Shown here piece by piece: positions 1 to 64,000 of a stretch of DNA of 64,000 nucleotides (position 1 is the stretch's first letter; each line of letters starts with the position of its first letter). The translations under genes were made by a program, and so were the position numbers. Origin of the DNA: Chiloscyllium plagiosum (Eukaryota); the NCBI RefSeq assembly GCF_004010195.1, contig NC_057759.1, positions 7,893,022 through 7,957,021 of the forward strand. The letters are read 5' to 3'. The notes under the pieces were generated by a model. The model saw only the letters and a list, made by a program, of their open reading frames with translations, was not told the DNA's origin and did not search any database.

Positions 1-270
1 TTTTTCCCTGGGTACAAGAGAGTGTTGCAAGGGGACATAAATTTAAGGTGAAGGGTGGAAGGTATGGGGGGGGGAGATGTCAGGGGTGGGTTCTTTACCC
101 AGAGAGTGGTGGGGGCATGGAATGCGCTGCCTGTGGGAGTGGCAGAGTCAGAATCTTTGGTGACCTGTAAGCGGCAATTGGGTAGGTGCTTAAGCTAGGA
201 CAAATGTTCGGCACAACATCGTGGGCCGAAGGGCCTGTTCTGTGCTGTATTGTTCTATGTTCTATGTTCT
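1..270 (+). mobile_element. CR1/HER1 LINE 3' end
   Basis: [17 protein letters not shown]2 terminus, GGGCCGAAGGGCCTGT 3' motif, (TTCTATG)n tail. Confidence 0.9.
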
Positions 271-862
271 AAAAGAATGGAGGCTTCTGTCAGTATAGGC
301 AGGCTGGGAGTTCAGGGGTTGTCAAAAGTCTGATAACAGCAGGAAAGAAGCTGTTCTTGAATCAGTTCGTCCATGTAGTTAAACATTAGTATCTGGGTTG
401 GGGTCCTTGATTGTGTTGGCTGTTTTCCCAAAGCCGTGGGAAGTAAAGGCAGAATCAATGGATAGAAGGCTGGTTTAAGTGATGGATTGGGCTGCATTCG
501 CAATTTTCTGTAATTTCTTGCAGTCTTGGGCAGAGCAGTTGCCATGCATGCTGTGGTGCATTCTGATAGGATGCTATCTATGGTGCATTTGTAAAAATTG
601 GTAAGAGTCATTGAGGACATGCCAAATTTCCTTCGGCTTCTGAGGAAGTAGAGGCATTGGTATGCTTTCTGGACTGTAGCATCGATTCAAATGGACCAGA
701 ATAGATCGTTGGTGATAATTACTCCTAGGAACTTGTAGTTCTCGACCATCTCCATCTCAGCACCATTGATATAGATAGGGACATGACCGCCCCCCCCCCC
801 CCCTCACTATACTTCCTGAAGTTGATTACCACCTCCTTTGTTTTGTTTACATTGAGGGAGAG

Positions 863-1077
863 TCGAGAGTGTGGTGCTGGAAAAGCACAGTAGGTCAGGC
901 CGAAGCCGAGGAGCAGGAGAATCGACGTTTCGGGCATAAGCCCTTCATCAGGAGTTGAGCGGAGAATCCGGAAATGGCAATTCTCCTGTTCCTCTGATGC
1001 TGCCTGATATGTGCTTTTCCAGCACCACACTCTTGACTCTGATCTACAGTATCTGCAGTCGTCACTTTCTTTTACTG
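863..1077. mobile_element. Penelope-like (family 1) inverted-repeat insert A
   Basis: Two inverted arms (GTGTGGTGCTGGAAAAGCAC / GTGCTTTTCCAGCACCACAC); TSD ACATTGAGGGAGAG at 849-862 and 1078-1091. Confidence 0.8.
919..953 (-). ncRNA. Minimal type I hammerhead ribozyme motif (PLE type), core intact
   Basis: Reverse complement reads tcCTGATGA-a-GGGC-ttat-GCCC-GAAAC-GTC-gattc; helix I is short and imperfect. Confidence 0.7.
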
Positions 1078-1289
1078 ACATTGAGGGAGAGATTGTCGTC
1101 TTTATACAGTGCCACTAAGTTCTCTGCCTTTTCTTCTGTCCTCTTTTCCATCTATGTGTGGAGCCATAGGCTGTGGTGGGATCCTAAACACATATATCTC
1201 GTCAGTATTTGCTATGGAACAAGTCATGGAAGCTAGAGATCTACCATGGGGAAAAGATTCTCATGATCTGCACTATATATGTCTCTCTT

Positions 1290-3170
1290 GATTTTGTATG
1301 TTTCAGTCAGTTCCTGCTCCCGCTCACCCACCCCTCCTCCACCTCTCCGCCAACTATTTCTGCTCCAGGGACAATATGCTCAGACTTTCCAATCTCTCAA
1401 AACTAAGACCTTTCATCTCTTTTAACATTTTGAATCTCCTTCTGCACCGTCTACAGTACAGTCATATCCTTCCATTAGTGTGGCAACCAGAAGTGCACAC
1501 ATTAGTGTGGCCTAACCAGTTGTAACAAGACTTGCCTGCTTCGATGTTCACCATCCTGGCTAATGAAGGCAAACATCCCATCTTATATCCACCTACCTGT
1601 GCTGACACTTTCAGGAATCTGTGGACTTGTACACCAATGTCTCTTAGTTCCTCATTACCCCCTAGAAACTTACCATTCATTGTGTGTGATTTTCCCTAAT
1701 TAGACCTCCCAAAAGGCATCACTTACCAGGATTAAATTCCATCTGCCCTTTCTCTGCCCAATTTACCAATTGGTCAATATCACGCTGTAACCTGAGACCG
1801 TACTCCTCATGATGTGCAAACTTAGTAATTATATCTTCTGAAGTCACATCAAAGTTGTCGATGACAAACAGCTAGGGTACAAGCACTAATTTATGTGGAA
1901 CACCACTGTGGGTGGCACGGTGGCACGGTGGTTAGCACTGCTGCCTCACAGCGCCAGAGACCCGGTGGTTAGCACTGCTGCCTCACAGCGCCAGAGACCC
2001 GGGTTCAATTCCTACCTCAGTCGACTGACTGTGTGGAGTTTGCACGTTCTCCCCGTGTCTCCGTGTGGTTTCCTCCGGGTGCTCCGGTTTCCTCCCACAG
2101 TCCAAAGATGTGCAGCTCGGGTGAATTGGCCATGCTAAATTGCCCGTAGTGTTAGGTAAGGGGTAAATGTAGGGGTATGGGTGGTGCACTTCGGCGGGTA
2201 GGTGTGGACTTGTTGGGCCGAAGGGCCTGTTTCCACACTGTAATGTAATGTAATGTAATCTAAATGGTCGCAGGCTTTTAGTTTCAAAACCAACCCTTCG
2301 CCATCACCCTATGCTTCATGTTTACAGGCAGTTTTGGATCCAGTTGGCCAACTTTCCTTGGATCCCATGGGGCTCATACCTTTTGGACTAGCCTGCCATG
2401 GGGGAACCTTGCCATGTGGACACATTTGGAATACTGCATATAATTCTGGTCGAAACATTACCAAAAGGATGTGGATGCTTTGGCAAAAGTGCAGAGACGG
2501 TTCACCAGGATGTTGCCTGGTATGGAGGGCACTCGCTATGAAGAGAGGTTGAGTAGATTAAGACTATTTTCATTAGAAAGTCAAAGGTTGAGGGGGACCT
2601 GATTGAGATATATAAAATCATGAAATGTATACACAGGGTGGATAACAAGAAGCTTTTTCCCATAGTGCGGACTCAATTACTGGGAGTCATGAGTTCAAGG
2701 CGAAAAGTTTAAGGGAGGTATGCGTGAAAAGTTCTTTATGTAGAGGGTGGTGGATGCCTGGAACATGTTGTCAGCAGATGTGGAAGAGGCGTGCATGATA
2801 GTGACATTTAAGATGTATTTAGACAGATTCATGAATGGGCAGGAAACAAAGGGATATAGTTCCATAGAAAGTAGGTGACAGGTTTGGATAGAGTATCTTG
2901 ATCGGCACAGGCTTGAAAGGCTGAAGGGCCTGTTCCTGTGTTGTAATTTTCTTTTGTTCTTTGTTAAAGGCCTTACTGAAGGCCATGTAACCCACATCAA
3001 CTGCACTGCCCTCGTCAATGTATTGAGTGACCTTTCCAAAAGTATACTCAATTAAAATAGACAGGATCTCCCTCCAACAAACCTATGCTGCCTATCCCTG
3101 ATTAATATCTGCTTATCCAAGTGTTGATTAATCCTGTCCCTCAGAATTGGTCCAATGATTTCCCTACCAA
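1290..3170 (-). mobile_element. Older CR1 ORF2 fragment interrupted by an HE1 SINE and a + strand CR1 3' piece (about 2415-2960)
   Basis: Minus-strand peptides RDIGVQVHRFLKV and LIRDRQHRFVGGRSC; + strand 3' end with GAAGGGCCTGTT. Confidence 0.7.
1911..2263 (+). mobile_element. HE1-type tRNA-derived SINE with internal 37-bp tandem duplication
   Basis: A-box TGGCACGGTGG, B-box GGTTCAATTCC, CR1-like tail GGGCCGAAGGGCCTGTTTCC, (TGTAA)n. Confidence 0.9.
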
Positions 3171-3586
3171 AGGGGAGGAGGGAAATCTTTCCACTTTCTA
3201 AAATTGTCAGATCTGGTGTTGTCTTTACCTTTGCTTGCACCATGTCAACATAGTTTCTGTTGTAGGATGCTCATTCTCCAGTTCACTTGAAGACAACTTT
3301 AACTTCTCTTAACTCACAATGCTCCTGGCAAAACCCATGCACTTCTTCCCTGAACATGCCTCTTTTGATGGGTTCTTAGCCACTTTCTTTACTCCGCTTT
3401 CTTATTTTTGAAGTGTCTTTGGGTGTTTCTTTCTCTGAATGGTAGATATACTTGTGCTGTTTTGTTGTTTTGCTGTTTCACTTGTCTAATGACTTCACTT
3501 ACGACTGCTTCTAATTTGTTGTTCAGGCTCCAACTATGTTAAATTATATTTGATATTTTTAACTGTGCAAACTTTGATTTTTACAG

Positions 3587-3682
3587 GGTGCATCAGCTGA
3601 TAGGAGTCAATGGCGAGAACCCACTAGGACACACGATGGTTTATGTTCATTGTATGAGGCAGCTCTGTGCCTCTTTGAAGAG
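3587..3682 (+). CDS. HERC1: HERC1 exon W1 (96 nt)
   Basis: ttacag|GGT...GAAGAG|gtttgt; [32 protein letters not shown]. Confidence 0.9.
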
Positions 3683-6600
3683 GTTTGTAGGAAATTTCCT
3701 TTGGTTATTCATAATTTTGAAACAATGTTTTATGCTTAAAGTACTTATTTTGAAAAATAAGCACACCTGCATTTCATAAAGCACTTTCCCATGCCTTCAG
3801 CATGTTGACATATCCATCAAATTGCTTTTGCAGTATAGATTCAGTTAAAGCAAGGATATTAGTTTGGAATAGAGGTGCAAGTATTTTTCTTAATTTTTTC
3901 CTGCTTTGTGAGTGTGTGTACATGCGTGCTGTATTTTTCGAGCATTGAGATTAGCCATGTGACCATTTGTAGTTTGTAATTTGGAATTATGAAGCTTGAA
4001 ATTAATGACTTTCCTTAACTCTTTGTTCATAGGTTTGTCGAATGGCTTCTGACTACTCCAGAACATGTGCTAGCCCTGATAGCTTACAGAACGGAGATGC
4101 TCCTGTGGTGTCAGAAACATGTGAAGTATATGTTTGGGGTAGTAACAGCAGTCATCAACTAGTTGAGGGGACACAGGAAAAAATTCTGCAGCCAAAATTA
4201 GCTTCCAGTTTTGCTGATGCTCAAACAGTAAGCATAATATTTATGCAATTCCATTTTATGCTTTCTCAACTTGATATATTTTTGTAATGATAGATGTGCT
4301 TTGTAAAACTGCGAGGAAACTAGCAGCTGTCTATAGGTATAGCTCCTGTTTCTATTAGAGATCAGTGAACTTAACCACATTGCATGTGCTTTAGTGGTTG
4401 GGATATCTAGAAGAAAATGTGATTGTATGAAAAAAAAAGTAAAAACATTTCACAAGCCAGTTGTTTTACATAGGTTTTGATATTAAGTTACTTAATTCAA
4501 ATTATTTTATGGCCACACTGCTGCTGCAGTCATTGGTGATGTTTCATGTGATATTCATTACCTCCTTTGCTGAAATGCAGTCTTTAATATCTGCAGATAT
4601 TAAATTCATAATCACCATAATTCATTTCTTAATGACAAGTTATAGCTGCAAGTAGAGTTTAAGAGCAGGTACCTATTGCCAGAAATATGTAAAATGTTGG
4701 TTAGACCACTGTTAGAGTGTTATGTGCAGTTCTGGAATACATATTGCAGAAGCGATTTGACTATACTGGAAAGGGTGCAGAAGAGATTTACTAGAATCTG
4801 GGTTACCACATTTTAGTTAGGAAGGGAGATTGGATAGACTGGGGTTGCTTTCCTTGGAACAGTGCAGACTGATCTGATTGAGTTATATAAAATTTTTGGG
4901 GGGATGGTAAAAAGAACCTTTTTCCCTTGACAGAGAGCTCAATGACGTGGACCTTAGAGTTAATGTAAAGGGTGTGAGGTTTAGAGGGATTGTGAAGAAA
5001 CATGTTTTCATTTAGATGGTGGTGGGAACCTGGAATAAACTGCCTGCATGGGTGATAGAGGGAGAAACTGCCATAACATTAAAATTTACTTAGATGTGCA
5101 ATTCTGATAATGCCAATAGCATTAACAGTGTTTGGATCAATGAGTTGTTCCTGAAATGGATTCATGACAGCGACAGTAGACTTTGAACTGGTGCGGTACC
5201 CAGTGGCATCGGCAGTGTTTGCATTGGCAAGATCCATCGAGGAACTATAGATCGGTGAGCCTGATGTTGGTGTGGGCACGTTGTTGAAGAGAATCCTGAG
5301 GGACAGGATTGGAATGTATTTGGAAAGGCAAGGACTGATTAGGGATAGTCAACATGGCTTTGTGTGTGCAAAATCATGTCTCATGAACTTGATTGAGTTT
5401 TTTGAAAAAGTAACAAAGTGGGACAAATGAAGGCAGAGCAGTGAATGTGATCTAGATGGACTTCGGTAAAGCATTCGGCAAGGCTGTCCATGGGAGACTG
5501 GTTAGCAAGTTTAGATCTCATTGAATACAGGGAGAACTAGCCATTCGGATACAGAACTGGCTCAAAGGTAGAAGACAGAGGGTGGTGGTGGAGGTTGATT
5601 TTTCAGACTGGAGGCCTGTGACCAATGGAGTGCCACAAGATTCGGTGCTAGGTCCACTACTTTTTGTCATTTATATAAATGATTTGGATGCGAGCATAAG
5701 AGGTACAGTTAGTAAGTTTGCGGATGACACGAAAATTGGAAGTGTAATGGACAGCGAAGAAGTTATCTTGGATAACAATGGGATCTTGATCAGATGGGCC
5801 AATTGGCTGAGAAGTGGCAGATGGAGTTTAATTATGATAAATGTGAGATGTTGCATTTTGGGAGAGCAAATCTTTGTAGGACTCATATGCTTAATGGTAA
5901 GGTCCTAGGGATTGTTGCTGAACAGAGACCTTGGAGTACAGGTTCATAGTTCCTTGGAAGTAGAGTCACAGGATAGTGAAGAAGGCATTTGGTATGCTTT
6001 TCTTTATTGGTCAGAGTATTGAGTACAGGAGTTGGGAGGTCGTGTTACGGCTGTACAGGATGTTGTTGGGCCACTTCTGGAATATTGTGTGCGCAACTCT
6101 GGTTCTGAGCTGTAAATCTCTATGACTCTGTAGCCAAACAAGAATTGTGTATTGAATGTGGTCTTTGTAACATATGAAATGTTCCTCCTATCCGGAAGAT
6201 GTTGTGAACCTTGAAAGGGTTCAGAAAAGATTTATAAGGATGTTGCCAAGGTTAGAAGATTTGAGCTATAGGGAGAGGCTGAATAGGCTGGGGCTATTTT
6301 CCCTGGAGCGTTGAAGGCTGAGGAGTGACCTCATAGAGATTTATAAAATCATGAGGGACATGGATAAGTCTTTTCCCTGAGGTTAGGGTGAGAGGGGAAA
6401 GATAATAACAGGCAACCTTTTCACACAGGGTGGTACGTATATGGAAAGAACTGCCAGAGGAAGTGGTGGAGGCTAGTACAATTGCAACATTTAAAAGGCA
6501 TCTGGATGGGTATTTGAATAGGAAGGGTTGAGAGGGATATGGGCCAGTGCTGGCAAATGGGTCTAGGTTAGGTTGGAATATCTGGTTGGCATGGATGAGT

Positions 6601-9600
6601 TGGCCTGAAGGGTCTGTTTTTGCGCTGTACATCTTATGCCTCATAGTGTTGAGTTCGTCAGCAAAGAGGAGCTCATTCTGAAGAATGGCGACCATTTACT
6701 CTGGCAGCGTAGCAGAGAGGCCTTCTACATGGCCGATGACGGGACCACTTTAGAAGGACTGTGAAGTTGAACGCATTTTCTTTATTTCTTCATTTTTCTG
6801 CCTTGGTGCTGTATACTGTTATGTGTTTTAGGATGGTGTTGGAGAGTGGCGACATTCTACATCACTTTTCACTGTATTTTGTAACAAATTACATGTGATT
6901 ATAAATCAGTTAAATCAAGGTATATAAGACTATGAGCCAGATGTTTGAAATTGTGATTACAATTGGTGGTTGCTTTTGAATGATGCCGACTCAGTGGGCT
7001 GAAGAGCATTTTTCTGAGCTGTAAATCTCTATGACTCTATCGCCAAACAAGAATTGTGTATTGAATGTAGTCTTTGTAACACATGAAATGTTCCTTATTG
7101 CAGGTCACTTACATGGAAATTACGTTGTGCTGATGAAATAATTCATTTTCATGTCAGCTAATTTATGTATTTACCCTTCCTAGCAATATTTTGGTAAAAT
7201 ATTTGGCTGTCTTGTTGTGAGAATGCATAGAATATTAAGAACTTTAATTTAATAAGTAAGGAGGCATGGGATACAGAGAAATCTGGCTATCTGGATACAA
7301 AATTAGCTGGCGCATAGAAGACAGAGTGATGGAAACCAGTGGTGTTCTGCTGGGATCAGTTTGGGACCTCTGTCCTTTGTGATTTTCATAAATGACTTAG
7401 ATGAGGAAGTGGAAGAGTGGGTTGGTAAGTTTGCCGATGACATGAAGGTTGGTGGATTTGTGGGTGTATGGAGGGCTGTTGAATGTTGCAACAGAGCATT
7501 GACAGGATGGAGAACTGGGCAGCTAAGTGATAGTTGGAGTTCAACCTGGAACAGTGTGAAGTCATTCACTCTGGAAGGTCAAATTTGAATGCAGAATACA
7601 GGGTTAAAGGCAGGATTTGTGGCAGTGTGGAGGATCAGAGGGATCTTGGGGTCCATGTCCATAGATCCATCAAAGTTGCCACCCAAATTGAAAGGATTGT
7701 TAAGAAGGTGTATGGTGTGTTGCCTTTCATTAGCAGTGGGATTGAGTTCAAGAGCTACGAGGTTATGCTGCAACTCTATAGAGCCCTGGTAAGACCACAC
7801 TTGAGATATTGTGTTCAGTTCTGATTGGCTCATTATTGGAAAGATGTGGAAGTTTTAAAGAGGGTGCAGAGGAGATTTACCAGGATGCTGCCTCGACTGG
7901 AGGGCATATCTAATGAAGAAAGGTTGAGGGAGCTTGGGCTGTTCTCATTGGAGCAAAGAAGAATGAGAGGTGACTTGGTAGAGGTGTATAAGGTGTTGAG
8001 AGGCATAGACAAAGGGCATAGCCAGAGACTTTTTCCCAGAACGGAAAGGTCAAGCATGTGGGGACATAATTTTAAGGTAATTGGAGAAAAGTTTGGTGGA
8101 GATGTCATAAATAGGTTCTTTACACAGAATGGTGGGCGCATGGAATACACTGCGAGCCATGATACTAGATTCAGATACATTAGGGACATGTAAACAACTC
8201 TTGGAAAGGCACATGGAAGGTTGTACAATGAGGGGTATGTAGGTTAGTCTGGTCTTAGAGTAGGATAAAAGCCTGCCACAACATCGAGGGCCAAAGGGTT
8301 TGTACAGTGCTGCACTGTGCTACATTTGTGTTTGTAGCAGCAAATGTATGCAAGCAATGTGGGTCTGAGAAGGTCAATAAAATAAATTGCCAACCTGTGG
8401 TGATCAGGTTGAGGATGAGATATTCAGACATAACACACTAGTACAGCACAGTACAGGCCCTTCAGGCCTTGACATTGTGCCGGCCTTTTATCCTCCTCTA
8501 AGATCAAACTAACCTCCCTGGTGAAGAGTTTATGCTTGAAACGTCAACTCTCCTGCTGCCTGATCTGCTGTGCTTCTCCAGCACCACACGTTTTGACTCT
8601 GATCTCCAGCATCTGCCTATCCAGACACATGAAAAGAAGTGAAAGGAATTGTATTGTAATTTATTTGAATTGTTGATTTAAGTTGACAAATGGGGAATAT
8701 TGAAATGTGAAATAACAGCCCAAAAGAAAAGTAATCTGTTAGCTTAAAATACAAAGACAGATCTGTGATGCCTTCATTGGATGCATGCAGTTGTGGATGA
8801 GGCCCAGCAAGGATTGACCTCATCCTATTTAATTGGATTTGTAGAACAAATCTTGCCTAAGCGCAAACTCAAATCCATTTAATGTTAGAGGCAGTAATAG
8901 TAGAATATTCATGCTGGCTATTAAAACATGATCAAGAAATGATTGATTTAAGAACACAGCAGTGTAAGTAGGCGTTCAGTCCATTGAACCTGTTCCATCA
9001 TACAGTATGTCATACTGATGCACTTTAATGACTTTTACTCACCCCAATCTCAACTTCTGTATGTCACTGATAATCAGAAATCTATCAATCTCTGCTTTTA
9101 AGTATACTTAAAGACTGAGCCTCCACAGCCTTCTGTTGTAGAGAATTTCAAAGATTCACAGTCCTCTGAGGAAAATAATTTCTCCTTATCTCTGACCCAA
9201 AATGAGCATCTTTCTTATTTTTAAATTGTGCCCCTTGGCTCTAGACTTACCAACCAGATGAAACACTTTTACCTGCATCTGCCTTATTCATCCCTGTATT
9301 CTGTAGGTTTCAATGAGATCACCACTCATTCTTTGAAATTGCAGAAAATACAGATACATGTTGTTTTCCATAGGACAGCCCCACCATCCTGGGACCAGTC
9401 TGATGAACCTCTGTGGCATTCCTCTGTGGAAATAATATTTTTCTCAAGCTAAGAAGACTAAAGCTTCTCAGTACTCCAGGTGTAATCTGACCAAGTCCTT
9501 ATACAATTGAAGCAAGAATTCATTATTGCAGTATTCCAATTCTGTAACATAAAGGCAAACATTCCGTTAAGCTCCCTAATAGCTTCTTACACCAGCGTAT

Positions 9601-12600
9601 AGGCTTTCAGTGACTTATTGAGAAAGGCGCCTAGATTCCTTTGTAAACAATACTTTTGAACCTCATGTCATTTAAGAAATAATCTGAATATCTGTTGCTT
9701 CAGCCAAAGTAAATAACCTCCCATCCTTTTCACTCATAATATCCACTTGCCATGTAGTGGCTCTGTCTAATTTCTCCTGAAGCTGCTTTACAGCATCTTC
9801 ATAATGTACAGTCCCAATTGGTATTGATAAATTTGGAAATATTACATTTGGTCCCAACCTGAAAACCATTGATACATATTGTCAATGATCTGGAGGCAGG
9901 TATAGGTGGTCTGATTAGCAGGTTTGCAGATGACACTAAGATTGGCGGAGTGGCAGATAGTGAAGAGGACTGCCAGAGAATGCAGCAGAATATAGACAGA
10001 TTGAAGAGTCGGGTGGAGAAATGGCAGATGGAGTTCAATCCGGGTAAATGTGAGGCGATGCATTTTCAGAGATCCAATTCAAGAGTGAACTATACGGTAA
10101 ATGGAGAAACCCTGGGGAAAATTGTTGAATAGAGAGATCTGGGTGTTCAGGTCCATTGTACTCTGAAGGTCGATAGAGTGGTCAAGAAGGTATACGGCAT
10201 GCTTTCCTTCATTGGACAGGGTATTGAGTTGGCAGGTAATATTACAGGACTTTGGTTTGGCCATATTTGGAATACTGCATATGGTTCTGATCGCCACGTT
10301 ACCAAAAGGATGTGGATGCTTTGGAGAGGGTGCAGAGGAGTTTCACCAGAATGTTGCCTGGTATGGCGGGTGCTAGCTATGAAGAAAGATTGAGTAGATT
10401 TGGGTTATTTTCATTTAGGAAGACAGAGGTTGAAGGTGTCCTGACTGAGGTCTACAAAATCATGAGAGGTAAAGACAGGGTGGATAGCAAGAAGGTTTCT
10501 CCCGGGGTCTCAGGCTGAGAGGGGATAATTTTAAGGGAGATATGTATGGAGTGTTCTTTACGCAGAGGGTGGTGGGTGCCTGGAAGATGTTGCCAGTGGA
10601 GGTGGTAGAGGTGGGCACGATAGCTTCATTTAAGCTGTATTTGGACAGATACATGAATAGGCAGAGAGCAGAGGGATACAGACCCTTAGAAAAAAGGCAA
10701 CCGGTTTAGATAGAGGATCTGGATTGGTGCAGGTCTGGAGAGCCGAAGGGCCAGTAGTTTTTTTTGTTCTTTGTATTGTGAATGGCTGGGCCCACATATT
10801 GATCTGTGGTACTCCACTACTCTCAGCCTGCCAATGTGAGAATGATCTGTTTATTCTGATTATGGCTCACAGACGACAAACAGTCATTAATGCATGCAAC
10901 CTCGTGTGGAGGTTGGCAAGAGGTCAGAGGGGAAGATAAATTTAAAATATGTAAAACCTTAGCTCGTGTGTAGACGGAGTGCACTGACCAGGAGCAGACA
11001 TGGGACTGCTGGGTAAGTGATGGTTTCTGTTTGGGTGGTTACTTTCCCCGAAACACTACTTGGGTGGTGTCTCCCACCCATCTACCTCCTCTAACCAAAA
11101 GAAAGGTTCTGTGCGCCAGATTGGTAAGGTGACGAGTTTCTTTTTTTTTTAGTTTTTCAGTAGTCTCGTTGGGAATTTAGAATAGTGGGAGTGAAGGTTA
11201 GAGCAGTTGCATGTTCCTCCTGCAGAATGTGGGAGGTAAGTGTCACCACTCGTGTCCCTGCTGACTGCATTTGTAGGTGCTGCACCCAACTCCAGGTCCT
11301 GAAAAACAGCATTAGAGAACCGGAGCTGAACCTGGATGAATTTCACATCAGTCGGAAGGCGGAGGGGGTTTTTTGAGAGGAGTTGGAGGGAGGTAGTCAC
11401 ACCTCAGGTAAAAGAAGAAGACAGAGGTTACCATCAGGGGACAGAAGGGGAATCGGCTGGCAGTGCAGGGATCCCCTGTGGCCGTTTCCCTCAACAACAA
11501 GTACACTGTTTTGGATACTGTTAGGGGAGGAACGACTTACCAGGGGTAAGAAATTGCACACAAGTCTTTGGCACAGAGTCTGTCCCTGTTGCTCAGAGTG
11601 GAAAGGAGAAGAGGAGCAGAACATTAGTCATTGGGGACCTCATATTTAGGGGGACAGATAGGAAGTTCTGTGGGAACGAGAGAAAGTCACGGTTGGTGTG
11701 TTGCCTCCCAGGTGCCAGGGTTTGTGAGGTCTCTGATCTTGTTTTCAGGATTCTTGAGGGGGAGGGGGAACAGCCTCAAGTCGTGGACCACATAGGCACC
11801 AACAACATAGGTAAGAAGTGAGATGGGGATTTAAGGCAGAAATTCAGGGTGGAAGCTTAGAGCTAGAACAAACAGAGATGTTATCTCTTGTTTGTTGACC
11901 ATGCCAATGCTAGTGAGGTGAGGAATAGGGAGAGAATAGGATGTTCTGAAAACGTCCATCAGCTCTCCTTTATCAATTTTGTTAGTAACATCTTTAAACA
12001 AATTCCAATAAGTTTGTTAAACATGGTTTCCCATTCACAAATCCATGCTGACCATGGCCAATCAGATCATTATTAACTGGTATCTATAAATAAATAGGTA
12101 TCTATTTACCCTATCCTTTATAATAGATTCCAGCTTTTCTGTACTGCAGTTGTTAAGCTAACAGGTATATTTCTTTTGCTCTCTTCCTCTCTTAAATAGT
12201 GGGGTGACCCAGGAATAATTCAGGAATTATTCCAGAAACTTTAGAGATTTAGAAGATGATCACCATTGCAACAACTACCTCTATAAGTATCTCTTTCAAC
12301 ACTCTGGGATGACTTGCATCAGATCCTGGAGATTTATCGATTTTCAGCCTCATTAATTTTTCCAGTATAATCATCTTGATAACACTCTTTTCCTTTAACT
12401 CCACATTCTCTCACTCACTTGGATCTTTTACTTCTGCGAGTTTTCATACATCACCTTCAGTGAAAACAGAGCAAGTGCAGTTTATTTATTCTCCATCATA
12501 ATTTTTCCTGACTTTACCTTTAATCAAATAACAGTTGTTTATTCCAAATCTTTCCATTTTAATAACTATTTACAGTTTTTTTGATGTTTCCTGGATTGCA

Positions 12601-15600
12601 TTCATATTCAATTCTTATTTTCTTTCACACTTCTTTGTATTTTATAAACTTCAAATCCTCTGAATTACTGCTATTTCTGGAAACCTTAGAGACCTTTTGT
12701 TTTAACCTTGCACAATCCTGAATTTCCTTTGTTAGCTAGATTGATTGAAGTTTTTGAATTTTTGTCCCACAGCGAGAGATCTCTATGTCCGTGTACATAG
12801 ATCCCTGAAAGTTCCCACCCAGTTTGATAGGGTTGTTAAGAAGGCATATGGTGTGTTAGCTTTCATTAGTAGACATGATTTGGAGATGCCAGTGTTGGAC
12901 TGGGGTGTACAAAGTTAAAAATCACACAACACCAGGTTATAGTCCAACAGGTTTAATTGGAAGCACATTAGCTTTCGGAGCGTTGCTCCTTCATCAGGTG
13001 ATAGTGGAGGGCTCAATCCTAACGCACAGAATTTATAGCAAAGATTTACAGTGTGATGTAACTGAAATTATACATTGAAAAATTGATTGTTAAGTCTTTC
13101 ATCTGTTAGAATACCATGATAGTTTCACTTCTTTCATGTGTAAATCCCAAAACCTTTTTTTAAAAAGTTGCATTCTCGGGTTAGCTGTTAACAATGGTGA
13201 TAGCTAGACAATATGTTGAAGGCGTTAGCCCCCTGTGTTCTCTGTCTATGCCATGATGTTTAGATTGATTCTAATCTAAAAAGTGAGATAACGGAATGCA
13301 GTTTTTGAGCAAAGTACAATGTAACCCTGCAAGTACAAATTCACCCTACAAAATATGTGAGCATGTGGGTCTTTGTCTGTGTGTGTGTGTCTGTCTGTCT
13401 GTCTGTCTGGGTTGGGGGTTGTGAGTATGAGAAAGTGTATGTGTGTGTGTAGCGAGTGTAGAGTGTCTTAAGTCTGTGAGGGAGTGCATGTGTGAGTGTG
13501 GGGGTGTGTGTGGGTGTCTGTGTGCGCGTCTGTGTATATGTGTGTCCGTGTGTATAGGAGTGCCTGTATGTGTGTGCGAGTGTGTATGTAGGAGTATCTG
13601 TGTGCGTGTATAGTGCAATAGTAGTCACCTGTAATGTGACATGAACCCAAGGTTCCGGTTGAGGCCCTCCCTATGGGTACCAAACTTAGCTATCAGCCTC
13701 TGCTTGGCCACTTTTTACTGCTGCCTGTCCCGAAGTCCGCCTTGGAGGATGGTCACCCGAAGATCCGAGGTCGAATGTCCTGGACCACTGAAGTGTTCCC
13801 CAACTGGGAGGGAACACTCCTGTCTGTTGATTGTTGTGCGATGCCCATTCAACCGTTGTCGTAGCCTTTGCTCGGTTTCTCCAATGTACCATACCATCCT
13901 TGCCTGCAACGTTGTCTATCTTATTCCTTATGGTTTGAAGTGTGTCTACTTCAACGTGAGAAGTATACAAAATAAGGTAGTTGAGCTTGCAGCATGGAGA
14001 GGTACCTGGGATTTTGATGCTTTGGCCACTTTGGAGACATGGATAGAGCAGGGTGAGGAATAGATGTTGAAGGTTCCAGGCTTTAGATCTTGCATTAAGA
14101 ACAGGCAAGGCGGTAAAGGAGGGGGAGGTATGGCCTTGTTAGTCAAGGATAGTTTAACGGTGGTTGAAAGAACTTTTGATTAGGACTCGTCTACTGAGAT
14201 TAGAAACAGGAGAGGAGAGGTCACACTGTTTGGAGTTTTTTTTATAGGCCTCCACAGAGTTCCAGGGAAGTGGGGGAGAGGATTGGCAAAATGATTCTGG
14301 GTAAGAGGGAAAGGAAAAGGGTGGTCATTATGGGGGACTTGAACTTCCCCAACCTTGACTGGAAATGCTATAACTCTAGTACGTCAGATGAATCAGTTTT
14401 TGTCCAGTGTGTACAGGAGGGTTTCCTGACACAGTATGTCAAACCACAACCTTCCCTTGTGGTTGGAGGGTTCCTAGGCGGTTGGGTTGGTTGGTTGGTT
14501 CAGCCCCATGGCTGAACACTTTAACTCCCCCTCCCACTCCGCCGAGGACATGCAGGTCCTTGGCCTCCTCCGTCGCCAGACCATGGCAACATGACGCCTG
14601 TAGGAAGAGTGCCTCATCTTCCGCTGAGGAACCCTCCAACCACAAGGGATGAATGCAGATTTCTCCAGCTTTCACATTTCCACTCCCCCCACCTTATCTC
14701 AGTCCCAATCTCAGCACCGCCTTCTTGATCTGCAATCTTCTTCCCGACCTCTCCGCCCCCACCCCCTCTCCGGCCTATCACCCTCACCTTAACCTCCTTC
14801 CACCATCGCATTCCCAACGCCCCTCCCCCAAGTCCCTCCTCCCTCCCTTTTATCTTGGCCTGCTTGGCACCCCTTCCTCATTCCTGAAGAAGGGCTAATG
14901 CCCGAAACGTTGATTCTCCTGTTCCTTTGATGCTGCCTGACCTGCTGCGCTTTTCCAGCAACACATTTTTCAGCTCTGATCTCCAGCATCTGCAGTCCTC
15001 ACTTTCTCCCTGCAAATTTACTAACTAAACCTCTTATACTCGCATCCGAATCATTTATATAAATGACAAAAAGTAGTGGACCCAGTACTGATCCTTGTGA
15101 AACTCCACTGGTCACAGGCCTCCAGTCTGAAAAACAGCCCTCCACCACCACCACCCTCTGTCATCTCTCCCTGTTCTGTATCCGAATGGCTAGTTCTCCC
15201 TGTATTCCATGAGATTTAAGTTTGCTAAACAGTCTCCCATGGGGAATCTCGTCACACGCCTTACTGAAGTCCATATAGATCATGTCCACAGCTCTGCTCT
15301 CATCTGTCGTCTTTGTTACTTCTTCAAAAAAACTCAACCAAGTTTGTGAGACATGATTTTCCATACACAAAGCCATGTTGACTATCCCTAATCAGTCCTT
15401 GCCTTTCCAAATACATGTACATCCTGTCCCACAGGATTCCCTCCAACAACTTCTCTACCACCGACATCAGGCTCACTGGTCTATAGTTCCCTGGCTTGTG
15501 CTTTCCACCTTTCCTAAACAGTGGCTCCACATTACCCAAACTCACCGGCATCTCATCTGTGACTATCAATGATACAAATATCTCAGCAATGGGCCCAGCA

Positions 15601-18600
15601 GTCACTTCCCTAGTTTCCTGCAGGAATCTAAGGTATACCTGATTAGGTCCTGGGGATTTACCCATCTTTTTGTGTTTCAGGACATCCAGCACTTCCTCCT
15701 GTGTATTATGGACATTTTTCAAGATGTCACCATCTATTTCCCTCCATTCCGTCTTCCACGTCCTTCCCCACAGTAAACACTTATGCAAAATACTCGTTTA
15801 GTATCTCCCCCATCTCCTGCGGCTCCACACAAAGGCTGCCCTGCTGATCTTTGAGGGGCTCTATGCTCTCCCTAGTTGCCCTTCTTGTCCTTAGTATATT
15901 TGTAAAAGCCCTTTGGATTCTCACTAATCCTATTTACCAAAGCTATCTCATGTCCCCTTTTTCCCTGATTTCCCTCGTAACACCGTAACAGGAATATACT
16001 GTCTCTAGACTCTCGTTATCTCATTTCTGAAGGCTTCCCATTTTCCAGCCATTCCTTTACCTGCAAACATCTGCCCCCAATCAGCTTTTGAAAGTTCTTG
16101 CCTAATACTGTCAAAATTAGCCTTCCTCCAATTTAGAACTTGAACTTTTACATCTGGTCTATCCTTTTCCATTGCTATTTTTAAACTAATACAGTTTTGT
16201 CATTTGGGCTTTTACTTCTTATCGTTCTGGAAAGACCGTTTTTAAAAAATCTTTGCCATTGGGTTAGGTGTTTATCCATGTCACTCATGTTAGTCGAGGA
16301 GTAAATTGAATCCTGACGGTATTGAAACAAAAACAAAAATTGATGGAAAAGCTCAGCACGTCTGATAGCATCTGTGGAGAGAAATCAGTGTTAACATTTT
16401 GGGTCAGGTGACCTTTCCTCCGAACTGATGGTAGCTAAGAAAATGTAATTTTATATGCAGAAGATAGGGTTGGGGGGGGGGTAAGAAGTAGACAATAAGT
16501 GCAGATAGAGCCCAAAGAGAAAGAAGGACAGTTGGACAGACAAAGGAGTGGATAATGATCTGCCTGTGGGGGTGTTTAGCAACTAATGGGGATTGTTATT
16601 GGCTAACAATGGGTTGTATGTAACTGCAGACTGTGATAAAAGGCCTGATGTATGGGGGTTTTGGTGAGGATGTGGGAGAGTGAAGGCCCTAAGGTTTTTG
16701 AACTCAATTTTGAGTCCAAAAGACTGCAGGATCCCCAAGTGGAAGGTCCTGTTAACAACTGTGTTGGGGAATCATCTGTTGAAGACGAAGGTCGATATTT
16801 CAGAGGTTCCCTTGTCCTGATGATTTTGGTTGGTTAACTTTTGCTCTGAATAAATGACAGGTTAGGGACGTGATTTTTTTTAATCTATAATTTGATCAGC
16901 TTTTCTTTAACTGGAAGGAATAGGTGAATATAATAATTGACTTTTAAATTCAATGACCTTTGCTATGGTTCATGGATTTTAATTTCTTTCTCACTTAGAT
17001 TGAAGCTGGACAGTATTGCACATTTGTCATTTCATCTGATGGATCAGTAAGAGCCTGTGGCAAGGGCAGTTATGGAAGGCTTGGTCTGGGTGATTCAAAT
17101 AACCAGTCCACCTTGAAAAAGTTAACTTTTGAACCACATCGAGCTATCAAAAAAATCTCTTCATCAAAAGGTTCTGATGGGCATACGCTAGCCTTTACTA
17201 CAGAAGGAGAAGTGTTTAGTTGGGGTGATGGTGACTATGGAAAACTTGGACATGGAAACAGTTCCACGCAGAAATATCCCAAACTTATTCAGGGACCATT
17301 ACAAGGAAAAGTAAGTGCTCAATTATTCTAAGAATTTCCAGTAAAGAATTGGATTCAGTATAACTTCTTTCTCTTCAAGAATTTGAGAGAGAATAATTGT
17401 AATAAATAATAACTCATAATTCAAAATGAAATGTGTTCTGTGACAGCTTGAGTTGACATCAATTTCTAAATGTCGTTTTTAAAGGCCGTTGTATGTGTCT
17501 CTGCTGGCTATAGACACAGTGCAGCTGTTACGGAAGATGGCGAATTGTACAGCTGGGGTGAAGGGGACTTTGGGAGGTTAGGTAAGATTTCAATTTTTCA
17601 TTGTATATAACCCAGCTTTGACTAAGAAAAAGATTTGACAAAGCTGTGACAAAGCAGTCTTGAAACTTAGGAATGATGAGTCAGAGTAGGCAATTCGGTC
17701 CTTTGAACCTGCTCGCACATACCAGTGGGAGATCGAGAGTGTGGCGTGCCCGCAAGAGAGCAAGAGTGTGCGCACGAGCCAGCGGGAGAGCGAGAGTTAG
17801 TGTGCGGGTGTTTTTGAGAGAGCAAGGGTGTGTGGGTGCACGTCCGTGCACCTGCGGGAGAGCAAGAGTGAGCACTCGCATGTGTCTGAGTGAGATTGCC
17901 TGGGCGCGCGCCTTCGATTGAGCAAGAGTGCATGTGTGCTTGCCTCTGGGAGAGCGGGAGTGTGCGTGCACCCCTGTTGAAGAGCAAGATTGCGTGGGCA
18001 CACACTTCTGAAAGAGCGAGATTGTGTATGCGCATGCGTCTCCAAGAGAGTGAGAGTGCACGAATGTGCATGCGCGCGCATCTCCAAGACAGTGTGCATG
18101 CACATGAGCTTCCGAGCAAGTGAGAATGTTTGCGCCTGCGCGGGTAGGAGAGTGCCTGTGGGAGAGCGAGAGTGCGTGCACCTGTGCATGCCAGCAGGAG
18201 AGCACGAGGGTGCAGTCGTGCATATGCCTGCGGGAGAGCAACATAGCAAAGGATGTGGGTGTGCACACGAGAGAGCAAGAGGTCGCACGCACACCAGTGG
18301 GATAGCAAGAGTGCGTGCACGCTTGCAGGAGAGTGAGAGTGCGCGCATCTCTGTGCGCTCAGTAGGAGAGTGAGCGAGAGTGCACATGCCTGCAGGAGAA
18401 CAGAAGTGCCTGTGGGAGAGCGAGAGGGTGCGCATGCATCCCAGCAGGAGAGTGAACGAGAGTGAGATGGCACACATCTGCGGCAGAATTGTTGTCAAAA
18501 CAACAACTAACTCAGGTATCCATTTCCCAGCCAATGTTATACTTTCAGTACACTCTGCGATTACTAGCTAGTCATCACAGGTGTTTGTCAGCTCTCAGTT

Positions 18601-21600
18601 CAAAATCGCATTCACTCTCTCTTAAAGGTACAATACACACCTTTAACTTAATGACATAGGCAACAATATAAAATTGCTGAGTGGAGGTGAAGTTCCAAAA
18701 TCATGAGGGCAGTCCCAACTGGGATCTTGGGTTCCTGTCACACTACAGGTAACCCCACCACACTACATACTCCCAGACTCAGATTCTCACATACTCACAC
18801 ATTTACGCAGACCCTCTCTTTCACACAAACATGCACACTCATATATACACATGTGGGCACACACACTCAAATGTTCGCCCACACGCAGACATCTCTCTGC
18901 CTCTCATACCCTCTCTCATATCCGCCTTCTCTTTCTGTCTCTCTCATTCTCTGTCATACCCTCTCTCTCCTCACACTTTTCTTTCACTCACTCACTCACT
19001 CACTCACTCACTCACTCACTCACTCACTCACTCACTCACACTTTCACACACCTAGAAATTATTTCTTTGAAGATTCGTTCCTATCAAAAAAATAAAACCG
19101 GACCTCAGGTAAAAGCATATGTCAATTCGAAGCAGGACCTCACGCCTAAAGTGGTTTGTCTAACCTGAGATATCACCTCTTGTACATTGATAAAACCTTA
19201 AATTATCGAGGGACAAAGACTTGAAAGGAATCTGCATTTTGTGTTTTAACCAGCAGTCTATCTGGTTAAAGCATTCAACGAGGGCAGCTAGTTTTAAAGT
19301 TGTTTACTTTTTGCTGATAAATAGTATGTCTTGTACCTCTCTACCATACTATGCCTGAGGAAGGAGCAGAGGTTGAAAGGTTGCAATTTCAAATAAACCT
19401 GTTGGACTATAATCTGGCGCTGTTTGAGTTTTGACCTTGTCCACCCTAGTCTAACTCCGGCATCTCCACATCTTTCTTAAACAAAGGCGCAACATTATCA
19501 ACTCTGCAGTCGTTCGGCACCTCACCTGTAGCTATAGATGATGCAAACATTTGTGCTAGGAACTCCACAATTTTCTCCCTAACTTCCCACAACGTCCTGG
19601 GATATGCTAGATCTGCTCCTGGAGATTTATCCTTCTTTGTATTTTCTAAGGTCTCTCACACTTCCTCTTCTGTAATGTGAACTTTTTTCAAAACATCAAT
19701 ATTTATTTCCATGAGTTCTCTAGCTGCCATTTGTTTCTTCAAAGTAAAAATATTCATTGAATATCTCTCGCATCACCTCAGATTCAACACAAAGATGTCC
19801 TCTCTGATCTTGCAGGAAGCCTACTCTCTATAGCCCCACTCTGTTTATCTCTCTCTAGTAGCTCCCTTGTTAATAGAACATAGAAAACTACAGCACAGAA
19901 CAGACCCTTTGGCCCACAAAGTTGTGCTGAGGATTATTCTTCATGAAAACTAAAATAACCTAACCTATGCAACCCTCGATTCACTGCTGACCATGTGCAT
20001 GTCTAGCAGTTGCTTAAATGTCCCTAATGAACTTTGAGGGATCTATGTACTTGAACACCAAGATCCCTCTGTTCCTCCACACTGCCAAGAATCCTGTCTT
20101 TAATCCTGTATTCAGCATTTGAGTTTGACCTTCCAAAATGCATTACTTCACATTTATCCAGGTTGAAATCCATCTGCCATTTCTCAGCCCAGCTCTGCAT
20201 CCTGTCTATGTCATGCTGCAGCCTGTAATAGCCCTCAGTACTATCAATGGCACATCCAACCTTTGTGTCATCTGCAAATTTACTAACCCACCCCTCAACC
20301 TCCTCATCCAAGTCATTTATAAAAACGTACAAAGGTTAGAGGCCCAAGAATAGAGCCCTGCGGGTCACCACTTATCACTGACATCCAGAATGCTTTCCAA
20401 CTACAACCACACTTTGCCTTCTGTAAGCCAGCCAATTCTGAATCCAGATAGCGAAATCTCCCTTTATCCCATACCTCCTGAATTTATGAATGACCCTACT
20501 ATGGAGAACTTTACCAACTGCCTTGCTGAAGTCCATATACACCACATCCACTGCCTGACCTTCATCGACTATCTTGTTACCTGCTCAAAGAACTCAGTAA
20601 GATTTGTGAGGCATGACCTGCCCCTTACAAAGCCATGCTGACTGCTTTTAATTACGCCATGCTTTTCCAAATAGTCATAAATCCTATCCTTCAGAATTCT
20701 TTCCAACTCCTTGCTGACCACAGACGTAAGACTGATTGGTCTGTAATTGCCAGGGATTTCCCTATTCCCCTTCTTGAAAAGAGAAACAACATTCGCCTCC
20801 CTCCAATCCTCCGATATGACTCCTGTTAAGAGTGAGGAAGCAAAGATCTTCGCCAGCGGCTCAGCAACCTCCTTTCTCACTTCCCAGAGCAACCTAGGAT
20901 AAATCTGGTCTGGCCCTGGGGACTTATCAATCTTAATGTTTGCATTAATTTTCAGCACATCAACTTCATCGATCTTGATCTGTTCAAGCCTGTTCCCTAG
21001 CTCCTCAAAGTTCTCATTCACAACAAGGTCCCTTCCCTTTCCTTAGGACATTAGTTAGGCCACTATTGGAATATTGCGTGCAATTCTGGTCTACTTCCTA
21101 TTGGAAAGATGTTGCGAAACTGAAAGGGTTCAGAAAAGACTTTCAAAGATGTTGCCAGGGTTGGAGGATTTGAGCTATAGGGAGAGATTGAATAGGCTAG
21201 GACTATTTTACCTGGAGCGTCGGAGGCTGAAGGGTGACCTCATAGAGGTCTATAAACTCATGAGGGGCATGGATAGAATAAATAGACAAAGTCTTTTCCC
21301 TGGGGTGGGGGAGACCAGAACCAGAGGGCATAGGTTTAGGGTGAGAGGGGAAAGCTATAAAAGAGACCTAACGGGCACCTTTTTCACTCAGAGGGTGCTA
21401 TGTGTATAGAATGAGCTGCCAGAGGAAGTGGTGGAGGCTAGTACAATTGCAACATTTAAAAGGCATCTGGATGGGTATATGAATAGAAAGGGCTTGGAGG
21501 GATATGAGCTGGGTCCTGGCAGGTGGGACTAAATTGGGTTGGGATAATCTGGTCGGCATGGACGAGTTGGACCGAAGGGTCTGTTTCCATGCTGTACATT

Positions 21601-24600
21601 TCTATGACTTTATGACTCTAGTGAAAACGGAAGCAAAAAACTCACTTAGGGCTTCCCCTACCTGCTCAGACTCCACGCACAAGTTCCCCACGCTATCCCT
21701 GACTGGCATTACCTTCTCCCTGGTCATTCTCTTATTCCTCATGTATGAGTAAAATGCCTTTGGGTTCTCCCTAATCCTTCTTGCCAAGCCTTTTTCATGC
21801 CTCCTCCTGGCTCTCCTCAGTCCATTTCTGAGCAGCTTTCTAGTAAGCCTATAATCCTCTAAAGCTGTGCTAGATCCTTGCTTCCTCCACCTTACGTAAG
21901 GTGCTTTTTCCGTTTGACGAGAAGCTCCTCTGTTCTCGTCATCCAAGGCTCCTTAACCTGACCCCTTCTTGCCTGTCTCGGAGGAACAAATTAATGCATC
22001 ACTCGCAATAACTGCTCCTTAAACAGTCTCCACGTGTCTATTGTGCCCTTTCTGTGGAACAATTACTCCCAATTTGTACTTCCCAACTCCTGTCTAATAG
22101 CGTCATAATTTCCTTTTTCCCCAATTAAATACCTTCCCTTGGTAACTGCTCCCTTCCCTGTCTAAGCTTATGGTAAATGTGAGGCAGTTGTGGTCATTGT
22201 CACCAAAGTGTTCTCCCTCTATGAGATCTGAAACCTGTCCTGGCTCATTGCTGAGCACCAAATCCAAAATGGCCGGTCCCCTTGTCGGACTGTCTACACA
22301 CTGAGTAAGGAAACCGTCCTGAACACACCTGACAAAAATGGCTCCATCCAAACCATCTGCACTAAGGAGGTTCCAGTCAATATTGAGAAAGTTGAAGTCA
22401 CCCATAACAACCTACATCTGAATTTTTCAAAAATCTGCCAACCATGATTTCCCTACTGCTATTACGGGGCCTGTAGAAAACCCCCAGTGAGGTGGCTGTT
22501 CCCTTGCTGTTCCTAACTTCCACTCATACTGACTCAGTAGAGAACTCTTCCTCAACAACCTTTGTTTCTGTAGCTGTGATGCATTCTCTGATTAGCAATG
22601 CTCTTCTTTTTCCACCCTCCCTGTTCTTTTTAAACATTCTAAACCCTGAAATATCTCGCAACCATTCCTACCCCGTTAAAACGCACATCTCCATTATGGC
22701 CATAACATCATAGTCCCAAATACTGATCCGTACTCTTAAGTTCATCACTCCTATTTCTGACACTCCTTGGATTAAAGCAGACACCCTTTAACAGATCCCT
22801 TTGTTTCATCGCGTGAGAAACCTTCCCAACAGATTCACTACATCCTGTGGCCCCATCTACAACTACCCCCCCTCCGATATGTAGCTCTGGTTCCCTACTC
22901 CTTGCCAAACTAGTTTAAACCCTTCCGAACCACATGAACAAATCTTCCATCCTGGACATTTGTGCCGCTCCAGTTCAGGTGCAACCCGTCCTTCATGTAC
23001 AGATCCCACCTTCCCCAGAAGGCACCCCAATGGTCTAAGTATCTGAAGCCCGCCCTCCATGTGTTAAGCTGCACTCTCTGACTGTTCCTCACCTCACTGC
23101 CTCGTGACACCGGTAGCAAATCTGAGATCACTACTCTACTCATCCTGCTCTTCAGCTTCCAACCTAGCTCTCTGTATTCACTTTTCAGGTCCTCAATCCC
23201 TTTCTTGGCTATATCATTGTTGCCAATATGTACCACGATTTCTGGCTGCTCATCCTCCCACTTCAGAATCCTGTAAACCTGATTGGCAACATCCCGGATT
23301 CTGGCACCGGGGAGGCAACATTCCTTCCGGGAGTCCCGTTCCTGACCACAAAATCTCCTGTCAATCCGTTTAACTATTGAGACCCCTACCACTATCACTT
23401 TTCTATTCTCCCCCTTTCCCTTCTGAGCCTCTAAGCCAGAGCCTTGCAACTATGGCTTTCCCCGGTAGGCCGTCCCCATCAGCAGTATCCAGAACGGCAT
23501 GCTCACTGCTGAGGGGAACGGCCACTGGGGATCTCTGCTTTATCTGTTGGTTCCCTTTCCTCTCCCTGACTGTAACGCAGCTGTCCTTAGCCTGTGTCTG
23601 AGGAGTGACCACCTCCCTCTCAGTTTCTCTTTCAGCCTCCTGGATGATCCGTGGTTCATTCAGCTCCAACTCCAGTTCCCTAACTCTGTTTTCGAAGAGC
23701 TGGAGTTGGGTGCACTTCCCGCAAATGTGATTGGCAGACATGTGTGGTGTCTCTCACCTGTCACATTCTGCAGGAGGAACATTCAACTGCCCTATCAGCC
23801 ATACCCTGCTAATATGAAAGCTCTCAGAGGACTAAACAGGAGAAGAAAAGGAAAAAAAAATTGAGAAAACCTGAAAACTTACCGAGTTTACAGACTCTTA
23901 GTAAAGTTAGAGGAGGTGGGTGGGAGGGAGGCCCTACGGTGTAGGATCTCGGGTTTAGATCTTACCCACATAAAAACTTTCCGGCAGCCCTTGTTTCTCT
24001 CCGTCCTCTCTCCATGCCACTCTGTTCAAAATGGAGGCTTAATATACATGTAGAATGTCTTAGCCTTGGCAAATAAAGTTTAAGGCAATCTCAAATCCTG
24101 TCTTTGCCTTTGTGATCTTCCTCTAAAGTTCATAAACTCTTCATGCTTTTCAAGAGACTTAAATAATCTTTTATTCATTCATGGGACGTGGCTGTTGGTG
24201 GCTTGGATAGTATTTATTGCCCATCCCCAATTGCAGTTAACAGTCAACCACATTGGAATCACATGTCGGCCAGACCAGGTAAAGACATTAGTGAATTAAG
24301 TGGGTTTTTCCTGACCATCCAGAATGGTTTCATGGCATTCATTAAACTCTTAATTCTAGACTTTTGTTATTGAATTCAAATTCCATTATCTGTCATGGTA
24401 TGATTCAAACCCAGGTCCTCAGAAGATTAGCTGGGTCTTTTGATGAATAGTCCAAGTAAGTACAGACAAGTGAGCCTGACATCAGTGGTGGAAAAGTTGC
24501 TGGACAAGGTGCAGAGGGATAGCGTCTATTTATATTTGGAAGAGAATGGGCTTATCAGTGATAGGCAACATGGTTTTGTGCAGGGGAGATCATGCCTAAC

Positions 24601-27600
24601 CAACTTAATAGAGTTCTTTGAGGAAGTGACCAAGTTAATAGATGAAGGAAGGGCTGTAGATGTCATATACATGGACTCGAGTAAGAGATTTGATAAGGTT
24701 CCCCATGGTAAACTCATGGAGAAAGTGAAGTCACATGGGTGCGGGTGTTCTGGCTGGGTGGATAAAGAACTGGTTGAGCAACAGGAGGCAGAGAGTAATA
24801 GTTGAAGGGAGTTTCTTGAAATGGAGAAAGGTGACCAGTGTGTTCCACAGGGGCCACTGTTGTTTGTGATATACATAAATGATCTGGGAGAGGGCACTGT
24901 TGGCATGATCAGTAAGTTTGCAGATGACACGAAGATTGGTGGAGTAGCAGAAAGCACAAGGGACTGTCAAATAATACAGGAGAATATAGGTAGACTGGAG
25001 AGTTGAATGGAGAAGTGGGAGATGGAGTTCAATCCAGGCAAATGTGAGGTGATGCATTTTGGAAAGTCTAATTCTAGAGCACACTATACTGTAAATGGAA
25101 GAGCCTTGGGGAAGAGTTGGTGAGCAGAGAGATCTGGGAGTGCAGGTCCATTGTATCCTAAAGGTGGTTGCACAGGTGGATAGAGTGGTCAAGAAGGCAT
25201 ATGGTATACTTGCCTTCATCAGACAGAGTATTGAGTATAAGAGCTGGCAGATCATGTTAAAATTGCACAAGACTTTGATTCGGCCGCATTTAGAATACTG
25301 TATACAGTTCTGGTCACCACATTACCAAAAGGATGTGGACGCTTTGGAGAGGGTGCAGAGAAGATTTACAAGGTGTTGCCTGGTATGGAAGGTACTATCT
25401 GTGAAGAGAGGTTGAGTTGGTTAAGATTGTTTTCTTTAGAAAAATGGAGATTGATGGGGGGACAGGCCTACAAAATCATGAAGGGTATAGACAGAGCAGA
25501 TACAGATAAGCTTTTCACCATAGAAAGCGATTTAGTAACAAGAGGTCACGCGTACAAGGTGAGAGAGTGAAATGTTTAAGGGGGATACGTGCAGCAAGTA
25601 CTTTACACAGAAGGTGGTAGGTGCCTGGAACGCGTTGCCAGCAGAGGTAGTAGAGTCAGGTACAGTCGATACATTTAAGGTGCGTCTGGACAGATCCAAG
25701 AGTAGATGGGGAGCAGAGGGATACAGATGCTAAAGAATTGGGCAATAGGTTTAGACAGCAGATTTGGGTTGGCTCAGGCTTGGAGGACTGAAGGGCCTGT
25801 TCCTGTCATTCCTTGTTCTTTGATAATACCACCATGCCATCACCTCCTCTGCAAAGGTTAGGACCATATAATAACTTGCATTAATAACATTGACCTTCAA
25901 AGTCTATATGTTCTTGAACTAGAATCGTACAACACAGAATCAGGCCCTGCTGACCAGGTTTCATAAACTGCCCTCATCCCGTTTACCTGCGTTTGATCCA
26001 TGTCTCTCCAAACCTTTCTTTTCCATGTATCTGTCCAAATATCTTTTAAATGTAGTTGTACCAGCTTGTAGGGCCTCAGGGCAGCACAGGAGTTCAGTGG
26101 TTGGCGTTGTTGCCTTTCAACACCAGGGACCCAGGCTTGATTCTTCCCTCGGATGACTGTCTGTGTGGAGTTTGCACGTTCTACACGTATCTCCATGAGT
26201 TTCCACTGGGTCCTCTGGTTTCCTCCCATGGTCCACAATGATGTGCAGGCTAGGTAGATTGGCCAAGCTACATAGTGTCTAGGGATGTGCAGCCAAAGCA
26301 GATTAGCCATAGAAAATGCAAGTTTACGGTGATAGGGAAGGGGGTTGGATCTGAATGGGATGCTGTTCAGAGGGTCAGTATGGACTTAATTGACTGAATG
26401 CCTGCTTCCAAACTTCAGGGATCCTGTGATTATACAATATCCTGTAGCAGCTTGTTCCACATATACACCACCCTGTGTGTGAAACAGTTGCCCCTCAGGT
26501 CCCTTTTAAACTTTTCCCCTCTCACCTTAAACCTATGCCCTCTATTCAGATGGAGCACCCTGTAAAAAGATACAACTGATAATTAAAGGTCTCTTAGAAC
26601 GACTCTCCCAAGTGATTTTACATCTTGCAGTTGTGCAAATATGAATGGAGACTCATTTGAAATTTTTTTAGTTTTGCACTGAAACTTGGAAATATATATT
26701 TTTAGGTTGAAAATAACATGGAGCAATATTAACTGCTCTGTTTTGTACGTTTGATAGGTCATGGTGATAGCAATAGTCGGAACATCCCAACTTTGGTCAA
26801 AGATATTAGCAACGTAGGAGAAGTTTCTTGTGGAAGCTCACATACCATTGCATTATCGAAAGATGGAAGAACAGCTTGGTCCTTTGGGGGAGGTGACAAT
26901 GGTAAGTAACTGGTGTAGACAAATGGGAGAAATGAATTTAATTATGTGGTGAAGATGCTCTTTTGTTTTTGACACAGGTAATTTTTAATTATCATCCTTC
27001 TTCCTTAATTTTATTCCTTTCCCTTTTGGAATAGGTCATTATGTGTTCCCCCAATTCCTCTTTGCAAAGTCAAGTTTTTGAATAACTCTCAACATATCGT
27101 TAAGTTTCAAACAAAAGGAAAGTTTATTCAAGCTAGTGCTCGTTAGTGAAGACCCATTAATGCTTGGATTCTTTTTTAAGGTTGGAACAATAGAAGCAGC
27201 GGGTATAGGTGTGACCAGCTATCACAGACTAGAGCTTCTAGTTTTTTTTTCAGTTTTTTTAGGGTTACCTTTAGTCAATTGCTGTTGAAATCTCAACAGG
27301 ACAGAAGCTGCTGGAGTTATGAAGCAGTAGAAGCTATTTTTTTTCCTTCTCTCGGTTACAACTAGGAGCTGGTGTTTCTCTCTGCTGCTGGGTTAACTGT
27401 GGAACAAAATTATTTTTCTGAATTTGCCTTTTTTTCCAAGGGATGTGTTTATAGGCTGTTACTATATTAGAACAGTTAATTAGTAATAGTTAATTTAAAC
27501 AATTATTGTTTAAATAAATTGTGTTTTGCTTAATGTTGAGTAGCTTGATCAGTCTAATTGCATCTGGAACACACCATGCTACACTTGCCTTTAAAATAAG

Positions 27601-30600
27601 AAAAAGTTAGGGTTGAGGCTACCTTAAAATATTTTGAGGGGGTCTGACCTGGTCCAGCAAAATACAGGATTCTTCTTGGAAATGAGCTGCATTGAAACTC
27701 GAGGCAGGCTTTAGCTAAGCCTGGATTTGCTTGTCTGTCCTGATGTTAAAAAACAGTCTGAGAATAGAGTTCAGTTTAAAACCAGAAGTTTGTCATCTGA
27801 TCAAATTCCTGAGTGGTACAATTCAACCTAACAAAATGGTTTTGTGTTGTAGAAGATAACTGTGGCACTGTTCACACCACTTCAACCTTAATACAATTCA
27901 ATGGTTTCTTTTCAGAACTGGCAGAGCTTAAAACATTGTCGGTTATTCCTTTGGTTTTATTGCAAAGTCCTTTCAAATGATATTCAAGGTGTTATATTCC
28001 AGAGAACTGATGAGGTATCTTTTATCCTGGTGAATGCTATAAATTATTAGAATCGGCCAACTTGCTCTTTTTGGGGTTAGTAACAGTCATTTTAAATCCA
28101 ACAAGAACCCATTTAAAATTAAACTGTGTCTGCACATGCACACAGTACAGAAATTACCCAATCAGCCTAATATATATTTATTGTCTTGGTAAATCACCTA
28201 ATCTCACCAACATAGAACATAGAAGAATACAGCGCAGTACAGGCCCTTCGGCCCTCGAAGTTGCGCCGATCCAAGCCCACCTAACCTACACTAGCCCACT
28301 ATCCTCCATATGCCTATCCAATGCCCGCTTAAATGTCCATAATGAGGGAGAAAAGGGGGAAAAAAACCTACCCAGGTAAGCTTACACTAACTGCTTCCGG
28401 GTCTCGGCTGCCCCTCTGGTCGTCGTCACTTCCCCCTGGTGCTCCCGCTCTTTCTGAGAAGAGAGAGTGAAAGAGAAAAAAAAACACCGCTGCCCGCTAC
28501 CGGTAAGTACTTTTAAAACCAAACGGTCTTACCTTCGCTGCTGCTCGCACTGGAAATGTGGAGGTTGTTCAGAGAGCATTTGCTGTGAGTGCTGGGTAAG
28601 TTTGTCCCACTGAGGCAAGGGAGGGTAGGGTGAAGGAACCTTGGATTACAATAGATGTGGAACATTTAGTCAAGAGGAAGAACGAAGCTTACTTAAGGTT
28701 GAGAAAGCAAGGCAGGGCTCCAGAGGGTTAAAGGTAGCCAGGAAGGAACTGAAAAATGGACTGAGGCGAGTTCAAAGGGGGTATGAAAAAGACTTGGCGG
28801 GTAGAATTAAGGTGTTCTGCACTTAAGTGCGGAACAAGAGAATGGCCAAGGTGAGAGTAGGGCTGATCAAGGATCGTGAAGGGAACTTGTGCCTGGAGTT
28901 GGAGGACGTAGAGGAAGTCTCTAATGGATACTTGGCTTCAGTATTCCCTGCTGAGAGAGACCTTGATGTTTGTGAGGACAACATGAAATAGACTGATACG
29001 CTCAAACAGATTGATGTTAAGAAGGAAGAAGTGCTGGAAACTATGAAAAACATCAGGATAGATAAGTCCCTTCGGCCAGATGGGATGTACCCAAAGTTAC
29101 TATGGGGAGCGAGGGAAGAGATTGCTGTGACTTTAATGATGATCTTTACATCCTCACTGTCCACTGGAGTAGTACCAGATGATTGGAGGGTGGCAGATGT
29201 TATTTCCTTGTTTAAGAAAGGGAATAGGCATAACCCTGAGAATTACAGAGCAATCAGTCTTACGTCAGTGATGGGCAAATTATTGGAGAGGATTCTACCA
29301 GTCAGAGTTTATGATTATTTGGAAAAGCATAGCTTGATTAGAGTTAGACAGCATTTCTTGGTGAGGAGCAAGTTATGCCTCACAAGCCTTATTGAATTCT
29401 TTGAGGATCTGATAAAACAAATTGATGAAGGTGGATTTAACAAGGCATTCAGAAAGTAAGGAGATTTTGGATACAGGGACATTTGGCCGCCTAGATACAG
29501 AATTGGCTGGCTCATAGAAGGTGGTGGGTAGATGGAAAGTATTCAGCCTGGAGCTCAGTGACCAGTGGTATTCAGCAGAGATTGGTTCTGGGACCTCTGC
29601 TGTTCGTGATTTTTATAAATGACTTGGATGAGGAAGTGGAAAGGTGGGTTAGTAAGTTTGCTGATGACATGAAGTTTGGTGGAGTCGTAGATAATGTCCT
29701 CAAAGTTGCCTCCAAAGTTGATAAGGTTGTTAAAAAGGCATATGGTGTGTTTGCTTTCTTTAGAGGGGGATTGAGTTTAAGAGCTATGAGGTTACGCTGT
29801 AGCTCTATAAAGCCCTGGTTAGACCACACTTGGAATACTGTCTTTCAGTTCTGCTCTCCTCGTTATAGGAAGGATGTGGAGGCTTTCGAGAGGGTGCAGA
29901 GGAGATTTACCAGGATGTTGCCTGGACTAGAGGGCATGTCTTATGAAGAAAGTTTGAGGCTTTTCTGATTGAAGGATGAGAGGTGACTTGAGAGAGTCAT
30001 CAAGTCAGTTGATGAGAGGCATCAACAGAGTGGATAGCCCGAGACTTTTTCCCAGGGCAGAATTAGCTAACATGTGGGGACATAATTTTAAGGTATTTGG
30101 AGGAAAGTTTAGGGGAGATATCAGAGGTAGATTCTTTACACAGAGAGTGGTGGGTGCGTGGAATGCATTGCCAGCAGTGAAAGCAGAATCAGATACATTC
30201 GCGACATTGAAGCGACTCTTGGATAGGCACATTGATGATAAGTTTTTTAGTTTCGTTTGATCTTAGAGTAGATTAAAAGATTGGTACAACCTCGAGAGCC
30301 AAAGGGCCTGTACTGCGTTGTACTCTTGTATGATCTATGTAACTAACCGAATAGTTCGGAAGAGAGTAGTAATTCAGAGGATTGGAAACCAATACTTAAG
30401 ATACGTAACAGTTTGCCCCACACAGTAGGTTTAAATTACCACTTGTGGGATTAAATCGGATTCTGGTATGGTTTGAGATTTGTTTAATGGACAGAAATGG
30501 AGAGTCGGGAATAAATAGACTGTTCGATGGTTGGTAGGCTGTGAATATTGGAAGTTACATGAGGATCAGTACTTGAGCTCCAGAAATTTGCAATCTTTGT

Positions 30601-33600
30601 TGATGTTTGAATGTGGGGGTCAAATGTAACATTTCCAAAATTTTCTGTAATACAGAATTAGATGTGAATAGAAATTGAGGGTAATATGTGTTTTAAAAAA
30701 AAGCTTCAAGGGGATTTAGAGAAGCTAAGTGTGCAAGAACATGGCAAATGGAGTACAAAAAAATGTGGAAAAAATATGTAGTTGTAACATTTTGGAAGGT
30801 AAAGCAGAGTATTTCTTAAATGATGAGAGATTGGGGAAGTTTTGCCATCTAAAGGGACTTTGGTGGCCTTGTTTATAAATTACCAAAAGCCAACTTGTGG
30901 ATGGAGCAGGCAATTAGAAAAGTAAATGACTTGTTGGCATTGTAGAGCCTTATGTAAAACTTAGGATATTGTCTGTAATTTTGGTCTCGTGAACTAAGGA
31001 AGGGATGCTTGCCACAGAGGCTTTGCAGTAAGGGCTTGTTCAGACTGATTCCTGAGTAGTCGAAGAGTGTGCTGTTGGAAAAGCACAGCCAATCAGGCAG
31101 CATTCGAAGAGAAGGAGAATCAACATTTTGGGCATTGGCCCTTCATCAGGATTTCTGATGAAGGGCTTATGCCTGAAACATTGATTCTCCTGCTCCTCAG
31201 ATGTTGCCTGACCAGCTGTGCTTTTCAATCACCACACCCTTCAACTTTCATCTCCAGCATCTGCAATCCTCACTTTCTCCTAGTTGATTCCCGAGTAGGA
31301 GGATTATCCTTGAAGGAAATATTGAGGAGTCTGGGTCTATGTTGTCAAGAGTTTTGAAGAATGAGAGGGATCTCATTAAAGTGTGCAGGACTTGATGGGA
31401 TAGATTCAGGAAGGATGTTTTCCCAGGCTCTGAGGCCTAGATTTGGGACACTGTTCCACAGAAGAGTTAGTTTTTTAGGACTGAGATGAAATAGTAAGCA
31501 ATTTCTTCATTCAGATGGTGGTGAATCTTCAGAACTTTTTACCCCAGGGGTTTGTGGAGGCTGAATCATTAAGTACATTCAAACCAAAATTTAGTAGATT
31601 TCCAGACACTATATACATAAAAGGATATGGAGATAGGGTGAGAAAACAATATTGCACTATAAAATCAGCCGTGATCTAGTTAATTTATTGTCACTTACCA
31701 AAGTACAGTACAGTGAAAAGTTTTGTTTACAAGCAATACAGGCAGATCATAGTAAGCATGGAATGTATAGATCAAAAATTGTAACAAAAACGTTAGGTTG
31801 CACAGTATGTGCGATAGGCAAGATCAATATTAGCAAGATTAGCATTATTTAAGAGAGTCCATTTATCAGTCTAATGACAGCCGGGAAGAAGCTGTTCCTG
31901 AACCTGCTGGTGCGTGTGTTCAAACTTCTGTACCTCCTACTTGACGGAAGAAGGTCATTACTGTGGTGCGATGGACCTTTGATGATTTTGGCAGTCTTAA
32001 TGTGAGAACAAGCCATGTAAATGGAATCCAGGGATAGAAGTTTGGATTCCATGATGGTGTATGTATACAACCTTATATAATTTCTTCTGGTTTTGGACAG
32101 AGCAATTGCCATACCAGGCAGTTATGCACCGAGACAGTATGTTTTAAATGGTGCATCTGTTGGTGAGGGGCCTTCTGGCAATTCAAATTTCCTGAGCCAC
32201 CTGAGGAATAGGAGGTGTTGTTATGTCTTCTTGACTGTTGTATCCATGTGTGAAGTCCAGGATAGGTTGTCAGTTAGCCTCACTCAGAGGAATTTGATGC
32301 TCTCAACTTCAGTTCAACCCGAATAATAGTATTCCCTGTGTTTCTGTAATATTTCAGTTCTGCCGTTTTTCCGATTTTTGTTTTTGAGCTTTCTCCAGTA
32401 CATTGCTTTTATATTATGAAGATTGAAGATCGTGAAGACACCAAAAGTACTATACAAATTTAACATAAATTTTCTGTGCTTTTCAATTCTGTCCATCTCG
32501 AAATTAACCTCAATTCTGTTCTTTTTGTCGTCATTTGCATTGCTACTTTTAGTGAAATGCGTATCTGTATCATTAAATTCCTTTCCAAGGAGAGTTTTCC
32601 TTATTCCTCCTGCCAAATTGTATTTATCTCAGTTCTTGAAGTTTATTTTTCCAATTACTTGTGTATTTTTCAAGTCTGTAACAAAATTGTAGTTCTCCAT
32701 ATTTACAATAGTCTTCCTAATTTTATTTTGTTACCTACAAATTTTAGAATTATGCTCCTTCCTGACCCTAAGTCCAGATCTGTATAAATGGTGAAGAGCA
32801 GTTGTCTGAACACCACATCGCAATAATTATTAATCTTAATAGCTACCTTTAATTCATACTGTCTGTTTTCTGTGTTGTAGCCAGCTTGTTGATCATTCTA
32901 CTACTTGTCCACTGATTCCATAAATTCCAGCCAGTGTGACATTATTTGAAAATTCGTTTATATAATTTTTAATGCCATATCTTCTTTTCATGGATTCTCA
33001 TGCAACAAGCTATATTGCTCAATAAAACTAAGTTAATTAGCAAGTTGTTTGAATAATAGGGTTAATATATTCCATTCATTCTACTAGGCAAACTTGGTCA
33101 TGGTGACACTAACAGAGTTTATAAACCCAAAGTTATTGAAGCCTTACAAGGGATGTTTATCCGTAAAGTATGTGCTGGGAGTCAATCTTCACTTGCTTTA
33201 ACGTCAACAGGACAGGTTAGTTAAGCTGCAAAATATTTTCATGGCAGAATGCATTCTTTTGTTTGTTGTAAGAGTAAGTCAATGATGAATACGTGAGGTG
33301 TAACTGAAATGATCTTTATGTTAAGAATTTTTTTAAAAAGTGCTTTGAAACACATCATGATATTAAAGAAGCTTGAAGTATAACAATTGATTTTTGGTCC
33401 TCATTAACAATAGCATTGCCATATAAATTTGCCTATAGTTTTGACAAAAGAAATACATGTAACATGAATTTCATACCACAAATTTATTTGGAATTAATTT
33501 GATATTTGCTGCATTTCAAATGTAGGTGTATGCTTGGGGCTGCGGTGCCTGTCTTGGATGTGGCTCATCAGAAGCTACAGCTTTGAGACCCAAACTTATT

Positions 33601-36600
33601 GAAGAACTGGCTACTACAAGAGTAGTTGACCTCTCAATAGGTGACAGCCACTGTTTGGCTCTTTCACATGGTAAGAAGCAAATTTGATTTTCTAAACCAA
33701 TATAATCATCGCTGAAATGTAACAAGAGTGGTGGTGGCATAGAACAAAACATTACAAGGCTGTATAATTGGAACCACTTGATTCCAACCAATCATTTTGT
33801 AGCCAAGTATAAGAATCTTGTTTGACTATTTGTCACCTTTTTGATTTGAAAGCTGTTGATTATAGTTTTATTAATGACTTTATTAGTGAATGTTTAATTT
33901 TCAGTTTGTTTATAGCTTTAATACTTGCCTCATCTGTAAATAAGCTTGTTCTGCAATGAACAGCAGGAATGCATCAATTCTGCCAACATGAAGTTCAAAG
34001 AGCAAAACATAATGTGTTAAACCAGTACTTTGATTTTTTTTTGTGGAATTGTTTACTGTGGCTCTGAAACTGTATAAAACTTTGGTTCGGCCATATTTGG
34101 AATATTGTGTAGTTCTGGTCACCACACAACAGGAAGGAAGTAGAGGATTTGGAGAGGGTACAGAAAAGAGGCGTTTAGACAGACACATGAACAGTTGAGG
34201 AATAGGTGCTTATGTACAGGCAGATGAGATTGATTCACAATGACCTCATGTTCGGCACAGATATGGTAGGCCAAAAGGCCTGTTCCTGTGCGATACTGTT
34301 CTATGTTCTCTGTAGCTTGTTTCTGCACTTCTCCTAATTGTGACGTAGCAAACTTAGTGGAGTAAGTTGAACTCGACTCTTTGTGAAGAATATTCTGCAT
34401 CTTATTTAAGTGTCATGTGTGATTTGTCCACCAAATCATGACTTCTAACAAAGCAAAATATTCTTGCAAGCCATTTTGTGATTTATTTTTGTATGGATTT
34501 TCTGAATATTTCAAATTGAAAGAATGGGGAAAGTGGTGAATGTTGTGAAACTTGAGTTAACTGAGGGTTAGCTTTCTGATTGGTAACTTTGGAAAAGATT
34601 GAGGGATTTATTAATTATTCAGTTTTTGCTCATTACTTGTGCTCCTTAGTGTGCTTTTGCTAATTTTGAAAAGTTATTATTTAGCTTTTAAGCAACTCAT
34701 TTTCCTCCAAAGTTTTCCCTTTTGAAATTTTGTTTTCATCAGTGCTGCCTTCTGGAATGTGAATTCTGAGGGCCATTATAATAGGTTTAAAGCAATGAAT
34801 TGTCTAGATATTATTTGTATAATATACTTAGTATAGACAAAGGAATCTTCTCACTTTTTCATAAAAATAATTACATTTGATTGTAAGTGGGAAGCAGATG
34901 TGTTGGGGTAAATGTACTTGAGGTGGCATAGATAAGCAAGCGTTTTCTATATTTATTGCTAACTTAAACTATTGATTTGCTTATACCATTTTGTAGGAGA
35001 AATTGAGGACTGCAGATGCTGGAGATCAGAGTCAAGAGTGTGGTGCTGGAAAAGCATAGCAGATCAGGCAGCATCCAAGGAGCAGGAGAATCAGTGTTTC
35101 AGGTATAAGCCCTTCATTAGGAATGATGAAGGGTTTATGCCCAAAATGTCGATTCTCCTGCTCCTTGGATGCTGCCTGACCTGCTATGCTTTTCCAGCAC
35201 CACACTCTCGACTTGTGCCATTTTGTATTAGCTCTCCCAAGAATTTACTTGTCTACCTCTGGATAGGTTTCTAATGTGTTTTAAATCTTAAAGTCTGACC
35301 TGTGATTTTGGATCTTGTAGTCAGTGATAAAGGAACAATGGATAAGAATCATCTTAAAAGCTGCCCGCAAATCATTTAGATTTTGTTTATGAATGTATTT
35401 CCGTACTACTTGGCTTATTTGTCATGGCCATTGGGTTGTTCATCACTCAAGGTTTAAAAACTTGAGTTTCTTCAGGTTTTTCAAATGGGCAGCATTTGGC
35501 TCAGTGGTTAACAAATTAGCTATGGCAGATCAGACCTGATGGCCAAATGGCCAATGCATGCTCTTTTGTCTTACTGTAAAAATAAGTCTCATTATGGACT
35601 CAACTGATTTTCTTAAATTGGCCGTTTTAAGAAAAAGAAAATAAATAGAAAGTTAGAGTTTAAAGAGAGTGCATCAGTCCTGAACCAGCTCATCATCAAT
35701 GACGCATGTGCCAACATCCTTACTCAAGAAATTTGAAAGCATTTCAGCAGTAACCACAGACTATAGCTAATACATTGCCAAGGATCACAGCAAAGCTGAG
35801 GTCATCTGCTGAAGTGCAATGCAAAGAAAACTGTCTGTATTTGCACATTCTCCCTGTGTCTGCGTGGGTTTCCGCTGGGTGCTCCGGTGTCCTCCCACAG
35901 TCCAAAGATGTACTGGTGGCCATGCTAAATTGCCCATAGTATCAGGGGTGTATAGGCTAGGTGGATTGCCCATGGGGTGTACAGAGATTACATGCTGTTC
36001 GGGGGGCCGGTGTGGATTTGATGGGCTGAATGGCCTGCTTTCACACTGTAGGGATTTGATTTTATTCTACTCTGGACGGAACAAGGAAATAAGAAAAATT
36101 AAGGTCTCGTCTATATACTTAATATACTTTGGCAGGGTTTGGCCTGGTCCATAACAATTTGGTCACAAGCTGCTACAAAATCAATGAAGTAGTTCATGAG
36201 CTGACAGCATCACTGATTGCTAAATGATTATGTTTATTGGTACTGAACAAAGAGTCTTGTTTTCTCGCTGTTTTAAAGGAAAAGGCTTGTTGATGATTCC
36301 AGTTTATTGGGTATGTATTGTACATGATTAAGACTGATTACAGAACATTAATTATGATAATTCACCAGGAAATTAATGTTTTGTTTTCTTTGCATTGCAC
36401 TTCAGCAGATGACTTGAGCTTTGCTGTGATCCATGGCAATGTGTTAGTCTGTGGTTACTGCTGAAACGCTTTCAAATTTCTTGAGCAGGGAAGGTGATAC
36501 ATATGTCGTTGATGATGAGCTGGGTCAGGACTGATGGACTGTCTTTAAATTCTAACTTTCTATTTACTTTCTTTATCTTAAAACGGCCAATTTAAGAAAA

Positions 36601-39600
36601 TCAGTTGAGTCCATAATGAGACTCATTCTTACAGTAAGACAAAAGAGCATGCATCGGCCATTTGGCCGTCAGGTCTGACCTGTCATAGCTAATCTGATAA
36701 ATTTACACATTTCTGCTTTTACCCATAATCCTCAATTTGCCTTGTATAGATTAGATTAGATTAGATTAGATTACAGTATGGAAACAGGCCCTTCGGCCCA
36801 ACAAGTCCACACCGACACGCCGAAGCGAAACCCACCCATACCCCTACATTTACCCCTTACCTAACACTACGGGCAATTTAGTATGGCCAATTCACCTAAC
36901 CTGCACATCTTTGGACTGTGGGAGGAAACCGGAGCACCCGGAGGAAACCCACGCAGACACGGGGAGAACGTGCAAACTCCACACAGTCAGTCGCCTGAGT
37001 CGGGAATTGAACCCGGGTCTCTGGCGCTGCGAGGCAGCAGTGCTAACCACTGTGCCACCGTGCCGCCCACTAGTTTCATTCTTGACTTCAATCTCCATGT
37101 AACCATGTCTCCATAATGGCTCTAGGATCATACCTCCACCATTAACCTCAATTTGTGGCATCAATTCACTTATGTTGCTCTGATTAGCACACAAATTTAA
37201 GTAAAAAGTCATTCATTTTGCATTTTTGCCATTTTCCCTCCTTTGGTTGTATTGCTTTTTTTAAAATGCTTGTGCATTCTGTTCCTGTCTGTCCTACCCC
37301 AGGTTTTGTTACCTAACTAGGTGGCCTGCAATGCTACCATATCCTTTTGCTATATAAGCCTATGTTTCCCCTTTGTTTTACTTGTCGTTTGCTGCTTTGC
37401 AAAGCCTTTGATGTCCTTGAGTTAGGAAATATGTTTGGCTGAAACCTAGTGATAATGTCACTCTATCGGTATTCTGGGCCTTGAGTCTGATGTCCTAATA
37501 ATGTGGTTTTGAATTCCACCATAGCAAATGGAAAAACTTAAAATCAATAAAGAAGCCTGGAGTTAAAAGCGCGAGTCTAATGGCAATCATGTAACTTTTT
37601 TTTAATTGTAAAAGCCTATATGGTTCAGTAGTGCCCTTTTAGTGAAGAAAATCTGCTGTCCTTATCTGGTCTGGTCTCCATGTGACTCCAGACCCATAAC
37701 AATTTGGTTGACTCTTCATTGCCATCTGGCAGTTTGGGATGACAGTTGAGAGTGTGGTGCTGGAAAAGCACAGCAGGTCAGGCAGCATCCTAGGAGCAGG
37801 CGAATCAGTGTCTTGGGGATGAGCCCTTCATCGGAATCTTCAGGCTTATACCTGAAACATTGATTCTCCTGCTCCTCAGATGCTGCCTGACATGCTATAC
37901 TTTGCCAGCAGCACACACTCGACTCTGATCTCCATCATCTGCAATCCGCACTTTCTCCCCGTGTGGGATGACAATAAATGTCATCCATGACACTTAGATT
38001 GCATGAACTGATTAAAAATAAAGTACAACTTTATCATTTTATTTTGCTTTGAATTCTTATATTGACATTTTTCTGATTTGCTGAATGATACCTTTTAATA
38101 ATGAAAAATATTTTGATTTTGGTGCATCATATTGTCTATGCATTCTTATTTTAATTATAGATAATGAGGTGTATGCTTGGGGCAATAATTCTATGGGACA
38201 ATGTGGTCAAGGAAACTCAACTGGGCCAATCACAAAACCTAAAAAAGTGATTGCTTTGGATGGAGTAGCATGTCAGCAGGTTTCTGCTGGAACTTCCCAC
38301 AGCTTAACTTGGACAGCATTACCAAGAGACAGGTTAGAAAATGAAACAAAAATTCCCTCAACAGTATTTTGGACAAATTCCTATTTTGACAGAATGTTCA
38401 GCACTCTCTCTGTTTTGTTACAACAGACAAGTTGTAGCTTGGCACCGACCTTACTGTGTTGATTTAGAAGAAAGCACTTTTTCTCACCTTCGGTCATTTC
38501 TTGAATGGTACTGTGATGGAATCAATAGTGAAGTTCCACCTGTCCCTTTCCCGTCATCCAGGTATGATTGGCTGTTATAAGGTCTAGTGAGTTTTATTTA
38601 CATGTTTTGTTAATGTGTTCAGATTTAGTGCCTTCATTTTAGAGCAAATGTGTTAACCAATCCAGTTTCAAATCAAATTATTAAATAACTGTAGACTAAT
38701 ATCTTGGTAATCTTGAGTTTGGGAATTACAACAATATTTGGATTTGTTTTTGATGTCAGTATCAAATACAAAGTATTTTGTATTTGAAAGATTGTTTAAA
38801 TGCGTTGGTGTACGTTTCACAATTAAGTGATGATTTGTTTGGACACCATTTAATATTTTCAAGCTGCATTGCTATTATAAATTCTTACATTCACCAAATG
38901 GAATTTAAGGTTTAAATCAAATTCATTTTGACTATTTTTAAAAATAGGGAGCATCACAATTTTCTTAAGCTTTGTCTCAAGCTACTGTCTAATCATCTGG
39001 CACTGGCTGTAGCTGGCGGTGTGGCCACCAGTATTCTTGGGAGACAGGCCAGGCCACTGCGAAATCTATTGTTCAGATTAATGGACTCATCTGTACCAGA
39101 TGAAATCCAAGAGGTGAGTTATTTCATAACAGTTTTTCTTTATTTGAATTGCTATTGCCCTTAATTACAGCACTGTTGAGATATTTGGTTTTGGTGCCGA
39201 GGCTTAATCTCAGTGTGGGCCTTTTCCTCCGAGAGATGATCATGTAGCAAATCCATTAGCTGACCTATGTGAGGCAAGTTCAGCGAGAAGTACTGCATCG
39301 TTAGATGGTTGTTAAGTGTTGTAGGTCATTGTTTTCAAAGTTGGTACCTGTTGTCAAGCTGTTGTCATTGATATAGTGATTTCACTAATGTAATATCACC
39401 ATTTCCCCTTGCTGTTACCTAGTACCTTCTGTGTTTCTTGTCTCAGGTCTTCATGTCATGCTTACAAGAAATCTTAAAATGGAGCTTTGAAGGAGCCTGT
39501 CTTCTGGTTCCTGTTATATTCTTAGATTAATACAGCGCAGAGAAAGCCTTTTGGCCCATTGCGTCTATACTGACATAACTACCACTAAAGGTGTGCTAAT

Positions 39601-42600
39601 CCCAATTTCTTGCACTTGTCCCATATACTTGAATGTTATGAAGTTTCAAGTGCTCATCCAGATATTTTTAAAATGTTCTAAGGTTTCTGGCCTCTAGTAC
39701 ATTCCCAGGTTCCTGTGTCCCAGATTCTCTCAAATCTCTTCTGAATCTCCTGCCCCTTAGCTGACATTCCTTCGTGATTGACCCCCTCAACCAAGGGCAA
39801 CAGCTGCTCCTTACTCATCATGTTGTTATCCCTTATAATCTTATGCACTTCAATCAGCCTTCTCCATTCTAAAGAAAATAATCAAAGCCTATCTAGCCTC
39901 CCTACAGCTGCATTGCTCCATCCCAGGCAACATCCTGGTGAACCTCCTCTGTACCCACTGTAGTACTATCACATCTTTCCCTAGTGAAGTGACCAGCACT
40001 TCCAGCTTTGCCTTAACTAACTCTCTATAACTCCAACACTACCTCCTTGTTCTTGTACTCAATGCCATGACAGATGAAAGCAAGTCTCATTCCTGATGAA
40101 GGACTTATGCCTGAAACATCGATTCTCCTGCTTCTCGGATGCTGCCTGACCTGCTGTCCTTTTTCAGCACCACACTTTCGACTCTGATCTCCGGCATCTG
40201 CAGTCCTCATTTTCTCCCGATGAAAGCAAGTGTCTCATATGCCTCCTTCACAATCCTATTTTCATGCTGTGCCAACTTCAGGGATCTGTGAATATCCCGA
40301 AGATCCCTCTGTTCCTCTAAGCTACCCAATGTAGCATTCACTAAATACTACTTTATCTTGTTTCTTCCCAAGTGCATTATCTCACTTAATACCATCTGCC
40401 ACTTGCTTGCTCATCTGATCATCCTATCTGTATTTTACTGTGACCTATAACCATCTTCCTCACTATTACCTACTCTACCAATCTTGGTGTCATCTGCAAA
40501 TTTGCTTAACAGTCCCCCCACATTTTCAACTGTATCATTTATGGATATAACCAATAATAAGGGTCCCATGTAATAATTCTTGTGGTACACCTCAGGACAT
40601 TGGCCTCCAGTCACTCGAACAGCCTTCTACCACTACCCTTTGTGTCTTATTACTGGGCCAGTTTCTGATCAACCTCACCATGTTTCCGTCACTTCTATGT
40701 GCTTTAACCTTCTCAATCAGTCTCCCACATGGAACCGTGTCAAAAGCTTTGCTAAAATCCATATAAACTACATCGATTGAACTTCCCTCATCCATACATT
40801 TGATTACATGTCCAAAACATTCTAACATTTCTAAGGCCTTGCTTCTGATAAAGCCATGTTGGCTATCTGTAATTAACCCATGCCTTTCCAAGTGGGTATT
40901 AATTTGTGCCTTCAGAATTTTTTTGCAATAGTTTCCCTACCAGTGACTTGAGACTCGCTGCTTTTCTCATCTGGCAAGTTTAGTTGAGCCAGCGAAGTTG
41001 CCACTGTTGACTGCTGGAATACTTGGGTGATGTGCCTATGAGAAGGCTGTCAAGTTGAAGATTTTTGTCTGTCCAGGAGGTGCCAAAAATATGTCATTAA
41101 AATTGAAGATCAAAACTTGAGCTTCCTTTTTTTATGGCTGCAAGCTATTTATTTAGAAAATCATAGGATTCCTACAATATTGCACCAAACCATTCAGTCT
41201 ATTAAGTCCACACCAACTCTCTAAATTGCATCACACTGAGACCAAACCCCTACACTATCCCTGTAACCCTGTATTTTCCATGACCAATCTAACTAATCCA
41301 CACATCTTTGAACTGTGGGTGGAAATTGGAGCACCTGGAGGAAACCGACGCAGACTCTGGGAGAAGGTGCAGACTCCAAATTGACTGTCACCTGAGACTG
41401 GAATCGAACCTGCGTCCCTGCAGTGCTAACCACTGAGCCACCATGCTGCCCCATTCTTCACAGCTGAGAATGGAGGTCATTGTTGTCGTGAGAGTGAGCT
41501 TATTGTTTTTCCAAACATGTTTTGAACTTAACAAAAATGGGAACTGCTTTTCATGTTTAGTGCTGAGTTCTTCATCAATTAATGTTGCCATGAATCTGTT
41601 GATCACTTGGACACAAACACTTCATATAAACTGTCATCTCTCATTCTGTGTTTGACTGTCCTAAAGCTCTGGCATGGTTGACTTAAATGCGATCCATCAT
41701 CACTTGAAATGGAAAACACCATTGCTGCCTTAGTAAACAGGCATACAGCAAGAACAGAATTGTAGAAGATTTATTCTGTCGGATATATATGATGCAAACA
41801 ATGTCTTTTGAATAAAAAGAACTAACATAAGAGCTTGAAACTTCCACAGATTAATCTCATTCTTCAACAGGCATTCTTCAAGCTTCTGCAGGACTTGTTT
41901 TATTTAACTGATTGAATGGCTGCCCTTGTTTTCCTGTTGTGGTGAAAGAAAACATCTTTCTCACTTGCCTGCAAAGGGAAGTAATTAGGTCAATGTGGTG
42001 GTTCATGGCCTGTCAGTATTTATTAAGTGAACGGCTAAAGGTTTTAATTTGTGACTGGTCAAACAAATTTCCCCTTGAAGTTTTTGCCCAGAACTTAATT
42101 AGAGAGGTGATAGAAAAGGGTCAGTTTCTTTCTGGGGCCAATCTACCTACTTAGTTGCCCTCCCTCCTCACCTTTCAGTGAGGAAAAAAAATCATACCCC
42201 AGTTGTGTTTACAATGAATGATGAACAGTGTTTTGTGCATTTTTTTGGTTTTGAAGGAACAATTGAATCAGCTCAAATTAGTTTGGAGAAAAAGAAGTTA
42301 CCTCTTGTTATCTATGAAATGTTTATATTGATTTTGAAGAAAGTGTGAAACATAATTGTTTAGATGTATGTACCTGTATACTTTAAAATAGACTTGAGTT
42401 TTTTCTTGGTGTTTTAGGCTGTTATAGAGACATTGTCTGTTGGCGCTACAATGTTACTTCCACCATTGCGAGAAAGAATGGAGCTGCTACATTCGCTACT
42501 TCCACAGGGCCCTGATAGATGGGAAAGTTTAACTAAAGGACAAGTAAGAATTTTTTTTTTTTGGATTTTGCATTGATTATTAAGATCATTAACATTGTTT

Positions 42601-45600
42601 AAAACTGAGAAACCTTGATTATCTGAATACCAGGGGCGGGTTGGGGGTCGGACCAGGGCGGTGTTGGATGCAGTGTGCTGTTGCCTAGTCTCCTGAATGG
42701 GGAGCAGTTAGCAAGTGCTCGCTGTCAATCCCATTGAACTGATGGGGGGTGAACTTCAGCAATGCTGCAGGTCCCTTACACACAAGTGTGTCTGCTCAGA
42801 ATAAACCCTGAGACACAGAGAAGGAGCAAGGCAGGCAGAGCGAGGAAAAAGAAAAGTTCAGAAAACTTCGAGTCCCAGAGGAGAGGCATTGAATCAAACC
42901 ACCAAATAATCAATTATCCGAACAAAATACTGTCTGCCCATCTTGTTCGAATAATCGAGGTTCCTCTATATTTTGTTGTGAAATTGCGAAACTATTCACA
43001 CTGACTTAACAACCTCTCTGCTGATGAAATAAGTCATTCCTAGAAATCCACCCAGGTCCCTCATTACATTTTTAAAGCTCAAAGGCAAATTTCCCTCTTT
43101 CTTCTTTGTCTTAAACAACTCAAAGCAATTCCATGTTTCTTCATAATCATTTTCTATCCCTGTAAATATTCCCATTAACCTCTTCTTCAGTGCACTAGTA
43201 CTCTGCCTGTAATGTGATGAGAATTGTCTGCTATACATTACAACTATATGTTATGTAGTGTTATTCCTTTCTGTTATATGTCAACAAATAATTGAAAACA
43301 TCCGAAAAGTATTACTTAAATTTCATTAATCCATTGGTGTGCAATGTTCTCCATTCCCCCATACATCTCAGAATCTTTCCATGTGTTATTAATTCCCTTA
43401 TCTTGATTGTTCTACCTGAACCCATTACATCTCAATTCTCTAGCTTTGTTTGCTGCCAGTTGCTAAAACGTCACATGCATCTATCCACATTTTCAGGTCC
43501 TGTGTTTAAAGGTTGTTCATATAAGTTGTGTTGTGATATCCAGATGTACTAAATAGAGCAGTTCTAGAGGCCATTTTCAGTCAATGGATTTAATTATGAT
43601 TTGTGCATCAAATTAATTTTTATATTATTTAAAAAGCAAAATGGATTTCCCTTTCTGGCTATTTGTTACTCAGATTATTTATACAATTCTTTTGACATGG
43701 TACTTTAATTGAATAACAACCTTTTTATAAATTTAACAGCCTTTTATACATACAGCAGTTGAATCCCTTTTTTCTCTTAGTAGTGATCTGATATTGTCAG
43801 AGACGTGAAGCACTGATTATAAAATTTATAACGACAGTTATTTTGAATTTTATCCAAGCACGATCAAATCTTTGTCTCCTGGAATTGTAAAATATGGTTA
43901 TGAATGTTAAAACAGTAAGCGTTCACAACAGTTGATGCTTCCCTTCATCACCTCAATTAACCTCCCATTTGTCTCCCTAAATGGTCAGACTGTTTATAGT
44001 GTCATGTACAGCATGGAAACAAACCCCTCGGTCCAACTCGTCCATGCTGACCAGATATCCCAACAAACTCTAGTCCCACCTGCCAGTACCTAGCCCCTAA
44101 CCCTCCAAACCCTTCCTATTCATATATCCATCCAGATGCCTTTTAAACGTTGCGATTGTACTAGCCTCCACCACTTCCTCTGGCAGCTCATTCCATACAC
44201 ATACCACCCTCTGAGTGAAAACGTTGCCTCTTAGGTCTCTTTTCTATCTTTCCCTTCTCGCCCTAAACCTATGCCCTCTAGTTCTGGACTCCCCACCCCA
44301 GGGAAAAGACTTTGTCTATTTATCCTATCCATGTCCCTCATGATTTTATAAACCTCTATAAGGTCACCCCTCAGCCTCCAATGCTCCAGGGAAAACAGCC
44401 CCAGCCTATTCAACCTCTCCCTATAGTTCAAATCCTCCAACCCTGGCAACATCCTTGTAAATCTTTTCTAAACCCTTTTCAGTTTCACAACATCTTTCTG
44501 AGAGGAAGGAGACCAGAATTGCACACAGTATTCCAACACTGGCTTATCTAATGTCCTGTACAGCCATAACATGACCTCCCAACTCCTGTACTCAATACTC
44601 TGACCAGTAAAGGAAAGCATACCAAACGTCGCCTTCACTATCTTATTTACCTGCGACTCCACTTTGAAGGAGCTATGAACCTGCACTCCAAGATCTCTTT
44701 GTTCAGCAACACTTACCATTAAGTGTATAATTCCTGCTAAGATTTGGTTTCCCAAAATGCAGCACCTCGCATTTATCTAGATTAAACTCCATCTGCCACT
44801 TCTCAGCCCATTGACCCATCTGATCAAGATCCCGTTGTAATCTAAGGTGACCTTCTTCACTGTCCATTGCACCTCCAATTTTGGTGTCATCAGCAAACTT
44901 ACTAACTATACATATTATGCTCACATCCAAATCATTTGTATAAATGATGAAAACTAGTGGACACAGCACCCATCCTTGTGGCACTCCACTGGTCACAGGC
45001 CTCCAGCCTGAAAAACAACCCTCCACCACCACCCTCTGTCTTCTACCTTTGAGCTAGTACTATATCCAAATGCGACCTCCACTGTTGAATGAGCATAAAT
45101 TTGCCTCTTTCGACTTGAGCTTCTCTGAACCATATTGCCAATATATTTCCTCACACTAGGTCCTGTGCACCAACCACCATGTGCTTGCTGACCTACATTT
45201 GCCTCTCGTTCAACAACATGTTCTTAAAACTTTTATCCATATTCTCAAGTGCCTCCATGACCTTTTCCTGTTTTCCTGTGTAATCTTCTCCAACCCAACA
45301 AAAATTCCCAATTTTAATTACCCTGCTGTTGCCAATCATACATTTAGTTGCTGAGGCCCTAAGTTTTAGAATTCCCTCCCTTAAAACCTGCATCTTATTT
45401 TCCTCCTTCAAAATTCCCCAAAACAAAATCTCTTTGAACAAGCTTGTGATAATTTGCCCAAATATTGTGCACTGATGTCAAGTTGTGTTTGATAATGCTG
45501 TTGTGCTAGGAAGAATCTTAAATTCATTTTAAGGTTATTTATTTTACTACATTAAATGAGCTATATAAATGCAAGTTATTTTCAAAGAGCTGTAAACAAC

Positions 45601-48600
45601 AAATCATCAAATTTACTAAATATGAACATTTTCCAGTTCATATAGCTGTAATTTGCAGTGTGGTTTAATTTGCCCAGTAATTGGCTATAGCAAAGAAAAT
45701 ATATAAACTGCAAAATTACTAACACAACCTTTTGACTTTTTAATACTAATTTGCAGTGTTTAATTGTGTAGCAGCTATGCATTGATTTAATATAAATATC
45801 ACCTTTATTTCCAGAGGATGCAATTGGATATTATTCTTACAAGCCTACAAGACCATACCCATGTAGCTTCTTTGCTGGGCTATAGCTCACCTTCTGATGT
45901 TGAAGCCACCTCTACAGGACAAAATTACAGCAGCTTCCTTGATCCCTCATTCAACTCCCAATCCAGTCATCCCGATACCCATCTGGCAGAAATCTTGATG
46001 AAGACCCTACTAAGGAATTTAGGATTCTATACTGTAAGAAGCTTTCTATTTGTTAGCAACTCTTTCAGATAAGTTCTTGCTTAATCTGTACTATAAAATC
46101 CTTAATCTGACGAGACTTGTGTTTATCTGATTTTTCTTAATTTAGCTGATTATCCTGAAGTACAGATTTTATTTTCAATTTTTTAATCAAATATTTAATT
46201 CCTGCTGGTAATGTGGGCTTGTTATATATGTTGGATATATGAATTAAGCTTTGAGCTCTTTCAGTCAAATGATTTCTTGGGAAGACTTGTTTTCTCAATT
46301 TATATTAAATGTCCATCAACATAATTTGAGGGAGTTTGGATCAAAGAAAGATAAAAGTACAACCAGAAAATTTGGGTTGCAAAATTGTGTTAAATTGAAG
46401 AAAATAGACAATTTTGTAAAATGACATGTTCTTCATTACTCTATAGGAAGACTCTACATAGGGAGGCAACGTACTCCTAAATGTTTTTTTTAGACTGCTC
46501 TCAGTCTTCTCTGTATGTTTCTTTTTAACAATTGGAAATTCTCCCATTCTACATTGTATCATGTCATTATAATTGTGTTAAATCTAGTTCATAATATTAC
46601 ACTGTTAATGCTCTTAATAGGATCAGGCTTTTGGAGAACTGGAAAAAAACAGTGACAAGCAGCTTCTGGGGACATCATCTGCAGAAAACTGCCAGCCAGC
46701 TCATTTGCATGAACTTCTGTGCTCTCTCCAGAAGCAACTCTTGGCATATTGTCACATCAACAGTGTCAGTGAGGTATAAATGTGGACCTTTACTTGGAAA
46801 ATGTAGTTTTGAGATATTTTCGGCTCATCTTTATTGATGACTTAAGTTTGTTTTTTTTCTAATTTAGAGCTCCAGTAGTGTAGCTTTATTGCACAAACAT
46901 CTACAGCTCTTACTGCCTCATGCGACTGAAATTTACTCCCGTTCTGCGACACTGTTGAAAGAAAGCTCCTGGAATGGGAGTGTCAGGGACAAGCTTCAAG
47001 GTATTGGTGACTTGTTTACTTTTACTTCTTTTTTCTTCTTTTTTTGCTGTAATAATAGAACACAGCTTCATTAGCAATTTTGTTAACTTTTTTGAAGCGA
47101 TTAAAATCTTGTAGGACTGCTCTCAGTCTTCTTTATCTCCATTAGTTTAGTCTTCCATTGCTTTGCATCAGTCTTGCCCTGCAGTAGTCCCATAGTTTAA
47201 ACACACTCTGAATAAAAAAGTTTTTTTTTTAATTTCCTTTTGAATAAGTTAGTGACTAGCTGATATTTACAGCTCTGATGCTTATCTCGCCTTTGAGTAA
47301 TCGTAATGTCTGTCAGGTTCTTTCATAAACTTAAAAAACTTTCTATCAAGTCAACTTGTAGACCTACTGAGGTCCATTTTTCATAGTTCTTGATAACCAT
47401 TTTCTTGAATGTATTTTGTCAATCATTCTTTTGTCAATCAGGAAACCAGCCTTATTTCAGTTATGTACTTTTCAGTGTTGTAATCCATTTGCTATTGTTA
47501 GTATCAATATTGAATGTAATTTCTAAAAATCAAATCTGTTGTCCCATAGTTGCAGATTCCTGAATGATCATCCACATAAGGGCATTCTGATTCCTCACAA
47601 TGGCCCACTGTTGCATTTCTTTACCACCGGACTTGTGTTTATGCTACTGCCAAGAACCTCATGTTTGCGTTGAACTGATCACAGATGTCCAAAGCCCGGA
47701 GAGTGCGCTCTCTGATTTTATGAATCTGATTTGTTGCTATCGTTCAAACTCCTTTGCTGGGTTTATGTGAATCTTATATTTGAGCCCCTCATGACTGTTG
47801 AACTGGAAAATTAAGTGGAGAATGTGTGATTTAGATGAGTGAAAATAGTAAATCCGGTCCAATCTTCAGAAATGGAATGCTTTATGCTTATTTTTCCCTG
47901 TTGTTTGTTGTAGTCTACAATGTTATAAATCAGATGGGTGGGTGGCACAGTGGCACAGTGGTTAGCACTGCTGCCTCACAGCACCAGAGACCCGGGTTCA
48001 ATTCCCGCCTCAGGCGACTGACTGTGTGGAGTTTGCACGTTCTCCCCGTGTCTGCGTGGGTTTCCTCCGGGTGCTCCGGTTTCCTCCCACAGTCCAAAGA
48101 TGTGCAGGTCAGGTGAATTGGCCATGCTAAATTGCCCGTAGTGTTAGGTAAGGGGTAAATGTAGGGTTATGGGTGGGTTACGCTTCGGCGGGTCGGTGAG
48201 GACTTGTTGGGCCAAAGGGCCTGTTTCCACACTGTTAGGTAATCTAATCAGATGAAATCTTTAGATGTTTCTTTCATATACCTTTACAGTATTGTTTGTC
48301 TTGCAGGTGTCCTGTATGGATCAGCAGCAGGGAGCATGCTGTGTCAGATCATTAACTCTTTACTGTTACTGCCTGTCTCTGTGGCACGACCATTGCTAAG
48401 CCAGCTACTAGATTTATTGCCATCATTGGATAGCTTAAACCGACTTTTACCCGCTGCGGCCCATTTAGAGGAACAGGAGTTGCAGTGGCCACTGCATGGT
48501 AAGCGATGTGCTCAGGCACTTGGATCGTATCTAATGCTGTAACTTCATAATATTGTAACCCTGGTGCATGGCAGACTGTGCTGCAGTAACAAGAAATAAG

Positions 48601-51600
48601 AGGAAACAAACAGGAACAGATCTGCTTTTGTAACTTAAATCCTGCAGTTTCAGAAATGTAGAGAAAGGTTGTTGACATGAACTCTGTCGTGCTTCTAACT
48701 ACTAACTTCTTTTGGGACTGATGCTGTAGGTACTATTGAAAGTGCTGAGCTTGATGATTTGGCAATACCTCAATCTGCTCAGCCTTGGGTGTGGCTTGTA
48801 GATTTGGAAAGAACTGCTGCACTACTTGTAGGACGTTGTCTTGGTGGAATGCTACAGGGTCCACCTCCGACTGCTGAAGAACAAGATACAATTCGTTGGC
48901 TAAAAACACCTCTTTTCAGCAATGGACTGGAAATGGATCTTCCCCAGCTAGGTAAAACTAATCATTTATTATTTTCATAGTGTCACAAATATAATGTGTC
49001 TTTCTTTCTCTCTGTCTGTCCCTCTCTGTCTGTCCCTCTCTGTCTGTCTCTGTCTCTGTCTCTGTCTCGGCCTTGTTCTTGGTCTCACTCTTTCGATCTC
49101 GCTCTCTCGCTCTCTCTCTCTTTCTGTCAGGGGTCCCTGTCTCTTCTTTATTTCTCCCTCTCTTTATTTCTCACTCCCTCACTCTATCGCTCTCTCCCTA
49201 TCTGTCTCTATCTCACTCTCTATCTCTCTCTCTATCCCTCTCCCTATCTTTCTGTCTCTTTCGCTTTATCTCCCTATCTCTCTATCATTATCTCTCTCTA
49301 TCTCTCTATCTCTCCCTCTCTATGTCTCTCTCTTTATCTCTCTCGATCTCTCTCTCTCTCCATCTCTCTATTTCTCTTTCTATCTCTTTCTATCTCTCTC
49401 TCTATCTCTCTATTTATTTCTCTATCTCTATCTGTCTCTTTATCTCTCTGTCTTTATCTCTCTCTCTGTCTAGGCTTGCTCTCTCTCTGTCTGTCTCTCT
49501 CTGTCAGGGGTCAGTGTCTCTCTCTGTTCCTAGCTGGTGTCTCTGGCTCTCTATCTCTCTCTCTCTCTGTTTATCTTTCTTGATCTCAGGTTTCTATCTC
49601 TCTGTCAAGGGTTTCTATCTCCCCGTCTCTGTCTCTATCTTTCGGGCGCGCTCTCTCTCTCTTGCTCTGTGTCTGTCTCTCTTTGTCATATTGTCATTGT
49701 CTCTGTCCCTTTCTGTTGTTTTTTTCTCTCTCTCTCTTGTGTCTGTCTGTTTCTCTCTCTCTCCCCCCCCCCCTCCACACACTTTTGGTCTCTCTTTGTC
49801 TCTCTCTCTCCCCCACTTTTACTCTCTCTCTCTCTCTGGTATGTTCTGGATTCGAGCTATTGTCCACATGTTGTCAGGGCCCATAGCCTCTGCAGTATCC
49901 AGTGCCTCCAAATCCTTTCTCATATCATGTGGAGTCAGGCTTATCGGCCAAGACTGGAGGGAGCCGGGATGGATCACGATATTGTACTTCTCCTGAAAGA
50001 TTGCTGCAAATGCTTTGACCTTACCAATTGTAGTGATATATTGGGCTCTTCCATGTAGAATTTATGGACCTTGCTGTTCCTCCAGTTTTTCAGTTGTCAG
50101 TTAGATGACGGTATGGGTAGATAGATAAAACAAAGATTGGCCACAATATTGACAGTTAGAATTTGGTTTGGGTTACAGAATAAGTGGATTTGTCAGATAC
50201 GTAGATCTGTGGCAGATGCAATTTAGTGCTAAAAATGCGAGGTGATGTATTTTTAAAGAAGGAATAAGAGTGTATTAAATGAATGGCAGGATACTCTAAA
50301 GCTCTGAGGGATCTTGGGATGCTTGTCCACAGATCCCTAAAGGCGGCAGAATAGCTTGATAATCAGGAAAGCATACAAGATGCTTGTAATGTCAGTTGTG
50401 GCATAGATTATAAGCACATGGAGGTCATGAGTGGCATGGATAGCATAAAAAGACAAGGTCTTCCCCCTAGGGTATGGGAGACCAGAGCGAGAAGGCATAG
50501 GTTTAGGGTGAGTGGGAAAAGACTTAAAAGGGATCTAAAGGGCAACTTTTTCATGCAGAGGGTGGTGCGTGTATGGAATGAGCTGCCAGCAGAAGTGGTG
50601 GAGTCTGGTACAATTACAACATTTAAAAGGCATCTGGGTGGGTACATGAATAGAACATGGAACATTACAGCACAGTACAACCCCTTCAGCCCTCGATGTT
50701 ACACCGACCAATGGAACCAATCTGAAGTCCATTTAACCTACACTATTTCATTTTCATTCATATGTTTATCCAACGATCATTTAAATGTCCTTGAAGTTGG
50801 AGGGTCTACTATGTTGCAGGCAGTGTGTTCCATGTGCCTACTACTCTCTGAGTAATGAAACTACCTCTGACATCTGTCCTACATCTATCACTCCGCAATT
50901 TAAAGCTATGTTCCCTCGTGGTAGCCATCACTGTCCAAGGAAAAATGCTCTCACTGTTCACCCTATCTAACCCTCTGATTATCTTATATGTCTTAATTAA
51001 GTCACCTCTCAACCTTGTTCTCTCTCATGAAAATAGCATCACATCCCTCCGCCTTTCCTCATAAGACCTTCCCTCTATACCAGGCAACATCCAAGTAAAT
51101 CTCCTCTGAACCCTTTCCAAAGCTTCCACATTCTTCCCATAATACGGTGACCAGAACTGTATGCAGTACTCTAAATGCAGTTGAAACAAAGTTTTGTACA
51201 ACTGCAACATGACCTCATGGCTCTGAAACTCATTCCTTTGAGTAATAAAAGCTAACACACTGATGCCTTCTTAACAACCTTATCGACTTGCGTGGCAACT
51301 TTCAGGGATCTATGTGCATGGACACAGATCTCTGCTCATCTACAATACCATGGATCTTACCATTAACTCAATACTCTTTATTCTTTTTGCTCCTTCCAAA
51401 GTGAATCACCTCACACTTTCTGCATTAAACTCCATTTGCCACCTCTCAGTCCAGCTCTGCAGCTTATCTATGTACCTCTGTAACCTGCAACATCCTCTGG
51501 CAATACCAAAACTTCACCAACCTTAGTGTCATCTGTGAATTTACTAACCTGTCCTTCTTCACCCACATCCAGATCATTTATGAAAATGACAAACAGCAGT

Positions 51601-54600
51601 GGCCCTGATCCTTGCGGTACACCACGAGTAACTGAACTCCAGGATGAAATTTTCCCATCAACCACCTCCCTCTGTCTTCTTTCAGCTAACCAATTTCTGA
51701 TCGAAACCACTAAATCGCCTTCAATCCCATGCTTCCATATTTTGTGCAATAGCCGACCTTGGAGAACCTTATCAACAGCATGCTGAAATCCATATACATC
51801 ACAGCAACCGCTTTACACTCATCCACCTGTTTGGTCACCTTCTCAAAGAACTCAATAAGGTTTGTCAGACACGAATTACCTTTCACAAAACAATGTTGAT
51901 TATCCCTAATCAACTCATTCCTTTTTGAATGATTATGAATCCTCTTTCTTATAACCTTTTCCAACACTTTACACACAACTAAAGTAAGGTTCACGGAAAT
52001 TCTGTAAGTTTCAATCAGATCCTTTATAAACTCAATTGAGTTTAGTCCCAAATTCTTCAAACATTTCTCATTAATCTTCATTCCTGGGATCATTCTCATG
52101 AATCTCCTCTCCACTCAAAGACCAATACATCTTTCCTAAGGTGTGAAACTGAAAATTGCTCAAAGTACCTTAAATTTGGTCTGACCAGAGCCTCACAAAG
52201 CCTCCTGCTTTTATATTCTCATCCTCTCAAAATGAATGACAACATTGTATTTGCCTTCCTAATTACTGACTCAACCTGCAAGCTTACCTTAAGAGAAACC
52301 TGGACCAGGGCTCTCAAGTTCTTTTGCACTTCCAATTGCTGAGTTTTCTCCCCATTTACAAAATAGTCCATGCGTCTATTCTTTCTGCCAAAGTGCATGA
52401 CCTCACGCTTTCTCACATTGTATTTCATCTGCCACGTCTTTGCCCACTCTCCTAACCTATCTGAACATTTTTGCAGCCTCCCCGCCGCCTCAATACTACC
52501 TGCCGTCCACCTATCTTTGTATCATCTGCAAACTTAGCCAGAATGCCCTCAATTCCTTCGTCTATATCATTAATGTATAAAGTGAAAAGTTGTTATCCCA
52601 ACACTAACACTTGTGGATCACCACTAGTCACTGGCTTCCATCTTGAGAAGGACTGTTTTATCCCCACTCTCTGCCTTATGCCAGACAGCAAATCTCCTGT
52701 CCATGCTAGTAGCTTGCCTCTCATACCATGGGCCCTGATTTTATTCAGCAGCTTCTTGTGCAGCACCTTATCAGAGGCCTTCTGGAAGTCCAGATAGCGA
52801 ACTTCCATTGGTTCTCCTTGGTCTAACCTGCTCATTACTTCCTCAAAGAATTCTAGCAGATTTGTCAGGCATGACCTCACCTTGATGAAACCGTGCTGAA
52901 TTTGCCCTATTTCACCATGCACTACCAAGTATTTAGAAATCTCATTCTTCACAATGAACTCCAAAGTCTTACCAATGACTGGGGTTAGGCTAATCAGCCT
53001 GTAAGTTCCCATCTTTTGCCTTGGTCTCTTCTTAAACGGGGGGGTATCTTCGTGACTTTCCAGGCCTCTTGAACCCTCGCTGATTCCAATGATATCTGAA
53101 AGATCACTATTAAAGCGTCCACTATCTCTTCAGCTATCTCCTCCAGAACTCTAGGGTATAGTCCATCGATCCAGGCGATTTATCTACTTTCAGACATTTC
53201 AATTTTTCTCGCACCTTCATCTTGGTTCTCATCTCTGCCCCCTGACTCTCTTGAATTTTTGGTTTGGAGGTGCCAGTGTTGGAGTGGAGTGTACAAAGTC
53301 AAAAGTCACACAACACCAGGTTATAGTCCAACAGGTTTATTTTGAAGCACTAGCTTTCATCAGGTGGTTGTGAATTTTTGGGATATTGCTCATGCACCAT
53401 GAAGATTGACACAAAGTGCTTATTCAATTCCTCAGCTATTTCTTTGCTCCCCATTACAACTTCTTCATCTTCTCCCTCCTTATTTCTTTCTTCATTGTCC
53501 TCTATTTGTTTTTGTAGCTTTCCTAATCCTCAGGCTTCCCATTGTCTTTTGCTACATTATATGCTTTCTCTTTTGATTTTATGCTGTATCTGACTTCCCT
53601 GGTCAGCCATCCTCCCTTTAGAGTCAGAGAGTTATGGAGTCCTCCATCAATGCGAATCCCATTTCCCTGCACTTGGCCCATAAACCTTTCCTATGCATGT
53701 ATTTGCCCAAATGCCTTTTAAATGTGTTAATGTGCACACACCACAACCACTTCCGCTAGCAGCTCATTGCTTACGCGTACCACCCTCTGTGTAAAAAAGT
53801 TGCCCTCTAAGGTTCCCTTTTATTCTTTACCCTCTAACCTTAAACTGATGCCCTCCACTCCGCGATTCTCCAACCCTGGAAGAAAGACTGAGTGCATTCA
53901 CCCTAACCATGCCTCTCAAGGTCTTATACACTTCTTTAAGATTTCCTCCAGTCTCCTACACTCTAAAGAGAAAAATTCTAGCTTGTCCAATCTCTCCCTG
54001 TGACTCAGACCTTTCAATCCTGGCAACATCCTTTTAAATTTCTTCTGCACTCTTTCCAGTTCAATAACATCCTTCCTATATGAACACAATACTCCAAGGC
54101 CTCACCAATGTCCTGCACAACTACAACATCCCAACATCTATATTCAGTGCCCTGACTGATGAAGGCCAGTGATCTAAAAGCCTTCTTCACTGCCCTGTCT
54201 ACCTGTAACTTCACTTTTGGAGGACTGTTCTCCTAAATTCCAAGGTCTCTCTGTTCCACTACATTCCTTAAGGCCTTACCATTCACAATGAAACTCATAT
54301 CTTGATTTGACTGTCCAAAATGCAAGACGTCACATTTATGTACATTTAACTCCATTTGCATTTCTTGGCTCAATTCCCCAGCTGAGCAAGGTCCTGCTGC
54401 AGTTTCTGATAGCCTTCCTCACTCTCCACAATACATGCTACTTTAGTGTCATCTGCAGACTTAGTATAATCATGCCTTGTACACAATCATCCAAATCATT
54501 GATATACATCACAAACAGCAATGGGCCCAGCACCGACACCTGAGGCACTCCATTAGTCCAGTCCGACAAGCATCCTTCCACTATTACCCTCTGCTTCCTA

Positions 54601-57600
54601 CCATCAAGCCAATTGTGTATCCAATTTGCCACTTTCCCCTGGATTCTATATGATCTAACCTCCCAGAGCAGCCTACCATGTGGAACCTTATCAAAGGCCT
54701 TACTTAAATCCATATAGATTATGTTTACTGCCCTGCCCTCATTAACCTTGCTGGTCACTTCATCAAAGAACTCTAACAAATTTGTGAGGTATGATCTCCC
54801 CCGCACAGGGCCATTCTGACTATTCCCAATCAAGCTTTGTCTTTTCAACTGCATGTATATCTTATCTATCAGGATCTTCTCAAATAACTTACCCACCACA
54901 GATGATAGGCCTACTGATCTACAGTTCCCAGGTTTTTCTTAGTAGCCCTTCTTGAATAAAGGCACAATGTTTGCAATACTCTAGTCTTCCAGGATCTTAT
55001 CCATGTCTAACAATGACGCAAAAATATCAGACAGAGCCCCTGTAATTTCTTCTCCTGCGCCTTGCAGTGTTCTTGGATATATCTGACAGGGACTAAATTT
55101 ATCCACCTTCATACATTCGAATACATCAAACATCACCTCTACTGTGAAATGGACTGTCCCCAAGATCTGACCATGAATTTCCTCCAGTTCCCAAGTCTTC
55201 ATGTCTTTAGTATGCTTTTTCGTTGAGATGAATTTTTGCTGCCTCTCTCAAAACACTCCCAGAAATTCCTGTCTTTCCTGGTAGGCTTCTCTCCCAGTTA
55301 ATTCTGGTCAGCTCCTTCCTCATGCCTCTGTAGTTGCCTTTATTTCACTGTAATACTGATTACATCTACTTCTTCTCAAATATTATGGTCACTGCCTTCT
55401 AAGGGTTCCTTCACCTTAAGCTCCCTTTTCAAATCTGCCTCATTGCACAGGGAGAGTCGAGACTGTGGTGCTGGAAGAGCACAGCAGGTCAGGCAGCATC
55501 CGTGGAGCAGGAAAATCGACGTTTCGGACATAAGCCCTTCATCAGGAGTGCCTCTTCGCACAACAATAAATCCAATATTGTCTGTTCCCTGGTGGGCTCC
55601 ACCACAAGCTGCTCTAAAAAGCCATCTCGTAGAAATTCTGCAAATTCCTTTTCTTGTAATCCACTGCCAATCCACCTGGATATTGAAATCCCCCATGATC
55701 ATAGTAACTTTGCCTTTCTTACCCGCTTCTTCTATCTCTTGGTGAATCTTATGCCTCCAATTCTGACTACTGTTTGGAGGCCTATAGATAACTTGCATTA
55801 TGTCTCCTTACCTTTGGGCATCCTCAACTCTACCCACACAGATTCTACATCATCTGACCCTGGTTTGTTTATTACTTTTGATTTCATTTCATTTTTTACT
55901 AAACAGGCAACCCCGCCACCTCAACCCACCTGCCTGTCTTTTTGATACGATGTATATCCTTGGATATTTGTGGGGGCGATGGCCCAGTGGTATTATTGCT
56001 CAACTATTAATTCAGAAACCCAGAATAATGTTCTGTGCACCTGGGTCTTTTTAGATTCACTACAGTGTGGAAATAGGCCCTTCGGCCCAACCAGTCCACA
56101 CCGACCCTCCGAAGAGTAACCCACCCAGACCCATTTCCCTCTGACTAATGCACCTAACACTATTGACAATTGAGCGTGGCCAATTCACCTGACCTGCACA
56201 TCTTTGGACTGTGGGAGTACCCTCATGCAGACACGGAGAGAACGTGCAAACTCCACACAAACAGTCTTAGACAGGCTGGAATCGAACCGGGGATGCTGGT
56301 GCTGTGAAGCAGCAGTGCGAACCACTGAGCCACAGTGCCAATGCAAACCACTGAGCCACCGTGGCGGGTTTGAATCCCGCCATGGCAGCTGGAGAAATTT
56401 GAATTCAATTTTAAAAATCTGAATTTAAGGGTCGATTGGCCATGAAACCATTGTCAATTGTAAGAAAAACCCAGCTGACTCACTAATATCCTCTAGGGAA
56501 GCAAATCTGCCATCCTTACCTGGTCTGGTCTACCTGTGACTCTGGACCCATAGCAATGTGGTTGACTCTCAACTGCCCTTTGAAATGGCCTAGCAAACCA
56601 CTCAGTTATATCAATCACTAGAAAGTCACAACAAAGAAATGAAACCGGATGGACCACCTGGCATCGACCTTGGATCCGGAAAATACAACGACAATGAAAA
56701 GACCTCCTTATCAACAGCTGTGGCCTTGTGCCGAAATTGGGAGAGATGTCTCACAGACTAGTGAAGCAAAAACTTGTCATTCTTAATGAATCATACCTTA
56801 GATAACACCCCAGACACCACCATTACCATCCCTGGCTATGTCCTGTCTCACTGGCAGGGTAGACCCAGCAGAAGTGGTAGACACAGTGGGGCTTAAGAGT
56901 TATAATTTAGCCAGAAAGGATCTAAAGGAGGGCTAAGAAGGGGACATGAGACGTTGTTGGCGGATAGGATCAAAGAAAACCCTATGGCCTTCTGTAGGCG
57001 TATCAGGGATAAAAGAATGTCAATCGTAAGATTAGGGCCAATCAAAGGTAGTAGTGGAAAGTCGTATGTGGAATCTCAGGACATAAGGGGAGTGCTTAAT
57101 GAATACTTTTCGTAGGTATTCACATTGGAAAAGGGCAGTGCCACTGAGAATAAGGAGATACAGGCTATAAGATTGGATGTGATTGAGGTTGACAAAGAGG
57201 AGGTTTTAGCAATTTTAGAAGAACTGAAATTAGATAATATCCTGGGACCGGATGGGATTTATCCTCGATTCTCTGGGAAGCCAGGGAGGAGATTACCGAG
57301 CCTTTGACTTCGATCTTTATGTCGTCATTGTCAACAGGAGTAGTACCAGAAGACTGGACAACAGCAAATATTGCTCCCTTGTTTAAGAAGGGAAGTCGGG
57401 TCAACCCTGGTAATTATAGACCACTGAGCCTTACTTTGATTGTGAGTAAGGTGTTGGAAAAGGTTATAAGAGATAGGATTTATGTTCATCTGGAAAGGAA
57501 TAAATTGAGTAGGGAATAGTCAACACGGTATTGTGAAGGGTAGGTCGTGCCTCACTAACCTTATTGAGTTCTTCGAGAAGGTGACCAAACAGGTGGGTGA

Positions 57601-59755
57601 AGGTAAGAAGTTGATCTGGTGTAAATGGACTTAGTAAAGCTTTTGATAAGGTGCCACACGGTAAGCTAGTGCACAAAATAAGGAGTTTCGGAATTGAAGG
57701 TAATTTAGTGGTTTGAATCAGAAGTTGGCTAGCTGAAGGAAGACAGAGGGTGGTGGTTGATGGGAAATGTTCATCCTGGAACGCCATTACCAGTGGTGTG
57801 CCACAAGGATCTGTTTTGGGACCACTGCTGTTTGTCATTTTTATAAATGATCTGGATGTGGTGTAGAAGGATGGGTAAGTAAATTTGCAGATGACACTAA
57901 GGCAGGCCGAGTTTTGGATGGTGCCTAAGGATGTTGTGGGTTGCAGAGGGACGTAGAGATGATGCAGAGCTGTGCTGAGAAGTGGAAAATGGAGTTTAAT
58001 GCGGAAAGGTGTGAGGTAGTTCACTTCGGAAGAAACAACAGGAATGCAGAGTCCTGGGCTCATGGTAAGATTCTTGGCTGTGTAGATTAACAGAGAGATC
58101 TCAGTGTCTAGGTGCATAAATCCCTGAAAGTTGCCACCCAGGTTGATAGGGTTGTTAAGAAGGCATATATTGTATTGGAGTTTATTGCTAGGGGATTGAG
58201 TTTTGGAGCCACGAGGTTATGCTTCAGTTGTACAAGACACTAGTAAGGCGGCACCTGGAGTATTGCGTGCAGTTCTGATCACCGCATTATAGGAAGGATG
58301 TGGAAGCTTTGGAAAAGGTTCAGAGGAGATTGCCTCGGGTGTTGCCTGGTATGGAGGGAAGGTCTTATGAGGAAAGGCAGAGGGACCTGAGGTTGTTTTC
58401 GTTGCAGATAAGAGGGTTGGGAGGTGACTTAATCAAGACGTATAAGATAATCAGAGGATTAGATAGGTTGGACAGTGAGAGCCTTTTTCCTCAGATGGTG
58501 AAGGCTAACACGAGGGGACATAGCTTTATATTGTGGGGTGATAGATTTAGGACAGATATGAGGGGTAGTTCCTTTACTCAGTAGTAGTGACATGGAACGG
58601 CCTGCCTGCAACAGTAGTAGACTTGCTGACATTAAGGGCATATTGGATAGGTATATGGGTGAAAATGGAATAGTTCAAGTTAGGCTTCAGATTGAGTCCA
58701 TAGGTCGGTGCAACATCGAGGGCCGAAGGACCTGTACTGCGCTGTAATGTTCTATGTTTTAAGTCTAGAAATTTTACCCAGCAACGAAGGAATGACTAGA
58801 TACTTCAAAGGATGGTGAATAGTTTGGAGGGGAACCTGCAGGTGACACTGTTGCCATTTATCTGCTGCCCTTTTCTTTCTTGATGGAAGTGGTCATGGGT
58901 TTGGGAAGTGCTCTCTAAGGAGCCTTGGTGATTTTCTCCAATACATCTTATAGATAGTACACACTGCTGCTACTTAGTGTCAGTGGCAGAATGACAAAAT
59001 GTTTGTGGATGTGGTGCCAAATCAGCAGGCTGCATTGTCCTGGATCGCGTCAAGCTTTTGAGTGTTGATGGAGCAGCATTTATTGAGATATGTGGGGAGT
59101 ATTCCATCCCACTTAATGATTTAATATCTGCATTCCTCCTATGCTTAATTTATTTAATCAGTGACCTTCCCTCCATCAGGTCAAAAGTGGGGATATTCTC
59201 AGAATTTGCAACTCCATCGATATTGAAGCAGTCCATTTCCAAAAGTGGCAAGAATTAAACAATATCCAAGCTTCACCTGACAATTGGCAAGATACATTTG
59301 TGCCGTACAAATGCCAGGAAATCACTGTCTCCAATAAAGTGTGTGCAGGTGCAACTTCAAATTGTTCTTGGGAAAGTAAACAGAACCTGTACAGATAACT
59401 ACAATAGATTTTATGATGAGACAAATTAATTCTGATGACAAAGGTCACGTATTAAAATGGTCTTGATGGCATTTATGTATTTTATTATTTCACCCAATGT
59501 GTTTAAAATATTTTTAAATCCTAAGTTCAAAGACCATTTAATGGATATGTGAATAGTCAAAAAAAACTGTTTGTGATGCAGATAAATGCATGAGCTCTCT
59601 GCTGGAAGTTGCACTGTCTGGAAATGAAGAACAAAAACCTTTTGAATATAGCCTTGGTGCCGAGAATATTATGCTTGTTGATCTGGCTTTGGGCTCGACT
59701 AAAGAACCTGTCAATGTTCTGTGGCTCAAAATGCAGGACTATGCTGTCAGTAAAG
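3587..59755 (+). CDS. HERC1: HERC1 giant HECT/RLD E3 ubiquitin ligase, partial (17 internal exons, 2809 nt, about 936 codons; RCC1-like domain 1 and downstream region)
   Basis: Exons join with consistent phases into one [17 protein letters not shown]...[12 protein letters not shown]...[11 protein letters not shown]...[12 protein letters not shown]...[12 protein letters not shown]...QDYAVSK. It has RCC1 repeats and closely matches the HERC1 peptide as recalled. All introns are GT-AG. Confidence 0.97.
4033..4227 (+). CDS. HERC1: HERC1 exon W2 (195 nt)
   Basis: catag|GTTTGTCGA...CAAACA|gtaagc; [65 protein letters not shown]. Confidence 0.95.
4660..6640 (+). mobile_element. CR1/HER1 ORF2 remnants (older 3' piece about 4660-5150; younger RT-to-3'-end piece about 5240-6640)
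   Basis: [21 protein letters not shown]...[11 protein letters not shown] motifs with frameshifts. Confidence 0.88.
7255..8325 (+). mobile_element. CR1/HER1 5'-truncated LINE
   Basis: [37 protein letters not shown], 3' tail. Confidence 0.9.
8517..8616 (+). mobile_element. PLE family 1 solo arm B, degenerate hammerhead (CTGGTGA)
   Basis: cctggtgaagagtttatgcttgaaacgtc...ctgatctccagcatctgc. Confidence 0.7.
8950..9800 (-). mobile_element. Old CR1-like LINE 3' fragment
   Basis: Degenerate RT C-terminal similarity on the minus strand; tail-like sequence near 8950. Confidence 0.55.
9860..10775 (+). mobile_element. CR1/HER1 5'-truncated LINE
   Basis: [38 protein letters not shown]; 3' GCCGAAGGGCC. 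Confidence 0.9.
10950..11940 (+). mobile_element. CR1 5'UTR plus ORF1 fragment (zinc finger + SGNH esterase)
   Basis: [12 protein letters not shown]...[25 protein letters not shown]; homologous to 22910-23800. Confidence 0.8.
11945..12760 (-). mobile_element. Old CR1 ORF2 fragment
   Basis: Reverse-complement similarity to the QHGF...LTNL and DKSPG motifs. Confidence 0.55.
12874..13926 (-). mobile_element. Penelope-like element family 2, 3' part: GIY-YIG endonuclease, CA-rich UTR, terminal repeat
   Basis: [18 protein letters not shown]...VGEHF...GLNRNLGF on the minus strand; NVVYLI motif inverted at about 13908-13925. Confidence 0.85.
12965..13000 (-). ncRNA. Minimal hammerhead ribozyme motif (PLE family 2)
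   Basis: Reverse complement cacCTGATGA-a-GGAGC-aac-GCTCC-GAAAGC-TA; AGCT palindrome in place of helix III. Confidence 0.7.
13930..14440 (+). mobile_element. CR1 ORF2 AP-endonuclease fragment
   Basis: [14 protein letters not shown]...ETW...GGGMALLVK...VIMGDLNFP. Confidence 0.85.
14454..15009 (+). mobile_element. Penelope-like element family 1, 3' end (GIY-YIG C-terminus, C-rich UTR, terminal arm) with a short 5' inversion
   Basis: AEHFNSP...[14 protein letters not shown]; 14454-14481 is an inverted copy of 14621-14648; terminal arm matches the hairpin inserts. Confidence 0.85.
14880..14916 (+). ncRNA. Minimal hammerhead ribozyme motif, sense to HERC1
   Basis: CTGAAGA-a-GGGC-taat-GCCC-GAAAC-GTT-gattc. 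Confidence 0.65.
15010..16190 (-). mobile_element. CR1/HER1 ORF2 fragment
   Basis: [45 protein letters not shown]. Confidence 0.9.
16325..16750 (-). mobile_element. Penelope-like element family 3, degenerate 3' end
   Basis: Minus-strand [18 protein letters not shown] (GIY-YIG tail); terminal repeat similar to 59880-60020 with a decayed hammerhead. Confidence 0.6.
16999..17310 (+). CDS. HERC1: HERC1 exon W3 (312 nt), RCC1 repeats
   Basis: cttag|ATTGAA...GGAAAA|gtaagt; [31 protein letters not shown]...GPLQGK. Confidence 0.96.
17485..17581 (+). CDS. HERC1: HERC1 exon W4 (97 nt)
   Basis: taaag|GCCGTT...TTAG|gtaaga; [32 protein letters not shown]. Confidence 0.95.
17700..18480. repeat. Degenerate CpG-rich minisatellite (about 25-30 bp unit, like GTGCACCTGCGGGAGAGCAAGAGT)
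   Basis: GAGAGC(A/G)AGAG(T)GTGC motif recurs throughout. Confidence 0.8.
18720..19472 (+). mobile_element. PLE family 2, older 3' fragment with (TCAC)n microsatellite (about 18985-19040)
   Basis: Starts DLGFLSHYR; ends aaataaacctgttggactataa...catctccacatc, homologous to the reverse complement of 12874-12960; decayed CTGAGGA...GAAA core. Confidence 0.75.
19876..24038 (-). mobile_element. Near-full-length, internally deleted CR1/HER1 LINE nested in an older CR1 (host about 19470-19875 and 24039-24100)
   Basis: 5'UTR, ORF1 (CGKC zinc finger; GxS...GNND...DGLH SGNH esterase), APE (MGDFNF), RT (KFADD), 3' tail; TTAATA duplicated at 19870-19875 and 24039-24044. Confidence 0.88.
21043..21618 (+). 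mobile_element. CR1 3' fragment nested in the opposite orientation
   Basis: [23 protein letters not shown]...FFTQRV; CTATGAC tail. Confidence 0.88.
24168..24452 (-). mobile_element. tRNA-headed SINE (non-HE1 family)
   Basis: Reverse complement shares its body with 37440-38020 and 56365-56610. Confidence 0.6.
24455..25820 (+). mobile_element. CR1/HER1 5'-truncated LINE
   Basis: [35 protein letters not shown], 3' tail. Confidence 0.9.
25920..26545 (-). mobile_element. CR1 3' end with a nested diverged HE1 SINE (+, about 26079-26430)
   Basis: CR1 tail on the minus strand, split by GGGCAGCAC...GGAGTTTGCACG SINE sequence. Confidence 0.75.
26758..26901 (+). CDS. HERC1: HERC1 exon W5 (144 nt)
   Basis: gatag|GTCAT...AATG|gtaagt; [48 protein letters not shown]. 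Confidence 0.95.
26990..27660. mobile_element. Probable solo LTR-like repeat
   Basis: Its end (aaataagaaaaagttaggg...ctggtccagcaa) recurs at 36087-36155 ending CCATAACA; internal AATAAA; start boundary unclear. Confidence 0.4.
28552..30340 (+). mobile_element. CR1/HER1 ORF2 (internally deleted) to 3' end
   Basis: [53 protein letters not shown]. Confidence 0.9.
30480..31680 (+). mobile_element. Old CR1 RT-to-3' fragment containing PLE hairpin D
   Basis: Degenerate GSVL / WQMEY / FFIQMVVNL motifs. Confidence 0.6.
31060..31284. mobile_element. PLE family 1 inverted-repeat insert D
   Basis: Palindromic centre cccttcatcagg-attt-ctgatgaaggg; TSD TGATTCCYGAGTAG at 31046-31059 and 31285-31298. Confidence 0.85.
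31680..32310 (-). mobile_element. Rex1/Babar-type LINE 3' fragment
   Basis: [31 protein letters not shown]; tail cttttcactgta...gacaataaa on the minus strand. Confidence 0.8.
33088..33215 (+). CDS. HERC1: HERC1 exon W6 (128 nt)
   Basis: actag|GCAAA...GGACAG|gttagt; [43 protein letters not shown]. Confidence 0.95.
33526..33670 (+). CDS. HERC1: HERC1 exon W7 (145 nt)
   Basis: tgtag|GTGTAT...CATG|gtaaga; [48 protein letters not shown]. Confidence 0.95.
34996..35211. mobile_element. PLE family 1 inverted-repeat insert E (opposite polarity to A, D, F)
   Basis: Tail on the left; TSD CTTRTRCCATTTTGTA at 34980-34995 and 35212-35227. Confidence 0.85.
35508..36700. repeat. About 320-bp inverted duplication (arms 35508-35831 and 36383-36700)
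   Basis: The arms are reverse complements along their whole length with scattered mismatches. Confidence 0.92.
36747..37068 (-). mobile_element. Young full-length HE1 SINE
   Basis: A/B boxes and CpGs intact, (TAGAT)n tail. Confidence 0.92.
37440..38020 (+). mobile_element. tRNA-headed SINE (non-HE1) containing PLE hairpin F (37745-37960)
   Basis: Body aatctgctgtccttatctggtctgg...ggttgactct; F flanked by TSD GTKTGGGATGACA at 37732-37744 and 37961-37973. Confidence 0.7.
38161..38332 (+). CDS. HERC1: HERC1 exon W8 (172 nt)
   Basis: tatag|ATAAT...GACAG|gttaga; [29 protein letters not shown]...TALPRD. Confidence 0.95.
38427..38561 (+). CDS. HERC1: HERC1 exon W9 (135 nt)
   Basis: aacag|ACAAG...TCCAG|gtatga; [45 protein letters not shown]. 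Confidence 0.95.
38948..39113 (+). CDS. HERC1: HERC1 exon W10 (166 nt)
   Basis: aatag|GGAGCAT...CAAGAG|gtgagt; [25 protein letters not shown]...VPDEIQE. Confidence 0.95.
39525..40960 (-). mobile_element. CR1 RT-to-3' fragment containing PLE solo arm G (40086-40218)
   Basis: [20 protein letters not shown] has the exact TSD GATGAAAGCAAGT at 40073-40085 and 40219-40231. Confidence 0.85.
41160..41452 (-). mobile_element. Diverged HE1 SINE
   Basis: Reverse complement gggcagcatggtggctcagtggttagcactg...ggttcgattcc. Confidence 0.8.
42418..42543 (+). CDS. HERC1: HERC1 exon W11 (126 nt)
   Basis: tttag|GCTGTT...GGACAA|gtaaga; [42 protein letters not shown]. Confidence 0.95.
42605..42970. mobile_element. 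Tigger/pogo-like MITE
   Basis: Imperfect 23-bp TIRs (ctgagaaaccttgattatctgaa / ttcgaataatcgaggttcctcta), TA at the right end, subterminal ATTATCCGAAC. Confidence 0.6.
44000..45072 (-). mobile_element. CR1/HER1 5'-truncated LINE
   Basis: [14 protein letters not shown]...[10 protein letters not shown]...[14 protein letters not shown]. Confidence 0.9.
45815..46033 (+). CDS. HERC1: HERC1 exon W12 (219 nt)
   Basis: tccag|AGGATG...TATACT|gtaaga; [28 protein letters not shown]...LLRNLGFYT. Confidence 0.95.
46621..46773 (+). CDS. HERC1: HERC1 exon W13 (153 nt)
   Basis: aatag|GATCAG...AGTGAG|gtataa; [51 protein letters not shown]. Confidence 0.93.
46868..47000 (+). CDS. HERC1: HERC1 exon W14 (133 nt)
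   Basis: tttag|AGCTCC...CAAG|gtattg; [44 protein letters not shown]. Confidence 0.93.
47937..48245 (+). mobile_element. Young full-length HE1 SINE with 9-bp TSD
   Basis: TSD AATCAGATG at 47928-47936 and 48246-48254; A/B boxes intact. Confidence 0.93.
48307..48498 (+). CDS. HERC1: HERC1 exon W15 (192 nt)
   Basis: tgcag|GTGTC...CATG|gtaagc; [31 protein letters not shown]...QELQWPLH. Confidence 0.94.
48730..48951 (+). CDS. HERC1: HERC1 exon W16 (222 nt)
   Basis: tgtag|GTACT...CTAG|gtaaaa; [29 protein letters not shown]...MDLPQL; TACTAAC branch point at 48700-48706. Confidence 0.92.
48995..49836 (+). repeat. (TC)n/(TCTA)n/(TCTG)n low-complexity polypyrimidine tract
   Basis: About 840 bp dominated by C and T. 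Confidence 0.95.
53263..53370 (-). mobile_element. PLE family 2 solo terminal repeat
   Basis: Matches 12880-13000; exact TSD TGAATTTTTGG at 53252-53262 and 53371-53381. Confidence 0.85.
55450..55548 (-). mobile_element. PLE family 1 solo arm H with an intact hammerhead core
   Basis: Reverse complement CTGATGA-a-GGGC-ttat-GTCC-GAAAC-GTC; TSD TGCCTCWTYGCACA at 55436-55449 and 55549-55562. Confidence 0.8.
55970..56890 (+). mobile_element. tRNA-like-headed LINE 5' fragment (SINE-like head + AP-endonuclease start), interrupted by an HE1 SINE (-, about 56050-56365)
   Basis: TGGCCCAGTGG and GGTTTGAATCC boxes; [14 protein letters not shown]...ILNESYL...TIPGYVL. Confidence 0.65.
56890..58757 (+). 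mobile_element. CR1/HER1 ORF2 to 3' end
   Basis: [43 protein letters not shown] tail. Confidence 0.9.
58760..59340. mobile_element. Old LINE RT fragments of a distinct CR1/Jockey-group family (minus about 58760-59115; plus about 59155-59340)
   Basis: Minus [17 protein letters not shown]; plus [14 protein letters not shown]. Confidence 0.55.
59582..59755 (+). CDS. HERC1: HERC1 exon W17 (174 nt)
   Basis: tgcag|ATAAA...AAAG|gtaggt; [23 protein letters not shown]...MQDYAVSK. Confidence 0.92.
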
Positions 59756-59879
59756 GTAGGTGGGTCCACCTTTTCTGTGTAATTTAAATGTGTATCTGAC
59801 AAGCACTAGCAGGAAAAATAATAAAGTAATCAAGATGGCGACAATGCTGTACTGTTGAAGGTGTGCCCAGAACATAGTT

Positions 59880-60022
59880 TAAAAAAGAAACAGAAAGAAT
59901 TGCGAATGCTGGAAATCAGAAGCAAAAGCAGAAATTGCTGGAAAAGCTTGGTAGGTCTGACAGCATCTGTGGAGAGAAATCAGAGTTAGCATTTTAGGTC
60001 CAGTGACCTTTCCTTAGAACTG
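59880..60022 (-). mobile_element. PLE family 3 terminal repeat with a decayed hammerhead
   Basis: Homologous to 16325-16425; reverse complement agttCTAAGGA-aaggtcactggacct-AAAATGCT-aact. Confidence 0.6.
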
Positions 60023-60039
60023 CAGGTACTGGAGCAAGC

Positions 60040-60580
60040 AAGCAATAGCAAGTGACAGTGGAGGCAATGAATGGTGAGCAATGGAAGGGTTAGGGGAATT
60101 CAAGGTGTAGTGAGGGATGGAGTGAAAGGGTAACAAGAGTAGGAGCGCAAATGTTAATGAGGGAAAGAAATGAGTAGTGAGGGACAGTGGGGCCCAGTGG
60201 TGAGCAATGGGTGGCAAGGGGATAGTGAGAGATAAGAGTTATGAAGGGTTAGTTCTAGTGCCATAGACAGCTACAGCACAGAAAAATGCACATTGTATCC
60301 ACCTAATTATTCTGATCCCTTTTCCAGGACTATGCCTTGGCATTACAAGAGCACATCTAAATACCCCTAAAATATTATAAGGATTTTTACTTCTATCACC
60401 CGGTACAGGAGGGACGAGAGATAGTGAGGGTAGGCAGAATAAAAGGGAAGTGAGGGATGGGACATAAAAAGAGCAGTGAGAGGTGACAGGACAAACAGAA
60501 GTTGGGGTGGGACAATGAAAGGTAGTGGAGGGACAATGAGGATCAAAAGTAGTGAGGAATAGGGGAAGAGGTGTACGGTT
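60040..60580 (+). repeat. GA-rich low-complexity region
   Basis: Recurrent AGTGAGGGA / GGGACA motifs. Confidence 0.6.
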
Positions 60581-60671
60581 AAAATTCCAGAAGGTTAGAA
60601 TTGATGAAATGAAACTCATGTGGAATGAATGGGATGCTACAATGTGTGGGCCAAAGGAAATAGACAAATAA

Positions 60672-63600
60672 AGTCATAGAACTCTACACCGTAGAAACAG
60701 ACCCTTCAGTCCAACTCGTCCATGCTGACCAGATTTAGCTAATCCCATTTGCCAGCATTTAGCCCATATTCCCCCGAAACCCTTTCTGTTCATATACCCA
60801 TCCAGATGCCTTTTGAATGTTGTAATTGTACCAACCTCCACCATTTCCTCTGGCAGCTCATTCCATACACGCATCACCGTCTGCATGAAAAGGTTGCCCC
60901 TCAGGTCCCTTTTAAATCTTTCCCCTCTCACTTTAAACCTAGTTTTGGACTCCTCCAACCCAGGGAAAAGACCTTGGCTATTTGCCCTATCCATGCCCCT
61001 AATAATTTTATAAACCTCTAAGGTTACCCCTCAGCCTCCGATGCTCCAGAAAAAGTAACCCCAGCTTATTCAGGCTCTCCCTATAGTTCAAATGCTCCAA
61101 CCCTGTCAGAATCTTGTAAACCTTTTCTGAACCTTTTCAAGTTTCATAACATCCTTCCTTTAGCAGGGATCACAGAATTGCATGCTGTATTTCAAATATG
61201 GCCTCACCAATGTCCTATACAGCTGCAACATGACCTCCCAACTCAATGCACTAACCAGTAAGGAAAGCATACCAAATGCCTTCTTCACTATCCTTTCCAC
61301 CTGTGACTCCACTTTCAAGGAATTATGAACCTGCACTCCAAGGTCTCTTTGTTCAGCAACACTCCCCAGGACTTTACCATTAAGTGTATAAGTCCTGTCC
61401 TGATTTGCCTTTCCAAAATGCAGTACCTCATGTTTGTCTAAATTAAACTCCATCTGCCACTCCTCGGCCCATTCGCCCATCTGATTGTACTCTGAGGTAA
61501 CCTTCTTCACTGTCGAGAGTGTGGTGCTGGAAAACCACAGCAGGCCAGACAGCATCCGAGGAGCAGGAGAATCAACATTTCAGGCACAAGCCCTTCATCA
61601 GCAACCTTCTTCATTGTCCACTACATCTTCAATTTTGGTGTCATCAGCAAACTTAATAAATATACCTCTTATGTTCACATTTAAATCATTTGTATAAATG
61701 ACGAAAAGCAGTGGACCCAACACCAAACCTTGTGGCACACCACTGGTCACAGGCCTCCAGTCTTAAAAGCAACCCTCCACCACCACTATCTGTCTTCTAC
61801 CTTCGAGCCAGTTCTGTATCCAAATGGCAAGTTCTTCCTCTATTTCATGTGATCTCACTTTTGAGCGACATTGAGGAACCTTGTTGAATGCCTTACTGAA
61901 GTCCACATAAAGCACATCCACTGCTCTGTCCTCATCAATCCTCTTCATTACTACTTCAAAAAATTCAATGGAATTGGTGAGATATGATTTCCCATGCACA
62001 GGGCCACATTGACTATCGGAAATAAGTCCTTTTGCCTTTCCAAATACACACAAATTCTGACCCTCAGGATTCCTTCCAACAACCTACTCTTCAAAAACAC
62101 TGATGTCAGGCTCACTGGTCTATGGTTCCCTAGCTTTTCCTTACCATATTTCTTAAGTAGTCGTTCCCCATTAGTCAACCACCAGTCTTCTGATACCTCA
62201 CTTGTGGCTATTGATGGTACAAATATCTCAGCAAGGGGCCCAGCAATCACTTGCTTAGCTTCCCACAGAGTTCTATGATATGCCTGATCAAGTGTGAGGA
62301 TTTATCTACCTTTATGCGTTTTAAGGCGTCCAGTACCAACACCTCTGTAATATGGACATTTTTCAAAATGTCGCTATTTATTTCCCCATGTTCTCTATCT
62401 TCCATATCCTCCTCCACAGTAAACACTCATGTGAAATACTTGTTTAGTATCTTTCCTCATCTCCTGCAGTTGCACGCATAGACTGCCTTGCTGATCTTTG
62501 AGGGGCCCTATTCTCTCCCTAGTTACCCTTTTGTCCTTTATGTATTTGTAGATTCTCCTTGGCCTTATTTCCCAAAGCTCTCATGTCCCCTTTTTTGCCC
62601 TCCTGATTTCCGTCTTAGTTATATTGTACTGCCTTTATACTGTTCACAAGATTCACTCAATCCCTGCTGTCTATACCTGACCAATGCTTCCTTCTTATTT
62701 TTGACCAAAACATCAATATCTTTGGTCACCCAGCCTTGCCCTCTGCCCTAACAGGTATGTATTATCTCTGGACTCATTTTTGAAGGCTTCCCATGTTCTA
62801 GCTGTCCTTTTACATGCAAACATCCACCCCAAATCAACTTTTGAAAGTTCTTGTTTAGTACCATCAAAATTGACCTTCCTCCAATTCAGATCTTTAAATT
62901 TTAGATCTGGCCTATCCTTTTTCATCACTATTTTAAAACTAATAGAATTAAGGTCGCTGGCCCCAAAGTGCTCCCACACTGACACCTCAGTCACCTGCCC
63001 TGCCTTATTTCCCAAGAGTAGGTCAAGTTTAGCACTTTCTGTGGTAGGTACATCCACATACTGAGTGAGAAACTTTTTATGTACGCACTTAGCAATTTCC
63101 TCTCCATCCAGTCCCAATCTATATTTGGAAAGTTAAAATCTCCTATTGTTCTTACAGGTAACTGAGATCTCTGAACAAAGTTGTTTCTCAATTTCCTGTT
63201 GACTATTCGGGGAGTCTATAGTACAATCCCAAAAAAGGTGATTATACCTTTCTTTAGATTCCCTGCAATGTGCAAACAGGCCCTTCGGCCCAACAAGTCC
63301 ATACTGACCCTCTGAAGAGTAACCCACCCAGACCCATTTCCCTCTGACTAATGCACTTAACACTGTGGGCAATTTAGCATGGCCAATTCACCTGACCTGC
63401 ACATCTTTTGGACTGTGGGAGGAAACCGGAGCACCTGGAGAAAACTCATGCAGACATGGGGAGAATGTGCAAACTGTGAGGCAGCAGTGCTAACCACTGA
63501 GCCACCATGCCGTCCCAATTTCTCTTATTTCTCAATTCCACTCAAATATTTTCCCTGGACGTATTCGCAGGACAATCCTTTCTAATTATATCCGTAACAT

Positions 63601-63820
63601 TGTCTCTAATTGAAAATGCCAATCTCCCTCCTCTGTTGCCACCCCCCCTCCCCAGCAATCCTATCTAAACTGTGGAACATTAAACTGCCAGTTCTGTCCA
63701 TCCCAGAACTGCGTCTCTAATCGCTATGATATCCCAGTCCATTTTTCCATCCTGAATTCATCTGCCTTACCTGTTGGGCTTCTTGCATTGAAATAAATGC
63801 AGTTTAATTTCTCAGTCCTA
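60672..63820 (-). mobile_element. Long CR1/HER1 ORF2 (APE to 3' end), interrupted by PLE arm I (61515-61602) and an HE1 SINE (about 63255-63515)
   Basis: [35 protein letters not shown]; arm I TSD AACCTTCTTCAYTGTC at 61499-61514 and 61603-61618. Confidence 0.88.
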
Positions 63821-63859
63821 AATGAAACTGAGGAGATTTCAGAACAAGGGAAATTATAG

Positions 63860-64000
63860 CATAGAATGTCCACCATGCGGAAGCAGGCCATTCAACCCAT
63901 CGAGTCCACACTGACCATCTGAGAACATCTGACCCAAACCCACCCTATCCTTGCAAGTCTGCATTTTCCATGACTAATCCACCTAGCCTGCATGTACCTG
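63860..64000 (-). mobile_element. HE1-like SINE 3' part, cut by the window edge
   Basis: gcaggccattcaaccc...gactaatccacctagcctgca. Confidence 0.65.

Follow-up and report, generated by a model that had tools for sequence, protein, structure and literature searches.

Short solo and inverted inserts in a shark HERC gene as probable copies of the ribozyme-bearing end module of a Penelope-like element

The closest described systems are the Penelope-like elements (PLEs), and inverted pLTRs, a tail and dispersed minimal hammerheads are already published features of these elements. According to the accessible part of PMC4209133, minimal hammerheads in metazoan PLE pLTRs are mostly single and dispersed, with some pairs on opposite strands, and show low activity as dimers. 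The shark motif shares with them the type I core, the short helix I, the palindromic helix III and the one base between A9 and helix II, whereas its helix II has only 4 bp, its helix I carries a mismatch in the subfamilies of the window and the motif itself is defined by sequence. Insertion units of endonuclease-positive (EN+) PLEs, as presented in the available portions of PMC8557442 and PMC3846280, include an inverted 5'-truncated copy, a one-sided tail of 30-40 bp, TSDs and captured host DNA. Like the shark inserts, these units combine a head-to-head inverted pLTR, a tail of ~35 nt on one arm, a TSD, a C-terminal GIY-YIG and host DNA captured between or beside the pLTRs; the shark inserts differ in being mostly pLTR alone (90-250 bp), very numerous and with 5' ends at the ribozyme edge, and their TSDs measure 13-19 bp against 8-10 bp in the rotifer PLE examples of the same source portions. 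Inverted pLTRs and tails also figure as routine curation notes in the available part of PMC8969392, and an internal promoter in the D. virilis Penelope pLTR is described in that of PMC2377424.

In vitro work on the Anolis PAc Poseidon element (PMC11167929, available in part) explains the tail by two internal start sites of reverse transcription, and reports that both target strands are cut and extended and that insertion does not need ribozyme cleavage. The shark inserts likewise show a pair of fixed 3' ends with the tail between them, and would share insertion without ribozyme cleavage and the nicking and extension of both target strands; in the shark, by comparison, the tail precedes the likely ORF start codon, and the system is known here from the genome alone. 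Non-LTR retrozymes (PMC7229834; bioRxiv 10.64898/2026.07.22.740005; both available in part), which count one cartilaginous fish among their hosts, are likewise non-coding, with a type I hammerhead, kinship to PLE pLTRs and longer TSDs. However, they are head-to-tail tandems giving circular RNA, while the shark inserts are single or inverted. Among the papers listed by literature searches, none describes the shark family or its 5' pile-up. The inserts are, with good confidence, short copies (stubs) of the ribozyme-bearing end module (pLTR, with the tail present or absent) that belongs to an autonomous GIY-YIG PLE; the hairpins were likely assembled anew at each insertion, and the copies then left to decay.

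The window, i.e. the whole 64-kb stretch of Chiloscyllium plagiosum DNA that was analysed, contains all nine related pieces of the original prediction at about the places given there. Arm positions are counted from the C of CUGA(U/A)GA (+1, the preceding base being 0), and the predicted cut falls after +28. The features are:

860-1070: hairpin 1; short arm on the minus strand (860-953, core intact), long arm on the plus strand (968-1070, without core); TSD at about 841-862 and 1070-1091
8517-8616, plus strand: solo arm with broken core, without detectable TSD
14508-14672, plus strand: remnant of the PLE endonuclease region, C-terminal part; three stops, 71% identity to the ORF of locus L295
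14673-14879, plus strand: pyrimidine-rich PLE 3' region from the endonuclease remnant to the ribozyme; the match extends to -295
14880-15010, plus strand: long arm (pLTR and tail) with PLE body still attached; core intact, helix I weak
17008-17310, plus strand: host exon for an RCC1-like repeat in a large HERC ligase
31060-31282: hairpin 2; short arm on the minus strand with broken core, long arm on the plus strand with intact core letters and broken palindrome; TSD of 14 bp
34996-35213: hairpin 3; long arm on the minus strand, short arm on the plus strand, both cores broken; TSD of 16 bp
37744-37959: hairpin 4; short arm on the minus strand, long arm on the plus strand, both cores broken; TSD of 15 bp
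40086-40217, plus strand: solo long arm that keeps the core letters but has a damaged helix II and palindrome; TSD of 18 bp
55454-55550, minus strand: solo short arm, core intact; TSD of 14 bp
61514-61604, minus strand: solo short arm, core letters intact; TSD of 18 bp

The best solved matches of the host exon were HERC2 and HERC1; the gene is presumably HERC1, the name given in the original prediction. Since this exon lies on the plus strand, the pre-mRNA reads the plus strand. The motif CTGANGAAGGGCNNNNGCCCGAAA gave nine matches in the window at up to three mismatches, against 0.02 expected. TSDs of 14-22 bp flank seven of the nine pieces (mismatched-flank control, 0/90), while a search at 8517 and 14880 found none; the original view of the pieces as separate retrotransposition events with their own TSDs is upheld. 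Hairpin 1, predicted at 863-1077, is present with the narrower limits 860-1070, and its right arm lacks the core. All four hairpins carry the tail on one side only. The catalytic letters are intact in six of the 13 window arms and in two of the eight hairpin arms, and in no window hairpin are both cores intact, contrary to the expectation of a ribozyme on each strand.

Other repeats were also observed in the window. A second PLE family is represented at 12875-13915 (minus strand) by a GIY-YIG-like fragment at 13715-13915 and, at about 12969-12997 (minus strand), by a hammerhead of its own with different helices. Worn ends of an older and more distant hammerhead-bearing family lie at 16340-16372 and 59901-59974 (minus strand), and long inverted repeat pairs unrelated to the PLE arms were found at 35508-36700 and 36745-48263 (256 nt/91% and 326 nt/94%).

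The arm is the pLTR plus tail of an endonuclease-positive GIY-YIG PLE, because in other genome copies the tail extends into the start of an ORF, and because several regions combine the ORF start, the endonuclease region and a terminal arm ~4-5 kb apart, the middle reading N. The origin from a PLE, as originally predicted, is thus confirmed. The ORF of L295 matched the Pfam GIY-YIG domain (PF01541) at 22.8 bits, barely above the cut-off of 22.6. What had been taken for a GIY-YIG ORF at 14880 is related to this ORF (71% identical over 55 residues), but it is a remnant of 55 codons interrupted by stops. A complete autonomous copy was sought in 16 regions, none of which has a readable reverse transcriptase (RT), the RT-coding part being N in the near-complete copies examined. 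Comparison of the first 170 ORF residues with longer proteins yielded 249 candidates and no significant match. The N-terminal part of the L295 ORF (minus strand) has one stretch rich in Ala and Thr, as well as a proline-rich repeat of 12 residues in tandem.

The ribozyme motif consists of the CUGANGA/GAAA core, helices I and II and a palindromic helix III. A hammerhead descriptor gave 31 hits in 653 kb against 0-1 in each of ten shuffles, which upholds the assignment as a minimal type I hammerhead; the proposed check with Rfam models returned no hammerhead family at E<=5 in the window. Helix I has the full 4 bp in the youngest subfamily; in the subfamilies of the window it has 2 bp followed by a U-U or C-U mismatch and then A-U. 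The hammerhead families differ from each other by matched pairs in helices I, II and III, and this covariation indicates that the fold has been kept in the source elements. Core conservation no higher than that of the flanking arm, named in the original prediction as a refuting result, was seen in the copies: of 125 hits, 54 cover the core, and in these non-CpG decay was 25/427 (5.9%) in the core and 174/2214 (7.9%) in a flank that includes subfamily-diagnostic columns, and CpG decay was 30% and 33%. G12, which lies within a CpG, is changed in 16 of the 54 hits, and cores were intact in 25/46. We infer that selection keeps the ribozyme only in source elements. The predicted pairing probability of helix II is 0.89-0.99 in solo arms and 0.99 in hairpin 1, whose partner arm has no core, versus 0.0 in the folds of two-core hairpins, where the hairpin fold is predicted to bury the ribozyme.

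The arms are not specific to this locus. Sixty 10-kb stretches, taken in even steps from five large contigs (571 kb readable), served as background and contained 111 arm hits (194/Mb), against 14 hits (219/Mb) in the window, both counts taking in older related subfamilies. Because the two densities are close, the HERC introns are not special and HERC-specific enrichment was rejected. A rough extrapolation from the 111 hits gives ~0.7 million arms genome-wide. Counted as exact pattern matches, a window-derived 36-mer occurs 601 times in the genome, and the youngest subfamily 17,627 times for +41..+83, 11,537 times for +1..+43, 4,851 times for -30..+12 and 42 times for a 30-mer of the ORF start. 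A 43-mer of the second PLE family matches 12,141 places.

Arm ends were determined on the first 82 young arms among the 100 matches listed for the +41..+83 pattern of the youngest subfamily; as this pattern lies downstream of the cut, the 5' ends are not biased toward the core. The 3' ends fall at two sites, about +91 and about +126 (36 arms at +85..+96, 44 at +122..+135), and two arms run into the ORF. For the 5' ends, 47 of the 82 lie at -5..+3, the first bases of the ribozyme, ten lie upstream beyond -40, six at +25..+30 and none at the predicted cut (+29). These positions indicate that uncut RNA is the copied template and that copying mostly halts at the first base of helix I, while the ten arms that reach beyond -40 show that templates do not all begin at -3. 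The second PLE family likewise has two 3' sites, with 5' ends at -8..+5 in 19 of 29 arms; the pattern used there overlaps the cut site of that family and is therefore silent on ends at the cut. Twenty-four arms continuing into the ORF were scored; 12 of them extend as far as the ribozyme, and of these 12, five start exactly at -3 and eight within -6..-2. In L194, L197, L198, L207 and L210, partial tandems were observed in which an ORF-start segment of varying length abuts the first ribozyme bases of the next arm, as if the RT had jumped from the 5' end of the RNA to a broken RNA. A fragmented poly(A) single-cell run, linked to the shark solely through its species label, contained 811 reads; most lay on the arm, in both orientations, almost none covered the ORF start, and molecule ends did not pile up, although such a fragmented library cannot show 5' ends. 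A second raw RNA run gave no matching reads, and neither run counts as evidence in either direction.

Whether the common 5' stop is the 5' end of the RNA itself, with transcription starting in the initiator-like TCATTCC motif, is judged to be evenly balanced; the match to this motif is poorer in the second PLE family. The pile-up could instead arise because the RT drops off or switches template after passing the ribozyme, owing to the RNA fold, the upstream pyrimidine-rich tract or fold-back of the cDNA, a reading that is held to be rather doubtful. It would account for a pile-up that follows the ribozyme edge in two families whose upstream sequences differ, that is spread over ~10 nt and that is read through in the 4,851 exact matches across the site. 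On the other hand, a structure should stop the RT on its own 3' side and not once unwound, template jumps to ORF-internal points also depart from -3 (L194, L198, L207), and the D. virilis Penelope pLTR holds an internal promoter, as stated in the accessible text of PMC2377424.

The 82 young arms represent 63 insertions: 28 solo arms, 24 small hairpins, two hairpins with body, four arms with body, four tandem or complex insertions (one of them a miscalled hairpin) and one at a gap. A second set of 69 loci, picked by intact core, yielded 29 hairpins. Of the 42 hairpins that could be classified, 39 pair a long arm with a short one (P=3e-9 against 0.5); two members of the offshoot lineage described below were left out, as were 12 hairpins in which one arm stops at neither site. 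The remaining three were scored long/long or short/short, and exact extension turns one of them into short plus long. The arms are joined head-to-head via short microhomologies, and the centres are distinct in 23/26 hairpins of the first set and 29/29 of the second, one repeat being the offshoot pair. TSDs of 13-19 bp flank 22 of the 24 young small hairpins; of the young solo arms, 17/28 have a TSD and in 11/28 none is detectable. Distinct centres together with the pairing of long with short point to fresh assembly per insertion, and hairpins are thus likely made anew at each insertion and not copied as a ribozyme-driven family of their own. At L016 and L017 a perfect long/long palindrome was observed in which ~20 bp of flank is also inverted and no TSD is present.

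If the inserts are short copies of the PLE end module, the PLE reverse transcriptase would copy uncut RNA into stubs. The PLE protein would nick both target strands ~15 bp apart, with cDNA starting at the long site on one strand and at the short site on the other; each cDNA would extend to the 5' end of the RNA, near -3, the two would be joined through microhomology, and solo arms would be one-sided insertion events. The two 3' sites may correspond to the pair of internal sites at which the anole PLE enzyme begins reverse transcription in vitro.

A different course, considered unlikely, requires one priming event on RNA only: a cDNA reaching from the tail to the ribozyme edge snaps back at a short palindrome, serves as its own template and undergoes resolution at +91, still as a by-product of the PLE. 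It would suit the hairpins whose two arms are identical (24/40), the subfamily signature that both arms have in common in 40/40 and the centres that are often small palindromes, and self-priming has been proposed for inverted PLE junctions in the available part of PMC3846280. A test of arm discordance as a sign of two RNA templates was rejected, since the absence of mixed-subfamily hairpins (0/40) cannot separate twin priming from snapping back. Yet solo arms use either 3' site in similar numbers, which argues that +91 is itself a start site; several partner arms are a tail fragment or lack the inner part, and an independent short cDNA fits these equally well; and in vitro the enzyme of the anole acts on both strands, nicking and extending each (PMC11167929).

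Some hairpins have nevertheless been copied again. Two young loci have a centre and flank in common, and their flank-arm junction was found at least 300 times in the genome. Six copies of this ORF-less offshoot share 2.5-2.9 kb of host-type DNA and end in an inverted arm pair. Thirty of the copies reach 41 to more than 1500 bp in the 5' direction, and in nine of these 30 the outer arm stops at the short site; short/short ends are found in 9/30 offshoot copies against 1/42 small hairpins (Fisher P=0.001). This pattern indicates that re-copied hairpins drag flank and often give short/short, and the at least 300 re-transposed copies show that secondary sources exist. A junction inherited from few masters is present only in this ~2.9 kb lineage and not in the small hairpins. 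The offshoot loci L261-L290 and L307-L312 (e.g. L307:5513-8403) contain an older PLE end inside host-type DNA. In a rough tally, variants of the offshoot centre recur in 13, 10, 3, 2, 2 and 1 copies, which suggests secondary masters. Separately, a 224-nt duplication junction that joins the ORF start back to -17 occurs at 40 places (L345-L374, e.g. L347). Most of the 30 examined are a duplicated leader continuing into the ORF and one is a short tandem array; because most extend into the ORF, this tandem was rejected as a free retrozyme.

The original proposal, a non-coding mini-element or retrozyme of 90-220 bp that propagates itself and has its RNA processed by its own ribozymes, is very improbable: the excess of stubs over ORF-start copies (~400 to 1), their stereotyped ends, the re-transposition of ORF-less offshoots and the existence of short head-to-tail units with ribozymes speak for it, but no 5' ends lie at the cut site, centres are unique and long/short pairing strict, the arm enters a PLE ORF, helix II is predicted to be lost in two-core hairpin folds, cores decay neutrally, the 224-nt junction mostly runs into the ORF, and tandem or complex arrangements make up 0/9 window pieces and at most 4/63 young insertions.

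Under the preferred origin from the PLE end module, the stubs form a large and very young sample of PLE insertion products. They may tentatively be regarded, at somewhat less than even confidence, as a readout of PLE insertion, in which a two-headed enzyme would use one strand per RNA site and run off at a transcription start on the first base of the ribozyme. The hammerhead would then form the extreme 5' end of the mRNA, so that its cleavage would strip off the cap, and only uncut RNA would be copied. Of remaining interest are the rule of long with short arms, the possible RNA start at the ribozyme edge and the ORF-less ~2.9 kb offshoot with its at least 300 copies. The in vivo figures (two start sites, one per arm, a stagger of 13-19 bp and no ends at the cut) agree with the one PLE study done in vitro and go beyond it, and the ends of the stubs bear on the start of PLE RNA and the role of its hammerhead.
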